NCBI RefSeq assembly: GCF_048403405.1 | Contig: NZ_CP183131.1 | Length of the DNA stretch: 64,000 nucleotides | Reading direction: 5' to 3' (one strand) | From: Escherichia coli | GTDB taxonomy: Bacteria > Pseudomonadota > Gammaproteobacteria > Enterobacterales > Enterobacteriaceae | Shown: positions 1 to 64,000 of the stretch, piece after piece | Position numbering within the stretch: position 1 is the first letter of the stretch | How the letters are laid out: the number at the start of each line of letters is the position of its first letter | Made by a program: the position numbers and the translations under genes | Notes under the pieces: generated by a model | Seen by the model: only the letters and a program-made list of their open reading frames with translations | Database searches by the model: none | What the model was told of the DNA's origin: nothing

Positions 1-1007
1 CCAACGTTCAGAATCGAGCGGAACTGGCTCCAGGATGTCCTGTATGCGACTTTCCTTGGTGCGAACAGGCTGAACCTTCTCAAGTTCAAACCCGTCGATC
101 CCGTGGGAAAGCGCAACAACACAAAGACGCTTGCGGCGCTCAATAACCCCAAACTCATTGCCGTCGAGAATGCGCTCTTGTAGGGAGTAACCCAACGAAG
201 AGAGCACCGAACGAATCACTTCCATCGAAGCGGTGTTCTGGTACTCAGGCACGTTCTCAATCAGCACAACGGCTGGGTTTAGCGCTTCTACGAATTGCAG
301 GAAGTTGAAGAACATGGCACCTGCCGCCTCATGCGATTCGGCAAACTCCAACTTGTTCTTACTGCGACCTGACTTTGACGCGCCGGTACACGGTATGCCC
401 CCCATCAAAACATCCACCTGTGGTGGGCGTTTGCTGAGATTCACAGCCTGGATTGGCGATTCGATAACAATAGAATCTTCGTTCCAAAGCTCCGGGTTAT
501 TTGCCAAAGACGAATCGAGATATTTCCCTTCCATCTCCACGGCCACAGATATGGCACTGGCAATTCCCGCCTTGTGAAAACCGGCGTGAATCGCTTTATC
601 AAGCACACCACCCCCATGAAAGAGGCTGCATACCGAAAGCGATTCTCCATTCTCCAGCTTACTGATAAGCCGGTTGACGCGCTCGATCACTCGCTCTTGT
701 TGATGGTGAGCAGAGATCACAATTGCGCCGTTACGGATGAACACGCGGAGCATCTCTACACCGTCAAAAACGGTAGCAAGCTCCTGCACGGTCAGATCGA
801 TGATTGGAGACACCCGGCCATTGCGCTCGCGCTTACTGATGGTGAACTTACCCTCCTCTTTGACGCGAAGCACAACCTGGGAATCTTTCAGCTCCAGATC
901 ATACTTCATGCCAGGATAGTAACCTTCACGCAGTAGCTTTTGGCCTTCCAGCCAGACGCGCTTCTTGCCTCGATGTTCTCCTAACTTGGTGTTTACGATA
1001 GTAGCCA
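1..1007 (-). CDS. DNA cytosine-5 methyltransferase (Dcm-like), 3' end cut by window edge
   Basis: Manual translation from ATG at 1005-1007 (RBS AGGAGAGAGC upstream) stays open to position 1; motifs FHGGGVL (motif I), GGIPCTGASKSG (motif IV with Pro-Cys), IENVPEY (motif VI); ~100 aa N-terminal extra domain. Confidence 0.7.
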
Positions 1008-1085
1008 TGAGCTCTCTCCTTTCGGTTGAGAGGCCACTACCGTCCCAATCGGGAAGTAATGGCCCCGATGGGTTTAAAGTGGTTC

Positions 1086-1388
1086 TCAGTTCACAGCGAT
1101 GCCGTGAGACTGAATGGCATTAGCAAAGCCAGCCATTTGTTCAGGGAAGGTGTAGCGGTTGATGTCCTGGCTGCGAGCCAGATTGACATGCACCTTCTTC
1201 ACCTTCGTTTCGTCAGAGTCGTACTTTTCAAGCGCCAGCTTCTCAGCTTCTTCCGGATCTCGGCCCAGCGAGTAGGCGTAAATCACAGAGGTGAAGCCAA
1301 GTCCTGAGCCGAATGCGTAGACTTGTTTCTCGAAATGGACGTCAGCGAAATAGATGCTGAATCCGGATTTGAGGTTATGTTTTTCCAT
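1086..1388 (-). CDS. hypothetical protein (100 aa)
   Basis: ORF track 1086..1469; start moved to ATG at 1386-1388 with RBS GGAGTG; preceded by conserved leader shared with module at 10066..10186. Confidence 0.5.
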   Translation of the reverse strand: MEKHNLKSGFSIYFADVHFEKQVYAFGSGLGFTSVIYAYSLGRDPEEAEKLALEKYDSDETKVKKVHVNLARSQDINRYTFPEQMAGFANAIQSHGIAVN

Positions 1389-1465
1389 GATGCACTCCAA
1401 ATAGTTTGGGGGCGCACCACGTCCCGAACCGGGCGGATGCACCCGGTTTAGGGTTAGTAGATTGC
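1389..1465 (-). promoter_or_regulatory. partial copy (proximal half) of the conserved 121-bp upstream module
   Basis: GGCGCACCACGTCCCGAACCGGGCGGATGC shared with 10066..10186 and 14901..15021, a few substitutions. Confidence 0.6.
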
Positions 1466-1810
1466 TCAAGCTGTTACGCCAGCCTGAGCCTTTATTGCTT
1501 CAAGCACGATCTCTGCTTCCTTGATAGAACCAGTGCTGTACAGCTTATGCAGCACCCGGCCAAGGTTCACAGAGATCTTTTCTTTCACTTGGAGATACTT
1601 GACATAGAAGTCATACAGTTTCTCCGCCTGCTCAAGGTGGGACATGCTCTCAACGGGAATGGTATTCCCTGGATTGCAGTACCACTTTCCGAGCACCTTT
1701 TGTACAAATCCCTCTTTGTCTCCTACGAACTGATTTGTGCCAAACACCCCACTGGTTGGTGAGCGTTGAATAACAGAAATCGGATTCGCAAAGCTGGCAA
1801 GAGTAGTCAT
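1466..1810 (-). CDS. hypothetical protein (114 aa)
   Basis: ORF track 1466..1867; start moved to internal ATG with RBS GGAGCC. Confidence 0.5.
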   Translation of the reverse strand: MTTLASFANPISVIQRSPTSGVFGTNQFVGDKEGFVQKVLGKWYCNPGNTIPVESMSHLEQAEKLYDFYVKYLQVKEKISVNLGRVLHKLYSTGSIKEAEIVLEAIKAQAGVTA

Positions 1811-1878
1811 AGTTGTGGCTCCATGTTTGTCAGGGAACCACCAGCCCGAGGGGCAGTGATCCCCCAAGGGTTATGTAG

Positions 1879-1950
1879 AATGCTGTTTGTTTGGGGAGGC
1901 CAGCTACCTCACTATTCACTCTCGACAGAGAGCAAAATCTTGCTTTCCGA
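1879..1950 (-). promoter_or_regulatory. degenerate copy (distal half) of the conserved upstream module
   Basis: GAATGCTGTTTGTTTGGGGAGGCCAGCTACCTCAC...CAAAATCTTGCTTTCC matches core of 10129..10190. Confidence 0.5.
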
Positions 1951-1959
1951 GGGGCACAA

Positions 1960-1977
1960 ACTTTCACATGTGAAAGT
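1960..1977. promoter_or_regulatory. 18-bp perfect palindrome ACTTTCACATGTGAAAGT (parS-like)
   Basis: Read directly; one of five copies of core CTTTCACATGTGAAAG. Confidence 0.6.
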
Positions 1978-2001
1978 CGATGCCACTGGGAAAGCAGGGG
2001 G

Positions 2002-2355
2002 TTAACCCCCCGCTTTAACCCGCGCTAAGCGGTTTAGGATAGACTTCACGCCTTCCCTTACTCCAGATGGATCGTAACCTGCTTCATCGCAGCAGACCAC
2101 AAATGAGAATGGATGTACCTCATCGGACATCACCCAAGCCATCGTTTCCTGCTTGATTTCACTTCCAGCTCGACCATCAGCAAGGACTCTAAGGCTATGC
2201 CATAAAAGCCCATCACGTAACTGCCTTACCTCATCATCAGTCCATTCAGGCTTTGGCTCAAATGGAATGACTTCTGCGGTCTTCGGCTCTTCATCCAGGA
2301 AGAAAAGCGGCAGCTCAAGCTGGTTTTCCTTCTGGATCATCTTCACTGCATTCAT
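2002..2355 (-). CDS. hypothetical protein (117 aa)
   Basis: ORF track 2002..2421; start moved to MNAVKM with RBS AAAAGGAGTCACC. Confidence 0.5.
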   Translation of the reverse strand: MNAVKMIQKENQLELPLFFLDEEPKTAEVIPFEPKPEWTDDEVRQLRDGLLWHSLRVLADGRAGSEIKQETMAWVMSDEVHPFSFVVCCDEAGYDPSGVREGVKSILNRLARVKAGG

Positions 2356-2423
2356 GGTGACTCCTTTTACGGGCACCATGCCCCCACAGGGGCATGAAGC
2401 CCCCAGTGGGGTTACAGTCATAG

Positions 2424-2615
2424 TTACTTCACGCCTGCCAGTTGAGAATTGATGTTCTCTTCCAGCCAGCCTTGAAGCGATTCAAGGTCACGTTTGTCTT
2501 CCGTATTGCTGGCTTTACGTGCATCTTCCGACACAGCGCTCAACATGGCGTTAGCCTCAGCAAGTGATTCAACATTGTTCCCAGGGAACACAATCGTTTG
2601 ACTGTGATCTTTCAT
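2424..2615 (-). CDS. hypothetical small protein (63 aa)
   Basis: ORF track 2424..2651; RBS AAGGAGAAGACC before internal ATG. Confidence 0.4.
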   Translation of the reverse strand: MKDHSQTIVFPGNNVESLAEANAMLSAVSEDARKASNTEDKRDLESLQGWLEENINSQLAGVK

Positions 2616-2672
2616 GGTCTTCTCCTTTGAGAATGGAGGACCGTCTCCCATCAGGAAGAGCGGCCCCGTGGG

Positions 2673-2948
2673 TTAAAAGTAAAAATCCTCCAGCTCTTCA
2701 TGGTCAGGCTTTCGCTCAACTGGTCGAAGCAACTCAGCTTCATCAGCGAACTCAAGCTCAGGATGAAAAGCAGGATGAAATCCTCGATGCCAGACTGGAC
2801 GGTCATTATCGAGGTCTAAGTAGCAGTGCCTCCCACTGGCTGGGTGATAGCAGTAAAGCCACTGTCTACCACTAACGGTAAACGGCTTCTCTGCACCTCC
2901 ACATGCCGGTACAAGGTTATCTGCTGCTATATGCGCTACAGCATCCAT
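2673..2948 (-). CDS. hypothetical protein with acidic-aromatic C-terminus (..ELEDFYF)
   Basis: ORF track 2673..2996; start moved to ATG after GAGGA; C-terminal tail read from track. Confidence 0.45.
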   Translation of the reverse strand: MDAVAHIAADNLVPACGGAEKPFTVSGRQWLYCYHPASGRHCYLDLDNDRPVWHRGFHPAFHPELEFADEAELLRPVERKPDHEELEDFYF

Positions 2949-2952
2949 AGGA

Positions 2953-3405
2953 TCAGTCCTCATCTTCGTCATCACGAACACAAAGATCACGAGCAACTAT
3001 TTCCGCAGCTATCAACGCATAATCGTTGCCCTGCCAGAACCACCGCTCCGCCAGCTCATAGGCTTCGCTGGAAGGTTCGCCATAACCATGAGCCACCACG
3101 TAATCGTGGAACACTTCATGATCAAATGCCTTGCCATCAGCTTCCATGAACCAACCGACAGGGCACTCCAGAATGCGATGCCTTACGACATCTCGCTCTG
3201 AATACCCCTCTCTGACGGCTTGCTCCAACATTTCCCGCGACATACCAGGAGGAGTGATGATCTCTATGCTGATCCCGTCACTTCCTGCAAGATTGTCCTC
3301 GTATGGAAGACCGGCAAGTGTAAGGTGATTGCGCTTGCACCAGCCGATGGTCCGAAGTATCCGACTTTTGTCAGACTCCCTGGCCGTGTATCGGTTAAGC
3401 TGCAT
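2953..3405 (-). CDS. hypothetical acidic protein (150 aa, C-terminus DDEDED)
   Basis: ORF track 2953..3462; RBS GGAGGTG before MQLNRY. Confidence 0.5.
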   Translation of the reverse strand: MQLNRYTARESDKSRILRTIGWCKRNHLTLAGLPYEDNLAGSDGISIEIITPPGMSREMLEQAVREGYSERDVVRHRILECPVGWFMEADGKAFDHEVFHDYVVAHGYGEPSSEAYELAERWFWQGNDYALIAAEIVARDLCVRDDEDED

Positions 3406-3784
3406 AGCCACCTCCAGCACACTCCCCATCTTCGATTTCACTTCCGAGCTCGACCATTCCAATCAGGTCAAGCTGGGTCATGTCCGAATCCAGAGAGCAG
3501 TCAATTGCTGACTGAATGATGCCTTTGTGGGCCAAGCCTAAAACGGACTTAATAGTCGAAAGCAGAGACTCGGCTTCGCTCTCGATTTGCTCCAGAATGT
3601 CTTTCCATTCCCAGTGCTCAAACGGTTGCCAAACGACCAGATCCTCAGGCTCGTCTCCCCGTTCGACACACTCAGACAAATACTCATAAGCCTTGCACCA
3701 ATTCTCTTGTTGGCCCAGTTCACTGAGCACTAGAGCGGTAGCATGACCGTATGCGATTTGTTCAACTTTGGTATTGATAGACAT
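3395..3784 (-). CDS. hypothetical highly acidic protein (129 aa)
   Basis: ORF track; strong RBS GAGGAGAAACACT before ATG. Confidence 0.55.
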   Translation of the reverse strand: MSINTKVEQIAYGHATALVLSELGQQENWCKAYEYLSECVERGDEPEDLVVWQPFEHWEWKDILEQIESEAESLLSTIKSVLGLAHKGIIQSAIDCSLDSDMTQLDLIGMVELGSEIEDGECAGGGYAA

Positions 3785-3845
3785 AGTGTTTCTCCTCGTA
3801 ATGGATAGAGGAGCCCCACCCGCAGGAAAGGCTCCTCCGGATGGG

Positions 3846-4076
3846 TTAAATTTCCAAGGTCACATCGGTTTTTGCTTTAGCGCAGCAAACCAACACTTCC
3901 CCTTCTTTGACAAATGCGATGGGCGTCTCGTCATAGGCCACTTGACCTTCGAGTAGACGAACCCGGCACATGCCACAAAAGCCACTGCGACAATGCGTTT
4001 CAACAGTGAGGCCTTTGCTTTCGATTTGCGCCAACAGCACATTGTTGCTGGCTTGAAGTTGTACGTTCATGGTCAC
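3846..4076 (-). CDS. 2Fe-2S ferredoxin-like small protein
   Basis: CRSGFCGMC (C-x4-C-x2-C) plus downstream CC; RBS AAAGGAGCG. Confidence 0.6.
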   Translation of the reverse strand: MTMNVQLQASNNVLLAQIESKGLTVETHCRSGFCGMCRVRLLEGQVAYDETPIAFVKEGEVLVCCAKAKTDVTLEI

Positions 4077-4135
4077 GCTCCTTTGTTGTTGATGAGCGCG
4101 ACCAATCCCCTCCGGGATGTCACGCCCCGGTTGGG

Positions 4136-5020
4136 CTACTCAGCAAGTGCATAGACACCTACCTCGATGCGAATAAAGAACCTGGCATCTTGAAGAACTT
4201 GCCTGACCTTTGCTTGCCAGTGGTTGTTCTCTCGATGCTTTGCGTAGGGTTCAATCTCTTTGTAAATCTGCTCCAGCTTCAACGTTTTCCCCTGTAGGGT
4301 TCGGCGTATTGCAGCTTTCCACGTAGTCGAAACCATATTGGTTGCTCGACGGTGTACGGCAGCAAGAAGACAGAGCGATGAGGCAACGTCGTTACGACGA
4401 AACACCAACAGCTTTTCATGGGCGATACGCACCAGCTTCCCGGAATACTGAGTTCGGTCACTCACACAGTTGTGCTGTGTTTTGATGATCTCATCCACCA
4501 GCTTCCCAGGTGCGATACGTTCCACAAGGCTGGACAGGTTGAAATAATCCCCATCGCGCCTCAGGTTTCCCATGAGGATTCCGTAATGCCCTCCTCGCTC
4601 ACAGGCGTCATGAATATTCATAACGGCCAGCTCAAGGGCTTCAACGAACTCAGGCAAATTCATGCGGCTCATATCCCATTTGTTGGGCTCGCCCCACTGC
4701 TTACCTGAATACTGGATCATGTCCCAGTAAGGAGGGTGCCACCAGATCAGGTGTGCAGGCTCTCCGAGGAACGAAAGGAAGTCATCCCGCAACAGGTTGA
4801 ACCCCTGATGCAAGTCTGTCCCTTTGAAACGGACACCAAGTTCATTGGCAACGTCGATGCTAGAGCCACCCCCAACACTTGGGTCTGCCACCAGCCCGTT
4901 CGGCTTTCTCATGTAAGACTCAATGAAGTCTTTAACGATAAAGCCCGAGCAGTTGCCTCGGTACTTGTTGTTTCCGTAAGGCCCCCTGTTTTCGTAGGAG
5001 CATACTGATGATTTGAACAT
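4136..5020 (-). CDS. DNA amino-methyltransferase (N6A/N4C type, motif I before PPY)
   Basis: ADPSVGGGSS (motif I-like) then WWHPPYWD (motif IV PPY); RBS GGAGGA before MFKSS; ORF track 4136..5059. Confidence 0.6.
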   Translation of the reverse strand: MFKSSVCSYENRGPYGNNKYRGNCSGFIVKDFIESYMRKPNGLVADPSVGGGSSIDVANELGVRFKGTDLHQGFNLLRDDFLSFLGEPAHLIWWHPPYWDMIQYSGKQWGEPNKWDMSRMNLPEFVEALELAVMNIHDACERGGHYGILMGNLRRDGDYFNLSSLVERIAPGKLVDEIIKTQHNCVSDRTQYSGKLVRIAHEKLLVFRRNDVASSLCLLAAVHRRATNMVSTTWKAAIRRTLQGKTLKLEQIYKEIEPYAKHRENNHWQAKVRQVLQDARFFIRIEVGVYALAE

Positions 5021-5093
5021 GGCGTCCTCCATCATAGATGGGGCGCACCATGCTCCCATCAGGGGCCGGTTCGCCCCTGGTTAGGGATTAAGA

Positions 5094-5594
5094 TCAAGCG
5101 TTATCTGCATACCACCAGCTAAGGCGATTGCAATCACGAAAGAAGGTTGCTTCATCAGGAGCCTTCATCATGACCACATCACCTTCGCAGTAGGTGCATA
5201 GCTCAAGCGTTGCTTCATTTTTCCAAAAGGCACTGCACCCCGATTCTTGATACACAACCTCCCATTTGGGATGTCGCAAGTACCGATGGAAGAAATCGAG
5301 AGTGTCACCATAAGGGAAGTTGAAGCGCTCCATCACTGAACCATTTTCTGTCAGTTCAGGTTTAACCTTGCCGGTTTTCAAGCGCTTCTTGATGATGCGC
5401 TGAACCCAACGAAGTCGTGCAAACAGCCGATTGGTGTCTTTCTCGTACCACTGGGGATTACGCTTGCTCCAGTAGAGCTTGGCGAAGATTTCCCCGGACA
5501 AATCCTTCATCTGGTTTTCGTTGAGCTCATCAAGAAAACGTCGAGAAGGTTTGTCGTAGTCAAGAACTGCTTCCAAAGCTGATAGGTTTTTCAT
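5094..5594 (-). CDS. hypothetical protein (166 aa)
   Basis: ORF track; RBS AAGGAGTCCCT. Confidence 0.55.
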   Translation of the reverse strand: MKNLSALEAVLDYDKPSRRFLDELNENQMKDLSGEIFAKLYWSKRNPQWYEKDTNRLFARLRWVQRIIKKRLKTGKVKPELTENGSVMERFNFPYGDTLDFFHRYLRHPKWEVVYQESGCSAFWKNEATLELCTYCEGDVVMMKAPDEATFFRDCNRLSWWYADNA

Positions 5595-5684
5595 AGGGAC
5601 TCCTTATTGCGATTGCGGAGCCCCGTCCCCTCAGGGCTATCGGAGCCCCATAGGGTTAATTAGGGTTAATGGTTGAACGGCGAT

Positions 5685-6224
5685 TTATCGAGGGTTGGTG
5701 AATCGAATGGCTTTACCAACGAAATCGGCCATCAGTCGATTCCCAGTAGAGCTGAAATAGCTCTGCCACTCTTTCCAACCACCAACGGATTCCACCGAGC
5801 TTGGAGACTCGAAGATACCCCAGATACGCATTTCACAACCTCGTTGCAACACTCGGTTTACCTGGTCAACCAAGTATTCCTTGTTCTGCAATGAAGAGAG
5901 GTTGCAAGGCATCTGCATGATCAGCTTTTCAGCTTGCTCGAAGTCGATTTTTTCAATCAACCCCGTGCGGGTATCCACAGAGAATGGAACCACCTGTTGA
6001 CCGTGGTTAGACCACAACCAATGGGTGATATAGATCGGATTAACGCCAACTTCCGCTGGCACCAATACGCTGCCGCAAGACCGCAACAGCCAGACCAGAC
6101 GTAAACCATCGAATCGATCCAGAGACTCCACATCGGTAGTGATGTCATCCTGGTAGATTTCAGGCAGCTTATGTTCGGCGGCGAGAGAGATCATTACGGA
6201 TTTGAGATTGTTCAGATGAGACAT
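5685..6224 (-). CDS. hypothetical protein (179 aa)
   Basis: ORF track; RBS AAGGAGCACAC; first gene downstream of a module copy. Confidence 0.55.
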   Translation of the reverse strand: MSHLNNLKSVMISLAAEHKLPEIYQDDITTDVESLDRFDGLRLVWLLRSCGSVLVPAEVGVNPIYITHWLWSNHGQQVVPFSVDTRTGLIEKIDFEQAEKLIMQMPCNLSSLQNKEYLVDQVNRVLQRGCEMRIWGIFESPSSVESVGGWKEWQSYFSSTGNRLMADFVGKAIRFTNPR

Positions 6225-6290
6225 GTGTGCTCCTTAAAGTAACTTGGGCACACAGAGCCTGTCAGGCGCAGTGCGCCCTTAGGCTGAGGT

Positions 6291-6365
6291 TGAATGCTGT
6301 TTGTTTTTGGCGACCAGCTATCGCACGTTTCGCCCTCAGAGAGGACAAAATTCACTTTCTCAGCA
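6291..6365 (-). promoter_or_regulatory. degenerate copy (distal half) of the conserved upstream module
   Basis: GAATGCTGTTTGTTTTTGGCGACCAGCTATCGCACGTTTCGCC nearly identical to core at 10129..10165. Confidence 0.55.
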
Positions 6366-6488
6366 ACCCTCAATGAAGGCCTCTGAGAAAGTGGGAGGGT
6401 ATTCCCTCCTCACTTTGATTGTTCCACGAGAGCTGTGTGAACAGGAACGCTCAAACTGCCCTTTTCGGGTGCAAAGCTCAAAGACGCA

Positions 6489-6824
6489 TCAACTGCCCCG
6501 TCTTTTCAGTTCTTCGACCAGATGTTCAGGCACCTTACTCGCAGTACAGGCCAGCAATACATCGAGGCCTACCGGCTTGTGAAAGCGCTTATTTGACCAG
6601 GAATCGCCAACTGATGACTTTGCCCAGTCGATTGCTTGCCCAAGACTGTGGAACTGCCGCCTGCCTGTGTATCCCATACGACTATCCAAAGTAACACCCT
6701 GGAACAGTCTCCAGTACATCGGAGGAATGCGCTTAGCAAGCAGTAAAAAAGGCGTCTCCGGCACTGTAGCCCTTCTACCTTTGTTCCGATGATACAAATC
6801 CAAAGATGAATGGAATTGGTTCAT
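6489..6824 (-). CDS. hypothetical protein (111 aa)
   Basis: ORF track; RBS GGAGAG. Confidence 0.45.
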   Translation of the reverse strand: MNQFHSSLDLYHRNKGRRATVPETPFLLLAKRIPPMYWRLFQGVTLDSRMGYTGRRQFHSLGQAIDWAKSSVGDSWSNKRFHKPVGLDVLLACTASKVPEHLVEELKRRGS

Positions 6825-6833
6825 AGACTCTCC

Positions 6834-6867
6834 AAATAAAAACGGCCACCCCCGAAGGGATAGCCGT
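6834..6867 (-). terminator. intrinsic terminator after vWA gene
   Basis: Minus-sense ACGGCUAUCCC-UUCG-GGGGUGGCCGU followed by UUUUUAUUU. Confidence 0.6.
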
Positions 6868-6885
6868 TTGTCGTTTCACTTCCTG

Positions 6886-8682
6886 TTAAGCTGCAAAAGC
6901 AGTCAATGACCGCTCCATCAACTTAAACAGTGTGCGTTGCAGAGCTGCCGCATCATCAATGACAATGTTCTTTTGGAACAGTCCTGACACTGCGGTAGTC
7001 TCTACCCCTATGCCGATCACCTCAACATCGCTTCGTTCACAGAGGTCAATCACTGAGCGACATGCCGGGGCGCTTTGAGGCTGCCCGTCAGTCACTACGA
7101 TCAACATTTTTCGCTCTTCACGGGTCTTGGTGAGTTCAAAAGCTGCATACCACATAGCTTCCGCCATAGGCGTACCGCCAGTTGCTTTGAACCCAAACCG
7201 ACCGGCCCGATTCTGAACCGTATCTCCATGCTTCACGACACTGAACACTGGCTGGTTCCGGTTGCCACCAAAAAAGGTGACTGCCGGGTTTACGCCGGGT
7301 ATTGCTTCCAGAGCCATCGAAATAGCCAAGGACGCTTCCCGCGCAATGTCTTGACGCTCCTTTCCATTGGCGGCCTTGTAGGCCATCGAGGAGCTCATAT
7401 CAACCAGGATGTGAACCGCCGTATTAGGGCGTTTCTTGGCTTCCGGCTTGAGGAATACGCGGGTATCACCCGTCACTACACGATGTAGTTTCCGAGCATC
7501 CACACGCTTCCCTGATCGTTGGTTACGGTGAGCAACTCGCTGGCTGGCCTGGACCAATCCGTAGAGCTGCGTTCTTATCTTTGAAGTGGTGCTCTTCACA
7601 TCCCCTACCAGGCTTTTGCCAACAGCAGGGTTGTCCTGGGTGTTCACAGCAGAGCGAACAGTCATATAGCTACTGTCCCCCTTATCTTGAGCCACCCGGT
7701 TGAGCTCGGCTTTAAGTGCATCATGCGCGTCACCACGCAAATCACCGGCACCGGCATTCAGAACCTGCTGGAGCATTTTGGCCGCGTCTTGTTTCGCCGC
7801 GTCAGAATTGCCACCAGCCTGGCTTTGTCCTGCCTTGCTGCCACCATCAGTATCCGACTTGCCTTGGTCGCCCTGTCCTTTCGGATCAGATTTCCCGTTA
7901 GCATCGTCTTGCTTCTGGTCTTTACCTTGCTGATCACCACCATTGGCATCAGGCCCTTGGTTTTGATCGTTACCACTTCCGCCCTGACTGTTCTGAGGTT
8001 GGTTGCCACCAGCATTCTGCTGGTTGTTACCATCCTGACCATTCAGGGGCTTTTGCTCTTCTTTCTCCTTTTCCTCCTCGATCATCTTGATGATTTGGTC
8101 GGCCAAGGATGTCACCTCTGCGGTTGACTTAGTGTTCACAGCCTTACGCAGTAAAGCGTTCAGCCGAACAACAACACCCTGAGGGAACACGCGCTCGAAT
8201 ACGGGGGTAGCCGAATCGAGATAGGGTTGAAGGACGGATTGCCCTACAGCCTTGGTTTGCAACCAGTACAAACAAAACCCTGTCAGAATGGAGGCAGGGG
8301 CCTCTTTGTCTGTGACGTGCTCGTAATGACCAGCTTGAGCCATATAGCGAGCAACCTCATTCAGGGTCTGCGACGTACCGGGGAAGAGTTCCATCATGGC
8401 CCGTTCTATGCGGCAGTCCTCCAAAACGTTGGACAACTCAGCATGAAGACCTCTGCGGCGCTCAACACCAAAGTCCGTAAACCGGACATGGGCTGCTTCA
8501 TGGGCCAAATACCCCCAGACAGCATCCATGTGAGGATAGTCGTCGGGGATATTCGGAACCACGATGGTCTTACCATCGGTGTATGCGTCATCGTTACCGA
8601 TGGCGACTTTGACACCGAGTTTTTCACCATAGGCTGCGGCCACGATTGGTAGAGCGCTGTAAATGGTGCGTTTTTTGGACAT
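6886..8682 (-). CDS. von Willebrand factor A domain protein (CobT-like) with long Q/G/D-rich disordered linker
   Basis: C-terminal MIDAS-like DMSSSM in a vWA-like segment; low-complexity middle; RBS CAGGAGAAAAGAT. Confidence 0.75.
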   Translation of the reverse strand: MSKKRTIYSALPIVAAAYGEKLGVKVAIGNDDAYTDGKTIVVPNIPDDYPHMDAVWGYLAHEAAHVRFTDFGVERRRGLHAELSNVLEDCRIERAMMELFPGTSQTLNEVARYMAQAGHYEHVTDKEAPASILTGFCLYWLQTKAVGQSVLQPYLDSATPVFERVFPQGVVVRLNALLRKAVNTKSTAEVTSLADQIIKMIEEEKEKEEQKPLNGQDGNNQQNAGGNQPQNSQGGSGNDQNQGPDANGGDQQGKDQKQDDANGKSDPKGQGDQGKSDTDGGSKAGQSQAGGNSDAAKQDAAKMLQQVLNAGAGDLRGDAHDALKAELNRVAQDKGDSSYMTVRSAVNTQDNPAVGKSLVGDVKSTTSKIRTQLYGLVQASQRVAHRNQRSGKRVDARKLHRVVTGDTRVFLKPEAKKRPNTAVHILVDMSSSMAYKAANGKERQDIAREASLAISMALEAIPGVNPAVTFFGGNRNQPVFSVVKHGDTVQNRAGRFGFKATGGTPMAEAMWYAAFELTKTREERKMLIVVTDGQPQSAPACRSVIDLCERSDVEVIGIGVETTAVSGLFQKNIVIDDAAALQRTLFKLMERSLTAFAA

Positions 8683-8766
8683 ATCTTTTCTCCTGGTAGG
8701 GAAGGAGATAGTCCACCCCTGGAGGGAATGGCTATCCCCTCCGGGTCGGTTTAGTTGAAGTGACTA

Positions 8767-10044
8767 TTAGAAGAAATAGTCGCCATCGTCGTCAGTTTTA
8801 GGCAGCTCCTGGTTGAGAGGCTCCTCTGTCGGCTCCTCTTGGACAGGCTCTTGCTCTACCGGAGTTTCCTCAGGCAAAACCGGCTCATCCTCAACATCAA
8901 CGCGCTCTTCTCGAACCACATCACCGGCATTGGATTCATCTTCCGATTCACCCTCGCCTCGTTCTGCAAAACTCTTGAAGAAGTTGTCGATGTCTTCATC
9001 CAGGTCAACAGCGTTACCACCGCTGTTAGTCTGTTCTGATTGAACAGATTCAGTACCACCTACCTGTTGCTGCTTGGTTTCGCCACCCTCTGTTGCAGGG
9101 ATAAGCTCACCGGCTTTATCGCTTTTCTGTTCGGCCTTTTCATCTTTAGAACGGTCCCCCATCTGGGCTCCCGAACCGCCAATGTCATTAGCCATGCCCT
9201 CTACAGTAATCGAGCCATTGGCATACTGCTCGATGCGGTCCCTCTCGCTCATGATCAGCACTGCGGCCACGACCTGATAAAAGAAAGGCGCAACGATGTT
9301 TCGGCCATCGGCATGTTGCTCGTATCCCCGGAGGGTTTGGTCGAGCAGCTTGACCAGAGGGTTAAAAGCGCTGTTCAGGAAGCTAAGCCCATCCACCTTG
9401 TCGCGGATGTTACGGAGTGTCTGCCGAGTAGTGACCGCACATTGGTCTCGACCGGCCAAACGTTCCATATAGAACTTATTCGCTTCCTGAACCACTTCGG
9501 AGATGAGATCGTCACCCAAGCGCTCAACCTTGCGGTTAAGGCGTTTGGCGTTGGCCTCATCTTCGTTCACAGGCTGGATCATGAACACCTGGTACTCAAA
9601 GCCAATCCGCTCCTCGACCGTTTCCTTTGGAAGGGCTCCGGCACGGATAGCTCGTTCATACTCAGGGTTCTCCTGACACCATTCATCCACGGCTTTGTTG
9701 TAACCTTTGATGAAATCCTGTTTCAGTTGGTTAAACTGAAAGTTTATGTCATTCAGCTTGTTACAGATTTCATCGGTCTTGCTGACGGGTACGGCAAATC
9801 CGTTCATGAACGGCATACCGAATTTCAGCAGGAGGCGACGAGTTTCTGTTTTCAGGCGATGAAAGCCTTTCAGCTTAGCCGGATCACAGATCTTCTTACT
9901 TCCCAGTTGAGCTACTTTCTCAGGTGGAATTTCACCACCCTCGCCCAGCTTGAGATCAGATGCAGACAAACGGGTTTGTCCACTCCAGATGTCAAAGTCT
10001 ACGTGGATAACACAGAGGCTTTGTAGATGGTTCACTTTAGTCAT
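8767..10044 (-). CDS. hypothetical protein with E/P-rich acidic tail ending DDDGDYFF
   Basis: ORF track 8767..10056; start moved to ATG after GGAGTGCATC. Confidence 0.55.
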   Translation of the reverse strand: MTKVNHLQSLCVIHVDFDIWSGQTRLSASDLKLGEGGEIPPEKVAQLGSKKICDPAKLKGFHRLKTETRRLLLKFGMPFMNGFAVPVSKTDEICNKLNDINFQFNQLKQDFIKGYNKAVDEWCQENPEYERAIRAGALPKETVEERIGFEYQVFMIQPVNEDEANAKRLNRKVERLGDDLISEVVQEANKFYMERLAGRDQCAVTTRQTLRNIRDKVDGLSFLNSAFNPLVKLLDQTLRGYEQHADGRNIVAPFFYQVVAAVLIMSERDRIEQYANGSITVEGMANDIGGSGAQMGDRSKDEKAEQKSDKAGELIPATEGGETKQQQVGGTESVQSEQTNSGGNAVDLDEDIDNFFKSFAERGEGESEDESNAGDVVREERVDVEDEPVLPEETPVEQEPVQEEPTEEPLNQELPKTDDDGDYFF

Positions 10045-10065
10045 GATGCACTCCAAAAAGTTGGG

Positions 10066-10186
10066 GGCGCACCACGTCCCGAACCGGGCGGATGCGCCCG
10101 GTTGGGCTAGTAAATTAACGTTAATTTGCTGTTTGTTTTTGGCGACCAGCTATCGCACTTTTCGCTCTCCGAAGAGAACAAAATCT
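10066..10186 (-). repeat. conserved 121-bp upstream module, copy 1 (identical to 14901..15021)
   Basis: 121 bp identical by direct reading; contains hairpin CCGGGCG-N4-CGCCCGG and palindrome AAATTAACGTTAATTT. Confidence 0.85.
10112..10127. promoter_or_regulatory. 16-bp perfect palindrome AAATTAACGTTAATTT (operator-like) inside module copy 1
   Basis: Read directly. Confidence 0.5.
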
Positions 10187-10243
10187 TGCTTTCCGTTGGA
10201 GACTCCCAGAATCCCCAAGGGAAAGCGGGGGAAAATCCCCCAC

Positions 10244-11254
10244 TCACCAGTAGAACGTCTCTACTTCTTCCGGCAAATCATCAAGAGGAGCAAGCACGTC
10301 CTCATCAACAATGTACCGTGGCTTCACAGAGCCAGTAACCGTTACACGGCACCGCTCTGATGACTTCTCTCTGTACTGGTCAACATCCTCAGGCTTCACG
10401 CCTGACGCCTTATCAGCCAACAGCTTTTTGTAGTCTACCCGGCCAGCCGCTTTGTATCTCGTTACCATCACACCGCAGTAGTCGGCATGGAAGTATTCCC
10501 CCATGAGGGACTTCATGGTGTCGAGATGAGGCTTTTGCCTTTCTTGAAGCTCAGACAGTCGCTGTTTCAGCTCCTGAATCTCAGCATCATAGAGGCGGTA
10601 TTCCTCAGCAGCAGCAATCCAACGGTTGACCTCTTCACCTTGCGGTATGTACAGGTCTCTCTCTGGATCTTTGTCGGGCTCCTTCTTGTCTACTACCTGT
10701 TGCCAGAACTTTTTAGCCTCGGCCAAGATTTCTTGAATCATGGCTTCGTCTCGGAGTATTGGAAACTCCTGAATCTGACCTTCAAAGTAGAAGACTAACC
10801 AGCCTTGCTTGGCCCCCGTTACCAGGAGCTGGTGTTGCACCTGCGGGTAATAAAGCTGGTATGCCTTGCTGTTTGCTTTCTCAGCACAAACATCTTCCCA
10901 GACAGTCGCACTCGGGCTTTTCAGCTCGACGGGCTCCCCGTTATCTCTCAGGCCATCCAGGGAGGCCCTCATGAGCGGGTATTGAACCGATTCGACACAG
11001 GCGGGGAGCAGCATGTCATCATACTTCTCCTCGAAAGCGCGTCTTGCAGCATCTTCGTTTTCTATCCCCCGGCGAACCAGCGGATTAAGACTCAGATCGA
11101 CTTCACGCGCATACCCAGTCTTCTCGGCCCACAGTCTCCATCGTGTTTTGTACGGAGACCGATTGAGCAGGATAGCGGCGTCAGTGGCTGTTACACCTTG
11201 ACGCCGCCAATCAAGCCAATCTTCCTCTCGTTGCGATAGGTTGACTATTTTCAT
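10244..11254 (-). CDS. exo: alkaline exonuclease (lambda Exo / YqaJ-like) of ssb-bet-exo module; C-terminus ..EEVETFYW
   Basis: Size and gene order after bet as in SXT/IncC elements; RBS TGGAGAGAGG. Confidence 0.75.
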   Translation of the reverse strand: MKIVNLSQREEDWLDWRRQGVTATDAAILLNRSPYKTRWRLWAEKTGYAREVDLSLNPLVRRGIENEDAARRAFEEKYDDMLLPACVESVQYPLMRASLDGLRDNGEPVELKSPSATVWEDVCAEKANSKAYQLYYPQVQHQLLVTGAKQGWLVFYFEGQIQEFPILRDEAMIQEILAEAKKFWQQVVDKKEPDKDPERDLYIPQGEEVNRWIAAAEEYRLYDAEIQELKQRLSELQERQKPHLDTMKSLMGEYFHADYCGVMVTRYKAAGRVDYKKLLADKASGVKPEDVDQYREKSSERCRVTVTGSVKPRYIVDEDVLAPLDDLPEEVETFYW

Positions 11255-11316
11255 GGACCTCTCTCCAATGGTTAGGAGGGAGATCTCCCCCAGCGGGGGA
11301 GTCCCCCCCGTTGGGG

Positions 11317-12306
11317 TTAGTAGTAACTGCCTTCCGCGCCCTCCTCTTCTGTAACAGGGATCATGTCCTCGTCACTCAAAGGCGGCATTTCTTCGGCACC
11401 AGGTTCAGCATTTGCAGAACCACCAGCGGCGGACTCTTGCTCGTGCGCTTCCTGGTAGTCAGGTTTCGGAGGCTCCATTTGATCCATCTCCTTGTCACGA
11501 AGGAATTGAGTCGCATATTGCAGTTCCGAACCTTCATACCGTCCCTTCACATACTCATGCGCCGCAGACCATGCGTTTTCAGCAATGGCGCGATTTGCGA
11601 GTTTGGTTAGGATCGGGTCAAGCTCTTTGTGCTCAATAGCCAAAGGCTCTTGGCTTTGAACTTGAGATGGTGAAGGGAGATTGGCAATAGCCGGGTTAAT
11701 GGCCGATGCCTGCTCCATTTCACGGATGCGTTCAGCTTCATCCTGGTCATAAATACCAGAGAAACCAAATGCGACACGAGAACACTGGATCAGCGACTTG
11801 TGCCGGAGTTGACGCTTGGTGTGCGTTTGCCAGGGGCCATCAACAGTGTAAGCACCATTGCGACCTTGACCCTGAAACGGTTCACGGTACACCTCATCAA
11901 TGAACTCCTTGATGCGGATAGGGCGAGATCTGTCCTTACGGTAAATCACGCATTCAATCCACTCAGGGCAGTCAACTTTCGCCCCCTGCATTCTGACCAT
12001 CTTGTCCGAATACACGAACTCGACGCCATCATACTGGGGATGCTCGTTGATGATGCGGCTCCAACCATCAACACCTACTACCGGAATGATCCCATTTTGC
12101 TTGTCAGGAAACGCATAGATTTCCCGAGTGAAAGGGTTCAAACCGTACTGTTCAGCCACGATCAGGAGCGTCATCATCTGCTCATCGGTCGGGGCACTTC
12201 CATCTCGCTGCTTGAATGCGGTCGCCTTCAAAGTTTCATAGAACTTTCGGGTGTCCACGCCAAACCGGCTTGCGATACGGGTTACAAGAGATTTGTTATC
12301 AGACAT
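11317..12306 (-). CDS. bet: single-strand annealing protein (Bet/RecT-type); C-terminus ..EEEGAEGSYY
   Basis: ORF track 11317..12348; start moved to MSDNK after RBS GGAGA; position between ssb and exo. Confidence 0.75.
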   Translation of the reverse strand: MSDNKSLVTRIASRFGVDTRKFYETLKATAFKQRDGSAPTDEQMMTLLIVAEQYGLNPFTREIYAFPDKQNGIIPVVGVDGWSRIINEHPQYDGVEFVYSDKMVRMQGAKVDCPEWIECVIYRKDRSRPIRIKEFIDEVYREPFQGQGRNGAYTVDGPWQTHTKRQLRHKSLIQCSRVAFGFSGIYDQDEAERIREMEQASAINPAIANLPSPSQVQSQEPLAIEHKELDPILTKLANRAIAENAWSAAHEYVKGRYEGSELQYATQFLRDKEMDQMEPPKPDYQEAHEQESAAGGSANAEPGAEEMPPLSDEDMIPVTEEEGAEGSYY

Positions 12307-12400
12307 GGTGTTTCTCCAATTCACGAATGAACGGTTTGAGGACACCATGACCCCCTCGGGGCATGAGTGCCCCCGTGGGGTTTAGTAAGAGTTGGCGGTG

Positions 12401-12928
12401 TTACCCGCCAGCCAAGTGGTGCAGCCGCATGAACGGGATGTCATCATCCCAGCCATCAGGAGCGGGACCATAGCCTCCGCCCATACCACCTTGCGGTGCT
12501 GATTGCTGCACAGGAGCAGATTGCGTACCGGCTCCTGTACGTTGCCCTTTTTGGGGCGCTGCACGTTGAGAGTTGTCCTGAGGTGCATTTCCACGACCAC
12601 CAAGCATCTGCATTTCAACGCAGTGTACTTCGGTGGTGTAGCGCTCGATTTGTTGGCTGTCAGTCCACTTCCGGGTGCGGTTGCTCCCTTCGAGATAGAC
12701 TTGGGAGCCCTTTTTCAGGTACTCACCAGCGACTTCTGCCAAACGACCTTTAAGCACAATACGGTGCCACTCAGTATGCTCTCTTTGCTCGCCAGACTGC
12801 TTATCGCGCCACGTATCCGTTGTTGCAACGTTGAAGTTGGCAACGGCAGTTCCGCTTGGCATGTAGCGAATTTCCGGGTCAGAACCGAGATTACCGACCA
12901 GAATTACTTTGTTGACGCCTTTAGACAT
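12401..12928 (-). CDS. ssb: single-stranded DNA-binding protein with 9-aa extension after DDDIPF
   Basis: N-terminus [15 protein letters not shown].., Gly-rich linker, DDDIPF then MRLHHLAGG before stop (verified by manual translation). Confidence 0.9.
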
Positions 12929-12991
12929 CATGACCTCCAAGTTATTTGGAGAGGGCCAACGCCCCTTTCGGGGAGCAAGCCCCCGTAAGGG

Positions 12992-13900
12992 TTAAAAAAA
13001 GTGATCCTCTTGTTCGGCGTCGATCTCTGCCAGGCGAATCAGCTCAGATACAAGGCCAAGCCTTTCTGCATCTGCTCTTACTTCGTCGTAGCTGAAACCA
13101 AACCGTTCAATGAGGGGTTTTAGTGAATCAAAACGCTCGTAGTCGAAGGTATCACCCTGTTCATCACAGAATGCCACCAGCGGCTTCTCTACGTTTGAAA
13201 AGTCATCCGCGAAACGCTGTTGCAGGTAAACCAACATCAGCAGGGGTTTGTGACCATGTTCCGGGCGGAGTTCACCAGCGCCTTCCAGCGTAGCTGGATG
13301 GATAGTGTTTTCGCCTAGTCCAGTGCTAACCCCAAGCTCATAACCGCTGTCAGTACGCATCAGCACACTGGGTAGCAAGTCATTTGAGCCTTCGCTCCGA
13401 GCAACCTCAAAGCCGATTAAACCGGCTCCTTTGGCAAAAACCCCAGCAACAAAACCTTTGAAGAGGTTTATGTCACCTGGAGGTAACTCAGAGGGCGGAG
13501 ATAACAGCCAGTTGAGAGATCCCAAGCTGGCTGTTTGTCCGGCTGAAACATTCCCCCCTTCCAGCACCGTCTGTGTCTCTGCGTTTACCAGCACCTCATC
13601 CAGAAAGGTGTACCCCTGGCTGAGAAACTGTGACACATACTGGCTTTCTTTGTCCTTGTAGGACATTGGGATCGTGTCTGGGCCGTTAGCTTCAAAAGGT
13701 CCTTCGAGCTTTGTCTCAGACCAATTTTCAGCTTTCCCATCAGTGACGGTTCGGCGTAGCTCGACCATCGTGAATTGGCCTGGCTCCGAGGAGCTGGGCT
13801 CCCGGAGCAACTTGTAGCCAATGAAGACTTCTATTGTGGTTTCGTCATTGCCCCACTCTTTAGCAGTGTAACGACGGCACAAACAGTCATTTTTCTTCAT
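12992..13900 (-). CDS. hypothetical protein (302 aa) ending ..AEQEDHFF
   Basis: ORF track; RBS AAGGGG; 10-nt gap after the AAA+ gene. Confidence 0.55.
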   Translation of the reverse strand: MKKNDCLCRRYTAKEWGNDETTIEVFIGYKLLREPSSSEPGQFTMVELRRTVTDGKAENWSETKLEGPFEANGPDTIPMSYKDKESQYVSQFLSQGYTFLDEVLVNAETQTVLEGGNVSAGQTASLGSLNWLLSPPSELPPGDINLFKGFVAGVFAKGAGLIGFEVARSEGSNDLLPSVLMRTDSGYELGVSTGLGENTIHPATLEGAGELRPEHGHKPLLMLVYLQQRFADDFSNVEKPLVAFCDEQGDTFDYERFDSLKPLIERFGFSYDEVRADAERLGLVSELIRLAEIDAEQEDHFF

Positions 13901-13910
13901 GCGTCACCCC

Positions 13911-14879
13911 TTAGCGCCATTGGTCCCCGAACACATCCTTCGCAACACGCAGGATGGCTTCACGCTCCTCTTTGGCCGCACGGATAAGCAGAGCTTGATC
14001 CAGGGCGTATTCAAGAGCATTTGGGGCACCACGGAACGCTAGAGACAGTTTCGCCCAACGCACCAACGTCCGAGTGGACATGGTGACGCTGATCTGACCA
14101 TCTTCACCGTTTTCGCCAAGAAACAGTTTGCGGACCTGATTAGCAATCCGAACCATTCCCTTCCGCACATTTTCCGGAAGTTTCGGAGTAACACGGCCAA
14201 GAATGCTGAGTTCAGCTTCCTCATCCGCATACCCTACTTTGGTGAAACGATAGCGATCCATAGCTGCGAGGTTCTGCATCATCACCCCCTGGTACAAACC
14301 AGAAGCATCACCGGACCCCGTAGAGTTACCAGTAACGACCACACGAAACATCGGGTGCGGCTTGATGATTTCCCCGCCATTCTGAGCGATCACAAGGGGA
14401 CGCCCTTCAAGGACATCGTTGAGACCAGCCAGCTCGGCAGGGTCGGCCAAATCCACCTCGTTGATGAGGAGCAGATGACCTTCACGCATAGCGACTGCCA
14501 GAGGTCCATACATGAACTTCATGACAGGTGGTTGACCAGGCTTTTCCGCGACCAGAGCGTGATGTCCAATCAGATCTGTCAGCTCCATCCGCCCGTGGGC
14601 AGTGATTTGCTGAACAGGCCAGTTGAGACGACCAGCGATCTCGGTGATACCTGAGGTTTTGCCAGACCCGGTAGGGCCGGTTACGAACAATGCGTCACCG
14701 CCAGGCTCTTTGAGATAGGCCAAGACCTCTCGCAGAAACTCTTTGCGGAAAACGTAGTTGGTATCAGTGGCAGGGATGAAAGGGTTTGAACCGTCAGCGT
14801 AGCCGATGGCCGTTACCTTCTCCGGAATGCTGGGCATACCGAAAACCTTGCTTACTGAGAATTGAGAGTATTGAGACAT
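13911..14879 (-). CDS. AAA+ ATPase (CobS/MoxR-like)
   Basis: Walker A GPTGSGKT, Walker B LLLINEVD; RBS TAGGAGCGCACCT. Confidence 0.8.
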   Translation of the reverse strand: MSQYSQFSVSKVFGMPSIPEKVTAIGYADGSNPFIPATDTNYVFRKEFLREVLAYLKEPGGDALFVTGPTGSGKTSGITEIAGRLNWPVQQITAHGRMELTDLIGHHALVAEKPGQPPVMKFMYGPLAVAMREGHLLLINEVDLADPAELAGLNDVLEGRPLVIAQNGGEIIKPHPMFRVVVTGNSTGSGDASGLYQGVMMQNLAAMDRYRFTKVGYADEEAELSILGRVTPKLPENVRKGMVRIANQVRKLFLGENGEDGQISVTMSTRTLVRWAKLSLAFRGAPNALEYALDQALLIRAAKEEREAILRVAKDVFGDQWR

Positions 14880-14900
14880 AGGTGCGCTCCTATTGTGACA

Positions 14901-15021
14901 GGCGCACCACGTCCCGAACCGGGCGGATGCGCCCGGTTGGGCTAGTAAATTAACGTTAATTTGCTGTTTGTTTTTGGCGACCAGCTATCGCACTTTTCGC
15001 TCTCCGAAGAGAACAAAATCT
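14901..15021 (-). repeat. conserved 121-bp upstream module, copy 2
   Basis: Identical to 10066..10186. Confidence 0.85.
14947..14962. promoter_or_regulatory. palindrome AAATTAACGTTAATTT inside module copy 2
   Basis: Read directly. Confidence 0.5.
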
Positions 15022-15098
15022 GCTTACTGATGGTATTCACCATGAGTAAGAAGACTTTTAAGGAGCGAGGAGAGTAGCCTCTCCTGGAGGCCACTCCC

Positions 15099-15284
15099 TC
15101 AATGGACGAACATCACCACATCGTCGTTTTGACCAATGACCCCGGTTTCTTTGGCCCACTTCACTGCTTCACTGTGCGCCTGGTAGGAGCTGGAATACAG
15201 TTTCGGATCAAATTTCACCTCGCGTCCATCAGCCAGATAGATGATGCCTGCGTGATCGTCGTAAACATGAAGATTCTGTTGCAT
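15099..15284 (-). CDS. hypothetical small protein (61 aa)
   Basis: ORF track 15099..15350; RBS AGGGGGA before internal ATG. Confidence 0.4.
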   Translation of the reverse strand: MQQNLHVYDDHAGIIYLADGREVKFDPKLYSSSYQAHSEAVKWAKETGVIGQNDDVVMFVH

Positions 15285-15400
15285 TCGACATTCCCCCTGT
15301 AGCTTGTCGTCAAAGCCAACTGACACCAGAAGACTTTGAGGACAAGCCACAGAGGCTTGACCAGAAAGAGAGGGGTTGCCCCCTCCCTTTGCGTTGACTA

Positions 15401-15493
15401 TCAGCAGTAACCGAACGATTCAGCGATTCTCACGAAAGGACGAGAGATTGCCCAACCAGTAGGGATACACAAAGCGATGATAGCGATTTCCAT
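15401..15493 (-). CDS. small hydrophobic peptide (30 aa, MEIAIIALCIPTGWAISRPFVRIAESFGYC)
   Basis: Not in ORF track (under 60 aa); found manually; RBS TAGGAGCAACATC identical in style to the neighbouring gene. Confidence 0.35.
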   Translation of the reverse strand: MEIAIIALCIPTGWAISRPFVRIAESFGYC

Positions 15494-15507
15494 GATGTTG
15501 CTCCTAA

Positions 15508-15547
15508 GCAAAAAGGGGCAACATCCCCGTCGGGGTATGGTTGCCCC
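15508..15547 (-). terminator. terminator-like hairpin with U-tract in the leader of the small peptide gene
   Basis: Minus-sense GGGGCAAC..(CCCC-GAC-GGGG)..GUUGCCCC UUUUUGC. Confidence 0.5.
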
Positions 15548-15587
15548 GATGGGTTTGAAAGTGTCGAAGATTACTCAGCGACAGTTA

Positions 15588-15908
15588 TTACCAAACAAGT
15601 TCCTTGCCCTTACGAAGGTAAGTCGGGATTTCGAGATAATCCCAGTCAGGTTCTTGTTTAGCGACTTCTTGAACTTGAGTTACCTCAGGTTCAACGACTG
15701 CTTTGGCTTGTTCAGCCTTGGCAGCACGTTCTTTGATGACGGCCTGTACAGACCGCATTGCAGGAACTGCGAATTTGTTCCAAAGGAACAAACCGATACG
15801 CTGGAACACTTTAGCGAGAACGATGAAGGAAAAAGCAAATGCCTTCGCGCCTACGTACAGTGCGCCCAGAGATGCAAGCAGAACTACAATGAAAGTGATG
15901 ATGTGCAT
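15588..15908 (-). CDS. small membrane protein (106 aa, N-terminal TM helix)
   Basis: Hydrophobic N-terminus; RBS TAGGAGCAACACC. Confidence 0.5.
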   Translation of the reverse strand: MHIITFIVVLLASLGALYVGAKAFAFSFIVLAKVFQRIGLFLWNKFAVPAMRSVQAVIKERAAKAEQAKAVVEPEVTQVQEVAKQEPDWDYLEIPTYLRKGKELVW

Positions 15909-15923
15909 GGTGTTGCTCCTATG

Positions 15924-15966
15924 TAAAAAAACAGGGGCAACACCCGAAAACCGGGAGAAGCCCCCG
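15924..15966 (-). terminator. terminator-like nested hairpin with U7 in the leader of the membrane protein gene
   Basis: Minus-sense GGGGC..CCCGG-UUUU-CGGG..GCCCC UGUUUUUUU. Confidence 0.5.
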
Positions 15967-16003
15967 GCTTGGGGTTAAGTAATGCCATACGGCATAAGAC
16001 TAG

Positions 16004-16050
16004 ATGCTGTTTGTTTTCGGAGACCAGCTATCTCACCTATAGCCGCAGAG
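16004..16050 (-). promoter_or_regulatory. degenerate copy (distal half) of the conserved upstream module
   Basis: AGATGCTGTTTGTTTTCGGAGACCAGCTATCTCAC. Confidence 0.45.
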
Positions 16051-16104
16051 CGACTAAGATGATTCAAATATAGCTCACCTTTGCTAAACAGAAAACGCTG
16101 TAAC

Positions 16105-16120
16105 TGTCCATTTTGGGCAC
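16105..16120 (+). promoter_or_regulatory. FlhDC-family (SetCD/AcaCD-like) activator box TGTCCATTTTGGGCAC
   Basis: One of six related GCCC/GTCC-N5-GGGC boxes in promoter regions; ~80 bp upstream of the 16202 start. Confidence 0.5.
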
Positions 16121-16201
16121 TTCGAGAGGTCAGGTTACAGATTGACCGCATTTATCCTTTCCAGTGCGTTTATCTGTACCTCAAATTTAGGAGTATCTCT
16201 A

Positions 16202-16843
16202 ATGGCAGAAGCACAAGTAGCACTGGACACAAACAACGACCGCAGCAACCACTACTCTCGCCCTGTTTTCAAGCAAGTTCTGAAAGTAAACAGCCTCCAA
16301 GCTCAGCGCGTCATGGAACGCAGCTTTGAGCGAGTTTCCAACTCCCTGTTCTCCATCGACGTGATCCTTCGCATCATCGGTGAGCAGGACGAAATCGACC
16401 AGGTTGAAACCGTCATCCTGGAACACATTTCCAAGGTCTCCGAAGACCTGGACAAAGCTACCGCCCAGCTCAACAAGCTGATGGAAGACAACGGCATCGA
16501 CATGATGCCCGGCTACACCAACCCGAATGAATACACCATCGAGATCAACTCTCCTCAGGTTGCTCAGTTTGCACACCTGATCCGCAAACTGGATACCCTG
16601 ATGGGGATCGTTGACACTCTCTGGCTGAACACCGTACTGACCAGCAAGCAGCGCACCGACGCCACTTACCAATGGCAGCAACGCCTCATCAAGCTGGCCG
16701 GTCGAATCATCGGCATCGAGAAACGGGCTCGCATTTCCGCCCACAGCAAAGGCAAAGAAGGTGAAGTGGCCGAAGCCGCTCCGGAATCTGCAACCGGCGA
16801 CAAGGAAATCGCAGACGAAGCCGAGAAAACAAAAGCAGCATAA
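16202..16843 (+). CDS. hypothetical protein (213 aa), box-associated
   Basis: ORF track 16142..16843; RBS AGGAG before internal ATG. Confidence 0.55.
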   Translation: MAEAQVALDTNNDRSNHYSRPVFKQVLKVNSLQAQRVMERSFERVSNSLFSIDVILRIIGEQDEIDQVETVILEHISKVSEDLDKATAQLNKLMEDNGIDMMPGYTNPNEYTIEINSPQVAQFAHLIRKLDTLMGIVDTLWLNTVLTSKQRTDATYQWQQRLIKLAGRIIGIEKRARISAHSKGKEGEVAEAAPESATGDKEIADEAEKTKAA

Positions 16844-16859
16844 CCCAGCCCAAACCTTT

Positions 16860-16887
16860 GCCCCTCGCCCGAGGGGCTTTTTTTTGT
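16860..16887 (+). terminator. intrinsic terminator
   Basis: GCCCCTCG-CC-CGAGGGGC followed by T8. Confidence 0.7.
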
Positions 16888-16965
16888 CTTTTATGGTTGC
16901 ATTTTTTGATGCTGTGATATTATCGAAGTAAATCAGATTCAACTCAGGTAAGAACGGAGAACAAC

Positions 16966-17826
16966 ATGAAAAAGGCTTTAATCACCACCGTGGCTCTGGC
17001 TGTAGCAGCTCTATCTGGCTGTGCATCCACCAGCAGTTACGAACCCACAGCGTACAAAACCAATCACAGTCGCGCTTACAACATCGCGGAGGCCGGTGGC
17101 CTGGTAACAGGCATCCAAGACGCTTCTGTTCCGCGTGACAAGCTGGAGCGTCTGACCGACACCAAAACGTTTGGGGCAGCCTACGTGCTGTCTGGCTACA
17201 TGTCCCCTCAGCTCGGAATGACCGACTGGCAAGGTGGCTTGGTCAACCTTGCGAACTGGGCTATCGGCCCCAAACAGCATGGCGCTCGCAATAGCTTGAT
17301 CGCTTGGATGCCTGCTAACGAAGCAGTTTCACCGGCAGACGCTCAGGCCAAATTTCTTTCACATGTGAAAGTTTCCATTGAGTCAGCGCTGACTGATTTG
17401 GGTGCCAATTTCACGCTTCTGTATGACAAAGATGGTCGCCTAACCTATCAGTTCTACAAGAATGAATGGGGTTGCCCGACGTGGGTGAACGGACAAAGTA
17501 AGGTAGCTGACATGTGTTCCGTTAAGGTGAAAATCGTGGAGCCTCGCCTAGGGTCAGCTCCTAATTTTGTCTCTGGCGTTCAAGGTACAGCGTATGCCTT
17601 CACATCAGGCCATGAGACCGCATACAACTTTGTGAATGTCGGTAATGGGGCAGCAAGCCATGCTCCTCAGCAAGCGATCTACGCAGCTATTAGCAAACAG
17701 CTACCAGCTTGGGCCTACCTCTACCTTGCTCCAAAATCGGTTGAGCTGGATAATGGCGAAAAAGTTGCTTTCCCTTACCTTCTTGATCAGGGAAAAGCAG
17801 AGTTATTTGTTTACCCAGAAGCGTAA
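16966..17826 (+). CDS. lipoprotein (286 aa)
   Basis: Signal peptide with lipobox LSGC; RBS ACGGAGAA. Confidence 0.6.
   Translation: MKKALITTVALAVAALSGCASTSSYEPTAYKTNHSRAYNIAEAGGLVTGIQDASVPRDKLERLTDTKTFGAAYVLSGYMSPQLGMTDWQGGLVNLANWAIGPKQHGARNSLIAWMPANEAVSPADAQAKFLSHVKVSIESALTDLGANFTLLYDKDGRLTYQFYKNEWGCPTWVNGQSKVADMCSVKVKIVEPRLGSAPNFVSGVQGTAYAFTSGHETAYNFVNVGNGAASHAPQQAIYAAISKQLPAWAYLYLAPKSVELDNGEKVAFPYLLDQGKAELFVYPEA
17356..17371. promoter_or_regulatory. palindrome CTTTCACATGTGAAAG (parS-like), intragenic copy
   Basis: Read directly; inside the lipoprotein CDS. Confidence 0.5.
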
Positions 17827-17840
17827 TCAATCTACATGAG

Positions 17841-17867
17841 AAAGGGGCCGAAAGGCCCCTTTTTTTA
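17841..17867. terminator. convergent terminator between lipoprotein gene and traN
   Basis: GGGGCC-GAAA-GGCCCC with T7 on plus strand and A-tract upstream. Confidence 0.65.
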
Positions 17868-20663
17868 TCCACCACCACCAGTTGGCGCGCCTGTTTGAGG
17901 GTCTATGCTGTTTGTCGCCTCTTTTCGCTTCGCGTCAATATCAATCCCTTCCAACCGCTCCAACGCCCTTTCCTGAGCATTCTTCCGCGTCCCGTCAATA
18001 TTGAAGTCATTCCCTGCTCCAGTCAGCGAGTCGAGATTTATTGAGGCCGGATCAGGGAATTTACCGTTCTGCTGTAATATCCCAAGCCACTCATCCAAAT
18101 TAATTTTGCTCCAATCAATTTCGGCAATTTTATCTAGTGGAATCCCTTCACACTGAGGATTTTTGGGGTCTCCAAAGTTCTGCCCCAATTGAGGGCGAAC
18201 CTGTTCTTGTATAATACGAGAGAGCGGAGAATTGAAGCAGCAATACGCTTCTCTTTTTTCAATACAAGCGCCCAACACCTTAGATTTACAATAAGAGCCT
18301 ACATAGGTGCAATTCTTGAGCGCTCTTTTGGCGTTCATAGTGAACTCTTCTTCCTCGCACTTATAAATCATCTGGATCATCACCATCGCAACGACATAGA
18401 CGGTATATATCGTCATGGCAGTGCTAAGCCATGTTGTCGCAGTCTCCATCATTGCTTCGGCAGCTTGTTCAGATGCTGCGGCAGCCGCCTGCTCTGTTGC
18501 TGCATCTTGGCCTGCTGATTTCATGACATCCATCATCACTTCTTTGACTTGCTCTTTGAGCTGGTCAATGAGTTGATCAACAAACTGCTCTACAGGCTGG
18601 AAGAACGAATCAACAGCACCTGAAACGTTCTCTATATAACTTGTGAACGGTTTTGTGACTTCTGTCCACCCTTGAAGGGCAGGTTCCCTAAGTACCTGAT
18701 AAGCACCTTTAAGCGCATTACCATCAGTCAGCCCCATCACTGCGCCATCGAGCTTTGGAACGGCCATTATTAGGTTCAGATAATCGGCAAGAGATATATT
18801 GGTTGGCTTTTCACAGCAATCAGAAACTCCCCCAACAGCTATCTTGCATTCGCCAGCTTCCCCTGCAAAAGCAGAGCAAATAACGTTTTCATCCCCGGTA
18901 GGATTGTCATCCCCATCTTGGCCTGTGCAGCTCATATCCTGCGTCATGAATTGGGCTGCATTGAGCAACGCAGTAGCGCGAGCAAAATCAGTGCTTTGTG
19001 TTTTGGTCAAATCAAGGCAGTCATCTCCCATGCAGCGTATAGGCCCACCGCACTGGTACTCAGTTTCCTTTTCCAAGGTCGGAACAGAAACATCTGTACC
19101 ACAGTCATAAGTATCCTCGTGGACGTAGCACGTACCAGAACTTCCCTGAGCACCATCAACACATTTGGAACTGATGAAGCCGCACTGAGGGTTTTCTTCA
19201 TATTTCTGACAGCTATCGAGATTCCCGCCCGTGTTTACCGGACAGTGCGTTTCACCTTGAGGGTCTGTCCAGCAGTCCATTTGCCCCTTATAAAAGTCAT
19301 AGTCAGCTTTAACTCGAACCTTTTTGCATAGTTTTGGAATACCAGGCAAAGGTGACGGCTTGAGTTGAGATTCGCAAACTTTGATCCCATTGATGACTGT
19401 GCAGCCCGTAGCATCAGTCGGGTCATCTATACATGTGATCTCGCCTTCCGCAAAACCATCTACAACCCCTTTGGCTGAATCCATGCAGCTCTGTGGAGCC
19501 CACTCATCCTTGGTAATGGCTTTTGATGGGTCATAGCGTAGCTTTATGCGGCCAAAACCCTCACCTGCGCCAGTTACTGAAACGCGGATCTTAAACGTAA
19601 CAACATCACCATCTTTCACATTCTTGAAATAGGGAGTGACATCAATATTAGGGTTTCGCTCCCAACTTGTTGACAATTCACATCGGCCAGCCGTTTCTGG
19701 AGGGAAATTGCCGTCAGGGCCGGACCATACTTTAGTTTCCTGACCTGATTTACCAACCCAAACTTGCATGTAGTCATCCCACTTGGCGTACTCAAGAGTT
19801 GCAGACACTATGGCGTCTGGATTACTGACTTGGACCCGCGTGTATTCCTCATAAATCGAACAGTTGCCACTCCAGTAGTCGTTACCAACTCGGCCAATCC
19901 ACAACTCAGTACAGCCTTCTCCACAAGATTTGAGGTTATATGGACCATCATAGTGCTTCACCACAGAGGCATCGTAGTCATGGACAACCTCACAGTCCGC
20001 GCTTTGATCTACAACACGCTGACACCGTTCATACTCTGGAATGTGGGCGTTGATAGTATTCTGATTGATGGTTGTTTCGGCAGAACAATCCCCAAAGCCA
20101 CCTGCGATGAGGTCCATATCCTCATAGGTCTTTTTGCTTAGATTTAGTACAGGGTCATTACTGAAATCAGGGCGTGATCGATTAGAGGCATCGAGAAGAA
20201 CCTTGTATGCCGCACCAGAGATTGATGGATTAGCACTATTGGCATCACTCCACAGCGACCCTTTTGCATTATTCCCCACGCTGTCCATGTCATCGCCAGA
20301 GTCGTAAATGCCTTGCAGACCGCCCACATCAGGTTTATTGGCATCAGGGAAGTAATAACTATCAGGTTTATTGTTGGTCCCGCTCGTTCCGGGGAATAGA
20401 TCATTGACATTAATCTGACTCCCCCCGTTCATTTGGAATTGACCGTCTTTCAACGTCGGCATAGAGATTGTGCCATCTTGCACAGTCCCCGAGCTCGACT
20501 TGAATGAGTTTGAGAGGTTTTGTCCGAAAGCCTGGGCCTCTTTACCCACCGCTGTGATGTCCTGGTCTTGGCTACCGTTAGCGTAGGAATGTATCGGCAG
20601 CGCAGACATGGTTACTGTCAACAGCGAGGCCACAGCTTTCATAAAGTAATTATGACTTCGCAT
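17865..20663 (-). CDS. traN: mating-pair stabilisation outer-membrane protein TraN
   Basis: Cys-rich 932 aa with signal peptide; position after traU; ORF track 17865..20675, RBS TGGAGAA before MRSHNYF. Confidence 0.85.
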   Translation of the reverse strand: MRSHNYFMKAVASLLTVTMSALPIHSYANGSQDQDITAVGKEAQAFGQNLSNSFKSSSGTVQDGTISMPTLKDGQFQMNGGSQINVNDLFPGTSGTNNKPDSYYFPDANKPDVGGLQGIYDSGDDMDSVGNNAKGSLWSDANSANPSISGAAYKVLLDASNRSRPDFSNDPVLNLSKKTYEDMDLIAGGFGDCSAETTINQNTINAHIPEYERCQRVVDQSADCEVVHDYDASVVKHYDGPYNLKSCGEGCTELWIGRVGNDYWSGNCSIYEEYTRVQVSNPDAIVSATLEYAKWDDYMQVWVGKSGQETKVWSGPDGNFPPETAGRCELSTSWERNPNIDVTPYFKNVKDGDVVTFKIRVSVTGAGEGFGRIKLRYDPSKAITKDEWAPQSCMDSAKGVVDGFAEGEITCIDDPTDATGCTVINGIKVCESQLKPSPLPGIPKLCKKVRVKADYDFYKGQMDCWTDPQGETHCPVNTGGNLDSCQKYEENPQCGFISSKCVDGAQGSSGTCYVHEDTYDCGTDVSVPTLEKETEYQCGGPIRCMGDDCLDLTKTQSTDFARATALLNAAQFMTQDMSCTGQDGDDNPTGDENVICSAFAGEAGECKIAVGGVSDCCEKPTNISLADYLNLIMAVPKLDGAVMGLTDGNALKGAYQVLREPALQGWTEVTKPFTSYIENVSGAVDSFFQPVEQFVDQLIDQLKEQVKEVMMDVMKSAGQDAATEQAAAAASEQAAEAMMETATTWLSTAMTIYTVYVVAMVMIQMIYKCEEEEFTMNAKRALKNCTYVGSYCKSKVLGACIEKREAYCCFNSPLSRIIQEQVRPQLGQNFGDPKNPQCEGIPLDKIAEIDWSKINLDEWLGILQQNGKFPDPASINLDSLTGAGNDFNIDGTRKNAQERALERLEGIDIDAKRKEATNSIDPQTGAPTGGGG

Positions 20664-20778
20664 TGTGTTCTCCATTTCAACCTTCCCATGCTATCTGAGA
20701 AGACAAGGGCCACCTGTACGTGTAGTGGCCCTTTTGGGGCATAATCTAAAATGCCCGTGCAAATTCGTTAGGGTCTGC

Positions 20779-21786
20779 TCAATTGTTACAGCAATCATTC
20801 CATCGCCAGATGGTGTAAATAGGGTCTTGCCCAATTGCCGGTATAGTTCGCGCCAGACCCCACGTAAGAGTGGATTCGCCAATTACGTGAGATGAGTTTG
20901 TCTCTGGAACCGGATGCAATAGCGTGAATTTGTACTGCGTTTTGGGTAGTGTTGGGCTAATAACACCTCTACACATAGCCTCAGAACCCATTGTCTTCCA
21001 CGCTAACCCCCGGCGATGCAAAGCAGCCAGAACCCTTGTGCTAAGAAGACTGCTATCGCGGATAACACCTTTTCCACCATTCTGGTTGCCACTAAATGGA
21101 TACAGGGTGCCCCATGAACCAGCACACCAGAAAAGCTGTTTTAAAGGTTTTCCAGCGGTTGATGAGACAGCATCAGCAGTACACGCAGCCGCCGCAATTG
21201 GGTTTGCTACTGCCGCCGCCTCTGGATTGGTAAAAAAAGCGAGCTCATCATTGTTCCAGGTCGGGTCGAGCTCCGACATGTACATGATGTCGAGATCCAT
21301 ATACCCATCAGCATTACAGGTCTGCTTAATAAATAAATCGAGCATCACCAACAGAGGAAACGCATAGTAGTGATAGTGCATAAAAGAACCATCACCACCA
21401 TCCATGTCTCCCATGCCATGATGCCCTTGGTTAGTCCTATCAAACGGGAACCTGACACCATTCAAGACAGATGAGCAGCCAGGCACTCTCTGAAATTCAA
21501 CAAGCCGTGCTGGCTCCCACATAGAAGTGGTGACTCCAGGCCGAGGGACCCCTAGATTATCCTCGCACATACACAGAGGGTTGCTTACGGCTTCACTCGG
21601 GAATGATCCGCCTCCACCACTTATAGGAACCCCTGCTACTTTGATGGGAAAAATACAGCTCCAGCAGATGTCAGTAATCAGTTTTCCGCCGATTACTTCC
21701 GCATTCTGGCACCCAGGGTCAGCCGATACCGAACGAACCCAAAAGACCGCGCTAACGGCAATGACCCGTAGAATTTTTTGCATCAT
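20779..21786 (-). CDS. traU: conjugal transfer pilus assembly protein TraU
   Basis: Signal peptide and Cys-containing TraU-like sequence; gene order; ORF track 20779..21858. Confidence 0.85.
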   Translation of the reverse strand: MMQKILRVIAVSAVFWVRSVSADPGCQNAEVIGGKLITDICWSCIFPIKVAGVPISGGGGSFPSEAVSNPLCMCEDNLGVPRPGVTTSMWEPARLVEFQRVPGCSSVLNGVRFPFDRTNQGHHGMGDMDGGDGSFMHYHYYAFPLLVMLDLFIKQTCNADGYMDLDIMYMSELDPTWNNDELAFFTNPEAAAVANPIAAAACTADAVSSTAGKPLKQLFWCAGSWGTLYPFSGNQNGGKGVIRDSSLLSTRVLAALHRRGLAWKTMGSEAMCRGVISPTLPKTQYKFTLLHPVPETNSSHVIGESTLTWGLARTIPAIGQDPIYTIWRWNDCCNN

Positions 21787-22454
21787 GGTAAGGCCTTTAC
21801 GTAATTCAAGTGTTTCTCCATGACAGCAGGCTTCCCGTGATAGAAACCTTGTTGCCATGACAGTCCAAGTAATTTGGCGCTCTCCCCCAATGGGAAGCTC
21901 TCCACCTGCTCAGCAATGAGCTGTATGCCTTTTCGGCGGCAGTGGAGGATGGCCGAGTAGTCTTCAAGCGACCGCAGTCTTCTCGCGTCAAACTTGCAAT
22001 AGTGCCAGTCATAACGACTCAGGCGCTCCAGCGAAGAGTTTTTGTCTCCATAGTCATCCAGCGCCAGCTCAACCCCTATTTCGGTAAGAGCCTCCCATCT
22101 CAATGCGAGAGAGGCATCCTGAATGCCCTCGGTAATCTCGATGACAAGCCGTGATGAGTGATTCTTAGCAATGTCGCGGACAACCCTCCACCACGCTTTG
22201 AAAATGACGTCTGATTGCAAAGTATGTTCAGAGACATTCAGAAAAAGAGCTGGGTACAGATCCAAGCAATAATGAAGGTTGTCCTGAATGAACCGTGCCA
22301 TCTCCATATCCACCAGCCCCCAATAAGGAGGTGATGACAGAGAGGATGGTGTAAGAACCCGGCCTTCGTCGTACCAACGAGCCAGTACCTCAGCAGCGAC
22401 AAACGAACCTGTGCCGACGTCTTTAATTGGTTGGAAAGCCGGGGCAAAAATCAT
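21783..22454 (-). CDS. stand-alone EAL-domain protein (putative c-di-GMP phosphodiesterase)
   Basis: EAL-like motifs EVLAR, N, EITE, DDYGD, KFD, AEQVES, QQGFYHGKP; start and stop overlap traW and traU. Confidence 0.7.
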   Translation of the reverse strand: MIFAPAFQPIKDVGTGSFVAAEVLARWYDEGRVLTPSSLSSPPYWGLVDMEMARFIQDNLHYCLDLYPALFLNVSEHTLQSDVIFKAWWRVVRDIAKNHSSRLVIEITEGIQDASLALRWEALTEIGVELALDDYGDKNSSLERLSRYDWHYCKFDARRLRSLEDYSAILHCRRKGIQLIAEQVESFPLGESAKLLGLSWQQGFYHGKPAVMEKHLNYVKALP

Positions 22455-23716
22455 TCACCGCCCTCCTCAGCAAGTTCGCGGACAACAAACTTCTTGCCTC
22501 TGGCAGTAATGACGCTCGGTGTGTGCTCCAGCTCGAACCGGGTAATCAGATCTGGCGTCAGCAGATATACCGGCGCGTCAAAGTTGTCGGTGACACTCTT
22601 GTAGGAATCCCAGCCTTTGTCTTTGTCGAACTCTGTGGCGATATAGGTAATCCGTTGTACGCCAGGTTCCTGCTTAATTTCAGGCAGCTTCTTGGCGAGC
22701 AGCTCCATTTGCTTTTTGTCCAGCGGGTCGAAAACTACGACCGCTTGGGTAAATGGCCGCGTTCCAGGCTTGCAAACTTCCTTCGGATCGCACAATGGGT
22801 TGATCACGTCACCCGCGTGAGCGAACACAGTGCCATCCGGAGTGCTGATGTCACTGGTGATCATGACGCTAGGGTCAATTTCTCGTGTTCGAGATTTTGG
22901 CGCTCTGGGCAGCTCATTGAAATTCTGCTTGGTCCAGAAGCGCTCTATAGCCTGTTTCTTCTTCTCTTCCCAGTCGATATTGGCAAGGCGTTTCTTGGCA
23001 ACATCAATAAGGTCTGGCTCACTGATTTTCTCCACCGGCCCCTTAACGCCGAGATCGCCTTTTTCTCCGTTATCCACTTCCCGAGCCAACCATACCGGGT
23101 CGGACAACCCGGAGACCTGGGCGACGACGTTTGGTTGTTCGCCAGGCAGCGGCTCATCCTCCAGCATCACAATCGTGGGAACGGCTGTGATGTTGTACGT
23201 TTTGAACAACGTAGGGTTGATGATGATGTTCGGCACTGGGTCTTTTTTGGCCGCGAGCGCCTGAATAGCTTTAACTCCCTGCCCCAAGTTCATTCCTTCC
23301 GGGATGCCACGGAACACAATTACAGAATCAGGCTGGCCTGACACCGCCGTTAGGACGTCATCTAACCCCTGTTCGCCAAGAGACAACGAGGCGAAAACCA
23401 GTATCCGATGGTCAGAGTAGATACCCTTTTCAGCCTGTTTCCGGTGCATCTCCTTGAGCGTTGGGTTAGTAGTTTGGAGCTGCTTGAAAAATGCCTTGGC
23501 TTCGGCCTGAGCCTCGTCCATGTGTTGGTTTTGCAACAGAGATGGCATTTCCATCTTCTGGGCCTTTTGGGCAATTTGCTTTCCTTTCTCAATAAGCGCC
23601 TTATCCTGCTCTGTGAGCGGAGACTCTTGAGCGTATGCCCCGCCAGCCACAGAGAATATCAACGCCACCAGAACGCTCTTAGAACAGGGGATATGCGCGG
23701 CCAATGATCTGATCAT
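22451..23716 (-). CDS. traW: TraW-like pilus assembly protein (long form, possibly TrbC-TraW fusion)
   Basis: Signal peptide; position between trhF and traU; 421 aa, longer than F-plasmid TraW. Confidence 0.7.
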   Translation of the reverse strand: MIRSLAAHIPCSKSVLVALIFSVAGGAYAQESPLTEQDKALIEKGKQIAQKAQKMEMPSLLQNQHMDEAQAEAKAFFKQLQTTNPTLKEMHRKQAEKGIYSDHRILVFASLSLGEQGLDDVLTAVSGQPDSVIVFRGIPEGMNLGQGVKAIQALAAKKDPVPNIIINPTLFKTYNITAVPTIVMLEDEPLPGEQPNVVAQVSGLSDPVWLAREVDNGEKGDLGVKGPVEKISEPDLIDVAKKRLANIDWEEKKKQAIERFWTKQNFNELPRAPKSRTREIDPSVMITSDISTPDGTVFAHAGDVINPLCDPKEVCKPGTRPFTQAVVVFDPLDKKQMELLAKKLPEIKQEPGVQRITYIATEFDKDKGWDSYKSVTDNFDAPVYLLTPDLITRFELEHTPSVITARGKKFVVRELAEEGGE

Positions 23717-24209
23717 TTTTCACAGTCCCCCAGTAACGTGAGTCGAAGCTGAATGGGCTTTTGCCCATAAACCAGTAGTTATTCTCTTTCAGCGTGGTCT
23801 TGCCGTAAAAGTGGCTCTCTGGCAGATGTAGTTTCCCTGCGAGCTGGAGCCCCTCTCCGACGACATCACCATTGACGGTGATCTTCCACTTATCGTTGAT
23901 CTCGACTTTATCCCCCGGCATACCGGTGAGGATTTTGACCATGCGAGTCCCGTCCTTGTAGAAAGGCTGCATGTTCTTGGCTTGGAAGGCGTAAACAGCT
24001 CCCCTCTCCAGAGTTTGGTCGTTCAGATCAATGAGGAAGAAGGTGTAACCCGGCAGGCACTTCTCCTGTTGTGGATCAATGCCAATACGGTAGCGGCTGG
24101 CAAAGGCCGCACCAGCAGCCCAAAGAACCAGTAGTGTCACACCGGCCTTAACCCCGAAGCGCTTCCAGGATTCCTTTTTGACGAAATACTTCTTGAGTGG
24201 AAAATTCAT
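23679..24209 (-). CDS. trhF: signal peptidase I-like conjugative peptidase (TraF/TrhF)
   Basis: S26 peptidase box SFDSRYWG; N-terminal TM; RBS GAGGTG. Confidence 0.8.
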   Translation of the reverse strand: MNFPLKKYFVKKESWKRFGVKAGVTLLVLWAAGAAFASRYRIGIDPQQEKCLPGYTFFLIDLNDQTLERGAVYAFQAKNMQPFYKDGTRMVKILTGMPGDKVEINDKWKITVNGDVVGEGLQLAGKLHLPESHFYGKTTLKENNYWFMGKSPFSFDSRYWGTVKNDQIIGRAYPLF

Positions 24210-24523
24210 TTCAGCACCTCATCAGGGAGGTACACGTCACTTGGAGCACCGACGACAGCACTTGCGTCAAGGACCAAATAACCTGCGTCTTTCAACTTCA
24301 AAATTGCGTCATTGGTCTTGACCATCAGTCTTTCAACTTCCTCCTGAGAGGCACCAGCGGGATACGCCGACGCCACTTTAGCGAAGTCAACCACGACCAC
24401 TGGCGGGGTTTGATTCAAACGCTGATGGATGCTTGCCGTTTGTTCGCTCATCACGTAGTAGCTACCGCCGAAGCCACCAGCGGCACCGAGAATGGCGGCG
24501 ATTGCGATTGATTTAATGTCCAT
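24206..24523 (-). CDS. TrbI-like inner-membrane conjugation protein
   Basis: N-terminal TM and ..YLVLDASAVVGAPSDV.. resembling F TrbI ..VILVSPAVVQGAPDIT.. Confidence 0.5.
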   Translation of the reverse strand: MDIKSIAIAAILGAAGGFGGSYYVMSEQTASIHQRLNQTPPVVVVDFAKVASAYPAGASQEEVERLMVKTNDAILKLKDAGYLVLDASAVVGAPSDVYLPDEVLK

Positions 24524-24537
24524 TACTGTCTCCCTGG

Positions 24538-26985
24538 TTATGCAGCCTGCTGACGGCTTCGCATCACGGCCTTGATTGCCTCAGGAATGCTCATGCCTTG
24601 TTTCACAAACTGGTCGATGGCGTTAACGTCCACCGGATCGGTCGAATAAAGCAGCTTCTGGAAGTCGCCCACTATCAAGCGTCCGACGCCCATGCCGCTC
24701 TTCGATTTGATAAAGATTTCTGAGTACACGCCCTGGATGGTGTGTACCGTCTTGAGGGTGTGGAACCCGCCCTCTGAAAGGGTCAGACGACCGCTACGTT
24801 TAACAGATTCCACGGTTTCTTCGGTTTGGCCGAGCAAGTACATGCTGGCCGAGTTCTCCGCGATGGCGCGGCCCACTGCGTTCTCATAGAGGTCGTTGAT
24901 GGACTGCGTTGCAATGACAACGGAGCCACCGTACTTACGGAATTTGCGGTAGGCATGTTCCATGAAGACCGAGACCTCGCCCTCTTTGAGCAGGTCCCAG
25001 GCCTCATCCACGATGACGACTTTCTTGCGGTTACGTTCACCCAGGAATACTTCTTGCTGGATCTGGTAAATAAGCTGGAGCAGTACAACCTGACGCAAGT
25101 GCTTACGCCCTTGCAGTTCATCGAGCTCCAGTACAGTGAACTGGTTCTGGAAGCTGACGTTGTTCTTGCGAGAGAAGTATTTCCCGTAGCTACCTTTCGA
25201 CGTAAAGGCGTAGAGCTGCTGACCAATATCCTTGAGGCGCTGGTCGTTTTCTTCTTCCAGACAGCGCTCAGCGATGTCGTCAACCTTCATCTCTTTACCT
25301 TTCTCTTCCCACAGGCGAGAAAGGACCTGTTTCAGCGCAGAGATTTGCCATTCATCCAGCAAGCCTTTGGCCGACGCCATTGCACAAACGAGGCTGACAA
25401 TCGCGTCTTCTTCGTCCTCGTAGTTCTGTATGAGCTCGAACGGGTTGAGGCAGACGTGCGTTCCTTCTTCAAAGTGAACGAAGTCGCCATTGAGCATTTC
25501 CGACAGCTTCTGGTAGGACTTACCGGCATCAATAACCCAGACCTGAGCACCCTCGGACAAGTAGGAAAAAATCAGTTCGTTGGTAAGGAACGATTTACCC
25601 GAGCCGGATTCGGCTGCGATCACCAGGTTTTTGTTGGTATTACTGTCGTGAAGAGACAGACTCATGAGCTGGCCGTTGCGGGAAATCAGCGCTGCATGAT
25701 AGGTCCCGGTCCCCTTCCATTCCCCAAACACCGGCAGGACCACAGCCGCCTGCTCGGTTGTCATGGTCTTGTAGCGGAATAGGTCTCGCACTGCATCCCG
25801 GTCTGTACAGAATGGCAGGCAGTTGAGGAACATCGGCAGAGCAACGAACTTATCCTCCATCAGCTCGAACCGAGATTCACGCCAGATGTTTCGTGCGGCC
25901 ATCGCCGCCGCTTCAACACGTTCTTTGGTTGGAGCAAATAAAACCACCGAGTAGGTGATCTTGACTGGCTTAGCCCCCTCTTTCATGGACTCATAGAGAG
26001 TGTCGAAGCTCTCCTTTTTGTCCGCCAGCACCGGCACGAATTTGAGCATCGGCCCGTAGGCTTGGTTTACAGTGAACTGGCGTTTGCGCTCCAGAGTGTT
26101 TTTCGTGCTTTCTGCCTCAGGGAAAAACACATTGGTCACAACCATGTAGTTTTCTTTGATGCTGGAGTTGCCGCCGCTGAGATCCCCGGCATAGGTCAAC
26201 GCATCACCAAAGTAGAAAACGTCAGGCAGCTTTTTCGCTGACATGACTTTCGCGTGGTAGTCCCCCAGCCTGATGCCGTTCTTGCTGACTTCCACATCAG
26301 TGCCGTAATCGAAGATTTGCTCGCAGATGGGCTTATCCATCTCCCAATCCACAGAGTCATGTCGCCATGAAGCATCCGGCCCCCAATTCAGGATGGTGCT
26401 CATGATCCGGATGTAGTTCACCGCCGTCATTGTGCGGGGACGCAGACCAACGGTTTGAAGCGATGATTCGACCTTCGTGCGAAGCTGTGCGAGCTGCTGG
26501 AGTTCGCTTTCAGTCGGGTTATTGTTCTTGATGGGGACTTTGCACGTAACGAACAGCTTGAGGTCTTGGATCAAGCCATTGTCGTAGATACCTTTGTTGG
26601 TCTTGGCAAATATGCGTTCTGTCGTGTGGTGCTGGAGGAAGTTAATCCGTTCCTTGATGACAGATGTCAGCAGCTCGTGACGGAAGCCATCACGCAACCC
26701 CATCATCCGGTACATCTCCTGATTGATGTCCGGGGAGCGGAACAGAACAAACTGGAGCGTAGTCTTCGACGGGAACTCCTGATTCAGGAAACCGTTCATT
26801 CGCTCCTGAACTTTTTCATCGGCACCACACAGGGGCTCACACATGAAACCAAAGCCTGCACTGTGGTCATCCATAAGGAAGACATGATCGTCTTCGTCAT
26901 AGGCCAGGACAGGAATAATCCCGGCAGCTCGCAAGTGCTCCGGGATCAACGTTTCTTCGAGTTTCTTTTTGATGGTTACGATCAT
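24538..26985 (-). CDS. traC: conjugative transfer ATPase TraC (VirB4-like)
   Basis: 815 aa; Walker A AAESGSGKS; gene order. Confidence 0.9.
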   Translation of the reverse strand: MIVTIKKKLEETLIPEHLRAAGIIPVLAYDEDDHVFLMDDHSAGFGFMCEPLCGADEKVQERMNGFLNQEFPSKTTLQFVLFRSPDINQEMYRMMGLRDGFRHELLTSVIKERINFLQHHTTERIFAKTNKGIYDNGLIQDLKLFVTCKVPIKNNNPTESELQQLAQLRTKVESSLQTVGLRPRTMTAVNYIRIMSTILNWGPDASWRHDSVDWEMDKPICEQIFDYGTDVEVSKNGIRLGDYHAKVMSAKKLPDVFYFGDALTYAGDLSGGNSSIKENYMVVTNVFFPEAESTKNTLERKRQFTVNQAYGPMLKFVPVLADKKESFDTLYESMKEGAKPVKITYSVVLFAPTKERVEAAAMAARNIWRESRFELMEDKFVALPMFLNCLPFCTDRDAVRDLFRYKTMTTEQAAVVLPVFGEWKGTGTYHAALISRNGQLMSLSLHDSNTNKNLVIAAESGSGKSFLTNELIFSYLSEGAQVWVIDAGKSYQKLSEMLNGDFVHFEEGTHVCLNPFELIQNYEDEEDAIVSLVCAMASAKGLLDEWQISALKQVLSRLWEEKGKEMKVDDIAERCLEEENDQRLKDIGQQLYAFTSKGSYGKYFSRKNNVSFQNQFTVLELDELQGRKHLRQVVLLQLIYQIQQEVFLGERNRKKVVIVDEAWDLLKEGEVSVFMEHAYRKFRKYGGSVVIATQSINDLYENAVGRAIAENSASMYLLGQTEETVESVKRSGRLTLSEGGFHTLKTVHTIQGVYSEIFIKSKSGMGVGRLIVGDFQKLLYSTDPVDVNAIDQFVKQGMSIPEAIKAVMRSRQQAA

Positions 26986-27689
26986 TCAACACTCTCCAAC
27001 CATGATTTCAGGTTCTTCGGACGTCCTTTGCTGACACGACCATCCGGAGCAACCACGAACGGAACGCCCTCAATCCCAATGAAATGAGCTGTCAGCAGCG
27101 TTTGATCGTATTGGCCGGGGTCGCAGGTTTCTTTTGAAGGAAGGGAACCCAAGGTGTTGTTCATCAGCGCATCGAGCGCGTGGGTTTTGTCTTTCGCGCA
27201 GTACAAGTTCTTTGCCAAGCGGTTGGACTCAGCACCCAGAGCAGGAATCACGATAAATTTAAAGGTGTAATCATCCACCAGCGATTTGGCATCACCCATG
27301 AGCTGATGGCAAACCGCGCATCTAGGATCGACAAAGACCACCACCTCTTTGTCACCACGCCCCATCGAAACGGTGTTCAGCGTGTCCACATCCATGCCCA
27401 TGCTCTTGAAGTGGATACGCTCCGCTACATCCCTCATTTGGGACATCGTGTTGAGGGGCTTCTTGCTCCACAGGTCGTAGATTTGTCCTGAAATAACAAA
27501 TCGCCCGTTTTCAGAGAGGAACATGATCTGCCCATCACTTTGGACGGCTCGAACCCCTTTGATGGGTAGCTCTACGATGTCCTCTATCTTCGCCGCTCTG
27601 GGATCGGTGATTTCCAATTTCGATGACGCATGAGCCGTGCCGGTAATAATCCCGAACACCATCAGCGCCCCGAGTAATTTTGTCCGCAT
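26982..27689 (-). CDS. dsbC: thiol:disulfide interchange protein DsbC-like
   Basis: Signal peptide; thioredoxin-like CxxC active site (CAVC); upstream of traC. Confidence 0.8.
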   Translation of the reverse strand: MRTKLLGALMVFGIITGTAHASSKLEITDPRAAKIEDIVELPIKGVRAVQSDGQIMFLSENGRFVISGQIYDLWSKKPLNTMSQMRDVAERIHFKSMGMDVDTLNTVSMGRGDKEVVVFVDPRCAVCHQLMGDAKSLVDDYTFKFIVIPALGAESNRLAKNLYCAKDKTHALDALMNNTLGSLPSKETCDPGQYDQTLLTAHFIGIEGVPFVVAPDGRVSKGRPKNLKSWLESVE

Positions 27690-27765
27690 GTCTATCCCCT
27701 AAGATTGGATTACTGGATGCTGGGCAGTGTATCCGGGGGAGGGAAATAGACTCGCCTCTGTAATA

Positions 27766-27779
27766 GCCCAATTTGGACA
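27766..27779 (-). promoter_or_regulatory. FlhDC-family activator box (minus-sense TGTCCAAATTGGGC)
   Basis: Plus strand GCCCAATTTGGACA, reverse orientation of the 16105 box; ~80 bp upstream of dsbC. Confidence 0.5.
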
Positions 27780-27837
27780 ATTCCAGCGCGATACAAAAAA
27801 AAGCCCGGTCTGAACCGGGCTTTGAGAGGAATGAACC

Positions 27838-30800
27838 TTAGTTCATGGTAACAGCTTCGGATTTGCCACCAGAGTCATCGACCCCAACCAGAGAGATGGT
27901 CGGCATCGTTTCATAGGTGCCCTTGCTGATAGTCACTCGATCAGAGCTGATGCTCTGCAACTCACCGGCAATGGTCCATTCGTAGGACTTCATGCGGCCA
28001 TCGGTATCTTCGCAGTTCGCATAAACGATCCACGACCCAACGGTCTCTCGTGAGCTCAGGCTACATGCAGGCAACTTGTTCTCTGCCACATTGATGTTCA
28101 CCTCGCCCTCAGCTTCATGCCCCATTTCTGAGGTTATTTTCAGCTTGATGCTGTGCTCACCAGCGCCCAGAGTTGCTCTGCCGTAGTAACCGCTGCTTTC
28201 CAACGGCGTACCATCTACCGAGTAGACGCGAGTCGAAATACGGTCGCGTGGGTGGCCGCCAGAAATGTACGGTCGCAACAGCACATCCAGAGGCTCACGC
28301 TCGTATTTGTTCGAGCCAGAGTATTGCAGGTCGATAGCATAGGGCTCTGCCTGGCCGATCTTGAGCGGTTGCTCGATCACGGTTTCATGGCCGCGAGCAT
28401 CACGGACAGTCACCTTGATGTTGTAATCGCCCGGCTCATTGATCACAAAGGACCGGACAATATCCTGCCGCTGATCCTGAATCACTGCGTCTTCCGGCAA
28501 CTCCCACTCGTAGGTCGGTTCTTCCAGCTTGCCGTTGAAGGCAATTGGCCGCACTGACGCGGTGATCGTCGCAGGAGCCACGTCAGCGTTCTTCCTGACC
28601 TGCATTCCGAAGCTCGGCCATACATACTGCCACACGCGGGAGCGTAGGCTATGCGAGGCTTCTGCACCCTGATCTCGGTATCCTTCGATCCAGGTGGTGT
28701 ACTTCGTTTCTACAGTAGCCTGGTTGAGGTCAGTGTCCGAAGGCACGTACTCAGCAGTATCACCCTGCACAATTGAGCCATCAGGCAGCGTGAAGAACCC
28801 GTTCAGCTTCACGTCCATCCCACGGTAAGGCAGGCTGGTTTCGGCTTTGAACACATACTTCTTACCGGTCTCAATGACTCGCGGCCCTGTCACGTAAGGA
28901 CGGGGGGCCTTCACTGCTCGGAAGTCAACTGCCGTTTTCGCAACTTCATAGGCATAGCCGTCATCAGCCGGTGCAGTGGCAGAGCGCACACGAGCCCACA
29001 GGCGGTATCGGGTTTCTTCATCGCTCGAAAGCGTGATGCTATCCCCTGTCTGCGCGTAGGTTTTGCCACCGTCAGTAGACCACTCAACAATGGCATTGCC
29101 ACCGGAGATTGGCTCATCGTTCAACGTCAGGTTCGCTGTGTACTTGCCTTCACTTCCGACAAACAACGTGGTCGGGCCGATAACAGCAATATCAGGTTTG
29201 TCGTAAGCGACAACACTGACCGCTTCGGTGTACTTTTCCGCACCTGAGTTGACGTTCACCACCTTGGCCCGAACCTGGTACTCCCCCTTGTCGAAGGTCT
29301 TCACAAGCTGATACTTGTATCGATCTTCTGGGATGAACTGCTCCCAGGTTTTACCGTCGTCCTTACTGGTTTCCCACACAACCTGGCCGGTAGCCCGGAG
29401 ATCCTGACGGTCGTCCAAAGATAGCTTGAACACAGCAGTGAACGGAGCTTCACCAGACAACTTGCGAGCCTCCACGCCAGCACCGATGGCACCACCACGA
29501 AGCACTGTCAAGAAGGCAGGTCTGATAGACAACTCTGTGCGGTTGTAACCCTCAACAGGGCTTTCCAGAACAGCCTCAGCAGCGATACGGACGGAGGAAG
29601 TATCCACACCAGACAGGTCTACTGAGAACTGAGCTTCACCGTTCGATGCTTCCGCATAATCAGTGAGCGCAACCGTCTCGTTGTAGGCCTTTTGCTGGAT
29701 CAGGCGTACTTTCCACACCCCCATCGTGTTAGCGTCATAGTCACCATCAGGTTTGTACTGATCACGGATGAGAACCCTAACCGGCAATGCCTGGGTGTCA
29801 ATCGCGGTATCACCTTTAACTTCAACGATAGGACGGATACTGTCAGAAGGTGCAGAGATAGCCCGGTAGACAACCTCAGTCTTCACATCAGGCACCTTGT
29901 TGTAGGCCGCGTTCACCTTGTAGGTGGTCTCCTCCCACAACGCTCGCTCATCGGTATTGATGCGGCGATACACCTTATTGGTGGCACCCCATCCCGGAGT
30001 GAAGGTCTCAGACTCAAGAACATCAGAGTTGCGCGATATGGCAATATCCAGATCAGCTCGTTCAGAGTTGATAATGGCATCACCCAGGTAGTTACCTGTC
30101 ATCGGCACCAAGTAGATGTTGTCTTTGAAGTTGTAGTCGGAGGCTAGTTCAACGGTCGGAGCTGGTGGGTCAACCGCTTCGACATTGAAAGTCTCGTCGT
30201 TCAACGTCACCCGAGTGCCGTTACGGGTGAAAATACTTACCCGCCACCCCAGAGGGTGATCACCGTTCTCGGCCAGGGAACCTGACAACGAAGGAGATTC
30301 CGATAACGGGTCTTGGACCAGTCCATCGGGGATCTGCTGCCACTCGAACAGACAGGTGCGGCTTGCACTGCCAACAGCTTTGTTCGCGGCCTCGTTTTTC
30401 GCACGGTCAGCACTGAGAGTGATTGAACAATCAGGACCTTTGCTCTGCTTGAAGTTCACATCAAAGTCTTCAATGACGCGATTCACCTGAGCAATGTCAT
30501 CAATCGGGGTGTAACCAACAGAGCCATAGGCAGTAGTTACCGTCAGGTTCTGAGAGCCAGACCCAACTTTTACCTTGGAACCGTCACCACTGAACAGGTA
30601 CAGGCTGTATTCGACAGGTTGTTCACCAATGCTCACAGCCTGCCCCACCAGCCCGGCAACTTTCATCCCGTTGTTGTCCTGCGTAGTTTGTTCAGCCTCA
30701 TCCGGAGTTCTGTCCCATTGGAGCAAACACACCGGGTCACGAATTGGGTCTGCGGCCATAGCCACATCCTCTTTCGTGGTGAACCGGCAAGGCACACCCG

Positions 30801-33369
30801 ACTCTGGCAGGGCATAGATTTTCACCGGGTCAATAACCTGGCGAATTGTCCATGATTCAGCCGAGAGCTTGGCCGTCCCTTTCCAGGTATTGATGTCCAC
30901 AACCAAGATGGGTGAGTTCGGCGCGGAGGTCATGACAAGAAGACTGGAAGAGCCGACCACATCAGGAACAGCCGGTTTAACCGGAATGCTCAAACGACCA
31001 CCTGACGCACCGAAATCATGTTGGCTCATGATCCCCATTGTCTGGCCCGGCTCGATACGCACCCCATTCACCACCAGCGGCACTTTCGCATCAGAACGGA
31101 GGGTCGCAAACACGTCGTATGAACCTGTCACGACAGCACCATCACTGAGCGTCAGCGGCTTGGTCTCGATGATCCGCTTGCCATCTGCATGAACAAATTC
31201 ATGAGTGACAGCGGGGACCATAACCTTGCCATCCATCCCATCCGCCAGCATCACCTGACGCGGTTTGTACTCGAAGCCAACCGCCTTTTGAACCGCGTTG
31301 CCTTGTGCGTCCTCACCGGAAACAGTCAGCGTGTAAGATTCCCCTTCCTTCAAAGACGGGAACATTACCGGGTACTCAAGGCGGAATCGACCTTTCGACT
31401 CCTCACGCCAAGACAACTGCACCTTGTCATCGGCTGGGCCTCCGACGAGGGCAATAGAGGTCAGCTTAGGACTCGGGTCGGCAGTATCAGTCAAGGTGAT
31501 TACAACATCATCCAAAGACTGGATTGGTGCTCCATCACTGATCGATACGGTTAGTGTCGGCGCTGAATTATCTATGCTCATAGCATATTGGGAGCCAGTG
31601 AATACCTGCTTAACCTCATTACCGAAAGCATCTTTAGCTACGAGAGATATGCCGGTATATGTGCCCTCTGACAGATTCTCAGCAGAAAATGTGAAAAACC
31701 AATCATTTGTGCTACTACGAAGAACTTCAGTACGAGACAACGGACGTTCTTCGCCAGTCGAGGTTATCGCAGACGCACTTGAGTTGTTAGAAATAACCCA
31801 CTGGTTAACACCCCAACCGTCAAATGAATCAGGCTCACGGAAATGAGCTTTAAAAATCCGCCCATTTCGTTCTAACCCAGCAATTTCAGGAGGGTTAAGG
31901 TCATAGCAGAACGTTGCCCCAATCCGATCAGACGGAAGTTCAGGCTTCCCTTCCGGTCGAGACCAATATCCAGGCCATGAACATGAGCGCCCACTGAACG
32001 ATATATCCGTATCCACTTCTGCATAAGAAGCATTTGCCGGAATTTTAGTAGTAGGCAACCAAGATCCCCATAACTCCTGAGCGTAAGGTCTCGGCTCAAC
32101 ATGAAATCTCAGTTTTTTATAATGGTTAACTGAGCTCATATTAATGGTTTCACCGCGGACCCACTGACCATCATCCCTAAGATATTCAACATACTTACCG
32201 ATGGGAGCCAAGCTAACCGATGGATCAGCTTTCACACTGACGGATGTATTACCAAGAGAGTTCATAACCCAGTCGTAAATAATAAACGACTTAGTTTTTG
32301 TCCCATGTTGCTGGAATACATCAGCTTGCGTCTGCCGATAATCATATGTACCGTCTTCGGCAATGATATTGCCTTCAATACAGTTTTTATAATCACACCA
32401 GTTACCGCTTTGAGCACCGTAAGGTGAAGAAGGATAGGAGTTTGTTTTGGGTATCCGGTAGAGCACCCTGTAGGTATCGGAATAAATGGTCATTCCGTTC
32501 TGATAAGGCGCAAAACCTGATAGGGCCTGACCATTAACCTTAAAAGTTGAGGCCTGCGGGTTCTTAGGGTCATACACTGCTACTGGCTCAGGATTCTCTC
32601 CAGACTTTGCACCTACTGAATCCCAAGCAATAGGATAGGCTATTGACCCTTTGTTCCCTGCTTTATCCAGGGCCTCGAAATGAAGCGTATATAGATCCTC
32701 CCCATTAGGGAACACAGTGCTCCAGTTCAACAACTGGCCTTGGCCGTTGGCGTAATTAACCGAGACAACAGGACTCCTCTTGCCTTTGCTATCTACAGCA
32801 TACGCCTGTATAGAGGAAACCGAAGAACCGGCATCAGATGCAGACACATCTATACCTGAAAATCGGTTAGGACCTCGCAGTAGCGTTCCATCAGAAAGCG
32901 CCCGGTTCCATTCCCCTTTTACTGTCACGTTTGCCAAACTTGGCGCTGTCGTATCGACTTGAAGCGGGTATTCATCAGTCTGAACGGAACTTCCGTCTGA
33001 CGCCAGTATTTCGGCCCTTAGTTTGTAGACTCCCTCGGAAGGAGCCGGTAGTTGAAGTTCCGCACCATAGTAGGATTTTCCACCCACTGTGATGCGATCA
33101 GTAGCCCCAAGAAGGTGGCTGGTCGCTGTCGAAACCACTGTTCCATCCGACCGAATCACCGAAATCTTTACCTTTCGGTCGATACCGGCACTCAAGGCAA
33201 ACGAGATATTGCCCGTTGGGTTGGCATAGTTGGCATTCGGAGTCAGAGACCGTTGCGTACCATCTGGAGCCTTAAAGGTGTATTCCAGCAGCTCTGCATG
33301 AGCAGCACCAGCGGTAAGAACCGCCAGAGCCCCAAGCATCGCCGGAATTTTAGGCTTGAAATTGATCAT
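27838..33369 (-). CDS. giant secreted repetitive protein (1843 aa) in the T4SS cluster
   Basis: ORF track 27838..33405; start moved to MINFKP (RBS TGGAGAA); signal peptide ..LTAGAAHA; very long G/T/S/V-rich sequence; Ig-like fold is inference only. Confidence 0.7.
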   Translation of the reverse strand: MINFKPKIPAMLGALAVLTAGAAHAELLEYTFKAPDGTQRSLTPNANYANPTGNISFALSAGIDRKVKISVIRSDGTVVSTATSHLLGATDRITVGGKSYYGAELQLPAPSEGVYKLRAEILASDGSSVQTDEYPLQVDTTAPSLANVTVKGEWNRALSDGTLLRGPNRFSGIDVSASDAGSSVSSIQAYAVDSKGKRSPVVSVNYANGQGQLLNWSTVFPNGEDLYTLHFEALDKAGNKGSIAYPIAWDSVGAKSGENPEPVAVYDPKNPQASTFKVNGQALSGFAPYQNGMTIYSDTYRVLYRIPKTNSYPSSPYGAQSGNWCDYKNCIEGNIIAEDGTYDYRQTQADVFQQHGTKTKSFIIYDWVMNSLGNTSVSVKADPSVSLAPIGKYVEYLRDDGQWVRGETINMSSVNHYKKLRFHVEPRPYAQELWGSWLPTTKIPANASYAEVDTDISFSGRSCSWPGYWSRPEGKPELPSDRIGATFCYDLNPPEIAGLERNGRIFKAHFREPDSFDGWGVNQWVISNNSSASAITSTGEERPLSRTEVLRSSTNDWFFTFSAENLSEGTYTGISLVAKDAFGNEVKQVFTGSQYAMSIDNSAPTLTVSISDGAPIQSLDDVVITLTDTADPSPKLTSIALVGGPADDKVQLSWREESKGRFRLEYPVMFPSLKEGESYTLTVSGEDAQGNAVQKAVGFEYKPRQVMLADGMDGKVMVPAVTHEFVHADGKRIIETKPLTLSDGAVVTGSYDVFATLRSDAKVPLVVNGVRIEPGQTMGIMSQHDFGASGGRLSIPVKPAVPDVVGSSSLLVMTSAPNSPILVVDINTWKGTAKLSAESWTIRQVIDPVKIYALPESGVPCRFTTKEDVAMAADPIRDPVCLLQWDRTPDEAEQTTQDNNGMKVAGLVGQAVSIGEQPVEYSLYLFSGDGSKVKVGSGSQNLTVTTAYGSVGYTPIDDIAQVNRVIEDFDVNFKQSKGPDCSITLSADRAKNEAANKAVGSASRTCLFEWQQIPDGLVQDPLSESPSLSGSLAENGDHPLGWRVSIFTRNGTRVTLNDETFNVEAVDPPAPTVELASDYNFKDNIYLVPMTGNYLGDAIINSERADLDIAISRNSDVLESETFTPGWGATNKVYRRINTDERALWEETTYKVNAAYNKVPDVKTEVVYRAISAPSDSIRPIVEVKGDTAIDTQALPVRVLIRDQYKPDGDYDANTMGVWKVRLIQQKAYNETVALTDYAEASNGEAQFSVDLSGVDTSSVRIAAEAVLESPVEGYNRTELSIRPAFLTVLRGGAIGAGVEARKLSGEAPFTAVFKLSLDDRQDLRATGQVVWETSKDDGKTWEQFIPEDRYKYQLVKTFDKGEYQVRAKVVNVNSGAEKYTEAVSVVAYDKPDIAVIGPTTLFVGSEGKYTANLTLNDEPISGGNAIVEWSTDGGKTYAQTGDSITLSSDEETRYRLWARVRSATAPADDGYAYEVAKTAVDFRAVKAPRPYVTGPRVIETGKKYVFKAETSLPYRGMDVKLNGFFTLPDGSIVQGDTAEYVPSDTDLNQATVETKYTTWIEGYRDQGAEASHSLRSRVWQYVWPSFGMQVRKNADVAPATITASVRPIAFNGKLEEPTYEWELPEDAVIQDQRQDIVRSFVINEPGDYNIKVTVRDARGHETVIEQPLKIGQAEPYAIDLQYSGSNKYEREPLDVLLRPYISGGHPRDRISTRVYSVDGTPLESSGYYGRATLGAGEHSIKLKITSEMGHEAEGEVNINVAENKLPACSLSSRETVGSWIVYANCEDTDGRMKSYEWTIAGELQSISSDRVTISKGTYETMPTISLVGVDDSGGKSEAVTMN

Positions 33370-33502
33370 CGCATTCTCCATTCGTTTTGAGTTACAAGAA
33401 CCCAATGCTGGAGGTTACGGGAGGGAGTGCATAAACATGGGCTGTGGAAGTGCCCTTTTTGAGCAAATAAGGAAATAGTTGGAATTTGTTATGACTGGAC
33501 TT

Positions 33503-33538
33503 TTTGCCAAAAAATAAGGGCAGCTTTTAGGCTGCCCC
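33503..33538 (-). terminator. intrinsic terminator after pilin gene traA
   Basis: Minus-sense GGGGCAGC-CUAAAA-GCUGCCC followed by UUAUUUUUUGG. Confidence 0.7.
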
Positions 33539-33569
33539 TATCACCCGTTGATTAACGGCAAGGTGTCTT

Positions 33570-33962
33570 TTACACCCCCAGGCCATTGCTGAGTTGCACA
33601 ACAGCCGGGATGACCTTCTCTGCATGTTCCAGAGTAGCAGACATGATGGATTCCACTACGGTCGGGGAGTTGTACAGGCCCATACCGCCACCGATACCCA
33701 TAGCGAAAGCCATGAGGCTCTGGCGAGCGATACCACCAACAACACCGACCAGGATCATCGCACCCGCAACGATTCGACCCAAAGTACCTTGGGTCCAATC
33801 CTTGAGAGTTACCCATACGTCGTCAAACGCTGTACCACCAGTACCAGCGTGGGCCTGATCCGGCACGAGCAGGAAGGCTACCACCATCAACCCCAGGAAG
33901 AGGAAGAGTGCGTTGTTTTTACTTGAGGCATTCGCCAACTGATTTGCGTTCATCAAGAACAT
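33570..33962 (-). CDS. traA: F-type pilin precursor TraA
   Basis: 130 aa, long leader then hydrophobic mature region; upstream of the terminator. Confidence 0.7.
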   Translation of the reverse strand: MFLMNANQLANASSKNNALFLFLGLMVVAFLLVPDQAHAGTGGTAFDDVWVTLKDWTQGTLGRIVAGAMILVGVVGGIARQSLMAFAMGIGGGMGLYNSPTVVESIMSATLEHAEKVIPAVVQLSNGLGV

Positions 33963-33965
33963 CTC

Positions 33966-34544
33966 CTATTTGGTTGTTTCAGACTTCGGTTCGTGTTGTA
34001 CCGTTTGCAGCGGTCTCAAAACTGGCTCACTTTGCGGTGTGCCATCCCCAATCACCCACCTGCGCGGTTCGATTTCGGTATAGACATACCCTGTCACGAT
34101 GAGATCACCATTGGTGTCCTCCCAGGGAGCTACCCAAATCCGCATAACCTGTGCTGGTGTACGAATTGGAATCGGGCGATCCGGAAGACGCGGTGCGACA
34201 TAGTTGTCAATCACCGGGTCTCCGGAGCTAGATGAGTTCGCTGAAACGTTTGAGGAACCTTCGCCATCCGCTTCCGCTTTGGCCTCGACTTCCTCTGGTT
34301 TCATTGGGCGCGGGACATTTCCGTCATTGGTTGCGGCGTAAACGTCTCGCGCTGACATACACTGAACACCATTCGGCATTCCCGGACAGCTATACTCATC
34401 CTTGCCGATGTTGAACGTCGAACAGCCCGACAAAATAAGTAGCGCTGCACCCACCCCCAACATCTTTGCGGATCTTACTGCCTGTTCCTTTTGAGCCTCG
34501 CCTCTGGAACTGCCCTTTCTGGTCAAAATGTTCAAATTTTTCAT
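33966..34544 (-). CDS. traV: T4SS lipoprotein TraV
   Basis: Lipobox LILSGCS; gene order. Confidence 0.75.
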   Translation of the reverse strand: MKNLNILTRKGSSRGEAQKEQAVRSAKMLGVGAALLILSGCSTFNIGKDEYSCPGMPNGVQCMSARDVYAATNDGNVPRPMKPEEVEAKAEADGEGSSNVSANSSSSGDPVIDNYVAPRLPDRPIPIRTPAQVMRIWVAPWEDTNGDLIVTGYVYTEIEPRRWVIGDGTPQSEPVLRPLQTVQHEPKSETTK

Positions 34545-35857
34545 TTCTTGGTTCCCCCGGTGGAACGAATTTGTAGCTTGGTTCCTTTGGTCACGATGAT
34601 GTCTACCTGACGGCCAGCATCGACCTCGATAACGGGGAAGATGCCTTCGGCCATGTCGATATAGAACTGAGCGATGCGATCTAGCGCCTTACTGGCCCCC
34701 TTCACTGCTGCTCCCTGCAACATCTGGTCGGAGAACACAGACTGGTACTGGGTATTTGAGCCAGGGTTAGTGCTGACGACCGGCACAGGATTGACGTCAA
34801 AGGCTTCGGAAACGCCACCAAGGAAGCCTGCCATCAAGCTCTTGGCGATGATTTGCCCCTGCTTCGATACGACGCGACCACGGACACCGGCCTTACCGTC
34901 TTCACCCACTGCATAGGAATCCAGCTTCGCTTCTATGACCCCCCCATCATCCCGAACGCACGAGAAGGTCTCGCCACGCAGGTACGCTCGCTCTGAACTG
35001 AGATCTCCATAGCCTGAAACAATCAGGAAGCACTCACGAACATCCGCACGGAAGCGGTTAGGCAAAATAGCCTCTTTCTGAATCCTGAGGGTCGAAGGGA
35101 ACGGATCTCGACGAGCACCTTGAGATGTTGGTGCGTCCATACCGTTGATGAGCACCCCTGTCAGGATGGAGCCAGAAGGTAGGTAGATAGACTCATCATC
35201 CTTGTTGTCCTTCTCTTCAACTTCTGGCGCTTTCTGCGAGTAGCTCACTATTTGGATGCCTGGTTTAGTTGCATCACGACCGTCTCCCTTGCCAGTTGCA
35301 GGAGCCCCACCCTTCGAGTCAGGAAGCGGTGCGTCCCGAAAAAAGGATGCTGGATCTTTGTAGTCGAGCTTTTTCTCCATGAACTGACCATCACCACCAG
35401 ATGCACCATTAACATCGGCTCTGGCATCCTCTGATGAAGAGGATGTTTTTCCACCAGCAGCGCCGGTTTCGACTTTCTTAGCCAATTCCATGTTCTTCTG
35501 GGTCAGGCGGTCCAAATCTTGACGAAGGCGGGTCATCTCACGGCCAACATCACTGGATTTCCCGGCAGTGGTTTTGGTTTCCTCCAGCTCTTTCTTGACT
35601 CGTTCCAGCTCCTTTTTCAGGTCGGAGTTTTCACGAGACACCATCTTCACATCGGCAGACAACGAATCTATCCCGATCTCACGGGTGTTTTTGTCTGTGA
35701 GAACGTGCTTGATGGTTTCTTGGCGACCGCGCTTCTCTTCTTTCTTGGGTTCACCAGAGAACATTGTCACGACCGCAAAAAGAACGAAGACGCCGCCAGC
35801 GATAGACACCCAACGCTTCTTGTTGGGGTCTAACTGTGTCCAAAATCGCTTAATCAT
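34541..35857 (-). CDS. traB: T4SS protein TraB (VirB10-like)
   Basis: 438 aa, N-terminal TM, charged coiled region, conserved C-terminal domain; gene order. Confidence 0.8.
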   Translation of the reverse strand: MIKRFWTQLDPNKKRWVSIAGGVFVLFAVVTMFSGEPKKEEKRGRQETIKHVLTDKNTREIGIDSLSADVKMVSRENSDLKKELERVKKELEETKTTAGKSSDVGREMTRLRQDLDRLTQKNMELAKKVETGAAGGKTSSSSEDARADVNGASGGDGQFMEKKLDYKDPASFFRDAPLPDSKGGAPATGKGDGRDATKPGIQIVSYSQKAPEVEEKDNKDDESIYLPSGSILTGVLINGMDAPTSQGARRDPFPSTLRIQKEAILPNRFRADVRECFLIVSGYGDLSSERAYLRGETFSCVRDDGGVIEAKLDSYAVGEDGKAGVRGRVVSKQGQIIAKSLMAGFLGGVSEAFDVNPVPVVSTNPGSNTQYQSVFSDQMLQGAAVKGASKALDRIAQFYIDMAEGIFPVIEVDAGRQVDIIVTKGTKLQIRSTGGTKK

Positions 35858-36771
35858 TGGGCACCTCCCAGCAGCGATGGACGCTTAGACGTTGGTGCGA
35901 GACCACGCTTCTGCTTCTTCGCCACATAGATCTCCGTCTTCTGGCCGGGCTCAAGCACGTTAAGCGGCCACGTAGTCACCGCAGCCACATCCCAGCTCCC
36001 ACACAACGCCTCTTTGAACTCAATAGGCTGATCAGAGACGTTCAGGGCGACACCGATGAACACGTTAAGGTGGTGGCCCATCATGTATTGCCCCTTGCTA
36101 AAATCCACCTTTACCCCAGGATGAGCGCAGCTCGGCACCGCAGCACCAGCAGGGATGCGGTTCAACGTGTAACCTTGAGGGACTTCACCAAGAGCAATCT
36201 TTCGGAATACTGACCGGATGGTTTCGACATAAGGCTGGCTCTGTTCCCAGGTCTCAGCCTTGGTATTGGCAAAAGCACCAGTGATACCTACACCACCATC
36301 GAGCTTGAGAAAGACTTCTCTGGGCGGAATACGACGGGGAACCATCGTCAGGCTGAGAGCTTGGGCTTCCGAGCCTTTTTCAGTAATGAACATAGTCACC
36401 GGATACTGCTTATCCGTGGCGACATAGACCACATTCTCTTTGATGCAGACCTCACCACACTGGCCGTTATCCGTCGCCCCGGTCAGAGATGTTGAAACGA
36501 TCTCAGGATTGCTGAAAGGCGTGACGATTCGGTTCGGATGACCAACGGCTATCGGGATGATCTGGTTAACCCCCGGCTTCATCGTCAGTAAGGGGTTTTC
36601 ATTCATGCTGCCCACAACCTCATGGGAGCTTTGTCCTGACGTCACAGGGGCAGGAACATCCTTTTTCATAACACTGGCCGGGACAACAGGAATGTCATCC
36701 GAGGCATAGGCCATTGAAGTTCCAAGCGCCAAGGACAGCGCCAGGAGCGAAAGTTTAGCGTTGTTCTTCAT
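35854..36771 (-). CDS. traK: T4SS protein TraK (VirB9/secretin-like)
   Basis: Signal peptide; gene order. Confidence 0.75.
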   Translation of the reverse strand: MKNNAKLSLLALSLALGTSMAYASDDIPVVPASVMKKDVPAPVTSGQSSHEVVGSMNENPLLTMKPGVNQIIPIAVGHPNRIVTPFSNPEIVSTSLTGATDNGQCGEVCIKENVVYVATDKQYPVTMFITEKGSEAQALSLTMVPRRIPPREVFLKLDGGVGITGAFANTKAETWEQSQPYVETIRSVFRKIALGEVPQGYTLNRIPAGAAVPSCAHPGVKVDFSKGQYMMGHHLNVFIGVALNVSDQPIEFKEALCGSWDVAAVTTWPLNVLEPGQKTEIYVAKKQKRGLAPTSKRPSLLGGAQ

Positions 36772-37381
36772 GCTTTCTCCGGTTTTCTTCTTTGCGCTGG
36801 AGTTGCTCCAAAACAGTTTTGGTGCGTGGCTTTCCTACATAGGTGTCGATGTAGTCCAGCACGGGCGCGTAGTTTGAAATCTTGATGGCGAACTCGTAGG
36901 AGCGTTCGCTACGCTCTTCGTTAGAAGAAGCCCCTTTGACGTAGGAATATCCGTAGACAAACACCTTGTCGCTCTTGGGCTCGTACTCAACAAAACGCGG
37001 CTCAAACCGCATGGTTACGCGGTCGTTCTTGATCTGTTGAGCTTGAATTTCGATGGCATCAATCACGTCCTGATAGATGCTCGGGGAGAGAAGCGGGGTG
37101 ATCCGTTCTTTCACAAAGTCAACGGTTCCTGGCGTCACATTGCCAAGGAGCTGAGCAAAAGCGAAACCCCAAGCCTCTTTATAGGACTGAGAGGCGTTAT
37201 TTTTCGTCACCCAGGCTTCTTCCGTGAGCGTGAAAGGCTGGATAGTGACGATGGTTTCCTTGCTGAATACTTGGACCACCAGCAGGAAAACGATAGCAAT
37301 AAGACCACCCTGGAAGATTCGTCCCCACTTATTTTCTGTTTGGGTCCCTTCCCAGGTCTTGAGATACTTTTTCAGGTTCAA
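36755..37381 (-). CDS. traE: T4SS protein TraE (VirB8-like)
   Basis: Single N-terminal TM, 208 aa; gene order. Confidence 0.75.
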   Translation of the reverse strand: MNLKKYLKTWEGTQTENKWGRIFQGGLIAIVFLLVVQVFSKETIVTIQPFTLTEEAWVTKNNASQSYKEAWGFAFAQLLGNVTPGTVDFVKERITPLLSPSIYQDVIDAIEIQAQQIKNDRVTMRFEPRFVEYEPKSDKVFVYGYSYVKGASSNEERSERSYEFAIKISNYAPVLDYIDTYVGKPRTKTVLEQLQRKEENRRKHEEQR

Positions 37382-37659
37382 GGCAAATACCTCCGGACAA
37401 ACGGATTCTTGAGAGATTTGGCCTTGGTCATGATGAACCCGGCCCAGTAGATCATGTGGAGCAGGTATCCATCCGGATGGTTATCCCTGAATCGGCGATA
37501 AAGGTTGGTTACAAGTAACCCCCCCAGAAAGCAGATCAGGGCCTTACCGATGATGACCCCTATCGTTAGCCCCAAAAGCATCGGGGCCAACTCATCTGCG
37601 CTCCACAACAGCAGATGCGGGGGCTCATCGACCCGGCGCGGTATCTTTACAGGCTTCAT
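37378..37659 (-). CDS. traL: T4SS protein TraL (VirB3-like)
   Basis: 93 aa membrane protein; first gene of traLEKBVA. Confidence 0.75.
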   Translation of the reverse strand: MKPVKIPRRVDEPPHLLLWSADELAPMLLGLTIGVIIGKALICFLGGLLVTNLYRRFRDNHPDGYLLHMIYWAGFIMTKAKSLKNPFVRRYLP

Positions 37660-37727
37660 AGCAACCCTCTTCTTTTCCTAGTGGCCTGTATTCTCATTCA
37701 GGGTCACTGATTTTCTGCCACGGCTTC

Positions 37728-37744
37728 GCGCCCTTTTCGGGCAC
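37728..37744. promoter_or_regulatory. FlhDC-family activator box GCGCCCTTTTCGGGCAC upstream of traL
   Basis: ~70-85 bp upstream of traL start. Confidence 0.5.
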
Positions 37745-37756
37745 TTCCAGCGACAA

Positions 37757-37788
37757 ATAAAAAAAGGCGGCCTAAGCCGCCTTTTTTG
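37757..37788. terminator. bidirectional intrinsic terminator
   Basis: A9-GGCGGC-CTAA-GCCGCC-T6. Confidence 0.7.
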
Positions 37789-37803
37789 CGTTTACTGGAT
37801 CGG

Positions 37804-38181
37804 TTATTGATTTTGAGGAACCGCTTCCGAATGTTTTTCCGAAGCCGCAACGCTAACTTCATTGGCTGGTCGGGCCACCCCCAGAGTTTTCACTTCCTTG
37901 TTAGCATTGGCTTTAAACTTGAACATCAGACTGTACGCCGCCAGCAGGAAGAAGCTGAGAATGCCCCAGTAGGTCTGAACCGTGCCCAGAGCCTTGGCCG
38001 GGTCACTTGCAGCTCTGTTGGCCGTATCAGCAGCCAACTTAACCCACTGACTCCAGTCAAAACCTGCCGCAAAAGCAGACAGCCAAAACGCGACGGCCAC
38101 TGGAACGATGAAGATGCACATCAGCACCGCGTTCATCAAAAACCAGAAAAATTGTTTATTAAGGTTCACACTTCCTCCCAT
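37804..38181 (-). CDS. small membrane protein (125 aa)
   Basis: ORF track; hydrophobic; start overlaps upstream stop (TAATG). Confidence 0.45.
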   Translation of the reverse strand: MGGSVNLNKQFFWFLMNAVLMCIFIVPVAVAFWLSAFAAGFDWSQWVKLAADTANRAASDPAKALGTVQTYWGILSFFLLAAYSLMFKFKANANKEVKTLGVARPANEVSVAASEKHSEAVPQNQ

Positions 38182-38324
38182 TAACCTAGAAAATTGAATG
38201 CGTGTTCCAGGTTCATCCCTGCAACAACACCTATAACGAACATCACCTGCCAGACAAGGAACTGCCAGGAGATGAATGAACCAGATGAGCTTTCGCTTTC
38301 TCTGACGTGAGCTTGTGCGGACAT
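38181..38324 (-). CDS. small membrane peptide (47 aa)
   Basis: Manual; RBS GGAGGG; TAATG overlap with next gene. Confidence 0.35.
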   Translation of the reverse strand: MSAQAHVRESESSSGSFISWQFLVWQVMFVIGVVAGMNLEHAFNFLG

Positions 38325-38399
38325 AGACCCTCCAAATAACTTGTCGTCATCACGGAGTAATCGTCTCTTAATTGATCAATCTAGGAACAGTGCTGTTAC

Positions 38400-38415
38400 G
38401 GCCCATTTTGGGCAC
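38400..38415. promoter_or_regulatory. FlhDC-family activator box GGCCCATTTTGGGCAC
   Basis: In the 38325..38504 intergenic region. Confidence 0.5.
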
Positions 38416-38460
38416 TTTATGGAGGTTTATTCGAGGAGATGATAAGAGCGGGAGGCGAAA

Positions 38461-38480
38461 AACTTTCACATGTGAAAGTT
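38461..38480. promoter_or_regulatory. 20-bp perfect palindrome AACTTTCACATGTGAAAGTT (parS-like)
   Basis: Read directly. Confidence 0.6.
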
Positions 38481-38504
38481 CAAAGCGGCCAATGGCCGCT
38501 TGTT

Positions 38505-39167
38505 TCACACTGTTCTATTGTAACGGAGTTCTCGATAAGCATCCCATGCTTGCTCTGATGAGACACCTCGACAACCAACATCTGTGGCGCACTCAAGGTC
38601 CATCTTGTACTGCTTAACCTTCTGGTCTGCTGTATCGCCCCAGCTCATGGCTGATGGGTACTTGGAAACACTAAACACATTTTCAAGTTCAGCCTGATAG
38701 TCGTCGTTTTGTAACAGAGGTTCGGTTTCACCATCATCCCAGCGAATGTAAGCCTTACCCTGGAGAGCCTTCAAATGCAAAGGCACCAGTAAGGTGGAAA
38801 TCACTTCGTCAGCCCTGATGTCTTTGTAAGCACACCAGTGAGGTTTAACGGTGATCACACCATTTACCAAAACGATGTCACACGCCAGTGTCGCTTCAAC
38901 ATTATCGTTAACATCCTGCCGAGCGTAGATCTCCACGAAACCAACCTGCTCTGGAACAACCTTGTCGATGAAGCTCCAAAAGCTGGGGTACGACGTTCCA
39001 TCGCTGAGCGTCAACTGACCGTCATGCTCTTTCAGCATACGGTTCAGTTGTGCAGTGAAGAACTCTGCCGACACTTTTCTTGCCAATGGTTCCATATCAC
39101 TCAGTCGTAGAGTGGCTCCTGCACCCCCCTCATACACCTCTCCAAAAAAGAAATCTCTCTTACGCAT
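38505..39167 (-). CDS. hypothetical protein (220 aa)
   Basis: ORF track; RBS GGAGG inside upstream gene, TAATG overlap. Confidence 0.5.
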   Translation of the reverse strand: MRKRDFFFGEVYEGGAGATLRLSDMEPLARKVSAEFFTAQLNRMLKEHDGQLTLSDGTSYPSFWSFIDKVVPEQVGFVEIYARQDVNDNVEATLACDIVLVNGVITVKPHWCAYKDIRADEVISTLLVPLHLKALQGKAYIRWDDGETEPLLQNDDYQAELENVFSVSKYPSAMSWGDTADQKVKQYKMDLECATDVGCRGVSSEQAWDAYRELRYNRTV

Positions 39168-39544
39168 TAGACTTTGCCTCCTTTAATCGCTTGCTGGGTC
39201 AGCTTGATCCAGTTCAACGGGTTTTCACAGTCAACATGGTTGCCAGCGGCACCAACTACCGTTTTGTATGCCTCCGAGCCTGCCGCTGTGTGTACTGCCA
39301 GCATAAACGAAAACATAGGGTCATTTTGCATGGTGCCAATCATCATTGCACTGGAAGTGTCTTTGAGCTGGCAGTTTTCAACCCGCAGATTGAGTACATC
39401 TTTTGCCACCATCTTACAGTCGGGACACACCTTCTCAAGGTTCTTGAGCTTTGCGTCGTCATTGAGCACATCAGGAGCCGCGATGGCAGTACCGGCCATA
39501 CACAGCCCCAGTGCCAGCAGTTTGAGTTTATTGGTTACTTTCAT
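39167..39544 (-). CDS. secreted protein (125 aa, signal peptide)
   Basis: ORF track; N-terminal signal sequence. Confidence 0.5.
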   Translation of the reverse strand: MKVTNKLKLLALGLCMAGTAIAAPDVLNDDAKLKNLEKVCPDCKMVAKDVLNLRVENCQLKDTSSAMMIGTMQNDPMFSFMLAVHTAAGSEAYKTVVGAAGNHVDCENPLNWIKLTQQAIKGGKV

Positions 39545-39553
39545 GGTTCCTCT

Positions 39554-40000
39554 CTATATCGTTCCAATTTCGTTTCGGTAAAAGAACAGTGGCCCAGTGA
39601 CTGTTCTGAGTTCCGGCGTTACTTGCTTTACTCTTGAGCAAATATGCTGCTTGAAAAAGTTGTGGTATCCGTACAAAGCTGGGCGTGTAAAAACGGAATA
39701 GATAATGAGGGTGATGGCCGCACCAGCGGCCCACCCGATCACGTCCGGAGAGATAAGTCCTGGCACGTCTGAGATACGTTCTGGTTCAACCAAGCGGCAC
39801 ACCACCAGCACCCAGAACCACATTACCGGCATCACAAAGATCATCTTTCCGACGCAAGCAATGAGCACCTTCACCAAATTCAAGCTCTGCGCCCAGTAAA
39901 GCCACAACGCAGACAAGGATTGGCGACGTATCACCTGGTAGACGTTCAATGGGATGTCGCACAGATGCACCCCATCTTGATTTATAACGGAGTAGCTCAT
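39554..40000 (-). CDS. membrane protein (148 aa)
   Basis: ORF track; hydrophobic segments. Confidence 0.5.
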   Translation of the reverse strand: MSYSVINQDGVHLCDIPLNVYQVIRRQSLSALWLYWAQSLNLVKVLIACVGKMIFVMPVMWFWVLVVCRLVEPERISDVPGLISPDVIGWAAGAAITLIIYSVFTRPALYGYHNFFKQHICSRVKQVTPELRTVTGPLFFYRNEIGTI

Positions 40001-40009
40001 CCTCCCTCC

Positions 40010-40639
40010 CTATACCCGTTTCTGGAGGTTGCCGAACGTCAGGCCAACCAGGACACAGCACGTCATCATTGTCATCGGGATGACAACCGGATCGAGCGCT
40101 ATGGGGATGAAGAACGCGATGAACAATCCGGCCATCAGGTACATCGTTCCGCGAACGCTATAACGATGGAGAACCGGACTCGCATAATCGAAGTTGGTCC
40201 GCTTAATTCGCCATGTCATCATCCCGTCATATACCGCAGGTACGAACAGGATCAGCATATAGGGAGCCCACGCGGCTAACAGCGCCAACCGTGTGTAGAA
40301 CTGGTAAATGACGTTGACAAAGGCTTCCATGCGGCCTTTGACCCACACAAACCAGCCCTTGCCCATATCCTGCATCCCCTTGGACTTCTGGCGCTCCTCT
40401 TCTGATGGGATCAGCGTTTGGTACATCCCCTCATAGAAGCCTGAATCAATAACGCTCGACCTGAACCAGGTAGATGCTTTGTTCTGTATCCAGTCTCTTG
40501 CTTCGACACCAAGACTCTGTTCCACCAGCACGGATTCCCTTTTGATGGCTCTGTCTGTCCAGTCGCCAGGGATCAGCAGCAATATTGCCAGCAACTCAAT
40601 AACCAGCAGCCATGCGACCAGCAACCACGGCTTCTTCAT
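40010..40639 (-). CDS. polytopic membrane protein (TraJ-like position)
   Basis: ORF track; multiple TM segments; located between traD-proximal genes and traL as in SXT/IncC. Confidence 0.5.
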   Translation of the reverse strand: MKKPWLLVAWLLVIELLAILLLIPGDWTDRAIKRESVLVEQSLGVEARDWIQNKASTWFRSSVIDSGFYEGMYQTLIPSEEERQKSKGMQDMGKGWFVWVKGRMEAFVNVIYQFYTRLALLAAWAPYMLILFVPAVYDGMMTWRIKRTNFDYASPVLHRYSVRGTMYLMAGLFIAFFIPIALDPVVIPMTMMTCCVLVGLTFGNLQKRV

Positions 40640-41180
40640 AGTCGGTTCTCCTTAAAACAGTTTTCACGCTCTCACAGGTGATGAGCTCATACAGCAAGCC
40701 ACGCAAAGAGGTCTCATCCTCATGGGGCTGCGGGTTAATGGATAGTTCTCCTGGATGGGAAGAAAGCCACAGTGAGAACGACTCTCCTGAATCGACAGAC
40801 CATGAATCACCGCCACTATCGACAATTTGCACTTCCAACGCCCGGCAGGTTTCGGTGATCAGGGTTTCCAGAAATGCCCCAATTCTGGCCGGGTCTTCAT
40901 ATTTCTCTCTCTGCTCATGAAACACGAGCTGGCTGTAGCGATGCAGAGCTTCTTCAATGATCGGGTAAATCACAGGCTCCTGATTAGCCTTAATCCCGTC
41001 TGTGATGTAGCAGCTCAGCTTCTCGATGATGGCCTCCGATGCAGGCCAGTCGAATTGGAGGATGCTCAGGATGTGAGCGTTCTTGCGGCCACGACTTTTC
41101 AATTCATTCATAACCCTGTCGAAAGGGTTCACATCGACCATGATGGCTACCTCGTAATCTCTATACTTCTTGTCACACAT
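40596..41180 (-). CDS. hypothetical protein (194 aa) downstream of traD
   Basis: ORF track. Confidence 0.5.
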   Translation of the reverse strand: MCDKKYRDYEVAIMVDVNPFDRVMNELKSRGRKNAHILSILQFDWPASEAIIEKLSCYITDGIKANQEPVIYPIIEEALHRYSQLVFHEQREKYEDPARIGAFLETLITETCRALEVQIVDSGGDSWSVDSGESFSLWLSSHPGELSINPQPHEDETSLRGLLYELITCESVKTVLRRTDYEEAVVAGRMAAGY

Positions 41181-41190
41181 AGCTCTGCTC

Positions 41191-43056
41191 TTACTGGGTC
41201 AATATGGGCAGACGGCCTTTTACGATTGTTCCGCCTGAAATTTTGGCTATGTATTCCAGGTTCGGAAGCATTCCCAATAACTGGGCTGGGAACAGATCAG
41301 CTTCCTCCTCCATCAAACGCTCGCCTTGGTTGCCTCCGTGCATAATGGGCTCCTTGCCATCCGAGTTCTGGCCTTGAGTCCGCATGACGTACTTGAGCCG
41401 GGTCTTCGGCAGGTTATCCGCGATATACTCCTGGGTTTCACCATCGACGATACGCAGAGCAAACGTGTTGTTGATGTTCCCCAACACCTGGAGCGCTTTG
41501 TCTTTGCTACCCAGTCGAGCTGCGAAGTCAGCAAAAGTCTGAGTTGCAACGAAAAGACGAAGTTTCGCACCGCGACCTTTGTTCAGGAGCTGGATGAACG
41601 GGTCGTTGATCACCTCGGCAGCCTCATCAACAAAGATATTTACGGGTCTGTTGTTGACGCCGTAGTTGTATCTGTCACCGGCAACCGCTGTCAGGTCTGA
41701 CAGGAAGATGGACCCCATAGCACTACCAACCATGTTGTCGGTCAGGGAGTCGAGCCCCAGATAAGCAACTTGAGCGTTGTTGATGATTTTTGCGGAATCG
41801 GTGATCTGGCGTTCGTCGCTCAGATCAGATGAGTCTGGAGACAGCAGAGGGCCTAGCTCCCCGGACGTCAGCATATTCATGATCGGCAGGAGGTTCGCCA
41901 CCATCTTGGAGAAGTGGGTTTGGTCGTGCTGGAACATCGACAGCAAGCCTTCCAGGTCAGAGTTCGGGTGCTCAGGTTGGATGATGTCGTAGTAGAACTT
42001 CATCAACGCGAAAGCGATCTTCTCACGCGAACCGTTTTTGGCTTTTTCCAAGTAAGCCGCTGCTTCTGCCTCCCAGTCGGGCATAACTCGCTCTGAGTAA
42101 GCCTGAACGGCCTTGATGACCAAGCCAGCAGCGCCACCTTCAAGGAATCGGCGGAGCTTTGTCAGGTTGGGACGATCATGAGTGATGACCAAGCCCTGAG
42201 CGATGTTGTTCAGTGCCTGCCATCCAAATGATTTGAACGGGTCGGCCCCTGCTTCGGACGGGATCAACGCTGCCAAACGACTTGCGATTTCAGTCACGCG
42301 GGTGAAGTTACGCAGAGGGTCGATACGCACCGACTCTTCCGGGAATGCTGGATGAAATGAGACGAATCTTTCCGGCTGCCCCATAGCTTCACAGGCACGT
42401 CGGGCATTGTCCCGCATCTCCTTATCCCCTTTCGGGTCTATGATGATCACGGCTTCCCCACGCAGAATGGCCTGTGAAATCAGGATGTCGAACATACGGG
42501 TCTTGCCCGAGCCGGTGGTCCCAACGATCAGCGAATGCCCCTCAGTGTGCTTGAGTGGCTGCATCAGCTTCTCTTCTTTGGGCTCTACCCCGTGAATCCA
42601 GGGCTGGCCGATTGGCAGCTCCTTTTTCTTACCCTGTATCTTCCGGACAACCTTTTTGACCGTGGACTCTCTCCCTACGATGGAAGTCCAGTCGCGTTTC
42701 AGGATCTCAAACACGCGCTGGGCATGGCGGTTTTCCCACAGGAACCCACTACCAAGCCACATATCGTCCGGCGTGTCCTTGATGTACTTTTGGAGCTCCG
42801 CAATGGAAATAAACTCCAGATCACGCCCCTTCAAATGCTTTTGGAGCAGGTGAAGTTTGATAGCCTTGGGCAAACGAGCCATCGCCATCACGCCACAGAT
42901 CCCCGTCATCCAATAGAATGGCTCCGGCGGCATCGTGCTGACTTGCTCTACGGCCAAAGCCGCGCCGGAGGCGGCAAGCCAGCCTGCTACAGCATTTTTT
43001 TCATAGTTGGGCCGCCACGGCATCTCGTAGGCGAGCGGGTCATAACTCATTGTCAT
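41191..43056 (-). CDS. traD: type IV coupling protein TraD
   Basis: 621 aa; Walker A GTTGSGKT; N-terminal TM; follows traI. Confidence 0.9.
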   Translation of the reverse strand: MTMSYDPLAYEMPWRPNYEKNAVAGWLAASGAALAVEQVSTMPPEPFYWMTGICGVMAMARLPKAIKLHLLQKHLKGRDLEFISIAELQKYIKDTPDDMWLGSGFLWENRHAQRVFEILKRDWTSIVGRESTVKKVVRKIQGKKKELPIGQPWIHGVEPKEEKLMQPLKHTEGHSLIVGTTGSGKTRMFDILISQAILRGEAVIIIDPKGDKEMRDNARRACEAMGQPERFVSFHPAFPEESVRIDPLRNFTRVTEIASRLAALIPSEAGADPFKSFGWQALNNIAQGLVITHDRPNLTKLRRFLEGGAAGLVIKAVQAYSERVMPDWEAEAAAYLEKAKNGSREKIAFALMKFYYDIIQPEHPNSDLEGLLSMFQHDQTHFSKMVANLLPIMNMLTSGELGPLLSPDSSDLSDERQITDSAKIINNAQVAYLGLDSLTDNMVGSAMGSIFLSDLTAVAGDRYNYGVNNRPVNIFVDEAAEVINDPFIQLLNKGRGAKLRLFVATQTFADFAARLGSKDKALQVLGNINNTFALRIVDGETQEYIADNLPKTRLKYVMRTQGQNSDGKEPIMHGGNQGERLMEEEADLFPAQLLGMLPNLEYIAKISGGTIVKGRLPILTQ

Positions 43057-46031
43057 GTTTCATTTACCTCTAAATACAATTTTCCCTGACGTTTCTTGAG
43101 CAAAGGGCGTCTCTGTGCCCGGCTCAGCATCCCGCAGAGGATGTGTTTGCTGATGCCGATGTTTTCACCGGCAATCATGTCGAAGGCTTTGTCACTGGTT
43201 ACTAAGCAGCCATCCTCTTCCAGGACAGGTGTCACGAGCCATCGGCCCGAGCGTTTTTGGATCATGTCCTTGAGCATCTGGAGTGCTTTCTGAGGCGTAA
43301 CACCAGACGGCAAGAAATCTTCCGCGTTGATGTCTTTCGGGTTTGTTTTCGCCTTAGGCGGCTCAAACTCCCTAACCTCTGGATCTTCCCTTTCTCGCAC
43401 CTCGACGTGTCCCAATTCCTTCTCACGCTCAACTTTGGGCTCAGGAGCCACCGGTTGAGCCTCCCGCTTAGGAAGGCGAGCCACGTTCTGTTTTTCTTGG
43501 ACCGGCTTGCGCTGTTGCTCTTCAACCGGAGAAGTAACATCGACCTTCTTCTCCTTCGGCTGTGGCTGGGAGTCCTTACCTTTCGCCTTTTGTTCAGGCG
43601 AGGCTTTACCGGCATTAACCTCAGGCTTCTGCTGCTGCGCCTTTTTTCGGCTTTGTTGTTTCGGTGCAGACTTATTTTTGCTTGCATCCAAGCCAGGGGG
43701 AGAGACGAGCTCAAAGGCATCCTGGTATCCACCCATTGACGCCTCGGCATCCTTAATGGCCGCCACGACTGCATCTGAAAGCTGCTCCGCCAGTACAATT
43801 GCCTTCACTCCGCTGAAATCACGAACTTTGCGACCTGGCATAATCGGGTCCGGAACAATCGCGTTGGCGTGGGACAGCTTCGAGAGAACCTCTGACGGCG
43901 CACCCAGCGACCGAGCGCCATCCGGGTACAAAATGACGGCTTGCCCCTTCATCAGGCATAGGACTTCGCCCAGCGTCGTTTTACCTTCCAAAACAGGCAT
44001 GATCGCTTGTTCAAGCAACGCCGATGCTTCCCCGTATCCAGACAACATCTCAACGAGCAAGGTCTTTGCGTCCTTCTCATGCTGATTAACGTTGTCCGTA
44101 TGCGGCATTTCTGGCGTGTGCGTTGGTTGTTCTGGTGCGTCAGTCAGCATAGGGAGCGGCTCAATCGCCCATGATGGCGGTTCATCAGAACCACCGAACA
44201 TTGGAAAGTCATCGCCCTGCAGGGAGTTTTGTTCTTGTGGAACGAAGTCCTGTTTTGGCTGCTCCTCTTGCTTTCCGGGCATTGCCACATCTGGGATTTC
44301 TGAGTTTGTTGCGTCAGTGCTGGTTGTCTCTGCCGATGCGTTGAATGCGTCAAACGGGAAGTCGATGTCCCCCAGTCCACCCCCAACATCCTTGAGTGCT
44401 TGTAACGGATTGTCGTTTGCCAAAGGTGGTGCGTTTTTGGCAATGTCCTGAGGGGACAGATCCTCTTTTGCCTCTGGTTTATGGGGTTGTTTCTCCGTAT
44501 CACTCTTCGGTTTTGCTTTGCCCGGTTTGCTCTGCGGCTTACCCTTCTTGCCAGCGTCAGGCTTAGATGATTCCGTTGGTCCCGCATCTTTTTGCTCTGG
44601 CTTCTCCTCGACAGCATCGGAGGTGCTTTTCAGCATCTCCATCGCATCACCAAAGCCAAGGCCAGCTAGAGCTTTCTCTGCTTCCTGCTCTGCGGCCAAC
44701 ATGTCATCGTTCAGAGCTGCTTCACCTTCCTCTTGGTCGTCACCGTCATCGGCTTCCTCAGGATCAACGAACTCAATCTCAGCGTCCTCAACATCACCAA
44801 CAACTTCCGCAGCAACAGCCGCAGGAGGCTCAGTCGTAAACACCAGGTCGTTTGATTCGAGTCGGAGCATCAAGATCTTCACCGAACCCGCCGCCTCCTG
44901 GAGCATCTCAGGCAAAACTTCCCAGTAGCGGTAGTACGCACGTTCACCCTTCTCCTGCACCGTGTTTGGTACAGCAAAACCACGTTCGATGAGAATGTCG
45001 GCCAGTGTGTCAGGGTCTCGTGGGATACCGGGGATCTTGTCGTGGCTGATCAAGTCATAAAGGTCCCCAAGCTGTTTCCAGGCAATGAATACACCTTGGT
45101 TGAGGTGCCAGACTTTCGCGCCTGGCTCATTGACCTTCCATTTTCCGGTTTTAACCAGGCGGCGGATGGCATCGAACACGTAACGCTCGACGGGCACACC
45201 ATAGGAGAACTCGTCCACATCGAGACGACTCTGGCGAAGGTCCCGTGAGACGCTCTCTTGGTCAGCGCGAAGCATCAGCTTGGTCACAGGCTGATTGACG
45301 CTGGTTCCTGAGATAGCTTCCAGCATCGCTTCCATGATGGACGGGCCAGACTTGGACAGAAACTCCCGAGTCTCAGCCGGAATAATTCGATCCACCGCCA
45401 GCAGCGAGAATTGCTCATGTCTTTTGTGTCGCTTGTCGCGCCACCGGATAAAGTAACGGTCGATTTCGTGACGGTGTGCCCAGTCATGAAGTGACTCCGA
45501 ATACGGGTTCCATGTGATTGACCCGTCTTTGTCCGTAATGGACACATCCGAGAGCGGTTTACCCACATCATGCAGCAGCCCAGAGAAACAGCTCGCCAGT
45601 CTCCAACGCGGCTCATTGTCACGGCGTTCCCGAGGCGTCCCCTCGATGGAAAAGATAACTGACTCAGATGCCTGAGCTGCCCAGAAGGCCACTTCAAGCC
45701 CATGTCGGAACAGACCACCAGCGCCACGGTGGTGGTGTGATTCGGAAGCTGGCAACAGGTGAACAAACGCGGCATACCGCTGGATCACCGGCAAAACAAG
45801 CCGGTTGAAGTCGTCCACAGTGAAACCGAGAGAGTTCCGCACTTTCTCAATCAGTTCAGCTTGGGTTGCCAGTATCTTGTCTAGTGGGGCCACTGGCAGG
45901 CCCTTGGCAAAAGGTGGGTATCGAGGGATTTCTTCATCTTCCACGTCTTTAAGCGGCAACACTCTGGCGCTCGGCGCGGTCTCGATCACTCCACTTCGCC
46001 CACCAAATAACTTGTTAAGGGCTTTCAGCAT
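43053..46031 (-). CDS. traI: relaxase TraI (HD-domain, MOBH-type)
   Basis: 992 aa; HD hydrolase motifs (HHHRGAGGLFRHGLEV, LLHDVGK); long disordered acidic/lysine-rich middle; precedes traD. Confidence 0.8.
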   Translation of the reverse strand: MLKALNKLFGGRSGVIETAPSARVLPLKDVEDEEIPRYPPFAKGLPVAPLDKILATQAELIEKVRNSLGFTVDDFNRLVLPVIQRYAAFVHLLPASESHHHRGAGGLFRHGLEVAFWAAQASESVIFSIEGTPRERRDNEPRWRLASCFSGLLHDVGKPLSDVSITDKDGSITWNPYSESLHDWAHRHEIDRYFIRWRDKRHKRHEQFSLLAVDRIIPAETREFLSKSGPSIMEAMLEAISGTSVNQPVTKLMLRADQESVSRDLRQSRLDVDEFSYGVPVERYVFDAIRRLVKTGKWKVNEPGAKVWHLNQGVFIAWKQLGDLYDLISHDKIPGIPRDPDTLADILIERGFAVPNTVQEKGERAYYRYWEVLPEMLQEAAGSVKILMLRLESNDLVFTTEPPAAVAAEVVGDVEDAEIEFVDPEEADDGDDQEEGEAALNDDMLAAEQEAEKALAGLGFGDAMEMLKSTSDAVEEKPEQKDAGPTESSKPDAGKKGKPQSKPGKAKPKSDTEKQPHKPEAKEDLSPQDIAKNAPPLANDNPLQALKDVGGGLGDIDFPFDAFNASAETTSTDATNSEIPDVAMPGKQEEQPKQDFVPQEQNSLQGDDFPMFGGSDEPPSWAIEPLPMLTDAPEQPTHTPEMPHTDNVNQHEKDAKTLLVEMLSGYGEASALLEQAIMPVLEGKTTLGEVLCLMKGQAVILYPDGARSLGAPSEVLSKLSHANAIVPDPIMPGRKVRDFSGVKAIVLAEQLSDAVVAAIKDAEASMGGYQDAFELVSPPGLDASKNKSAPKQQSRKKAQQQKPEVNAGKASPEQKAKGKDSQPQPKEKKVDVTSPVEEQQRKPVQEKQNVARLPKREAQPVAPEPKVEREKELGHVEVREREDPEVREFEPPKAKTNPKDINAEDFLPSGVTPQKALQMLKDMIQKRSGRWLVTPVLEEDGCLVTSDKAFDMIAGENIGISKHILCGMLSRAQRRPLLKKRQGKLYLEVNET

Positions 46032-46109
46032 GTAGGTTGACCATATTCCTATCGTATTTCTCGTCGCTACATGCTCTCAAAACACCTTTAGATCGCACAC
46101 ACGCCTATC

Positions 46110-46124
46110 TGTCCAATTTGGGCA
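46110..46124 (+). promoter_or_regulatory. FlhDC-family activator box TGTCCAATTTGGGCAG
   Basis: Between divergent traI and lipoprotein gene; same orientation as the 16105 box. Confidence 0.5.
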
Positions 46125-46198
46125 GTTTGAGAAACCAGCTTTCCATCCCCCCCCTTTTAGAATGGGCTCATCGACAATTTTTGATGAGGAACGACACG

Positions 46199-46816
46199 AT
46201 GAGACAACTGATAGCAATTCTGGGAGTGGCAATTCTGGCCGGGTGTGCCTCTAACGCCCCCGAGCAAAAGCCTCAGCCCCAGACTGCCCCTGCCGAAAAT
46301 GACAAACCTGCCCGAGTTAGCCGGGAACTGTCGATGGCATGGGACAACATGGGGCGCGGTGGTGCTGCATTACGTCAACCTGGTTATATCCATGTGCTGG
46401 GCGACGGTAATGTCAGCGCAACGATGAACAAGGTCAAAGATGACTCCGCTGGTTCAGATAAAACTCCAGCAGGGATCAAGCAGCACGGGGATGTGAACGA
46501 AGCCATCAATACCTTCAAGTCCATGAATAAAGGCAAAGGCTACTCGCTGTACGAGTTGTCACGCTGGGAACGCTATTGCGATGGCGGCAAAGGTATGGAC
46601 GAGCACGATTGGCGCTTTGTGGAAGCCGAGGGGACTACAAACATCCCCAAGGATGTTGTAACCGGCTGCATACCACCTACCCACACCTATCAAGATTATC
46701 TGAATGCCTGGACGCACTTTTGCACCAGCCAGGCTGTAACTGACGCAGATCGCCGCATTGTGCGCGAGTCCGTGCGTCCCTATTCAGTGGTGAACCCATG
46801 CAAAGCTCTGAAATAA
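46199..46816 (+). CDS. lipoprotein (205 aa)
   Basis: ORF track 46037..46816; start moved to MRQLIAILGVAILAGC (lipobox) after RBS GAGGAA. Confidence 0.55.
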   Translation: MRQLIAILGVAILAGCASNAPEQKPQPQTAPAENDKPARVSRELSMAWDNMGRGGAALRQPGYIHVLGDGNVSATMNKVKDDSAGSDKTPAGIKQHGDVNEAINTFKSMNKGKGYSLYELSRWERYCDGGKGMDEHDWRFVEAEGTTNIPKDVVTGCIPPTHTYQDYLNAWTHFCTSQAVTDADRRIVRESVRPYSVVNPCKALK

Positions 46817-47031
46817 GAAACCAGACAGAGCCAAGCCGTAAGGCTGAGCTCTTCGACGCTTTATCAATCATGCTCCAGGAGGCCGGTTCGAGGGGTAATT
46901 CCCGCGAAGCGGCCTATGTCATTTCTGGAGTCCTCGAAAACCTCTCCAGAGACTACCCCGAAGTCAAAGGTCTGGCCCAAAGCTGGGCTGAGCTGGCGAA
47001 TCTGGAATCAAAGATGAGAGGAGCTGCTTAA
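46798..47031 (+). CDS. hypothetical small protein (77 aa)
   Basis: ORF track; fills gap before topB; weak RBS. Confidence 0.35.
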   Translation: MQSSEIRNQTEPSRKAELFDALSIMLQEAGSRGNSREAAYVISGVLENLSRDYPEVKGLAQSWAELANLESKMRGAA

Positions 47032-49223
47032 TGGACCTTTATATCTGCGAGAAGCCTTCTCAGGCCAAAGATTTGGCTGGCGTAATGAAGGCCTCCCAAC
47101 GAGGTGATGGATTTCTCCATGATGGAGGAAACCGCGTTATTACGTGGGCGTTCGGCCACCTGCTGGAATTGTATATGCCAGACGATTATGACGAACGCTA
47201 CAAGTCATGGTCACTGGAGACCCTCCCTATTGCACCAGAGTCATGGCGGTACAACGTTCGCAAGAGTGCGTTCAAACAGTACAAAATTGTTGAGGGACTG
47301 GTCAAAAAGGCGAGCACCATCTACATCTCAACGGACTACGACCGAGAAGGTGAGGCTATCGCCCGTTCGCTTCTGGATCGATTCCGCTACTCTGGCCCTA
47401 TTCGCCGGGTTTGTTTGACGGCTCTCGATGAGTCAAGCATCAAGAAAGCGCTGAACAACGTAAAGGATGGCAAGGATACGGTCTCACTCTACTACGCCGC
47501 ATTGGCACGGCAACGCGCTGACTGGTTGGTAGGCATGAACGTGAGCCGCCTCTACACAGTGCTGGCCCGAGATGTCGGCTTCAACCACACTCTTCACGTT
47601 GGCAGGGTTATCACCCCAACCGTCGCTCTTGTTTGTCAACGGGACCGAGAGATCGCCGGTTTCACCCCCTCACCATACTGGACTCTGGGTGTGAACGTGT
47701 CCGTACAGAATGGACAGTTTGCCGCCCAATGGATACCACCAGAAGAGTGCAGTGACGAGCAAGGCCGGTGCGTCAATAAGGCCTATGCCGAGCAGGTAGC
47801 CTCCCAGGTCAATGGTGCCAATGCTGTTATCAGCAAAGCAGAAACCAAACCAGGTAAAGAGTCAGCCCCCCTCCCCTTCGATCTAACGTCGCTGCAACAA
47901 TACGCAAGCAAACGATGGGGATACACCGCTCAGCAGGTACTGGATGCAGCTCAAGCTCTGTACGAGACGCACAAAGCGACCACCTACCCTCGTACTGATA
48001 GTCGTTATCTACCCGAGAGCCAAAAGGAAGACATTCCGGACATTCTCCAGGCGCTCATTTTGTCCGATCAGAACGTCTCTGGGCTGGTGGCTGGCGCAGA
48101 TCCTCATCGCAAGGCCAGGGTATTCAATGACGCCAAAGTGACCGCGCACCACGCGATCATTCCAACACCGGCCAGAACAGACATCAGTGCCATGTCTGAG
48201 ATCGAGTTCAATCTTTACGACGCCATCCGTCGTTTCTACATCGCGCAGTTCTACAGCGAGTTCGAGTTCACCAAAACCTCCATCGAGGTGCAGTGTGGGC
48301 GTCACCTCTTTGCGGCCTCTGGTAAGACACCTGCCAAACAAGGCTGGAAGGTTTTGTTTGCTTCTGATAGTGAAAGCAGTCCCAAGGACGAGGGGGAAGA
48401 CACCGACGCGCCGGTTGAACAAGAGAAGCTCCCCAGGGTTAGCCAGGGCGAACCCGCTTTGCTTAATGGTGCCGAGCTGGCAAACAAAATGACGCGGCCA
48501 GCACCGCACTTCACCGAAGCCACATTGCTTGCCGCGATGGAGAACATTGCCCGGTTCGTGACTGAGGAGAAGTTCAAGCAAATTCTCAAAGACACAGCCG
48601 GTTTAGGCACTCCAGCAACACGCGCAAGCATCATCCAGGGCGCTGTTGATAAAGGCTACTTCAAACGTCAGAAAAAGGTACTGCTTGCAACTGATAAGGC
48701 TCATGCGCTTATCGCAGTGCTTCCACCAGCCATCAAATCACCCGGCATGACTGCGGCTTGGGAGCAGGAGCTTGAGAAAGTCGCCTCCGGCTCCGGGAAT
48801 ATGTCTGTCTTCATGAAGCAGATTTCCACCTGGATCTGCCAAATGGTTGAGCAGCTCAAAGTGCCCGCACCGGTTCTGACCAAAGAAGGTGGCGCGATGG
48901 CTAAAGCCTTCGAGGGCGCTAAGCCGCCTTCACACGAATGCTTCAACTGCGGTGGAGAGATGCACCGGATCAAAGGGAAGAACGGATTTTTCTGGGGCTG
49001 CCAGAACGAGGCTTGCAAGAAGACGTTCCCAGACAACCGAGGGAAACCCGAGAAGCGTATCGCGGCTGAGGATTGTCCAGACTGCCCAGATTGCGGTAGC
49101 CCGATGCGTCTCAGGAAAGGAAAAGCGCCCGGCAAGAAGCGAGCTTCTAAGTTCTGGGGCTGCACCGCCTATCCCGATTGCAAAGGCACTATGCCCTTCA
49201 AAAAGTCGGACTTTATGGATTGA
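47031..49223 (+). CDS. topB: DNA topoisomerase III
   Basis: Toprim N-terminus, active-site region TYPRTDSRYL, two C-terminal Cys4 zinc ribbons. Confidence 0.9.
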   Translation: MDLYICEKPSQAKDLAGVMKASQRGDGFLHDGGNRVITWAFGHLLELYMPDDYDERYKSWSLETLPIAPESWRYNVRKSAFKQYKIVEGLVKKASTIYISTDYDREGEAIARSLLDRFRYSGPIRRVCLTALDESSIKKALNNVKDGKDTVSLYYAALARQRADWLVGMNVSRLYTVLARDVGFNHTLHVGRVITPTVALVCQRDREIAGFTPSPYWTLGVNVSVQNGQFAAQWIPPEECSDEQGRCVNKAYAEQVASQVNGANAVISKAETKPGKESAPLPFDLTSLQQYASKRWGYTAQQVLDAAQALYETHKATTYPRTDSRYLPESQKEDIPDILQALILSDQNVSGLVAGADPHRKARVFNDAKVTAHHAIIPTPARTDISAMSEIEFNLYDAIRRFYIAQFYSEFEFTKTSIEVQCGRHLFAASGKTPAKQGWKVLFASDSESSPKDEGEDTDAPVEQEKLPRVSQGEPALLNGAELANKMTRPAPHFTEATLLAAMENIARFVTEEKFKQILKDTAGLGTPATRASIIQGAVDKGYFKRQKKVLLATDKAHALIAVLPPAIKSPGMTAAWEQELEKVASGSGNMSVFMKQISTWICQMVEQLKVPAPVLTKEGGAMAKAFEGAKPPSHECFNCGGEMHRIKGKNGFFWGCQNEACKKTFPDNRGKPEKRIAAEDCPDCPDCGSPMRLRKGKAPGKKRASKFWGCTAYPDCKGTMPFKKSDFMD

Positions 49224-49237
49224 TAGAGGAATTAAGT

Positions 49238-49726
49238 ATGTTTGGAACAATCATTTTAACTGCGATGCTCACCACCAGCTCAGCCACTGCCGAAGATGCA
49301 GGGAAGAACATCGCCTCAGGCTTGGCGGCGGCATCCGCCAGCCAAATGGGGCAGGCCGTAATGCCAACTTTAGCTACCAGCTCGGCCATTGCAAAAAGCG
49401 CAGGTAAAGGCATGGTGTCAGGTTTGGCTGCGGCGACTGCCAGCTACATTCCCCAAGACGAGCTGAGCTTTACTCGAAGCTATAAGAACTCTGAGGCTGT
49501 GGATATGGCAAAGGGCCTGGGGACATTGAAAGAAGCGCCTGAGTTTCTCTACGTTGTTACAGACGTAAATGCCAACATGGCGGTCAAATGCAAGCGCGTC
49601 TGGGAGCCTCAATCTCTGGCTTTAAGTCCAGTGATTGTTGAGCTGGTGGAACTACGTAAGACGAACAACAAAGACAGCTACGAACAAGCACTATCCCACC
49701 TCGATTGTTCAATGTTCACAGACTAA
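49238..49726 (+). CDS. secreted protein (162 aa)
   Basis: ORF track 49178..49726; RBS GAGGAA before MFGTIILTAML signal peptide. Confidence 0.5.
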   Translation: MFGTIILTAMLTTSSATAEDAGKNIASGLAAASASQMGQAVMPTLATSSAIAKSAGKGMVSGLAAATASYIPQDELSFTRSYKNSEAVDMAKGLGTLKEAPEFLYVVTDVNANMAVKCKRVWEPQSLALSPVIVELVELRKTNNKDSYEQALSHLDCSMFTD

Positions 49727-49735
49727 AACAATTAA

Positions 49736-49758
49736 GGGGCCGATGGCCCCTAATTTTT
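49736..49758 (+). terminator. intrinsic terminator
   Basis: GGGGCC-GAT-GGCCCC then TAATTTTT. Confidence 0.65.
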
Positions 49759-49817
49759 AATAACCCAATTTCTTTTGATACCTGATTTTCCTACCAAGCA
49801 CAGTTGTCATACACCAT

Positions 49818-50096
49818 TCAATTCACATGGATAGCGAATACTTCAACCGGACAATCTCCAAAGTGCGGGTGCGTTATAACACTCCTTGAGAAGCCACGCC
49901 AAGGGCGAATCTCTATCCTGGACATATCTCCAGCCTTTGGGTAGCCACACTTAACATGGACTTCATCATACTCGCGCCCCTCTAGTCTTTTTATCCAGTA
50001 GTCTGTAACGAGGCGATATTCATCTGGTTTTTCTCCAGATTTGATCTGATCGAAGTAAATCTTTTTTACGGGCAGATGAAGTATTCTCTTTTTCAT
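49818..50096 (-). CDS. ASCH/PUA-like small protein
   Basis: ORF track 49818..50117; RBS AGGTGG before MKKRILHL; ASCH-like pattern is a weak motif-level call. Confidence 0.4.
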   Translation of the reverse strand: MKKRILHLPVKKIYFDQIKSGEKPDEYRLVTDYWIKRLEGREYDEVHVKCGYPKAGDMSRIEIRPWRGFSRSVITHPHFGDCPVEVFAIHVN

Positions 50097-50121
50097 AATC
50101 ACCACCTGATAGCCCATCAGA

Positions 50122-50328
50122 CTATCTAACTATTCGACAAAACATCCCTTTTTCAATTTCTGTCTCTCTCGCCTCATGGGCCAATACAATATCCGCGATA
50201 ACACGAATATTCCCTTCATAGTTGCGAATGGCCGCATCCCTCATCGTGTCTAAAGTGTCCTGACACTTCGCTCGCCTGAATTTAACGAGCCAACTTTGCC
50301 GATCTATCTTGTCCACACCAAATCCCAT
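50122..50328 (-). CDS. hypothetical small protein (68 aa)
   Basis: ORF track. Confidence 0.35.
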   Translation of the reverse strand: MGFGVDKIDRQSWLVKFRRAKCQDTLDTMRDAAIRNYEGNIRVIADIVLAHEARETEIEKGMFCRIVR

Positions 50329-50946
50329 TTAGCGAACCATGTATCCAGCTTTTTTGGCCGCAGCATCAAGCTCGGAGGAGAAGTTAACGTCGGACTTTTC
50401 TGCCGCGTTATAGAGGGCTCCACACTTGGGCCATGAGCGTCCTACCAGTTTCATCGCCAACGCATCCGCCAGCATTTCTCGGATCTGTGTTTCAGCCTCA
50501 CCAAAATCGGCCAGAGTTTCGTCTATGCCCGACTCTTCCATCAGCTCGATGAGCTGTGGTTGTTTGAGCCAGACGCCTGTTTGCATTTCCAACTGATCTC
50601 TTGCATCGGCCACCAATTGGCGTTCAAGGGTTACGCCATTCACGGTCTTAACAAATTGCTTTGGCTGACGCTTTACCTTTTTTGGCCTGGACACATCAGA
50701 GATAACCGTCACCGGCTTCCCACGCAGTTCACGCGGCAACGGTCCACTTAGCCCCAGAACTAAGCGACGAGCGTACTCATGCTCGTATGGTTTCAACCCT
50801 CGACCTTCACGGTACATTTCAGTATCCACCAGCAGATCACCGCGCAGCCTCGCATTTTTCCGCACTTGTTCGGACAAGACCGATTTACCCTTCCCGCTGG
50901 CTCCCATTACGAGCGAGTGAGATTCTACTTTGTTATCAAAAAACAT
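50329..50946 (-). CDS. P-loop NTPase / kinase-like protein
   Basis: N-terminal Walker A GASGKGKS. Confidence 0.55.
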   Translation of the reverse strand: MFFDNKVESHSLVMGASGKGKSVLSEQVRKNARLRGDLLVDTEMYREGRGLKPYEHEYARRLVLGLSGPLPRELRGKPVTVISDVSRPKKVKRQPKQFVKTVNGVTLERQLVADARDQLEMQTGVWLKQPQLIELMEESGIDETLADFGEAETQIREMLADALAMKLVGRSWPKCGALYNAAEKSDVNFSSELDAAAKKAGYMVR

Positions 50947-51039
50947 AATTCCGCCCCCAAGGAGGTGTTGCTATAAAACATGGTTTGAACATCCGTATTT
51001 TCACGGCAATAACCGCCGGATAATGCAAGACTCCCAAAC

Positions 51040-51258
51040 CTAAATAGGTCTCCAGGTGATGACATCGAAGTCATAGCTGACTTCCGAGTTGTCGTCCGCC
51101 GTTCGCCACGAACAATCATCTTCCTGAACATGGATCAAGTCGTACTCAACAATTTTGCCCGACCAACATCCTTTAAGCTGGCAATGAACAGGCACACCGA
51201 CGACCGGCATCTTGTCGTTGACGCTGATCCACGGTTCTTGCTTTTGATCCAGATCCAC
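51040..51258 (-). CDS. hypothetical small protein (DUF551-like pattern)
   Basis: ORF track; W-x-S-V-x-D-x-x-P ... TWRPI pattern. Confidence 0.35.
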   Translation of the reverse strand: MDLDQKQEPWISVNDKMPVVGVPVHCQLKGCWSGKIVEYDLIHVQEDDCSWRTADDNSEVSYDFDVITWRPI

Positions 51259-51261
51259 CGG

Positions 51262-51525
51262 TTAGTCCTCTATGAACGATTTAATGGATCGCCCATCAAA
51301 AAACAGTTTCCCAGTTCCTGATACCGAATGTACTTCTGGAGCTGCCTTCCCTTTCAGGAGTTTCTGATAGCGCACCGCGTCTTTGAGCTCAGAGATCCTG
51401 ACGCCAATGAGTGTGGCCGTCTCCTCAACTGTTAAAATACGGTCCCAAAAGCTGGTGGCGCTGTTATTGCGCCCACCGATACTCTGGGCAACGCACTCTG
51501 TTCTGGCCGCTTTTCCCTTTGCCAT
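51262..51525 (-). CDS. small HTH DNA-binding protein
   Basis: ORF track 51262..51543; helix-turn-helix-like TVEETATLIGVRISELKDAVR. Confidence 0.45.
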   Translation of the reverse strand: MAKGKAARTECVAQSIGGRNNSATSFWDRILTVEETATLIGVRISELKDAVRYQKLLKGKAAPEVHSVSGTGKLFFDGRSIKSFIED

Positions 51526-52120
51526 TGGCAATGTCCTCTTCATTCTTCTCAGCCCCCAGCTTACTCAGTATTTCAGCTTTTGTAGCGCGATGGCCGCGCA
51601 TTAAAAGAGCATTCAGCAGGTATCCAGTGAACACCTCTGTACTCGGCATACGGTCAAGCAACTCAACATACTGCTCATCCGTCAAATCATGGATCTCACA
51701 ATATTTTTCCACCGCCTTTTCGTAGGCTTCTGCGTAGCCATGAGTGGAAATCCTGAAAGCAATATCCCCATTGCCGTAGCCTGGCTTTGTGACGAGAAAA
51801 CAAGGCGCGAAGTAGGTTCTCTTCACCCCCATCCGGCTCCGGTTCTCAATGCTGATATAAGCCCTCAGCCCCTCAGCAATGATGTTTGGCCCGGAGTTGC
51901 GTCGCCGCTTACAAGTCTTATTCTGACGCTTCACCTCTTCTGCCTCAGCTTCCCACTTTCGGTCCAAGCTGTAGGCCAGCCGGTGAGCTGTTGCGTAGGA
52001 ATACTCTCTCAAGGAGAAGTATTCCTGCCGGTAATCATCCGCCACCCCAACTGTTCGTGCGACACGGAACCCGACGAAACCGGCGTCATGGGTTCCCTCG
52101 CCGTAGTAAATGACTGCCAT
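51464..52120 (-). CDS. DNA-binding protein with two AP2-like repeats
   Basis: Repeated Y..G.F...EEA..AY-like patterns (REYSYATAHRLAYSLD; GYAEAYEKAVEKY). Confidence 0.4.
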   Translation of the reverse strand: MAVIYYGEGTHDAGFVGFRVARTVGVADDYRQEYFSLREYSYATAHRLAYSLDRKWEAEAEEVKRQNKTCKRRRNSGPNIIAEGLRAYISIENRSRMGVKRTYFAPCFLVTKPGYGNGDIAFRISTHGYAEAYEKAVEKYCEIHDLTDEQYVELLDRMPSTEVFTGYLLNALLMRGHRATKAEILSKLGAEKNEEDIANGKGKSGQNRVRCPEYRWAQ

Positions 52121-53547
52121 TATCTACCTTCCTTACTTCTGATACCGTGCTGCACCACGGTATGGCGACCGCAATTCACATTCAGGTGATCCCGAACTGC
52201 GGCCATGACCGCTGAATGCAATCTGTAATCCACACTCTGCCCAAGCGTTTCTGTCGCTTGTTCTTTTGCCATCCACGAAACATCAAAGCTATCAGGTATC
52301 GACATCAACTCCTGAACCAGATCGACCGATGGCTTGTAAATGCGGCCACCGTCTTGGATGTACACTGCATCCTTTACCCCACGATCCTGAGACTTGAGGA
52401 TGGTCGGGCAACTGGTGCTTTCTCTCGTCAAGAACGCAGGCATCCTGCGAGAAGTTGACTCTCTGGCCTGAATTGACTTCAACACTGTGACGTCAGCACA
52501 ATCCCCGAGGTGCTTCTCGATCACCGGCCACAATCGTCCACCAGCTCTCTGCTCAGGTTTCGGTGGAACGAACCCAGGGAAGACCGACGCCACCATGTAA
52601 TAGCGTTCTCGCCCCTGGTAAGCGCCGAAATCCAGACCGTTCAAGACCATCTCAGTGAGGAAGTACCCCATCCGCCGCAGTGTCGTTCCCATCATCGCCC
52701 CGGCTCCGGATGCTTTGAAGTTCGGGACGTTTTCCACCAGCACGACGGCAGGGTTCACGACCTCGATCTGTTTTAGTGCCGGGTAAACCATGTCGAGCAT
52801 GGTGGAGAGATCCTCAAGAGAACGCTCTTTGTCCCTTGGACTTTTGGCGTTTGAGTGGTCATCACACCCCAACGAGTAATGGGCCAAACCAATTGGTGGG
52901 CACTCCGCCAGCAAGGCTCCAAGGCGATCCAGCTCCAGGTGATGAATGTCTTCATTCAGCAGGATACGCGGGGAGCTGTTCACCAGCGTATTGAGCGCAT
53001 GTACTTCACTCAGGTTCCGCCCGGATGCTCTGTCTCTGGCTTCAACTGGACGATGCTCCAAAACAATCTCAGCCTTCCAGCCAAGCGCTTCCATAACATG
53101 AATGTCTACCCCGCCAGTCAATGCCACAAAGGCACGGAAAGGGCTGGTTTTTCTGAACCGATCCGCAATGGCAAAGGCTCTGTTTGCGACAGGAGTGAAG
53201 ACTACTCGGCCTTTTCGCATTTCGACGTGGAAACGCTCTGTATAGCGAGGGAAGCACTTATCTATGAGCCCTTGTCCAGAAAACTCAATAACGGTTTCCA
53301 GCGGGTTGTTGGAGCGACTCTTTGGTTGATACCGGCGCTGATAAACCTGGTGTGTCTGTAGTTCATCGGTCGCTGGGATCACCGAAAAACCGCCCATCCC
53401 CTCCCCTGGCTCAACGGCGATGCCCATACCTGGCTTGAACCCCATAACATCCAAAAAGTTGGACGAAACCCTAACCTTGCGTTTATCGCCTACTCGATTG
53501 AACGCAAGTTGTTTGGTTACTACGGAGGGGGAGACGATCGGTAACAT
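52120..53547 (-). CDS. C5-methyltransferase-like protein, paralog of the gene at 1..1007, Gly-Cys in place of catalytic Pro-Cys
   Basis: ALTGGVD (motif I-like), SLGCDDHSNAKS (motif IV position), VENVPNF (motif VI); related N-terminal domain. Confidence 0.6.
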   Translation of the reverse strand: MLPIVSPSVVTKQLAFNRVGDKRKVRVSSNFLDVMGFKPGMGIAVEPGEGMGGFSVIPATDELQTHQVYQRRYQPKSRSNNPLETVIEFSGQGLIDKCFPRYTERFHVEMRKGRVVFTPVANRAFAIADRFRKTSPFRAFVALTGGVDIHVMEALGWKAEIVLEHRPVEARDRASGRNLSEVHALNTLVNSSPRILLNEDIHHLELDRLGALLAECPPIGLAHYSLGCDDHSNAKSPRDKERSLEDLSTMLDMVYPALKQIEVVNPAVVLVENVPNFKASGAGAMMGTTLRRMGYFLTEMVLNGLDFGAYQGRERYYMVASVFPGFVPPKPEQRAGGRLWPVIEKHLGDCADVTVLKSIQARESTSRRMPAFLTRESTSCPTILKSQDRGVKDAVYIQDGGRIYKPSVDLVQELMSIPDSFDVSWMAKEQATETLGQSVDYRLHSAVMAAVRDHLNVNCGRHTVVQHGIRSKEGR

Positions 53548-53550
53548 TGG

Positions 53551-54051
53551 TCAACCTCTTTTCTTCTTGTTTTGCTCGCGCTTCACCATTGCTCCAGCAG
53601 CTTTCAGAAGTCTCTGGTTCTCCGCCAGCTCCTCTTGGAGTTCCTGAGTATCCTCTTCTGTCTGAGGCTTTTTCAGCTCGGCCTCGCAATATTGGACCTC
53701 TTCCTGCAAGCTGACTTTCGCAAACTTGAGAGCGGCCAGTCGCGTCGTATAAACGCCAAAAGGCAATTCGCCACCTTCCCGGAACTGCTTCAAACACCAG
53801 CTCGGTATAGATGGCAACCAACCAAAGTCCCCATTCTTCCGTGACCTTTTCCCCCACGTAATCCCATCTAACTTTTGGGCAAGATTGACATAGCGTTGAT
53901 CGCTGGTTGAGTTGCGTCGTTTCTGAATAGAGCGAACTATCCACTCTGTAACCTCGACCTTTGCTTTATCATCATCAGAGATGTAATAAAGGGCTGCGTA
54001 CAACACAGCGCCTTTACGAATGACTGATGGTGGGTATGCCTGGGCTTTCAT
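53551..54051 (-). CDS. hypothetical protein (166 aa)
   Basis: ORF track; RBS TAGGGGGATAG. Confidence 0.45.
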   Translation of the reverse strand: MKAQAYPPSVIRKGAVLYAALYYISDDDKAKVEVTEWIVRSIQKRRNSTSDQRYVNLAQKLDGITWGKRSRKNGDFGWLPSIPSWCLKQFREGGELPFGVYTTRLAALKFAKVSLQEEVQYCEAELKKPQTEEDTQELQEELAENQRLLKAAGAMVKREQNKKKRG

Positions 54052-54059
54052 CTATCCCC

Positions 54060-54392
54060 CTATCGCTTTTTCTGTCCGACAAGACGGAGATGATCGGCGG
54101 CCAAGTCATACTGCTCGTTTTTGTCGCGGCGGCGGAATCTGTCAAAAAACTTCCCTCGTGGCAGGGTTTCTTCCATAGCGATCAGGCGGTTCAGCCACAC
54201 TTCTTGAGGTAGCATCCCTGCTGGAGTCGGCCCGAGCTTACGTCCTTCCTTGACGTGCTCCATTGTTTGCGTGGCAGTAAAAATCGCACCACCAAACTTT
54301 CTCCACTTGAATTGCAGGGGCATATCTGGAGACTCATCCAGCATCAATTTCTTATTGGTTTGTTCTGTCACGACAATTACTCCACCATCCAT
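54060..54392 (-). CDS. hypothetical basic protein (110 aa)
   Basis: ORF track. Confidence 0.4.
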   Translation of the reverse strand: MDGGVIVVTEQTNKKLMLDESPDMPLQFKWRKFGGAIFTATQTMEHVKEGRKLGPTPAGMLPQEVWLNRLIAMEETLPRGKFFDRFRRRDKNEQYDLAADHLRLVGQKKR

Positions 54393-54883
54393 TCTTCACT
54401 AAGCAGGAACGCCCAGCGCTCTTCTGCTTTTTCTGGGTTGTCTTTGGCCTGTTTGATCATGATCTCGGCGGCGTTAAAGCCTACCTCTCCACTGAACCGG
54501 CCCCATGAATGGCTATGCCACTCGCGCATCACACTTCGGCCAAGCGATGCAAGTTCTGGACTTACACCCTCATGGAGGGCATAGAGCTCCCAAGCATCCC
54601 ACCCGTATCGTAATAGGTTGTGCCCTGGGGCGTTAAAGGCCTGAGCAGCCTTGAACCGCTCTCCAGGCTCCTTCCCTCTAACATCCACACCCTGGAGCAC
54701 CAACCCCATTACCACTTCAATGACCGGCTCGCGTTGCTTCTTTGCCAGCTCGATGGCAGCCACCAGCATTGCTTTGGCGTCAGCAAATTTCCCATGCCCT
54801 TGGCACATACCGCAGGTTTCTTTGGAAGGGGAAAAGTCATAAACACCGGAACCAGCACAGAGGCGGCATGTCATGTCAATCAT
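54377..54883 (-). CDS. protein with DnaJ-type zinc finger (two CxxCxGxG repeats)
   Basis: CRLCAGSG and CGMCQGHG; RBS AGGAGAGAAG; ORF track 54377..54901. Confidence 0.5.
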   Translation of the reverse strand: MIDMTCRLCAGSGVYDFSPSKETCGMCQGHGKFADAKAMLVAAIELAKKQREPVIEVVMGLVLQGVDVRGKEPGERFKAAQAFNAPGHNLLRYGWDAWELYALHEGVSPELASLGRSVMREWHSHSWGRFSGEVGFNAAEIMIKQAKDNPEKAEERWAFLLSEEWMVE

Positions 54884-55550
54884 GGGCTCTTCTCTCCTCA
54901 TACTCTTCGATGCGCTCTTTCAGACGCTGAACCACTGGTGCGAGCTCAGGGATAGCTTCCGCTTCCTCAAGCGTGTATCGCTTGTCTTCCTGGTAATCGA
55001 CTATTTGAGGAGGCCTTGGCTGTTTAGGGAACTCAGCAAAGTCATTCAGCGACATCGAGGTAGGAAGTCCTCCTTCAATCTCACCTTTTTCGTTGAGTGA
55101 CTGGGTGACGATAAGCTGTGTTCCGCCCACCTCGGTATCAAAGCGGTCATCAAAGCGCTCACCGATAGTCCAGCCGCCACGGCCAAGAACACAGGTCGTA
55201 CTCATACGTAGGCGATTGAATGCTTTAGCGTCATCCCAGTTCAAAGGATTTTCATCCATGAGGAAAAAAGGCGCTTCGTCCCGAACGAACACCTTGGACT
55301 TGGCGTTATCGAAGATCGGCCCAAACACCCCCTGCTGGAGGTATGGTTCGACCTTCTCTGCAAGATCCTGGTGCCCTTGAGAACGCAGCGCCTCATAGAG
55401 CTGGGTGATTGTTTGTTTGCCGGTGCCCGGAAGGCAGGACAATACTGTCTGCTTTTCCTCGTCACTCAGGCTTACCATTCTGGACAAAAAGCTGACTACC
55501 AGCTCGTTGTGCCCATCGACCGTTTCAATGTTGAGCTTGTTCTCGTCCAT
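54876..55550 (-). CDS. hypothetical protein (224 aa)
   Basis: ORF track 54876..55583; RBS GAGGAA. Confidence 0.45.
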   Translation of the reverse strand: MDENKLNIETVDGHNELVVSFLSRMVSLSDEEKQTVLSCLPGTGKQTITQLYEALRSQGHQDLAEKVEPYLQQGVFGPIFDNAKSKVFVRDEAPFFLMDENPLNWDDAKAFNRLRMSTTCVLGRGGWTIGERFDDRFDTEVGGTQLIVTQSLNEKGEIEGGLPTSMSLNDFAEFPKQPRPPQIVDYQEDKRYTLEEAEAIPELAPVVQRLKERIEEYEERRAHD

Positions 55551-55806
55551 CTTCTTCCTCAGTAATCGGTTCGATAAATTCAATGGAGTCCATGCTTACA
55601 TGACTGATAATGGCTTTCAGGCCGCAGCAGTCGCATGGTTCAAAGGTCAGTTCTGATCCCTTGGGAGACTGATGCGTGACCGTTGCCACAGCCCCTAGAG
55701 GGATCACCCCCCAGCCGTTTTTTAGTACCCGAGTAGTTCTGACCAGCCGACCTTTGTACTCTCGTTTCAGTTTCGGATGCGGCACTACCGCATATCGCTT
55801 ACTCAT
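55525..55806 (-). CDS. hypothetical small protein (93 aa)
   Basis: ORF track 55525..55893; RBS AAGGGG before MSKRYAV. Confidence 0.4.
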   Translation of the reverse strand: MSKRYAVVPHPKLKREYKGRLVRTTRVLKNGWGVIPLGAVATVTHQSPKGSELTFEPCDCCGLKAIISHVSMDSIEFIEPITEEEDGREQAQH

Positions 55807-56185
55807 TTCGGTCCCCTTGTACCAAAGGCTCGACAACCAGCTCTTGAGCTTCGTCCCAGTCGGACACCTTTGCATCACCAAACGCAAAGGCAATTCGCAT
55901 AGCCACTGTCGGCCTGCCTATTTTCATCAAGTAAGCCGCAGCACCGGCACACATCGACTCTTGTCCCGAAGGTGCATAGTTACCCTCTTCATCCCATTCA
56001 CCACCTGACTTTGAATGCACGGTCTTGTGGCAATGAAACGTCGTCATGTCGTTTTCAACGATGTCGTTGATGATGCCTTCTAATCGCCCAGGGACCAGCT
56101 CGATAGCGCCCTCCTTCCGGAATGGACAGTTGGCGCAAGGTTTCTTCAAACGGAGATGATTTGCTTGCTTTGGCATACATATCAC
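55799..56185 (-). CDS. hypothetical Cys/His-containing protein (possible zinc ribbon)
   Basis: CANCPF and FHCHKT; non-ATG (GTG) start in track, ATG 9 nt downstream. Confidence 0.4.
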   Translation of the reverse strand: MICMPKQANHLRLKKPCANCPFRKEGAIELVPGRLEGIINDIVENDMTTFHCHKTVHSKSGGEWDEEGNYAPSGQESMCAGAAAYLMKIGRPTVAMRIAFAFGDAKVSDWDEAQELVVEPLVQGDRNE

Positions 56186-56194
56186 TTTTACAGT

Positions 56195-56207
56195 ATCATT
56201 TTATGAT
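56195..56207. promoter_or_regulatory. palindrome ATCATTTTATGAT (operator-like), shared with parA promoter
   Basis: Same sequence reverse-complemented at 59783..59795. Confidence 0.45.
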
Positions 56208-56274
56208 TCTATGATATAGCCATATTCCGTGTAGTCAATATCTCACTAACAATTACTTTCTATCGGACGCTTAC

Positions 56275-56291
56275 GCGCCCATTTTGGGCAG
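56275..56291. promoter_or_regulatory. FlhDC-family activator box GCGCCCATTTTGGGCAG
   Basis: In divergent intergenic hub 56186..56494. Confidence 0.5.
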
Positions 56292-56341
56292 ATAGACAAG
56301 TTATTTGGGCGTTTGGAGTGTGCGAGGTGGACAGCGGGGAG

Positions 56342-56359
56342 ACTTTCACATGTGAAAGT
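56342..56359. promoter_or_regulatory. 18-bp palindrome ACTTTCACATGTGAAAGT (parS-like)
   Basis: Read directly. Confidence 0.6.
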
Positions 56360-56494
56360 TTTGTTTCTTGGTATCGTTTTATTGTCCCTTGATATTATTT
56401 TATGATGCTGTAATAATCATAAATAAGGGCCGCATCGCTCTTCGACCTTCGTTGCAGCCCTTACAACACAATCAAGCAATTAAGGAGCTTTGTT

Positions 56495-56638
56495 ATGCTG
56501 CAAGGCAATACTAACACGAATAAGCGCATCCCGCTCGCGGCGTTCATGAAATGGCCGCTGGCGAAACGTCAGGACTTCATCGACCGGGAAATGTCCGGTT
56601 GCCCCGACTTTATCAAGACGTCTTTGCTTCGGCATTAA
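56495..56638 (+). CDS. small leader ORF (47 aa)
   Basis: Manual; RBS AAGGAGCTTTGTT; followed by hairpin 56661..56691. Confidence 0.3.
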   Translation: MLQGNTNTNKRIPLAAFMKWPLAKRQDFIDREMSGCPDFIKTSLLRH

Positions 56639-56660
56639 GGCGATCAGGCAGGAAAGCAAA

Positions 56661-56691
56661 GAACCTCGCTTCGGCGGGGTTCTTCGTTTCT
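56661..56691 (+). terminator. terminator/attenuator hairpin between leader ORF and methyltransferase-like gene
   Basis: GAACCTCGC-TTCG-GCGGGGTTC then TTCGTTTCT. Confidence 0.5.
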
Positions 56692-56729
56692 ACCTCTTGA
56701 ATGTTTCGTCAGAACAAACTGGAGCGCTT

Positions 56730-57365
56730 ATGTCACCAGAAACACAGCAACTTACATCCAAGGCTTTATCTCTCATCGAGCAGTCCCGATACAGAATGGG
56801 CACATCTCGGTTTGTTGAGGCCTTTATTGACCAGTGGGCATACTTGCAGACTGGCCTATACCCAGCCAAGGAGGAGATCCCGGAAGAACTTCAGCCGGTC
56901 GCCTTCGAGCTCTCTCACGTCCTGTCTGCCGCCATTAAGCGCGACCCCACCAGCGATGTTTTGGGTTACGTCCTAAGCATGTCTGGCTTCCACAAGAAGG
57001 GCACCAATTACTTCCCCACTCCTCCAGAGATTGGCCGCTTGATGTCACTCATTGTTGGCTCACAGTCTTCGGCAGACTTTTATGAGCCCTGCTGTGGTTC
57101 TGGCATCAACGCCATTCACTGGATGGAAAACCTGATCGAGAACCACGGTCCCGAAGCATTGAGAGAAGCCTCAATCTACCTGGAAGACATCGATCCGTTG
57201 ATGGTGAAGTGCTGCATGATCCAGCTATTCCATTATTTCGAGTCCCGCAATACCACTCCCAAAACGCTGAGTATCGTCGGCATAGACACCCTTAGCAGAC
57301 GAACCAAGAACATCGCCTACTACGCCGAAAAACCTCCAGCAACCGCCGCTACCGTGGCAGCATAA
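56730..57365 (+). CDS. truncated N6-adenine methyltransferase-like protein (SAM-binding half only)
   Basis: YFPTPPEIGRLM (HsdM motif X-like) and FYEPCCGSG (motif I); no NPPF/NPPY before stop; RBS CTGGAGCG; ORF track 56697..57365. Confidence 0.55.
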   Translation: MSPETQQLTSKALSLIEQSRYRMGTSRFVEAFIDQWAYLQTGLYPAKEEIPEELQPVAFELSHVLSAAIKRDPTSDVLGYVLSMSGFHKKGTNYFPTPPEIGRLMSLIVGSQSSADFYEPCCGSGINAIHWMENLIENHGPEALREASIYLEDIDPLMVKCCMIQLFHYFESRNTTPKTLSIVGIDTLSRRTKNIAYYAEKPPATAATVAA

Positions 57366-57390
57366 AAAAACCCGCCGATTGGCGGGTTTT
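57364..57390. terminator. bidirectional intrinsic terminator
   Basis: A7-CCCGCC-GATT-GGCGGG-TTTT. Confidence 0.7.
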
Positions 57391-57417
57391 GCATTCAATG
57401 CGCTGCTCTATGGCACC

Positions 57418-57690
57418 TTACAGTTTTCCGTACCGGTTCAAGAACGAAGACCTGTCTAAGATCCCCCAGTCTGTCAGCATGTAGTAGCCGGTGGCACCTC
57501 GTTCGCCGGTAGACTCCCTGACGAACAAGATATTCATTCCGAACTCATCACGCAGGGCAGACAACTGTCTCTTGATCGTTGATTCAGGAATATTTGTTGC
57601 CTTGTGAAGGTCTTGGAGACTTGGCTTCTCCGTTTTAGACAGGGCATTCACCAAAGCAAATTTTCTTTTCATGTCCTGTGAGATCTTCAT
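57418..57690 (-). CDS. small DNA-binding protein, third gene of partition operon (IncC 053-like position)
   Basis: ORF track 57418..57696; HTH-like LQDLHKATNIPESTIKRQLSALR. Confidence 0.45.
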   Translation of the reverse strand: MKISQDMKRKFALVNALSKTEKPSLQDLHKATNIPESTIKRQLSALRDEFGMNILFVRESTGERGATGYYMLTDWGILDRSSFLNRYGKL

Positions 57691-57738
57691 ATTCACCTGT
57701 TCTTGACAGGCCCAACCTCTCTGGCTGGGCCTCCTTTA

Positions 57739-58920
57739 TTAGCCTTCGACACTCAGGAGTTCAATGTCTGACACAGGCACATGAACATGCTTTTCCTTGC
57801 CTTCGCCATCGAGCGTTTTAACCCAGACAGTAGACGGAACCAGAGCAACACGGTCGGTCATGATGACTCCACGTTTGGTCTCGCCATCCAGGTTAACGTT
57901 GACAGCAAAAATCAAACTGTCAGCCCGGACGTTCTTCCATTCCTTGTCCTTCGGCAGAGGAGGAAGAGCATCACCGCCTTCTTCATCTTTGTCCTTGCCG
58001 CTGTTATCTGGCTGCTTGACAGGATCTTTGTGCTCACCCTCTTCATCACGCAAAGGGTCTTCGTCATCATCGTCCTGACCATTGGAATTTTTACCCCCTT
58101 CCAGTTCCTCCTGGGCAAGGTTCAGGTCGTCATTCCCGGTTTGTTCCGACGTACCATCCCCACCCGAGTTGAGGGATTGCTCGTCGGTGTTGCCAGCGCC
58201 AAGCTCATCATTCTGGTGGGAGCCAGTCAGTGGGCCTTTTTCCATTTCGTCTTTGATACGTTTGGCATCATTCAGCAGCTCACGGCTTTGTTTACGAGTA
58301 ATCCCGTCAGACATAGCCACCGCGCAGACGGCGCGACATCTTTCTTCATTCAGATCGAACAAGAGACGAAGGTTATTCAAGGTCTCTGTATCAGAACATA
58401 CTTCATTATCGTATAACTCACGCACACAGTCAGGTAGCTTGAGCAACGACAGATGCGTAGATACGAAAGTGATATTCTTACCGAGCCGATCAGCAATATC
58501 CTTTTGCTTCCAACCTTCTTCAATAAACAGGTTTAACGCCTCGGCAATCTCTACCGGAGTCAAGTCATCCCGCTGGATGTTTTCGATCAGCTCACCAGCA
58601 GTCTCGTCCAAGTTGTTCTGGACCTTATCATTCACCACCAAGTCAATGGTCTCGATACCAGCGTGTTTACACGCTCTCCAACGCCGCTCCCCTTTTTGGA
58701 TGACGAACTTGCCTTCTTCGTTCTTCGGGAACACGATGATCGGAGACTGCTGCCCTTCGGTCAGCAAGGTTGCCGCCAGCTCTTCAATGTTACGGAAGCG
58801 CTTACGAACCTGGACCTTGGATACAACGTCGTCAACAGGTACGGTAAGAACCTCTTTGCCTTTCTTGCCTTTGGCGGCTTTAGCAAGTTCGGACAGGCCT
58901 TTTAAATTGTTCAATGCCAT
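57739..58920 (-). CDS. parB: partition protein ParB (KorB-like, 393 aa)
   Basis: ParB N-terminal box KGERRWRAC; acidic disordered middle; directly follows parA. Confidence 0.75.
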   Translation of the reverse strand: MALNNLKGLSELAKAAKGKKGKEVLTVPVDDVVSKVQVRKRFRNIEELAATLLTEGQQSPIIVFPKNEEGKFVIQKGERRWRACKHAGIETIDLVVNDKVQNNLDETAGELIENIQRDDLTPVEIAEALNLFIEEGWKQKDIADRLGKNITFVSTHLSLLKLPDCVRELYDNEVCSDTETLNNLRLLFDLNEERCRAVCAVAMSDGITRKQSRELLNDAKRIKDEMEKGPLTGSHQNDELGAGNTDEQSLNSGGDGTSEQTGNDDLNLAQEELEGGKNSNGQDDDDEDPLRDEEGEHKDPVKQPDNSGKDKDEEGGDALPPLPKDKEWKNVRADSLIFAVNVNLDGETKRGVIMTDRVALVPSTVWVKTLDGEGKEKHVHVPVSDIELLSVEG

Positions 58921-58923
58921 CGC

Positions 58924-59709
58924 TTAGCCCACCTTCTCTAATAGTTCTTCCAACACCGCCTCAACTTCTTTGGCCGCGACATGTCCATAGCGAAGCTCCC
59001 AGACAGGGATGCCATCAGTCGTCGCCGTATCGAGCGGAGGCCGGTGCATAATTTTGTTCTCAAACAACAGATCCGGAACTGTGTTCTCCAGCGACTTGAG
59101 GGCTTTGTCGTGATTGACAGAGCGGTCCATGTCGTTGATCACGATGCCCAGGATCTCCAAATCTTGGTTGTACGCCTCGCGCACACCAATAATCGTGTTC
59201 AGGAGACCTTCTACGCCGTCCACAGCGAAGCCAGAGAGCTTTACTGGACATGCCACATGGGTAGACATCACCAACGCTGCCACCAGCTTTCTGCCGAGGC
59301 TAGGCGGACAATCAATCAGCACGTAGTCGTAGTTCTCAAACAGCTCAGCCAAATGGCGAGCCGGATTCATGGCCTGGTCAAGAGGCACAGCCTCCATCTC
59401 AAACAGATCCGGGTCGTTTTTCGGCGTATGAATGAGGTCTGCACCGCAAGGGCAGTGCATGACCTCAATGCCGTCCAGCTCGTAAGCGAACAGCTCTGCG
59501 GTTTTGGTTCCTGTGAGGATGGGCTCGTAGTCACCATCCTCAAGCTCTCGTCTGGGGGCCAGTCGAGAGGACGTGTTCCCCTGACCATCCATATCCAAGA
59601 CCAGCACTTTCTTTTTCTTCTGTAACGCCAGATAAAAGGCCTGCTGGATACAGAGGGTACTCTTACCCACTCCGCCTTTCTGGTTGGCGAAGCTGATTAC
59701 TTTTGCCAT
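58924..59709 (-). CDS. parA: partition ATPase ParA
   Basis: Deviant Walker A KGGVGKST; RBS GAGGTG; ORF track 58924..59715. Confidence 0.85.
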   Translation of the reverse strand: MAKVISFANQKGGVGKSTLCIQQAFYLALQKKKKVLVLDMDGQGNTSSRLAPRRELEDGDYEPILTGTKTAELFAYELDGIEVMHCPCGADLIHTPKNDPDLFEMEAVPLDQAMNPARHLAELFENYDYVLIDCPPSLGRKLVAALVMSTHVACPVKLSGFAVDGVEGLLNTIIGVREAYNQDLEILGIVINDMDRSVNHDKALKSLENTVPDLLFENKIMHRPPLDTATTDGIPVWELRYGHVAAKEVEAVLEELLEKVG

Positions 59710-59757
59710 ACCCACCTCTATTTTGGTTTCTCGCAGGTGATCAAGACCACCCCCAAA

Positions 59758-59773
59758 CTTTCACATGTGAAAG
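59758..59773. promoter_or_regulatory. palindrome CTTTCACATGTGAAAG (parS-like) upstream of parA
   Basis: Read directly. Confidence 0.6.
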
Positions 59774-59782
59774 ATTGTAGCG

Positions 59783-59795
59783 ATCATAAAATGAT
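59783..59795. promoter_or_regulatory. palindrome ATCATAAAATGAT (operator-like) upstream of parA
   Basis: Read directly. Confidence 0.45.
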
Positions 59796-59837
59796 ACTGC
59801 AATATCTAATTATGGTTCTGTTAAAACAAACTTTAAA

Positions 59838-59862
59838 CAAAAAAACGGCCATGAAGGCCGCT
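59838..59862 (-). terminator. intrinsic terminator
   Basis: Minus-sense GCGGCC-TTCAT-GGCCG then TTTTTTTG. Confidence 0.6.
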
Positions 59863-59882
59863 TATTGACAAGGTTTGTGCTG

Positions 59883-60194
59883 TCAGCGCAATTGATTTGC
59901 TGCTCCAAGCCCATTCGCCAATAACTGCATCGCATCGTTGAACAGCGCGGAGCCCCGTTCCGGTGTGAGCAATTCCGGCATATCTTCTCGCGGCCAAGTA
60001 CCGGCTACTTGAATGAGCAAACTGGCAGCCCAGTGGATCTGCTTTTCTTCACTTTCATCGGCCAGAGTGCATACGACGGGGAAACCGTACTTACGCCCCC
60101 AGCGACTCACCTCTTTGAACGATACCAGCTCAGGCTTTTGCAAATCCCGGCTGTAGGCCTCAGCTATCATGTGGTTCAGTTCTTTAGCGTCCAT
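59883..60194 (-). CDS. hypothetical protein (103 aa)
   Basis: ORF track; RBS GAGTGGGA; divergent from sul2. Confidence 0.4.
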   Translation of the reverse strand: MDAKELNHMIAEAYSRDLQKPELVSFKEVSRWGRKYGFPVVCTLADESEEKQIHWAASLLIQVAGTWPREDMPELLTPERGSALFNDAMQLLANGLGAANQLR

Positions 60195-60500
60195 TTATCC
60201 CACTCTATTGTAAACAAGACATTTTTATCTTTTATATTCAATGGCTTATTTTCCTGCTAATTGGTAATACCATGAAAAATACCATGCTCAGAAAAGGCTT
60301 AACAATATTTTGAAAAATTGCCTACTGAGCGCTGCCGCACAGCTCCATAGGCCGCTTTCCTGGCTTTGCTTCCAGATGTATGCTATTCTGCTCCTGCAGC
60401 TAATGGATCACCGCAAACAGGTTACTCGCCTGGGGATTCCCTTTCGACCCGAGCATCCGTATGAGACTCATGCTCGATTATTATTATTATAGAAGCCCCC

Positions 60501-61316
60501 ATGAATAAATCGCTCATCATTTTCGGCATCGTCAACATAACCTCGGACAGTTTCTCCGATGGAGGCCGGTATCTGGCGCCAGACGCAGCCATTGCGCAGG
60601 CGCGTAAGCTGATGGCCGAGGGGGCAGATGTGATCGACCTCGGTCCGGCATCCAGCAATCCCGACGCCGCGCCTGTTTCGTCCGACACAGAAATCGCGCG
60701 TATCGCGCCGGTGCTGGACGCGCTCAAGGCAGATGGCATTCCCGTCTCGCTCGACAGTTATCAACCCGCGACGCAAGCCTATGCCTTGTCGCGTGGTGTG
60801 GCCTATCTCAATGATATTCGCGGTTTTCCAGACGCTGCGTTCTATCCGCAATTGGCGAAATCATCTGCCAAACTCGTCGTTATGCATTCGGTGCAAGACG
60901 GGCAGGCAGATCGGCGCGAGGCACCCGCTGGCGACATCATGGATCACATTGCGGCGTTCTTTGACGCGCGCATCGCGGCGCTGACGGGTGCCGGTATCAA
61001 ACGCAACCGCCTTGTCCTTGATCCCGGCATGGGGTTTTTTCTGGGGGCTGCTCCCGAAACCTCGCTCTCGGTGCTGGCGCGGTTCGATGAATTGCGGCTG
61101 CGCTTCGATTTGCCGGTGCTTCTGTCTGTTTCGCGCAAATCCTTTCTGCGCGCGCTCACAGGCCGTGGTCCGGGGGATGTCGGGGCCGCGACACTCGCTG
61201 CAGAGCTTGCCGCCGCCGCAGGTGGAGCTGACTTCATCCGCACACACGAGCCGCGCCCCTTGCGCGACGGGCTGGCGGTATTGGCGGCGCTGAAAGAAAC
61301 CGCAAGAATTCGTTAA
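60501..61316 (+). CDS. sul2: sulfonamide-resistant dihydropteroate synthase Sul2
   Basis: 271-aa protein recognised as Sul2 from memory of the sequence (MNKSLIIFGIVNITSDSF...). Confidence 0.97.
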   Translation: MNKSLIIFGIVNITSDSFSDGGRYLAPDAAIAQARKLMAEGADVIDLGPASSNPDAAPVSSDTEIARIAPVLDALKADGIPVSLDSYQPATQAYALSRGVAYLNDIRGFPDAAFYPQLAKSSAKLVVMHSVQDGQADRREAPAGDIMDHIAAFFDARIAALTGAGIKRNRLVLDPGMGFFLGAAPETSLSVLARFDELRLRFDLPVLLSVSRKSFLRALTGRGPGDVGAATLAAELAAAAGGADFIRTHEPRPLRDGLAVLAALKETARIR

Positions 61317-61376
61317 CTGCACATTCGGGATATTTCTCTATATTCGCGCTTCATCAGAAAACTGAAGGAACCTCCA

Positions 61377-62180
61377 TTGAATCGAACTAATATTTTTTTT
61401 GGTGAATCGCATTCTGACTGGTTGCCTGTCAGAGGCGGAGAATCTGGTGATTTTGTTTTTCGACGTGGTGACGGGCATGCCTTCGCGAAAATCGCACCTG
61501 CTTCCCGCCGCGGTGAGCTCGCTGGAGAGCGTGACCGCCTCATTTGGCTCAAAGGTCGAGGTGTGGCTTGCCCCGAGGTCATCAACTGGCAGGAGGAACA
61601 GGAGGGTGCATGCTTGGTGATAACGGCAATTCCGGGAGTACCGGCGGCTGATCTGTCTGGAGCGGATTTGCTCAAAGCGTGGCCGTCAATGGGGCAGCAA
61701 CTTGGCGCTGTTCACAGCCTATCGGTTGATCAATGTCCGTTTGAGCGCAGGCTGTCGCGAATGTTCGGACGCGCCGTTGATGTGGTGTCCCGCAATGCCG
61801 TCAATCCCGACTTCTTACCGGACGAGGACAAGAGTACGCCGCAGCTCGATCTTTTGGCTCGTGTCGAACGAGAGCTACCGGTGCGGCTCGACCAAGAGCG
61901 CACCGATATGGTTGTTTGCCATGGTGATCCCTGCATGCCGAACTTCATGGTGGACCCTAAAACTCTTCAATGCACGGGTCTGATCGACCTTGGGCGGCTC
62001 GGAACAGCAGATCGCTATGCCGATTTGGCACTCATGATTGCTAACGCCGAAGAGAACTGGGCAGCGCCAGATGAAGCAGAGCGCGCCTTCGCTGTCCTAT
62101 TCAATGTATTGGGGATCGAAGCCCCCGACCGCGAACGCCTTGCCTTCTATCTGCGATTGGACCCTCTGACTTGGGGTTGA
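61377..62180 (+). CDS. strA: aminoglycoside 3''-phosphotransferase APH(3'')-Ib (StrA)
   Basis: 267 aa recognised as StrA (MNRTNIFFGESHSDWLPV...). Confidence 0.97.
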   Translation: MNRTNIFFGESHSDWLPVRGGESGDFVFRRGDGHAFAKIAPASRRGELAGERDRLIWLKGRGVACPEVINWQEEQEGACLVITAIPGVPAADLSGADLLKAWPSMGQQLGAVHSLSVDQCPFERRLSRMFGRAVDVVSRNAVNPDFLPDEDKSTPQLDLLARVERELPVRLDQERTDMVVCHGDPCMPNFMVDPKTLQCTGLIDLGRLGTADRYADLALMIANAEENWAAPDEAERAFAVLFNVLGIEAPDRERLAFYLRLDPLTWG

Positions 62181-63016
62181 TGTTCATGCCGCCTGTTTTT
62201 CCTGCTCATTGGCACGTTTCGCAACCTGTTCTCATTGCGGACACCTTTTCCAGCCTCGTTTGGAAAGTTTCATTGCCAGACGGGACTCCTGCAATCGTCA
62301 AGGGATTGAAACCTATAGAAGACATTGCTGATGAACTGCGCGGGGCCGACTATCTGGTATGGCGCAATGGGAGGGGAGCAGTCCGGTTGCTCGGTCGTGA
62401 GAACAATCTGATGTTGCTCGAATATGCCGGGGAGCGAATGCTCTCTCACATCGTTGCCGAGCACGGCGACTACCAGGCGACCGAAATTGCAGCGGAACTA
62501 ATGGCGAAGCTGTATGCCGCATCTGAGGAACCCCTGCCTTCTGCCCTTCTCCCGATCCGGGATCGCTTTGCAGCTTTGTTTCAGCGGGCGCGCGATGATC
62601 AAAACGCAGGTTGTCAAACTGACTACGTCCACGCGGCGATTATAGCCGATCAAATGATGAGCAATGCCTCGGAACTGCGTGGGCTACATGGCGATCTGCA
62701 TCATGAAAACATCATGTTCTCCAGTCGCGGCTGGCTGGTGATAGATCCCGTCGGTCTGGTCGGTGAAGTGGGCTTTGGCGCCGCCAATATGTTCTACGAT
62801 CCGGCTGACAGAGACGACCTTTGTCTCGATCCTAGACGCATTGCACAGATGGCGGACGCATTCTCTCGTGCGCTGGACGTCGATCCGCGTCGCCTGCTCG
62901 ACCAGGCGTACGCTTATGGGTGCCTTTCCGCAGCTTGGAACGCGGATGGAGAAGAGGAGCAACGCGATCTAGCTATCGCGGCCGCGATCAAGCAGGTGCG
63001 ACAGACGTCATACTAG
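62180..63016 (+). CDS. strB: aminoglycoside 6-phosphotransferase APH(6)-Id (StrB)
   Basis: 278 aa from ATG at 62180 (MFMPPVFPAHW...); overlaps strA stop by 1 nt. Confidence 0.97.
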   Translation: MFMPPVFPAHWHVSQPVLIADTFSSLVWKVSLPDGTPAIVKGLKPIEDIADELRGADYLVWRNGRGAVRLLGRENNLMLLEYAGERMLSHIVAEHGDYQATEIAAELMAKLYAASEEPLPSALLPIRDRFAALFQRARDDQNAGCQTDYVHAAIIADQMMSNASELRGLHGDLHHENIMFSSRGWLVIDPVGLVGEVGFGAANMFYDPADRDDLCLDPRRIAQMADAFSRALDVDPRRLLDQAYAYGCLSAAWNADGEEEQRDLAIAAAIKQVRQTSY

Positions 63017-63221
63017 ATATCAAGCGACTTCTCCTATCCCCTGGGAACACATCAATCTCACCGGAGAATATCGCTGGCCAAAGCCTTAGCGTAGGATTCC
63101 GCCCCTTCCCGCAAACGACCCCAAACAGGAAACGCAGCTGAAACGGGAAGCTCAACACCCACTGACGCATGGGTTGTTCAGGCAGTACTTCATCAACCAG
63201 CAAGGCGGCACTTTCGGCCAT
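62988..63221 (-). mobile_element. possible IS91/ISCR-family transposase remnant
   Basis: 77-aa minus ORF with ..LVDEVLPEQPMRQWVLSFPFQLR.. recalled as IS91-family-like; bounded by strB and the Tn3 inverted repeat. Confidence 0.25.
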
Positions 63222-63283
63222 CCGCCGCGCCCCACAGCTCGGGCAGAAACCGCGACGCTTACAGCTGAAAGCGACCAGGTGCT

Positions 63284-63321
63284 GGGGTCTGACGCTCAGT
63301 GGAACGAAAACTCACGTTAAG
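63284..63321. repeat. Tn3-family 38-bp terminal inverted repeat (bla-proximal end)
   Basis: GGGGTCTGACGCTCAGTGGAACGAAAACTCACGTTAAG read directly. Confidence 0.85.
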
Positions 63322-63430
63322 GGATTTTGGTCATGAGATTATCAAAAAGGATCTTCACCTAGATCCTTTTAAATTAAAAATGAAGTTTTAAATCAATCTA
63401 AAGTATATATGAGTAAACTTGGTCTGACAG

Positions 63431-64000
<570 letters not shown>

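What the first reader, a model, noticed from the sequence alone, without database searches (positions are those of the whole stretch)
16105..56291. Six GCCC/GTCC-N5-GGGC boxes (probable SetCD/AcaCD-type activator sites), one in an unexpected place
Boxes at 16105..16120, 27766..27779, 37728..37744, 38400..38415, 46110..46124 and 56275..56291 precede the dsbC-traC operon, traL operon, the traI / lipoprotein divergent region, the gene at 16202 and two small-membrane-protein or accessory operons. This fits FlhDC-family master activation known for SXT/IncC transfer genes. The box at 38400, next to a parS-like palindrome and driving two tiny membrane proteins, and the box at 56275 in the 56.2 kb hub, would extend the regulon to non-transfer genes. 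The asymmetric GTCC..GGGC versus GCCC..GGAC forms suggest orientation dependence.
Basis: partly seen in the sequence, partly recalled or inferred. Interest (0 to 1): 0.5.

Follow-up and report, generated by a model that had tools for sequence, protein, structure and literature searches.

The report
Known AcaCD activator boxes, IncC plasmid
These short palindromes are the already-mapped DNA sites where the master switch AcaCD of IncC multidrug-resistance plasmids turns on the conjugation genes; they are real and functional, but have been described experimentally since 2014.

Summary
The window is the backbone of an IncC (IncA/C2) conjugative plasmid, in reverse orientation to the reference pVCR94deltaX. 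All six boxes are at the stated coordinates and are far more frequent than chance. [quoted passage not shown] They were re-tested by ChIP-exo, Cappable-seq and lacZ fusions (Durand 2021). The published core is GCCCNDWWWGGGC, at -64 to -37 of the start site.

The two "unexpected" boxes are the published vcrx068 promoter (38400) and the published vcrx035/vcrx036 divergent promoters (56275). The "gene at 16202" is acaB, the feedback activator of acaDC.

The sites belong to AcaCD, not SetCD. The GTCC/GGAC asymmetry does not set orientation. Orientation comes from a 3' extension, the A-tract polarity and a fixed distance of about 52 nt to the start site.

The "parS-like palindrome" is a validated IncC parS site. 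Its position beside these two boxes was noted in print in 2024.

Verdict: correct reading, already known. The only open point is whether ParB bound at the adjacent parS modulates these promoters.

The parts
6448..6476 (-). AcaCD box of the vcrx098 promoter. Core ACCCGAAAAGGGC, 252 nt upstream of the ATG at 6224.
   Evidence: Identical to pVCR94deltaX 75267-75295. Scores 27.5 bits in the non-circular matrix. No clear 5'-RACE start site was published.
16096..16128 (.). The + strand drives acaB (vcrx086, 16202-16843). The - strand drives vcrx087 (15588-15908).
   Evidence: Matches pVCR94deltaX 65014-65047 with one base different. Mapped start sites fall at window 16165-16167 and 16062-16060. The product of 16202-16843 is AcaB, PDB 6N8B, E 1e-135.
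20718..20746 (-). AcaCD box of the traN promoter.
   Evidence: Identical to pVCR94deltaX 60398-60426. The start site maps to 20683-20681.
27756..27788 (-). The palindrome also scores in the reverse orientation, but no start site or gene lies there.
   Evidence: Identical to pVCR94deltaX 53355-53388. The start site maps to 27720-27718, and the dsbC ATG is at 27689.
33442..33470 (-). AcaCD box of vcrx076, the 1.8-kaa Ig-like-domain protein. Core GCTCAAAAAGGGC.
   Evidence: Identical to pVCR94deltaX 47674-47702. The start site maps to 33406-33404.
34502..34530 (-). AcaCD box of the internal traV/traA promoter, lying in the traB/traV coding overlap. Core GACCAGAAAGGGC.
   Evidence: Identical to pVCR94deltaX 46614-46642. 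This was the highest ChIP-exo peak in Table S3. The start site maps to 34467-34465.
37720..37752 (-). It sits directly after the vcrx069 terminator at 37787-37760.
   Evidence: Identical to pVCR94deltaX 43391-43424. The start site maps to 37684-37682 and the traL ATG is at 37659. Terminator. A PtraL-lacZ fusion is activated by AcaCD and not by SetCD.
38391..38419 (-). It drives vcrx068 (38324-38181, 47 aa) and vcrx069 (38169-37804, 121 aa), both small hydrophobic proteins.
   Evidence: Identical to pVCR94deltaX 42725-42753, p 6.6e-11. The start site maps to 38355-38353. Expression rises from 0 to 550 with AcaCD. A lacZ fusion was tested in PMC8373056.
38460..38481 (.). IncC parS site (22-bp inverted repeat, core TTTCACATGTGAAA). 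Its core lies 51 nt upstream of the vcrx068 AcaCD core.
   Evidence: Perfect palindrome. It is one of 5 exact core copies in the window against 0.4 expected. The core sequence and ParB binding by EMSA are published in PMC10954446. It is 100% conserved in IncA while the spacer to the box has diverged.
46101..46133 (.). The - strand drives traI (mobH relaxase)-traD and downstream genes. The + strand drives vcrx059, a lipoprotein with the lipobox LAGC, at 46199-46816.
   Evidence: Identical to pVCR94deltaX 35010-35043. This is the example shown in Figure 3E of PMC4207636. Start sites map to 46066-46064 and about 46169-46171. The lipobox is seen.
56267..56299 (.). The - strand drives the vcrx036-044 operon, which includes a DNA cytosine methyltransferase. 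The + strand faces vcrx035 (56495-56638), for which no start site was found.
   Evidence: Identical to pVCR94deltaX 20377-20410. The vcrx036 start site maps to 56232-56230, and expression rises from 0 to 320. vcrx035 stays at 0 in both conditions. Both promoters were constitutive in a plasmid-free reporter.
56340..56361 (.). IncC parS site. Its core lies 55 nt upstream of the vcrx036 AcaCD core. On the other strand it covers about +5 to +26 of the position where a vcrx035 start site would be expected.
   Evidence: Exact parS core. Geometry. Conserved with the same spacing in IncA. The pairing with the vcrx036 promoter is noted in PMC10954446.

Best explanation
The boxes are operators of AcaCD, the heteromeric FlhDC-family master activator of IncA/IncC conjugative plasmids. 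The window is an IncC backbone. acaDC itself lies elsewhere on the plasmid, outside the window.

AcaCD binds a 28-29-bp oriented site. Its core is the palindrome GCCCNDWWWGGGC, and a 3' extension (consensus near TTACAGAG) takes the place of a -35 element. The palindrome centre sits 51-54 nt upstream of the transcription start. RNA polymerase is therefore recruited as at a class II promoter that lacks a recognisable -35.

Ten such sites in the window switch on these targets:
- relaxosome genes: traI and traD
- mating-pore operons: traL-B, traV-A, dsbC-traC-...-traU, and traN
- acaB, the feedback activator
- several operons of unknown function: vcrx036-044, vcrx059-056, vcrx068-069, vcrx076, vcrx087, vcrx098

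Three sites (16.1, 46.1 and 56.3 kb) are read in both directions.

Shown here: sequence identity to the mapped sites, enrichment over chance, fixed geometry and conservation in relatives. Shown by others on identical DNA: occupancy, start sites and AcaCD dependence. Inferred: that this particular plasmid behaves the same way.
For: Identity of the element:
- The window is 100% identical to many IncC plasmids. 990 records match, and they are typed IncC, MOBH, MPF_F.

Identity of the sites:
- I extracted the 19 oriented motifs from pVCR94deltaX at the Table S3 coordinates. The thirteen that fall in the window reappear there, twelve exactly and one with a single base changed, at ten loci.
- A weight matrix trained only on out-of-window and genomic-island sites recovers the same ten loci at 17-32 bits. 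The next hit scores 12 bits and random windows' best score averages 14.

Geometry:
- After mapping the published 5'-RACE start sites onto the window, the palindrome centre is 51-54 nt upstream in all 11 promoters that have a start site.
- A sigma-70 consensus scan of 37600-38600, the one stretch scanned, which holds the traL and vcrx068 promoters, finds no promoter-like match at either. This fits class II activation.

Published experiments:
- The published core is GCCCNDWWWGGGC at -64 to -37.
- There are 17 ChIP-exo peaks, and RNA-seq shows induction of the downstream genes.
- All 18 plasmid promoters were re-confirmed by ChIP-exo, Cappable-seq and lacZ fusions, including vcrx068 and vcrx035-36.

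Conservation:
- IncA pRSE15, about 85% identical, keeps all eight sites covered by the fetched locus. The core is 100% conserved while the flanks diverge.
- A much more distant Edwardsiella plasmid keeps boxes at dsbC, traV, traL and traI.

The activator:
- acaDC is present in 1034 plasmid records. These include LT904892.1 and CP012668.1, which match the tested stretch of the window (36000-47000) over its full length at 100.0%.
Against: - The window encodes no AcaC or AcaD. tblastn gives nothing better than E 1.5. The activator is therefore inferred from the plasmid family, not seen here.
- No experiment was done on this exact plasmid.
- At 56275 the dependence on AcaCD is less clean than elsewhere. 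vcrx035 has no mapped start site and no expression in the plasmid. P035, P036 and P087 were constitutive in a plasmid-free lacZ reporter.
- The functional orientation of the traL box scores only 10.8 bits with the non-circular matrix, while the opposite orientation scores 19.2 bits. Its 3' extension is atypical.
Confidence: 0.97

Rival explanations
1. The boxes are SetCD operators of the SXT/R391 type, or generic sites read interchangeably by any FlhDC-family activator of the SXT/IncC superfamily.
For: - The transfer genes are syntenic with SXT/R391, and SetCD regulates an equivalent set of operons: traI, traD, traL, traV, dsbC, traF.
- AcaC and SetC are homologous, at 34% identity.
Against: - SetCD does not activate PtraL, PtraI, PtraF or P152 of pVCR94, and does not complement a delta-acaCD mutant.
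- The SetCD motif is stated to differ drastically from the AcaCD motif.
- The element is IncC, not an ICE.
- I could not scan with the SetCD logo itself. Only coordinates are available, not sequences.
Confidence: 0.01
2. The boxes are chance or structural palindromes, such as small hairpins or terminator remnants, with no regulatory role.
For: - GCCC-N5-GGGC could form a 4-bp stem.
- Several boxes sit next to real terminators, for example 37760-37787.
- Loose matches to GYCC-N5-GGRC also occur inside genes: 4124, 5625, 13652, 14402, 36854, 44445, 45531, 55853.
Against: - The sites are enriched over shuffles.
- They sit at a fixed distance of 51-54 nt from mapped start sites.
- The conservation extends asymmetrically beyond the palindrome.
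- The core is perfectly conserved in IncA while neighbouring bases diverge.
- Occupancy and activation are published.
- The loose intragenic matches lack the A/T spacer and the 3' extension. They score below the random-window level.
Confidence: 0.01
3. At 38400 and 56275 the AcaCD box is only half of the control element. The adjacent parS site, bound by the KorB-like ParB, is a second input that silences or gates these promoters. They would then belong to a combined ParB/AcaCD circuit rather than to a simple AcaCD regulon.
For: - A parS core lies 51 nt (P068) and 55 nt (P036) upstream of the AcaCD core. At P035 it lies at about +5 to +26.
- The same pairing and spacing (49 and 55 nt) occur in IncA, with a diverged spacer between two perfectly conserved elements.
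- On pVCR94deltaX, 4 of 12 parS cores lie 22-55 nt upstream of 4 of the 17 AcaCD sites. I estimate about 0.2 would be expected if placement were random.
- In a distant Edwardsiella plasmid, parS clusters again flank AcaCD-type boxes.
- The best solved-structure relative of IncC ParB is the RK2 global repressor KorB, 8QA8, E 9e-21.
- P035 and P036 are silent in the delta-acaCD plasmid but constitutive in a reporter strain without the plasmid. This points to a plasmid-encoded repressor.
- The pairing and a possible crosstalk are proposed in PMC10954446.
Against: - No experiment addresses ParB at these plasmid promoters. The authors state the work is ongoing, and no later paper turned up.
- parS sites favour intergenic DNA in any case, which weakens the statistic.
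- In the Edwardsiella plasmid a terminator separates the parS cluster from the traL box. Co-location may therefore reflect shared use of intergenic space.
- Other plasmid repressors, such as Acr1 or the H-NS-like Acr2, could explain the difference between reporter and plasmid.
- P068 behaves as an ordinary AcaCD-dependent promoter in the reporter.
Confidence: 0.3

Closest known systems
AcaCD-dependent promoters of IncA/IncC plasmids (pVCR94deltaX; Carraro et al. 2014 PLoS Genet, PMC4207636; Durand et al. 2021 NAR, PMC8373056)
   Same: Everything matches. The sequences are the same, twelve of thirteen oriented motifs identical and one differing by a single base. The downstream genes are the same. 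The distance to the mapped start sites is the same. The plasmid family is the same.
   Different: Nothing of substance. The window is another IncC isolate, with a different accessory segment between 46.8 and 56.2 kb and with the sul2-strAB island at its right end.
[quoted passage not shown]
   Same: SgaCD binds all the same boxes on the IncC plasmid, and the islands mimic the same motif. A matrix built largely from island sites finds the window's sites.
   Different: Those sites lie on chromosomal islands that parasitise the plasmid. The sites here are the plasmid's own.
SetCD boxes of SXT/R391 integrative conjugative elements (Poulin-Laprade et al. 2015, PMC4344509)
   Same: The logic is the same: a heteromeric FlhDC-type activator, class II geometry next to a missing -35, an equivalent set of tra operons, and divergent back-to-back sites.
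   Different: The DNA motif is different. The two activators are not exchangeable.
FlhD4C2 class II flagellar promoters of E. coli and Salmonella
   Same: The activator family is the same, and activation from just upstream of the -35 is the same.
   Different: AcaCD's motif is stated to be unrelated to the FlhDC box, and the regulon is different.
IncC parS/ParB and the KorB-OB operator network of RK2
   Same: The palindromes beside boxes 38400 and 56275 are validated ParB-binding parS sites. IncC ParB carries a KorB domain.
   Different: A regulatory role like that of KorB has not been shown for IncC ParB, except for repression of its own parA promoter.

Membership tests
AcaCD operator / AcaCD-dependent promoter (IncA/IncC) | Core palindrome GCCCNDWWWGGGC, with tolerated single deviations | tested here: met
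   All ten window sites carry it. Exact: 38401 and 56277. One deviation: 16106 and 46111 (GTCC), 27766 (GGAC), 33452, 34512 and 6458.
AcaCD operator / AcaCD-dependent promoter (IncA/IncC) | Match to the full oriented 28-29-nt motif, including the 3' extension | tested here: met
   17-32 bits with a matrix trained on out-of-window sites only. Random windows' best score averages 14.0. Twelve of the thirteen oriented published motifs recur exactly and one differs by a single base.
AcaCD operator / AcaCD-dependent promoter (IncA/IncC) | Class II position: site at -64 to -37 of the start site, with no canonical -35 | tested here: met
   With published start sites mapped onto the window, the palindrome centre is at -51 to -54 in 11 of 11 promoters. 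A consensus scan of 37600-38600, which holds the traL and vcrx068 promoters, found no sigma-70-like match at either. The start sites themselves were not measured here.
AcaCD operator / AcaCD-dependent promoter (IncA/IncC) | Cognate acaDC genes on the same replicon | tested here: inconclusive
   They are absent from the 64-kb window. They are present in plasmids that match the tested stretch 36000-47000 of the window at 100.0%, LT904892.1 and CP012668.1, and in 1034 records overall. The rest of this plasmid is not available.
AcaCD operator / AcaCD-dependent promoter (IncA/IncC) | In vivo occupancy by AcaCD and AcaCD-dependent transcription | not testable with these tools
   Published for the identical sequences: ChIP-exo, 5'-RACE and RNA-seq, then ChIP-exo, Cappable-seq and lacZ fusions. 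Exception: P035, P036 and P087 were constitutive in the reporter.
SetCD operator (SXT/R391) | Match to the SetCD logo and activation by SetCD | not tested
   The SetCD site sequences could not be obtained; only coordinates are given. Published results say the motif differs drastically and that SetCD does not activate PtraL, PtraI, PtraF or P152.
IncC parS (ParB-binding centromere-like site) | 14-bp core TTTCACATGTGAAA flanked by AAAC/GTTT-like arms | tested here: met
   There are five exact cores in the window against 0.4 expected. The copy at 38460-38481 reads GAACTTTCACATGTGAAAGTTT on the - strand. ParB binding is published by EMSA for three representative copies.

The most novel reading that the evidence does not exclude
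The most novel reading still open is that the KorB-like ParB, possibly together with the essential small HTH protein 053, acts as a second regulator. In that case ParB would silence or gate the vcrx035/036 and vcrx068 promoters, and also vcrx012 and traF elsewhere on the plasmid. This would couple part of the AcaCD regulon to partition status or plasmid copy number. It would also explain why P035 and P036 are silent on the plasmid but constitutive in a plasmid-free reporter. The idea has been raised in print (Kiss lab, NAR 2024) but not tested for the plasmid's own promoters.
Probability: 0.3. Interest if true: 0.45.

Novelty: already known. Interest (0 to 1): 0.1.

Why it matters
AcaCD is the on-switch for conjugation of IncC plasmids, which are major carriers of carbapenemase and other multidrug-resistance genes. 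It is also the signal that SGI1-type genomic islands use to excise and be mobilised. Its operators are therefore important, but they have been mapped exhaustively.

For the scan, this finding works as a positive control. A reader without tools recovered a real regulon motif and correctly named its activator family. It found only the sites with near-perfect half-sites, 6 of 10, and it took two published targets for new ones.

The only part with research value is the conserved pairing of parS with some of these boxes. It makes a ParB-AcaCD crosstalk directly testable.

Tried and rejected
- Extra AcaCD sites beyond the published set. The best further candidates are 45521-45553 inside traI (13.3 bits), 41748 (12.0 bits) and 61309 (12.3 bits). 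All are at or below the random-window level of about 14 bits, and none has a ChIP-exo peak. Rejected.
- 12544 GCCCTTTTTGGGGC. It has a 6-nt spacer and lies inside the ORF at 12401-12940 that lines up with pVCR94's ssb, so it is not an AcaCD box.
- Direct scan with the SetCD logo. This was not possible: the supplement gives coordinates only, and SXT is not in the searchable collections.
- 053 as a KorA-like partner of ParB. There is no sequence similarity to KorA. The only match is a weak hit to an uncharacterised protein, 3KE2, E 6e-4. Left open.
- Function of the non-transfer targets (vcrx036, 038, 039, 041, 043-like, 059, 068, 069, 087, 098). NCBIfam gives nothing, and PHROGs gives only families of unknown function.
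- GTCC/GGAC asymmetry as the orientation signal. Rejected.
- Technical: loci fetched by accession (L002-L004) and L006 were not mirrored to the script machine. They were analysed through DNA alignment, the DNA search and get_sequence instead.

Full report
**What the window is**

A megablast of 36000-47000 finds 990 plasmid records. Of these, 353 are at least 99% identical, and many match at 100%. Almost all are typed as conjugative, and the fetched records are typed IncC, MOBH, MPF_F. The annotation of one of them and of the reference plasmid pVCR94deltaX (NC_023291.1) shows that the window is the IncC backbone read in the opposite direction to pVCR94. It runs from the vcrx10x region to parAB-053 and the sul2-strAB island. 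sul2, aph(3'')-Ib and aph(6)-I are confirmed.

**Check of the observation**

GYCC-N5-GGRC occurs 15 times against 4.1 expected, and 0 of 100 shuffles reach 15. The tighter 14-mer gives 10 matches against 2.1.

To avoid circularity I built a 29-nt matrix only from AcaCD sites that are not in the window. These were six other pVCR94 sites and the eight SGI1/MGIVmi1 sites of Table 1 in PMC4207636. This matrix ranks ten window loci at 17-32 bits. The next hit scores 12 bits, and the best hit in 200 Markov-random windows averages 14.0 with a 95th percentile of 17.8.

**Comparison with the published map**

Table S3 of Carraro et al. 2014 (PMC4207636) lists 17 ChIP-exo peaks of AcaCD on pVCR94deltaX. 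It gives motif coordinates, 5'-RACE start sites and RNA-seq values with and without AcaCD. I extracted the 19 oriented motifs at those coordinates and looked for them in the window. Thirteen are there, twelve exactly and one with a single base different, at ten loci:

| Window position | Target | Status |
|---|---|---|
| 20718 | traN | missed |
| 27756 | dsbC | box 2 |
| 33442 | vcrx076 | missed |
| 34502 | traV/traA | missed |
| 37720 | traL | box 3 |
| 38391 | vcrx068 | box 4 |
| 46101-46133 | traI and vcrx059 | box 5 |
| 56267-56299 | vcrx036 and vcrx035 | box 6 |

The coordinate offset is constant from 20.7 to 46.1 kb (window = 81144 minus the pVCR94 position). It shifts only where the accessory content differs.

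Durand et al. 2021 (PMC8373056) give the core as GCCCNDWWWGGGC at -64 to -37. They repeated ChIP-exo with AcaCD and with SgaCD, added Cappable-seq, and tested every promoter as a single-copy lacZ fusion. The vcrx068 and vcrx035-36 promoters were explicitly included.

**Mechanism and geometry**

I mapped the published start sites onto the window. The centre of the palindrome then lies 51-54 nt upstream of the start site in all eleven promoters that have one. A -10-like hexamer follows at a fixed distance, and there is no -35. A consensus sigma-70 scan of 37600-38600, the stretch that holds the traL and vcrx068 promoters, finds no match at either. This is the class II arrangement described by the authors.

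The information content of the 18 fully specified aligned sites shows that the motif is asymmetric in three ways:
- The promoter-proximal half GGGC carries 1.4-1.9 bits per position, more than the distal GCCC at 0.9-1.6 bits.
- The spacer is A-rich on the transcribed-direction strand.
- A 3' extension, T23 A24 (C/G) A26 (C/G), follows the core.

This is what gives the site its direction.

It does not hold. The three sites with a G-to-A deviation are at 16.1, 27.8 and 46.1 kb, and two of them are read in both directions. The deviant half is proximal for traI and vcrx087 and distal for vcrx059, acaB and dsbC. There is no consistent relation to signal strength.

**Which activator**

The window has no AcaC or AcaD homologue. 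acaDC lies at 117-118 kb of pVCR94. It occurs in 1034 plasmid records, including LT904892.1 and CP012668.1, which match the tested stretch of the window (36000-47000) at 100.0%.

SetCD is excluded by published experiments. It does not activate PtraL, PtraI, PtraF or P152, and it does not complement a delta-acaCD mutant. Its motif is said to differ drastically from AcaCD's. I could not scan with the SetCD logo myself.

**The "unexpected" boxes**

Box 38400 is the vcrx068 promoter. Its motif p-value is 6.6e-11, its start site maps to window 38355-38353, and expression rises from 0 to 550 with AcaCD. It drives a 47-aa and a 121-aa hydrophobic protein. Neither has a family match.

Box 56275 is the vcrx035/vcrx036 divergent site. 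vcrx036-044, which includes a cytosine methyltransferase, rises from 0 to 320. vcrx035 shows no start site and no expression. That the regulon extends beyond transfer genes is a stated conclusion of the 2014 paper.

The "gene at 16202" is AcaB (PDB 6N8B, E 1e-135). AcaB is the ribbon-helix-helix activator of the acaDC promoter, so box 1 is the node of the AcaCD-AcaB positive feedback loop. That orientation has the best motif score on the whole plasmid.

The next gene, 16966-17826, is sfx, the surface-exclusion lipoprotein. It is expressed independently of AcaCD.

**The palindrome beside box 38400**

AACTTTCACATGTGAAAGTT (38461-38480) has five exact core copies in the window: 1962, 17357, 38464, 56344 and 59759, the last one in front of parA. 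Only 0.4 would be expected. It is the IncC parS site, core TTTCACATGTGAAA. ParB binding was shown by EMSA in Kiss-lab work (PMC10954446).

That paper already notes that parS lies just upstream of the AcaCD boxes of vcrx012, vcrx036, vcrx068 and traF. It proposes crosstalk and states that the work is ongoing. I found no later paper on this.

**What I can add on the parS pairing**

- On pVCR94deltaX the gaps from parS core to AcaCD core are 22 nt (vcrx012), 25 nt (traF), 51 nt (vcrx068) and 55 nt (vcrx036).
- In IncA pRSE15 the same two pairings occur with gaps of 49 and 55 nt. Both parS and the AcaCD core are 100% conserved while the spacer between them has diverged.
- In a distant Edwardsiella plasmid that lacks vcrx068/069, three parS copies lie upstream of the traL box. 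A nine-copy tandem parS array with a 48-bp period lies 54 nt from another box.
- On the vcrx035 side, parS covers about +5 to +26 of the expected start site.
- The closest solved relative of IncC ParB is the RK2 global repressor KorB.

P035 and P036 are silent on the delta-acaCD plasmid but constitutive in a plasmid-free reporter. Together with the points above, this makes a plasmid-encoded second input plausible, and ParB is the obvious candidate.

This is an inference, not a result. parS sites prefer intergenic DNA anyway. A terminator separates parS from the traL box in the Edwardsiella plasmid. Acr1 or Acr2 could equally explain the difference between reporter and plasmid.

**Verdict**

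The orientation idea is not supported. The novelty claim fails, because every element, including the two "unexpected" boxes and the neighbouring palindrome, is published. Interest is low. The residual open question is ParB-AcaCD crosstalk at the parS-adjacent promoters.

Noticed in passing
window 33966-34544 (- strand); start site at 34467-34465; ATG at 34463: The AcaCD-dependent start site of the traV promoter falls 77 nt inside the annotated traV ORF. It lies only 2-4 nt upstream of an in-frame ATG (residue 28) that opens a canonical lipoprotein signal peptide, MLGVGAALLILSGC. The true TraV start is probably this ATG, and the promoter's transcript would be nearly leaderless.
   Followed up: partly
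window 20675-20683 (- strand): The published traN start site maps 6-8 nt upstream of the ATG at 20675. RefSeq annotation of a sister plasmid starts traN 12 nt further downstream. Either the leader is very short or the start codon is the downstream one.
   Followed up: no
window 1962, 17357, 38464, 56344, 59759: There are five exact copies of the IncC parS core TTTCACATGTGAAA. One lies inside sfx (17357) and one in front of parA (59759). Two lie next to AcaCD boxes.
   Followed up: yes
L006 (Edwardsiella ictaluri pEI-S15163-1) 39380-39778 and 20202-20349: There is a tandem array of nine parS copies with a 48-bp period, 54 nt from an AcaCD-type box at 39314. Three further parS copies lie upstream of the traL box, in a plasmid that has no vcrx068/069.
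   Followed up: partly
L005 (IncA pRSE15) about 39000-39040, against window 56222-56234: IncA has a 13-nt deletion that removes the IncC vcrx036 start-site region. The -10 hexamer stays at the same distance from the AcaCD box: GATAAT in IncA and GATATT in IncC.
   Followed up: no
window 27760-27788 (+) and 37724-37752 (+): The dsbC and traL boxes score well in the reverse orientation too: 22-25 and 18-19 bits. The reverse orientations point into the 3' end of vcrx076 and into the vcrx069 terminator. No start site is published there. With the non-circular matrix, the reverse orientation of the traL box scores higher than the functional one.
   Followed up: no
window 57418-57696 (- strand), ORF 053: This is the small HTH protein downstream of parB, reported as essential for plasmid maintenance but with an unknown role. 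It has no detectable similarity to RK2 KorA and only a weak hit to an uncharacterised structure, 3KE2.
   Followed up: partly
window 60501-63016 (+): The right end of the window enters a resistance island: sul2, aph(3'')-Ib (strA) and aph(6)-I (strB).
   Followed up: yes

What the first reader, a model, noticed from the sequence alone, without database searches (positions are those of the whole stretch)
21783..22454. Stand-alone EAL-domain gene translationally coupled inside the traW-traU pilus assembly operon
A 223-aa protein with most EAL signature residues (EVL, N, EITE, DDYGD, KxD, AEQVES, QGF) overlaps the traW stop and the traU start, so it is co-expressed with mating-pair assembly. It suggests the element lowers or senses c-di-GMP during conjugation. 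The DDFGTG loop is altered to DDYGDK, so it could be catalytically weakened and act as a c-di-GMP sensor instead.
Basis: partly seen in the sequence, partly recalled or inferred. Interest (0 to 1): 0.6.

Follow-up and report, generated by a model that had tools for sequence, protein, structure and literature searches.

The report
EAL phosphodiesterase gene inside IncC transfer operon
This is a real, already annotated but never characterised gene (vcrx082) of IncC multidrug-resistance plasmids: a minimal c-di-GMP phosphodiesterase-type (EAL) protein wired into the operon that builds the mating pilus, so the plasmid probably adjusts the host's biofilm/motility signal whenever it switches on transfer.

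Summary
Window 21783-22454 (- strand) is a 223-aa ORF with a clear EAL domain (Pfam E = 1.2e-22). Its ATG overlaps the traW stop (ATGA) and its stop overlaps the traU start (ATGATG).

- **What the window is:** an IncC plasmid backbone. The gene is vcrx082 of pVCR94. It is identical or nearly identical in about 750 sequenced plasmids and is annotated there as an EAL protein.
- **Expression:** published RNA-seq shows it is switched on by the transfer activator AcaCD, within a predicted dsbC-traU operon.
- **New here, sequence:** all canonical catalytic, metal-binding and substrate-binding residues are invariant across relatives down to 29% identity. dN/dS is 0.07-0.17. Only loop 6 (DDYGDKNSS) and the G of EGVE deviate, and they do so family-wide.
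- **New here, distribution:** the traW-EAL-traU arrangement is conserved across A/C-like elements and a Pseudomonas plasmid clade. It is absent from SXT/R391-like and many other relatives, was lost twice within the A/C-like clade, and is replaced in Marinobacter by a catalytically dead homologue.

Most likely it is an accessory, active c-di-GMP phosphodiesterase made only in transfer-competent cells. A sensor or scaffold role is a real minority possibility. No enzyme or transfer data exist. It is a new member of a known kind, of moderate interest.

The parts
21783..22454 (-). vcrx082-type gene: 223-aa minimal stand-alone EAL-domain protein (identical to the CDS annotated WP_001337754.1 in pT212), predicted cytoplasmic c-di-GMP phosphodiesterase
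   Evidence: ORF. Pfam EAL E = 1.2e-22. 100% identical to annotated 'EAL domain-containing protein' / 'diguanylate phosphodiesterase' in IncC plasmids. AF2 model pLDDT 91.6 matching EAL structures. Catalytic residues invariant.
22451..22454 (-). ATGA overlap: traW stop (TGA 22451-22453) and EAL start (ATG 22452-22454)
   Evidence: Read directly from the sequence. The same 4-nt overlap is annotated in the IncA, pAQU-like, Pseudomonas and metagenomic homologues.
22462..22468 (-). GAGGAGG Shine-Dalgarno for the EAL gene, inside the 3' end of traW, 7 nt from the ATG
   Evidence: Sequence of the junction. Function is inferred.
21781..21786 (-). ATGATG: EAL stop (TGA 21783-21785) overlapping both candidate traU start codons (21784-21786 and 21781-21783)
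   Evidence: Sequence. The annotated traU start in reference plasmids shares 1 nt with the EAL stop.
22451..23716 (-). traW (TrbC-TraW fusion, periplasmic pilus-assembly protein), immediately upstream
   Evidence: NCBIfam TIGR02743 TraW and TIGR02742 TrbC; annotation.
20779..21783 (-). traU, immediately downstream
   Evidence: NCBIfam PRK13737 TraU, E = 4.6e-75; annotation.
23679..24209 (-). trhF (S26 signal-peptidase-like), same operon
   Evidence: NCBIfam TraF / signal peptidase I; annotation.
24206..24523 (-). vcrx079, 105-aa conserved ORF of unknown function, same operon
   Evidence: ORF. No family hit. Syntenic 105-111-aa ORF in all related loci with annotated or called genes.
24538..26985 (-). 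traC (VirB4-type ATPase), same operon
   Evidence: ORF; annotation of identical plasmids.
26982..27689 (-). dsbC, first gene of the AcaCD-activated mpf2a operon (coordinates mapped from the collinear plasmid pT212)
   Evidence: Annotation of L070, mapped to the window by collinearity. AcaCD site and transcription start upstream of dsbC are reported in PMC4207636.

Best explanation
The gene is vcrx082, a conserved backbone gene of IncA/IncC and A/C-like conjugative elements. It encodes a minimal (223 aa), cytoplasmic, stand-alone EAL-domain protein.

Proposed mechanism, step by step:
1. [quoted passage not shown]
2. It is translated in step with TraW and TraU through overlapping stop/start codons (the anatomy is shown; the coupling is inferred).
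3. The protein most likely hydrolyses c-di-GMP to pGpG using the standard two-metal EAL mechanism (inferred from a complete, invariant catalytic residue set).
4. c-di-GMP therefore drops specifically in cells that are building the mating apparatus, whether donors or newly infected transconjugants. This shifts them away from matrix production and sessility, which favours mating-pair formation or lowers its cost (inferred).

It is an accessory modulator, not a structural part of the type IV secretion system.
For: Identity:
- Pfam EAL E = 1.2e-22.
- A family profile matches proven phosphodiesterases best: YahA/PdeL 6.7e-21, RocR 1.2e-20, TBD1265 1.1e-18. The inactive receptor FimX scores only 5e-6.
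- The AF2 model (pLDDT 91.6) superposes on c-di-GMP-bound EAL structures.

Catalytic competence:
- E22, L24, R26, N73, E106, D133, D134, K154, E182, E185, Q202 and G203 are invariant in 24 homologues of 29-92% identity, where mean column identity is only 55%.
- Q8 is at least 90% conserved there and present in every intact slot protein tabulated.
- The same residues hold in the 13 intact EAL proteins tabulated from independent genome loci. The only exceptions are one E185A and apparent E109S in two Pseudomonas-clade proteins (L002, L051; for L002 the sequence reads EVPE, so this is probably alignment slippage).
- dN/dS is 0.07-0.17, like the neighbouring essential tra genes.

Expression:
- vcrx082 RNA-seq reads 401 / 1 / 2085 in wild type / delta-acaCD / complemented, with a predicted dsbC-traU operon and an AcaCD site upstream of dsbC (PMC4207636 supplement; PMC4542580).
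- No internal promoter or terminator signal above chance.
- The ATGA overlap with traW is annotated in the IncA, pAQU-like, Pseudomonas and metagenomic homologues examined.

Cytoplasmic: there is no N-terminal extension. Residues 1-12 form a confidently modelled strand of the barrel.

Accessory status:
- Absent between traW and traU in SXT/R391 (PMC4542580) and Rts1 (PMC10838148).
- Absent from 27 of 47 informative TraU loci.
- Cleanly deleted in Photorhabdus and Marinomonas elements that keep intact traW and traU.
Against: - No biochemical or genetic test of this protein was found in the searchable literature.
- Loop 6 is DD(Y/F)Gxxx(S/A)x instead of DDFG(T/A)GYSS, and the G of EGVE is never G (it is Q/K/R/C). 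From my own knowledge of the EAL literature (Rao et al. 2009; Romling, Galperin and Gomelsky 2013), a degenerate loop 6 puts a domain in the class that may be inactive or need activation.
- The domain is about 20 residues shorter than crystallised EAL domains and lacks the first 12 Pfam model positions.
- Two Marinobacter elements retain a homologue without catalytic residues in the same slot, so the slot may be selected for something other than catalysis.
- Salmonella isolates with and without the IncC phosphodiesterase showed no consistent RDAR or biofilm difference (PMC11721120). That study was correlative, and transfer genes are normally repressed.
Confidence: 0.55

Rival explanations
1. 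It is a c-di-GMP sensor, 'trigger enzyme' or scaffold. The protein's main job would be to bind a partner, for example a cytoplasmic T4SS component such as the TraC ATPase, the coupling protein, or a regulator. It would gate pilus assembly or DNA transfer according to c-di-GMP, with hydrolysis weak or secondary. FimX (type IV pili) and PdeR/PdeL work in comparable ways.
For: - Loop 6 and the EGVE glycine deviate family-wide.
- Marinobacter elements keep a roughly 222-aa homologue in the identical slot: hhalign probability 94.5%, E = 8e-8.
- That homologue has lost N73, E106, D134 and K154, and no longer reaches Pfam significance.
- It is still an intact ORF at 44% identity between the two species.
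- Non-catalytic family-specific residues (W45, D49, W150, C172) are invariant, and W88 and C153 are at least 90% conserved. The tryptophans corresponding to W88 and W150 persist in the degenerate proteins.
- The strict positional conservation and translational coupling to TraW/TraU suggest stoichiometric production with machine parts.
Against: - Known pure receptors (FimX, LapD, YdiV) have lost catalytic residues. Here every one is invariant under purifying selection.
- The profile matches active enzymes far better than FimX.
- TraW and TraU are periplasmic while the EAL protein is cytoplasmic, so the genomic neighbours are not obvious partners.
- The gene is dispensable in several lineages.
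Confidence: 0.25
2. It hydrolyses another cyclic (di)nucleotide. In this reading it would be a counter-defence enzyme destroying CBASS-type or other nucleotide immune signals in donor or recipient, not a c-di-GMP regulator.
For: A PDB EAL protein annotated as a 'cyclic di nucleotide phosphodiesterase' (6ifq) is among the matches. Mobile elements often carry anti-defence genes. This is a weak, analogy-only case.
Against: - No hit to any PADLOC defence model.
- The gene lies in the middle of the Mpf operon, not in a leading or anti-defence region.
- Its substrate-binding residues are the canonical c-di-GMP set.
Confidence: 0.05
3. It is a hitch-hiking passenger with no role in conjugation. On this view an old insertion between traW and traU persists because removing it cleanly is difficult, since it carries the traU ribosome-binding region. 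Any phosphodiesterase activity would be incidental to transfer.
For: - It is absent from many functional relatives and was lost twice inside the A/C-like clade.
- The Photorhabdus deletion retains exactly the last roughly 30 nt that carry the traU translation signals.
- No biofilm phenotype was seen in Salmonella isolates.
Against: - dN/dS of 0.07-0.17 and invariant active-site residues over very deep divergence (29% identity) mean the protein itself is under selection, not just its DNA.
- GC content is ameliorated to the operon: 50.6% against 49.6-52.6% for the adjacent traC-traU genes (traN is 47.7%).
- It is intact in 755 of 762 matching plasmids.
Confidence: 0.1

Closest known systems
PdeH (YhjH) of E. 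coli and MrkJ of Klebsiella: stand-alone EAL-only c-di-GMP phosphodiesterases
   Same: Single-domain cytoplasmic EAL proteins with the full catalytic residue set. MrkJ sits next to a surface-appendage (type 3 fimbriae) operon and tunes it by lowering c-di-GMP (PMC5023117). PdeH is part of the flagellar regulon (my own knowledge).
   Different: - No orthology: all NCBIfam EAL equivalogs score 18-43 bits against cut-offs of 430-1600.
- About 20-30 residues shorter, with variant loop 6 and E(Q/K/R/C)VE.
- Embedded in, and translationally overlapped with, a conjugative T4SS operon.
- Activity untested.
SfaY/PdeY: EAL protein encoded within the S-fimbrial gene cluster of uropathogenic E. coli
   Same: An EAL gene linked to an adhesin/pilus biogenesis cluster. 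It was shown functional on overexpression (cited in PMC5635171).
   Different: It belongs to a chaperone-usher fimbrial cluster, not a conjugative pilus. It is a different EAL subfamily. I did not compare the sequences directly.
DgcK/DgcL of SXT/R391 ICEs (Bordeleau et al. 2010)
   Same: c-di-GMP turnover genes carried by the sister family of conjugative elements and proposed to aid dissemination (cited in PMC4542580 and PMC3915882).
   Different: They are diguanylate cyclases, so they have the opposite effect on c-di-GMP. They lie in variable cargo hotspots, not in the conserved Mpf operon. SXT/R391 elements have no gene between traW and traU (PMC4542580; SXT/R391-like loci).
FimX (Pseudomonas/Xanthomonas) and LapD: degenerate EAL c-di-GMP receptors controlling surface machines
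   Same: EAL fold used to couple c-di-GMP to a pilus or adhesin machine. This is conceptually closest to the sensor reading and to the degenerate Marinobacter homologues.
   Different: FimX and LapD lack catalytic residues and are multidomain. The IncC protein keeps all catalytic residues and is single-domain. Its profile matches FimX only at 5e-6, against 1e-20 for active enzymes.

Membership tests
EAL domain (Pfam PF00563) | Significant match to the family HMM over most of the domain | tested here: met
   E = 1.2e-22, model positions 13-236 of 236. The first 12 model positions are missing.
EAL domain (Pfam PF00563) | Modified TIM-barrel EAL fold | tested here: met
   AF2 model pLDDT 91.6, pTM 0.88. 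All 50 listed Foldseek PDB hits are EAL domains, E down to 7e-14, TM 0.66-0.78.
Catalytically active EAL c-di-GMP phosphodiesterases (class with full signature) | Metal-binding and catalytic residues: E (of EAL), N, E (ExxE), DD, K, E (of EGVE), plus substrate residues Q (of QP), R (of ExLxR) and Q (of QG) | tested here: met
   Q8, E22, R26, N73, E106, E109, D133, D134, K154, E182, E185 and Q202 are all present. All but Q8 and E109 (at least 90% conserved) are invariant in the family.
Catalytically active EAL c-di-GMP phosphodiesterases (class with full signature) | Conserved loop 6, DDFG(T/A)GYSS (criterion recalled from Rao et al. 2009 and the 2013 MMBR review, not re-read here) | tested here: not met
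   The sequence is DDYGDKNSS; the family pattern is DD[YF]Gxxx[SA]x. D-D-aromatic-G and the first S are kept, but T/A-G-Y is not. By that criterion this is a 'conserved catalytic residues, degenerate loop 6' EAL whose activity must be measured.
Catalytically active EAL c-di-GMP phosphodiesterases (class with full signature) | Measured hydrolysis of c-di-GMP to pGpG | not testable with these tools
   No assay was found in the searchable literature.
Named NCBIfam EAL equivalogs (GepA, DibA, PdeL-type, RimA, LapD, PvrR and others) | Score above the curated whole-protein cut-off | tested here: not met
   Best score 42.8 bits against a cut-off of 1200. RimA scores 31.7 against 430. It is not an orthologue of any named enzyme.
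Degenerate EAL receptors (FimX / LapD / YdiV type) | Loss of one or more catalytic or metal-binding residues | tested here: not met
   None is lost in the IncC protein. The criterion is met only by the Marinobacter slot homologues L043 and L067.
[quoted passage not shown] | Position between traW and traU, same strand, no intergenic gap | tested here: met
   The literature definition is in PMC4542580.
[quoted passage not shown] | AcaCD-dependent co-transcription | not testable with these tools
   Taken from published RNA-seq, ChIP-exo and operon prediction for the same gene (vcrx082) in pVCR94 (PMC4207636). I did not align pVCR94 to the window.
Core (essential) F-type T4SS components | Present in all related T4SS operons and required for transfer | tested here: not met
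   Absent from 27 of 47 informative TraU loci, from SXT/R391 and from Rts1, and lost in Photorhabdus and Marinomonas A/C-like elements. Requirement for transfer was not tested.

The most novel reading that the evidence does not exclude
The traW-traU slot protein is a dedicated c-di-GMP input to an F-type conjugative machine. On this reading it is a trigger enzyme that binds a cytoplasmic Tra component and licenses or blocks pilus assembly or DNA transfer according to the donor's c-di-GMP level. The Marinobacter versions would have become pure adaptors. That would be the first second-messenger checkpoint built into a conjugative T4SS operon, and it sits on the clinically dominant IncC resistance plasmids.
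Probability: 0.15. Interest if true: 0.7.

Novelty: new member of a known kind. Interest (0 to 1): 0.4.

Why it matters
IncC (A/C2) plasmids are major carriers of carbapenemase, cephalosporinase and multidrug resistance genes across Enterobacterales and Vibrio. How they couple transfer to host physiology is little understood.

A c-di-GMP phosphodiesterase that exists only when AcaCD turns on the mating machinery would give the plasmid a direct handle on the host's sessile/motile switch at the moment of transfer. It could explain host- or condition-dependent transfer rates, for example in biofilms versus liquid.

The gene has been carried along in maps as 'vcrx082, unknown' and is dropped from most operon names ('traWU'). 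The evolutionary pattern found here makes the enzyme-versus-sensor question directly testable with a deletion, one point mutant and one enzyme assay:
- deep positional conservation;
- invariant active site;
- repeated clean losses;
- a catalytically dead homologue in one clade.

If it turns out to be only an ordinary accessory phosphodiesterase, it adds one more case to the known tendency of mobile elements to carry c-di-GMP genes.

Tried and rejected
- **Literature.** Ten full-text searches found no paper that characterises the gene. It appears only as 'vcrx082' in an operon list and in an RNA-seq table. The IncC TraDIS study (Hancock et al. 2020) is not held, so whether insertions in this gene affect transfer remains unknown to me. 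One search was badly specified and returned noise.
- **Partner diguanylate cyclase.** No ORF of at least 100 aa in the window has a GGDEF-like motif.
- **Defence or anti-defence role.** No PADLOC hit; PHROGs gives only weak generic EAL matches.
- **Internal promoter or terminator isolating the gene.** Nothing above shuffled expectation on the - strand.
- **Recent acquisition.** GC and GC3 are intermediate between the neighbours, so there is no compositional sign of recent insertion.
- **Orthology to a named phosphodiesterase.** Rejected; all NCBIfam equivalogs fall far below cut-off.
- **Strict confinement of the family to tra operons.** Rejected. An Aeromonas caviae plasmid has a 33%-identical homologue among unrelated small genes. 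More distant hits (Ralstonia, Pantoea, Citrobacter) are generic EAL genes.
- **L009 in the TraU tree.** I entered it in the wrong frame, so its outlier position should be ignored.
- **dS** is saturated for the distant pairs, so dN/dS is reported only where it could be computed.
Full report
**1. The observation**

The window carries an ATG-initiated ORF of 223 codons on the minus strand at exactly 21783-22454. Its translation matches Pfam EAL (PF00563) with E = 1.2e-22 over model positions 13-236 of 236.

Reading the junctions directly:
- The EAL start codon and the stop codon of the upstream gene share ATGA at 22451-22454.
- A GAGGAGG Shine-Dalgarno lies 7 nt upstream of that ATG, inside the upstream gene.
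- The EAL stop (TGA, 21783-21785) lies inside ATGATG, which contains both candidate start codons of the downstream gene.

NCBIfam identifies the upstream protein as a TrbC/TraW fusion and the downstream one as TraU. Further upstream are a signal-peptidase-like TrhF, a 105-aa ORF and TraC.

**2. Where the window comes from**

The 672-nt gene is 95-100% identical in 741 PLSDB plasmids. Of the 762 records with a match, 761 are typed conjugative; the records I opened are typed IncC or IncA, MOBH, MPF_F. In RefSeq it is annotated 'EAL domain-containing protein', and in older records 'diguanylate phosphodiesterase'.

The rest of the window is typical IncC backbone:
- traN, the sfx position, ssb/bet/exo, the Ig-like giant gene, traLEKBVA, traD/traI;
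- topB, dcm, parAB and a sul2-strA-strB resistance segment.

In the pVCR94 nomenclature the gene is vcrx082. [quoted passage not shown] Later papers abbreviate the operon to 'dsbC-traC-trhF-traWU' and omit the gene (PMC11493245).

**3. Expression**

The supplementary RNA-seq table of Carraro et al. 2014 lists vcrx082 at normalised expression:
- 401 in wild-type pVCR94;
- 1 in the delta-acaCD mutant;
- 2085 when acaDC is supplied.

The table also gives a predicted operon dsbC(vcrx077)-traU(vcrx083) and an AcaCD ChIP-exo site and transcription start just upstream of dsbC (PMC4207636). A simple scan finds no promoter-like or terminator-like site above shuffled expectation on the coding strand around the gene.

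Co-expression with mating-pair formation genes is therefore published experimental fact. Translational coupling is an inference from the overlaps.

**4. Is it likely to be an enzyme?**

I collected 23 homologues of 29-92% identity from the protein database and plasmids and aligned them. Mean column identity is 55%, and only 25 columns are invariant.

Those invariant columns include E22, L24, R26, N73, E106, D133, D134, G136, K154, E182, E185, Q202 and G203. This is every canonical metal-binding, catalytic and substrate-contacting position of EAL phosphodiesterases. Q8 and E109, the loop-6-stabilising glutamate, are at least 90% conserved. The one apparent E109 exception reads EVPE and is probably alignment slippage.

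The same holds in 13 further intact proteins tabulated from the independent genome loci. The only departures are one E185A and one more apparent E109S (L051).

Other evidence pointing to an enzyme:
- A profile of the family hits proven enzymes best: YahA/PdeL 6.7e-21, RocR 1.2e-20, TBD1265 1.1e-18. It hits the degenerate receptor FimX only at 5e-6.
- An AlphaFold2 model built on the alignment is confident (pLDDT 91.6, pTM 0.88). It matches only EAL structures, led by the TBD1265-c-di-GMP complex.
- Pairwise Nei-Gojobori dN/dS is 0.12 (against pR148), 0.07 (a divergent IncC) and 0.17 (IncA), similar to trhF, traW and traU in the same pairs.

There is no signal peptide or extension. Residue 1 onwards forms the first strand of the barrel, so the protein should be cytoplasmic. 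Several neighbouring gene products (DsbC, TrhF, TraW, TraU, TraN), by contrast, are exported.

**5. What deviates**

Three features are family-wide:
- **(a) Loop 6.** It reads DD[YF]G-x-x-x-[SA]-x (here DDYGDKNSS) instead of DDFG(T/A)GYSS.
- **(b) The EGVE glycine.** It is never G; it is Q, K, R or C.
- **(c) Size.** The domain is about 20 residues shorter than crystallised EAL domains. This includes an 8-residue deletion between the KxD and E-x-V-E strands and the absence of the first 12 Pfam positions.

By the classification I recall from Rao et al. 2009 and the 2013 MMBR review (not re-read here), 'catalytic residues intact, loop 6 degenerate' is the class whose activity cannot be predicted. 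A recent paper confirms that the field treats loop 6 and its stabilising glutamate as signature elements, and that substitutions outside signature positions can change activity (PMC12900916).

**6. Distribution and evolution**

Every divergent family member I could place on a contig lies in the same context, traC - small ORF - S26 peptidase - TrbC/TraW - EAL - TraU - TraN, with a 4-nt overlap to traW:
- IncA pCf587 (73% identity);
- a divergent IncC (87%);
- pAQU-like Vibrio plasmids (40%);
- Pseudomonas alcaligenes pMRCP2 (about 29%);
- three metagenomic lineages.

One exception is a 33%-identical homologue on an Aeromonas caviae plasmid, outside any tra operon.

To get the denominator I scanned one genome per GTDB species for TraU relatives, which gave 56 loci. 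I then asked what lies between traW and traU:

| Content of the traW-traU slot | Loci |
|---|---|
| Intact EAL gene | 18 |
| Degenerate EAL homologue | 2 |
| No EAL (24 have traW and traU 8-105 nt apart) | 27 |
| Uninformative | 9 |

On a neighbour-joining TraU tree:
- EAL-positive loci fill the whole A/C-like clade (Providencia, Shewanella, Edwardsiella, Vibrio, Alcanivorax, Azomonas, Halomonas and others).
- They also fill a separate Pseudomonas plasmid clade.
- SXT/R391-like, Chromatiaceae, Azotobacter and other clades lack the gene, as does IncT Rts1 (PMC10838148).

Two losses are nested within the A/C-like clade. Marinomonas algarum is one. The other is Photorhabdus caribbeanensis (TraU 94% identical to the window), where a 94-nt gap still carries the last roughly 30 nt of the EAL gene, including the traU ribosome-binding region.

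The gene is thus old, positionally fixed and under selection, but dispensable for the machine.

**7. The Marinobacter proteins**

In two Marinobacter elements the slot holds a roughly 222-aa ORF.
- The two copies are 44% identical to each other.
- The pair aligns to the EAL family profile in register: hhalign probability 94.5%, E = 8e-8, 148 columns.
- The ORF has lost N73, E106, D134 and K154 and no longer reaches Pfam significance.

An ORF maintained at that divergence without catalytic residues suggests the slot protein can be useful without hydrolysis. This is the best evidence for a second, non-catalytic function such as partner binding. Consistent with that, several non-catalytic positions are invariant or nearly so in the family (W45, D49, W88, W150, C153, C172). 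The tryptophans corresponding to W88 and W150 persist in the degenerate proteins.

**8. Mechanism and rivals**

The best-supported reading (confidence 0.55) is an accessory, catalytically competent c-di-GMP phosphodiesterase. It would be produced only in AcaCD-ON cells and would lower c-di-GMP while the mating apparatus is built.

- Shown: domain identity, residue conservation, operon position, AcaCD dependence.
- Inferred: translational coupling, catalysis, and any benefit for mating (less matrix, more motility or lower cost).

Rivals:
- **Sensor, trigger enzyme or scaffold acting on a cytoplasmic Tra component (0.25).** Supported by loop 6 and the Marinobacter proteins; opposed by the invariant active site.
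- **Phosphodiesterase for another cyclic nucleotide, for example counter-defence (0.05).** No PADLOC or contextual support.
- **Passenger gene without a role in transfer (0.1).** Opposed by purifying selection.

The only phenotype data I found are correlative. Salmonella ST213 isolates with IncC plasmids carrying or lacking the phosphodiesterase showed no consistent RDAR or biofilm difference (PMC11721120). That is weak evidence, because tra operons are normally repressed.

**9. Comparison with known systems**

Functionally it resembles stand-alone EAL phosphodiesterases tied to surface-appendage regulons:
- PdeH in the flagellar regulon (own knowledge);
- MrkJ next to type 3 fimbriae (PMC5023117);
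- SfaY/PdeY in the S-fimbrial cluster (PMC5635171).

It is the mirror image of the diguanylate cyclases DgcK and DgcL, which are carried as cargo by SXT/R391 ICEs (cited). It is not an orthologue of any named enzyme, since NCBIfam scores are far below cut-offs. It is a member of the EAL domain family, but fails the 'canonical loop 6' criterion for confident assignment as active.

**10. Verdict**

It is already annotated and listed in the literature as an unnamed operon member, but it has not been functionally examined.

It is a new (uncharacterised) member of a known kind. What is added here:
- the complete and invariant catalytic signature;
- the deep positional conservation with conserved start/stop overlap;
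- the phyletic pattern of clean losses;
- the degenerate Marinobacter homologues.

Together these turn 'enzyme or sensor?' into a cheap, well-posed experiment on a clinically important plasmid family. Interest is 0.4.

Noticed in passing
window 21783-22454 versus L008 (pR148) and L006 (IncA pCf587): The EAL gene is markedly more diverged than its neighbours between plasmid lineages, at synonymous sites as well. dS is 0.097 against 0.021-0.027 for vcrx079, trhF, traW and traU versus pR148, and 1.07 against 0.21-0.44 for vcrx079, trhF and traW versus IncA (traU dS is saturated in that pair). This suggests a recombination patch or a different history for this gene within the operon. PLSDB shows two main alleles: 100% (324 records) and 97.3% (414 records).
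   Followed up: partly
window 24206-24523 (- strand): vcrx079 is a 105-aa ORF between traC and trhF with no NCBIfam, PADLOC or PHROGs hit. It is conserved in position (105-111 aa) in every related locus with annotated or called genes, including the Pseudomonas and metagenomic ones. It is another uncharacterised fixed member of the operon. Its N-terminus (MDIKSIAIAAILGAAGG...) looks like a membrane anchor or signal sequence.
   Followed up: no
L043:2785-3450 and L067:2806-3462 (Marinobacter salicampi, Marinobacter sp. F3R08): A roughly 222-aa ORF sits between traW and traU and is a catalytically dead, Pfam-undetectable relative of the EAL family. It has a strikingly conserved C-terminal motif, DVHDRSELITIEQ(V/L)YA, that is absent from the intact EAL proteins.
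   Followed up: partly
L017:3407-3501 (Photorhabdus caribbeanensis) and L030 (Marinomonas algarum): These are natural clean deletions of the EAL gene from A/C-like elements. The Photorhabdus scar keeps the final roughly 30 nt of the EAL gene (...GTAAGGATCTTACCATGAT), which carry the traU translation-initiation region.
   Followed up: partly
L019:2685-4445 (Paraglaciecola MAG): The EAL reading frame runs on into traU as a single ORF, and this copy also has E185A. It is either an EAL-TraU fusion or an assembly error in the MAG.
   Followed up: no
L004:6013-6633 (Aeromonas caviae plasmid, NZ_CP121792.1): A 33%-identical member of this minimal EAL family lies outside any tra operon, among small hypothetical genes next to a zinc-finger protein. 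This shows the family is not strictly confined to the traW-traU slot.
   Followed up: no
window 60501-63016 (+ strand): sul2, aph(3'')-Ib (strA) and an APH(6)-I family gene (strB position) lie in tandem. I read this as the sul2-containing resistance island of IncC plasmids at the right end of the window. parA/parB are at 57739-59715, topB at 47031-49223, and a dcm-like methyltransferase at 52120-53547.
   Followed up: partly
window 23679-23716: trhF and traW overlap by 38 nt in different frames. This is a much longer overlap than the 4-nt junctions elsewhere in the operon, and it is annotated the same way in the IncC, IncA and pAQU-like plasmids.
   Followed up: no
window 22427-23341 (+ strand): A 304-aa ORF runs antisense to traW and overlaps the EAL start. 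It has no annotation in any reference plasmid and is most likely a spurious shadow ORF.
   Followed up: no

What the first reader, a model, noticed from the sequence alone, without database searches (positions are those of the whole stretch)
22451..23716. Long-form TraW, probably a TrbC-TraW fusion
The protein is 421 aa, about twice F-plasmid TraW, with a signal peptide and an extended N-terminal region. In IncHI plasmids TrhW is a fusion of TrbC-like and TraW-like domains, and the same could hold here, which would explain the absence of a separate trbC.
Basis: established knowledge. Interest (0 to 1): 0.3.

Follow-up and report, generated by a model that had tools for sequence, protein, structure and literature searches.

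The report
Fused TrbC–TraW pilus assembly protein
This gene on an IncC resistance plasmid encodes one periplasmic protein that joins two F-type pilus-assembly factors, TrbC and TraW, which the classical F plasmid makes separately; the fusion is real, widespread and already described, so the finding is correct but ordinary.

Summary
The ORF is there as described: window 22451..23716, minus strand, 421 aa. The window is the conserved backbone of IncC (IncA/C2) plasmids, 100% identical over this region to hundreds of them.

- Residues ~9-220 are TrbC-like. Pfam TrbC_Ftype gives 67.8 bits, equal to F TrbC itself. Identity to F TrbC is 28%, and the match includes its signal peptide.
- Residues 221-421 are TraW-like. 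TIGR02743 matches at E 5e-18 over model positions 21-201/202. Identity to F TraW is 28%, starting exactly at mature TraW residue 20.
- The protein is colinear with R27 TrhW (E 2e-38).
- No other ORF in the window, in the second tra cluster, or by tblastn anywhere on IncC plasmids resembles TrbC.
- 119 of 120 homologue clusters carry both modules in the same order (median 418 aa).

The fusion is already noted for R27, for Rts1 (where the gene is essential) and in reviews. F TraW and TrbC are reported to interact through the ends that are joined here.

One small addition: predicted structures suggest that the TraW C-terminal subdomain, like the TrbC module, has a thioredoxin-like fold without CXXC.

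Verdict: supported, already known, low interest.

The parts
22451..23716 (-). traW/trhW-type CDS encoding the fused TrbC-TraW protein (421 aa plus stop)
   Evidence: ORF. Identical CDS annotated in IncC plasmids. Homologues.
23630..23716 (-). Residues 1-29: predicted Sec signal peptide (MIRSLAAHIPCSKSVLVALIFSVAGGAYA|QE)
   Evidence: Read directly from the sequence (n-, h- and c-regions, AXA rule). Aligns to the F TrbC N-terminus, residues 1-21. PRK13730 match starts at residue 16. Low pLDDT with a helix at 13-26. Not run through a dedicated predictor.
23417..23629 (-). Residues 30-100: helical, poorly conserved N-terminal region of the TrbC part
   Evidence: Aligns to F TrbC residues ~22-90. 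AF2 helices at 36-54, 64-83 and 85-96, with pLDDT 45-70.
23057..23416 (-). Residues 101-220: TrbC_Ftype module. Thioredoxin-like fold without CXXC, carrying the conserved motifs F108-x-S110-x-S112-x-G114 and V179-P180.
   Evidence: PF09673 E 1e-18. TIGR02742 E 1e-13. An HMM of this module retrieves stand-alone TrbC of F (E 2.5e-9) and of an Acinetobacter plasmid (E 7.8e-16). Invariant columns. No Cys in the module and no CXXC in any of 120 homologues. Weak thioredoxin matches. pLDDT 77-93.
22454..23056 (-). Residues 221-421: TraW module, equivalent to mature F TraW from residue D20 (DLG...) to its C-terminus. It has no signal peptide of its own.
   Evidence: TIGR02743 at residues 221-414 against model 21-201/202, E 4.9e-18. 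BLASTP to F TraW residues 20-143, E 1e-12. Alignment A2 with F TraW and R27 TrhW over the full length. An HMM of this module retrieves stand-alone TraW of F (E 1.7e-18) and of Acinetobacter (E 2.6e-24). Pfam TraW_N (the signal-peptide region of F TraW) is absent here and present in F TraW.
22472..22762 (-). Residues 319-415: C-terminal subdomain of the TraW module, predicted thioredoxin-like beta-alpha-beta-alpha-beta-alpha-beta-beta fold without CXXC. F329-D330-P331 sits at the CXXC position and an invariant P400 in the cis-Pro-loop position.
22760..22792 (-). Residues 309-319: clade-specific insertion CDPKEVCKPGT with two cysteines (possible disulfide loop)
   Evidence: Present only in the close IncC-like homologues. 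Absent from most family members, F TraW and R27 TrhW in alignment A2. Cysteine positions 11, 309 and 315.
23679..24209 (-). trhF, S26-family signal peptidase gene immediately upstream, overlapping the traW start by 38 nt (context)
   Evidence: PF10502 E 5e-18. Annotation.
21783..22454 (-). EAL-domain gene (vcrx082 of pVCR94) immediately downstream, with an ATGA overlap onto the traW stop (context)
   Evidence: PF00563 E 2e-23. Overlap read. Operon description in PMC4542580.
20779..21783 (-). traU, the next F-specific pilus assembly gene (context)
   Evidence: PF06834 E 3e-98. PGAP coordinates.

Best explanation
The gene is the IncC plasmid traW (trhW-type) gene. It encodes one secreted periplasmic polypeptide made of three parts in order: a Sec signal peptide, a complete TrbC-type module, and a complete mature TraW module.
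- The TrbC module is a helical N-region followed by a redox-inactive thioredoxin-like domain.
- The TraW module is joined at the position where F TraW would be cleaved from its own signal peptide.

The protein works as an F-type (MPF_F) pilus assembly and extension factor within the periplasmic TraF/TraH/TraU/TraW/TrbC group. The covalent link replaces the non-covalent contact between the C-terminal part of TrbC and the N-terminal part of TraW that F-like plasmids need for conjugation. This is why IncC plasmids have no separate trbC.

What is shown and what is inferred:
- Shown here: the ORF, both homologies, colinearity with R27 TrhW, conservation of the fusion, absence of a second trbC, absence of CXXC, and the operon context.
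- Inferred from the literature on F, pED208, R27 and Rts1: periplasmic location, a role in pilus assembly and DNA transfer, essentiality, and the TrbC-TraW contact.
For: Domain architecture
- TrbC_Ftype Pfam match at residues 107-230 scores above the gathering threshold (67.8 bits). F TrbC scores 67.5 bits against the same model.
- TraW TIGR02743 matches residues 221-414 across model positions 21-201/202.
- BLASTP: F TrbC 1-169 aligns with residues 9-185 (E 4e-9); F TraW 20-143 aligns with residues 221-345 (E 1e-12); R27 TrhW 184-487 aligns with residues 96-417 (E 2e-38).
- HMMs built from each half of the fused family retrieve the stand-alone TrbC and TraW of F and of an Acinetobacter MPF_F plasmid.

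Conservation
- 119 of 120 homologue clusters (39-99% identity) carry both modules in N-to-C order, median 418 aa.

No other trbC
- Window six-frame phmmer, HMM search including the traFHG region of an IncC plasmid, and one tblastn place in each IncC record listed.

Context
- Gene order is dsbC-traC-orf-trhF-traW-EAL-traU-traN, on a plasmid typed IncC/MOBH/MPF_F.
- This operon is described as AcaCD-dependent mpf2a in PMC4542580.

Literature
- Rts1 Orf216 (TraW, 416 aa) has TrbC_F plus TraW domains, and its deletion abolishes transfer (PMC10838148).
- In some systems TraW and TrbC are one polypeptide, and the TraW NTD-TrbC CTD interaction is needed for conjugation (PMC7555446 citing Shala-Lawrence 2018).
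- TrbC has a thioredoxin fold without CXXC (bioRxiv 10.1101/2023.12.05.570194).
Against: - Scores against the NCBIfam 'equivalog' models are far below their curated cut-offs: TraW 65.6 against 174.75, TrbC 51 against 66.45. Each half is therefore a distant relative (~28% identity), not an orthologue-grade match.
- No experiment on the IncC protein itself was found in the searched literature.
- Whether the polypeptide stays intact in the periplasm is untested.
- In split systems the gene order is traW-traU-trbC, so the fusion is not a simple read-through of neighbours. Its origin is unexplained.
Confidence: 0.9

Rival explanations
1. The fused precursor is cut in the periplasm at the glycine-rich junction (G217-x-x-G220-D-L-G223-x-x-G226-P), perhaps by the co-encoded S26 peptidase TrhF. 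This would give separate TrbC and TraW proteins, so the system would work exactly like F.
For: The TraW part starts precisely at the residue (DLG) that is the mature N-terminus of F TraW. The junction glycines are invariant or nearly so. An S26 peptidase gene overlaps the start of the gene.
Against: The junction has no signal-peptide-like hydrophobic core or AXA site. The same S26 peptidase gene precedes traW in an Acinetobacter plasmid whose TraW and TrbC are separate, so its presence does not track with the fusion. AF2 places the junction in a confident beta-strand (220-224, pLDDT >90), not in an exposed linker. No report of processing was found.
Confidence: 0.06
2. It is an annotation or sequencing artefact: two adjacent genes, trbC and traW, merged by a frameshift or a lost stop codon in this record.
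For: None beyond the unusual length relative to F TraW.
Against: The same uninterrupted ORF is found at 95-100% identity in roughly 770 plasmid records. The two-module architecture is kept in 119 of 120 homologue clusters down to 39% identity. In split systems trbC is not adjacent to traW.
Confidence: 0.01
3. The N-terminal half is an active thiol-disulfide oxidoreductase (TrbB- or DsbC-like) fused to TraW, rather than a TrbC-type scaffold.
For: Fold-level and weak sequence matches are to thioredoxin-family oxidoreductases.
Against: The mature TrbC-like module has no cysteine, and no CXXC occurs in this module in any of 120 homologues. The best family match is TrbC_Ftype, not a redox-active family. 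The operon already has a DsbC-family gene.
Confidence: 0.02

Closest known systems
TrhW of IncHI1 plasmid R27 (WP_010892299.1, 502 aa)
   Same: Same two-module order (TrbC_Ftype, then TraW). Colinear alignment over residues 96-417 against 184-487 (28% identity, E 2e-38). Same gene neighbourhood, trhF-trhW-trhU-trhN. Same MOBH/MPF_F type of transfer system.
   Different: R27 TrhW is 81 aa longer, mostly in the poorly conserved region before the TrbC module. Identity is only 28%. R27 has no EAL gene between trhW and trhU.
TraW (Orf216) of IncT plasmid Rts1, 416 aa
   Same: Described as containing a TrbC_F-type domain plus a TraW domain. Lies between trhF and traU. Deletion abolishes conjugation (PMC10838148).
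   Different: Not compared directly here. The paper reports only ~26% identity to the SXT, R27 and F counterparts, so it is likely as distant from the IncC protein.
F plasmid TrbC (212 aa) and TraW (210 aa), separate proteins
   Same: Each half is homologous to one of them. The summed length is 422 aa against 421 aa. Both are periplasmic pilus-assembly factors of the MPF_F system. Their reported contact (TrbC C-terminal part with TraW N-terminal part) corresponds to the ends joined here.
   Different: F has two genes, in the order traW-traU-trbC, each with its own signal peptide. The fused form has one signal peptide and TrbC comes first. Identity is ~28%. In F and pED208, TraW is class I (required) and TrbC class II (contributory). 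The fusion makes the two inseparable genetically.
Redox-inactive thioredoxin-fold F-specific proteins (TraF, TrbC)
   Same: The TrbC module lacks CXXC, as reported for F TrbC and TraF. The predicted TraW C-terminal subdomain also gives almost only thioredoxin-fold matches.
   Different: TraW is not listed among the thioredoxin-fold Tra proteins in that preprint. An earlier profile-profile study did call the TraW, TraU, TraF and TrbC profiles homologous (PMC4027160).

Membership tests
TrbC_Ftype (Pfam PF09673; F-type pilin assembly protein TrbC) | Sequence match to the family model above the curated gathering score | tested here: met
   67.8 bits against a cut-off of 24.2, E 1e-18, residues 107-230, model 1-110/111. 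F TrbC control scores 67.5 bits.
TrbC_Ftype (NCBIfam TIGR02742 / PRK13730, equivalog-level F TrbC) | Score above the equivalog cut-off, meaning the same protein as F TrbC | tested here: not met
   TIGR02742: 51.0 bits against 66.45. PRK13730: 23.6 bits against 333. It is a homologous module, not a stand-alone TrbC equivalog.
TrbC_Ftype | N-terminal Sec signal peptide / periplasmic protein | tested here: inconclusive
   The N-terminus reads as a canonical signal peptide with an AYA|Q site and aligns to the processed N-terminus of F TrbC. No predictor or experiment was available.
TrbC_Ftype | Thioredoxin-like fold lacking the CXXC active site | tested here: met
   No Cys in residues 30-308 and no CXXC in 120 homologues. 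Weak thioredoxin matches to residues 118-194. Foldseek hits for the full model are almost all thioredoxin-fold.
TraW (NCBIfam TIGR02743, type-F conjugative transfer system protein TraW) | Homology across the whole mature TraW | tested here: met
   Residues 221-414 against model 21-201/202, E 4.9e-18. Full-length alignment with F TraW and R27 TrhW. A C-half HMM retrieves F TraW (E 1.7e-18) and Acinetobacter TraW (E 2.6e-24, full length).
TraW (NCBIfam TIGR02743) | Score above the equivalog cut-off | tested here: not met
   65.6 bits against a cut-off of 174.75. This is why PGAP names the protein after its TrbC module only.
TraW (F-like, stand-alone) | Own N-terminal signal peptide (Pfam TraW_N PF12477) | tested here: not met
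   No PF12477 match at E <= 1; F TraW matches it at E 3e-11. The TrbC part occupies that position.
TrhW-type fused TrbC-TraW proteins of MPF_F systems (R27, Rts1) | Both modules in one ORF, TrbC first, located between the S26 peptidase gene (trhF) and traU | tested here: met
   119 of 120 homologues have both modules in this order.
TrhW-type fused TrbC-TraW proteins | Required for pilus assembly and conjugative transfer | not testable with these tools
   Shown for Rts1 Orf216 and for F/pED208 TraW and TrbC. No experiment on the IncC protein was found.

The most novel reading that the evidence does not exclude
Probability: 0.45. Interest if true: 0.25.

Novelty: already known. Interest (0 to 1): 0.1.

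Why it matters
For annotation: the protein is named 'TrbC family' by PGAP and 'TraW' by submitters, and both are half right. Screens that score plasmids for the presence or absence of trbC or traW will miscount IncC, IncHI, IncT and related elements unless the fusion is recognised.

For biology: the natural fusion is independent evidence that TrbC and TraW act as one unit in F-type pilus assembly, and it gives a ready-made single-chain construct for structural work on that pair. No structure of either protein was found in the PDB by sequence. None of this is new in principle.

Tried and rejected
- PDB sequence searches with the single protein and with a 42-sequence profile found no solved TraW or TrbC relative. 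They returned only chance or weak thioredoxin-fold hits at E >= 0.08.
- I tested whether the small ORF between traC and trhF (orf105) is the counterpart of F TrbI, which holds that position in F. There is no BLASTP similarity and no Pfam or NCBIfam hit.
- I looked for an explicit statement in open-access papers that the IncC or SXT TraW is a TrbC fusion. I found the statement only for Rts1 and for 'some systems'. The IncC papers simply call the gene traW.
- From memory, Lawley et al. 2003 (FEMS Microbiol Lett 224:1) notes the TrbC-TraW fusion in R27. That paper was not among the open-access search results and I did not try to retrieve it, so this is unverified.
- One literature query was rejected for syntax.
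- The large representative-protein search and the metagenome and genome scans were not used. The answer did not need them.

Full report
OBSERVATION

The ORF exists exactly as described: window 22451..23716, minus strand, ATG to TGA, 421 aa.
- An SD-like GGGGGA lies 9 nt upstream of the ATG, and the start lies 38 nt inside the upstream S26-peptidase gene.
- The stop overlaps the ATG of the downstream gene as ATGA. This is the usual picture of a tightly packed, translationally coupled transfer operon.
- The N-terminus (MIRSLAAHIPCSKSVLVALIFSVAGGAYA|QE) reads as a Sec signal peptide. It aligns with the N-terminus of F TrbC. I had no dedicated predictor, so this is read directly from the sequence.

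WHERE THE WINDOW COMES FROM

The 3.9 kb around the gene is 100% identical to many plasmids of Klebsiella, Escherichia, Salmonella, Proteus, Vibrio and others.
- 845 plasmid records match, and 840 of them are typed conjugative.
- 94 E. coli genomes match, almost always on plasmids.
- The two records examined are typed IncC / MOBH / MPF_F.
- The first 49 kb of the window is colinear with pT212, with 235 mismatches.

On the minus strand the gene order is traA, a 1843-aa Ig-like gene, dsbC, traC, orf105, trhF (S26 peptidase), this gene, an EAL-domain gene, traU, traN. [quoted passage not shown]

WHAT THE PROTEIN IS

N-terminal half (TrbC-like):
- Pfam places TrbC_Ftype (PF09673) at residues 107-230, E 1e-18, 67.8 bits against a gathering score of 24.2. 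As a control, F TrbC itself scores 67.5 bits on the same model.
- NCBIfam adds TrbC models at residues 105-191 (TIGR02742, E 1e-13) and 16-184 (PRK13730).

C-terminal half (TraW-like):
- NCBIfam places TraW (TIGR02743) at residues 221-414 against model positions 21-201 of 202, E 4.9e-18.
- The scores against the NCBIfam 'equivalog' models are well below their cut-offs. This is why PGAP names the protein only 'TrbC family' while submitters call it TraW.
- Pfam has no model for the body of TraW, only TraW_N. That model covers the signal-peptide region of F TraW and is absent here.

Pairwise BLASTP agrees:

| Comparison | Residues in this protein | Residues in the other | Identity | E-value |
|---|---|---|---|---|
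| F TrbC | 9-185 | 1-169 | 28% | 4e-9 |
| F TraW | 221-345 | 20-143 | 28% | 1e-12 |
| R27 TrhW | 96-417 | 184-487 (colinear) | 28% | 2e-38 |

- A multiple alignment of the C-halves with F TraW and R27 TrhW extends the TraW homology to the C-terminal motif (V/T)P(S/A)x(I/V)(T/S)A...F.
- The TraW part begins at D221-L-G. This is exactly the residue (D20-L-G) that follows the signal peptide of F TraW.

The anatomy is therefore: signal peptide, whole TrbC, mature TraW. That is 421 aa against 212 + 210 aa in F.

IS THERE ANOTHER trbC?

No.
- Against all 820 six-frame ORFs (>= 40 aa) of the window, F TrbC and F TraW each hit only this ORF (E 2e-7 and 9e-9). The next best hits have E > 0.8.
- HMMs built from each half of the fused family find nothing else in the window or in the 50-kb stretch of an IncC plasmid that holds traF-traH-traG.
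- The same HMMs do retrieve the stand-alone TrbC and TraW of F and of an Acinetobacter MPF_F plasmid, which shows that the test has power.
- tblastn of the N-half finds one place in each IncC record listed.

HOW GENERAL IS THE FUSION?

- The homologue search returned 151 clusters. Nearly all are 390-450 aa and cover more than 90% of the query, down to 39% identity. They come from Aeromonas, Vibrio, Photorhabdus, Marinobacter, Acidovorax, sulfur-oxidising symbionts and many metagenomes.
- 119 of the 120 listed carry both modules in the order TrbC then TraW, median 418 aa. The exception is a chimeric or truncated protein.
- A Rhodanobacter plasmid has traC-orf-S26-fused gene (425 aa)-csrA-traU.
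- An Acinetobacter MOBF/MPF_F plasmid has the split form, traC-orf-S26-traW-traU-trbC-traN, as in F.

The fused form is therefore an old, stable architecture. It is not a read-through of neighbours, because trbC lies beyond traU in the split systems.

STRUCTURE

- AlphaFold2 with a 42-sequence alignment gives a confident model for residues 101-420 (pLDDT mostly 80-95). The first 100 residues are low-confidence helices.
- No solved structure is related by sequence.
- Foldseek of the whole model finds almost only thioredoxin-fold proteins, weakly.
- Profile comparison of the TrbC module with the TraW C-subdomain gives a local match of the segment around the conserved proline, residues 160-190 against 380-410. 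The hhalign E-value is 5e-4 but the probability is only 22-33%. The two HMMs also cross-hit each other's segment.
- The mature protein has only two cysteines, C309 and C315, both inside a clade-specific insertion. No homologue has CXXC in the TrbC module.

The protein therefore probably contains two redox-inactive thioredoxin-like modules. For TrbC this is stated in the literature. For TraW it is not stated there, but Guglielmini et al. 2014 already found the TraW, TraU, TraF and TrbC profiles homologous (PMC4027160).

MECHANISM

Inferred from the families involved:
- The protein is exported by Sec and stays in the periplasm.
- It acts with TraF, TraH and TraU in extension of the F-type pilus and in DNA transfer.
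- In F and pED208, TraW is required and TrbC contributes strongly.
- The TraW N-terminal part and the TrbC C-terminal part must interact for conjugation, and the single-polypeptide forms were already used as an argument for this (PMC7555446 citing Shala-Lawrence et al. 2018). The fusion joins exactly those two ends.

Not shown for the IncC protein: its localisation, whether it stays intact, and its requirement for transfer.

RIVALS

- Processing at the glycine-rich junction, possibly by TrhF, cannot be excluded. It has no support: there is no cleavage-site features, the junction is modelled as a confident strand, and the same peptidase gene is present in a split system.
- A sequencing artefact is excluded by the conservation of the fused ORF.
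- An active oxidoreductase is excluded by the absence of cysteines in the module.

COMPARISON AND NOVELTY

The protein belongs with the TrhW-type fused TrbC-TraW proteins of R27 and Rts1. Each half is a distant homologue (~28% identity) of F TrbC and F TraW, but neither reaches the equivalog level.

The fusion is already known and already annotated, if inconsistently. The finding is correct but ordinary.

The only mildly new point is the predicted thioredoxin-like fold of the TraW C-terminal subdomain. It rests on predictions alone.

Noticed in passing
window 21783..22454 (-); also L007 4908..5111: A 223-aa stand-alone EAL-domain gene (PF00563, E 2e-23) sits between traW and traU, with an ATGA overlap onto the traW stop. 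It is vcrx082 of pVCR94. By eye all EAL signature motifs are present (EVL, N in LFLNVS, EITE, DDYG, KFD, EQVE, QG), so it may be an active c-di-GMP phosphodiesterase co-expressed with the pilus genes. In a Rhodanobacter plasmid with the same fused gene, the same slot holds a csrA gene instead. The slot between traW and traU seems to collect small regulators.
   Followed up: partly
window 24206..24523 (-): A 105-aa ORF between traC and trhF (vcrx079 of pVCR94) has a hydrophobic N-terminus. It has no Pfam or NCBIfam match and no BLASTP similarity to F TrbI, which occupies the equivalent position after traC in F. Small unnamed ORFs occupy the same slot in the Acinetobacter and Rhodanobacter plasmids (L006 1353..1769, L007 2744..3127).
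   Followed up: partly
window 22760..22792 (-), residues 309-319 of the protein: An 11-residue insertion, CDPKEVCKPGT, carries the only two cysteines of the mature protein. It is found only in the IncC-like clade and is absent from most homologues, F TraW and R27 TrhW. It may be a disulfide-bonded surface loop, and the operon encodes a DsbC-family protein.
   Followed up: no
window 20779..21858 (-): The mechanical TraU ORF (359 aa) starts 75 nt upstream of the PGAP start (20779..21783, 334 aa) and would overlap the EAL gene. The shorter start abuts the EAL gene's end instead: the EAL CDS ends at 21783, where the traU CDS begins.
   Followed up: no
window 27838..33369 (-): A very large (1843 aa) Ig-like-domain protein gene is inserted between traA and dsbC in the transfer region. 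R27 also carries an Ig-like-domain gene (L005 48925 onward) and a 4.3-kb 'RSP' gene next to trhF.
   Followed up: no
window 16966..17826 (+): A 286-aa ORF downstream of traN matches the position and length given for the surface-exclusion gene sfx of IncC plasmids (PMC11493245). PGAP annotates it only as a hypothetical protein.
   Followed up: no
[not shown]
   Followed up: partly
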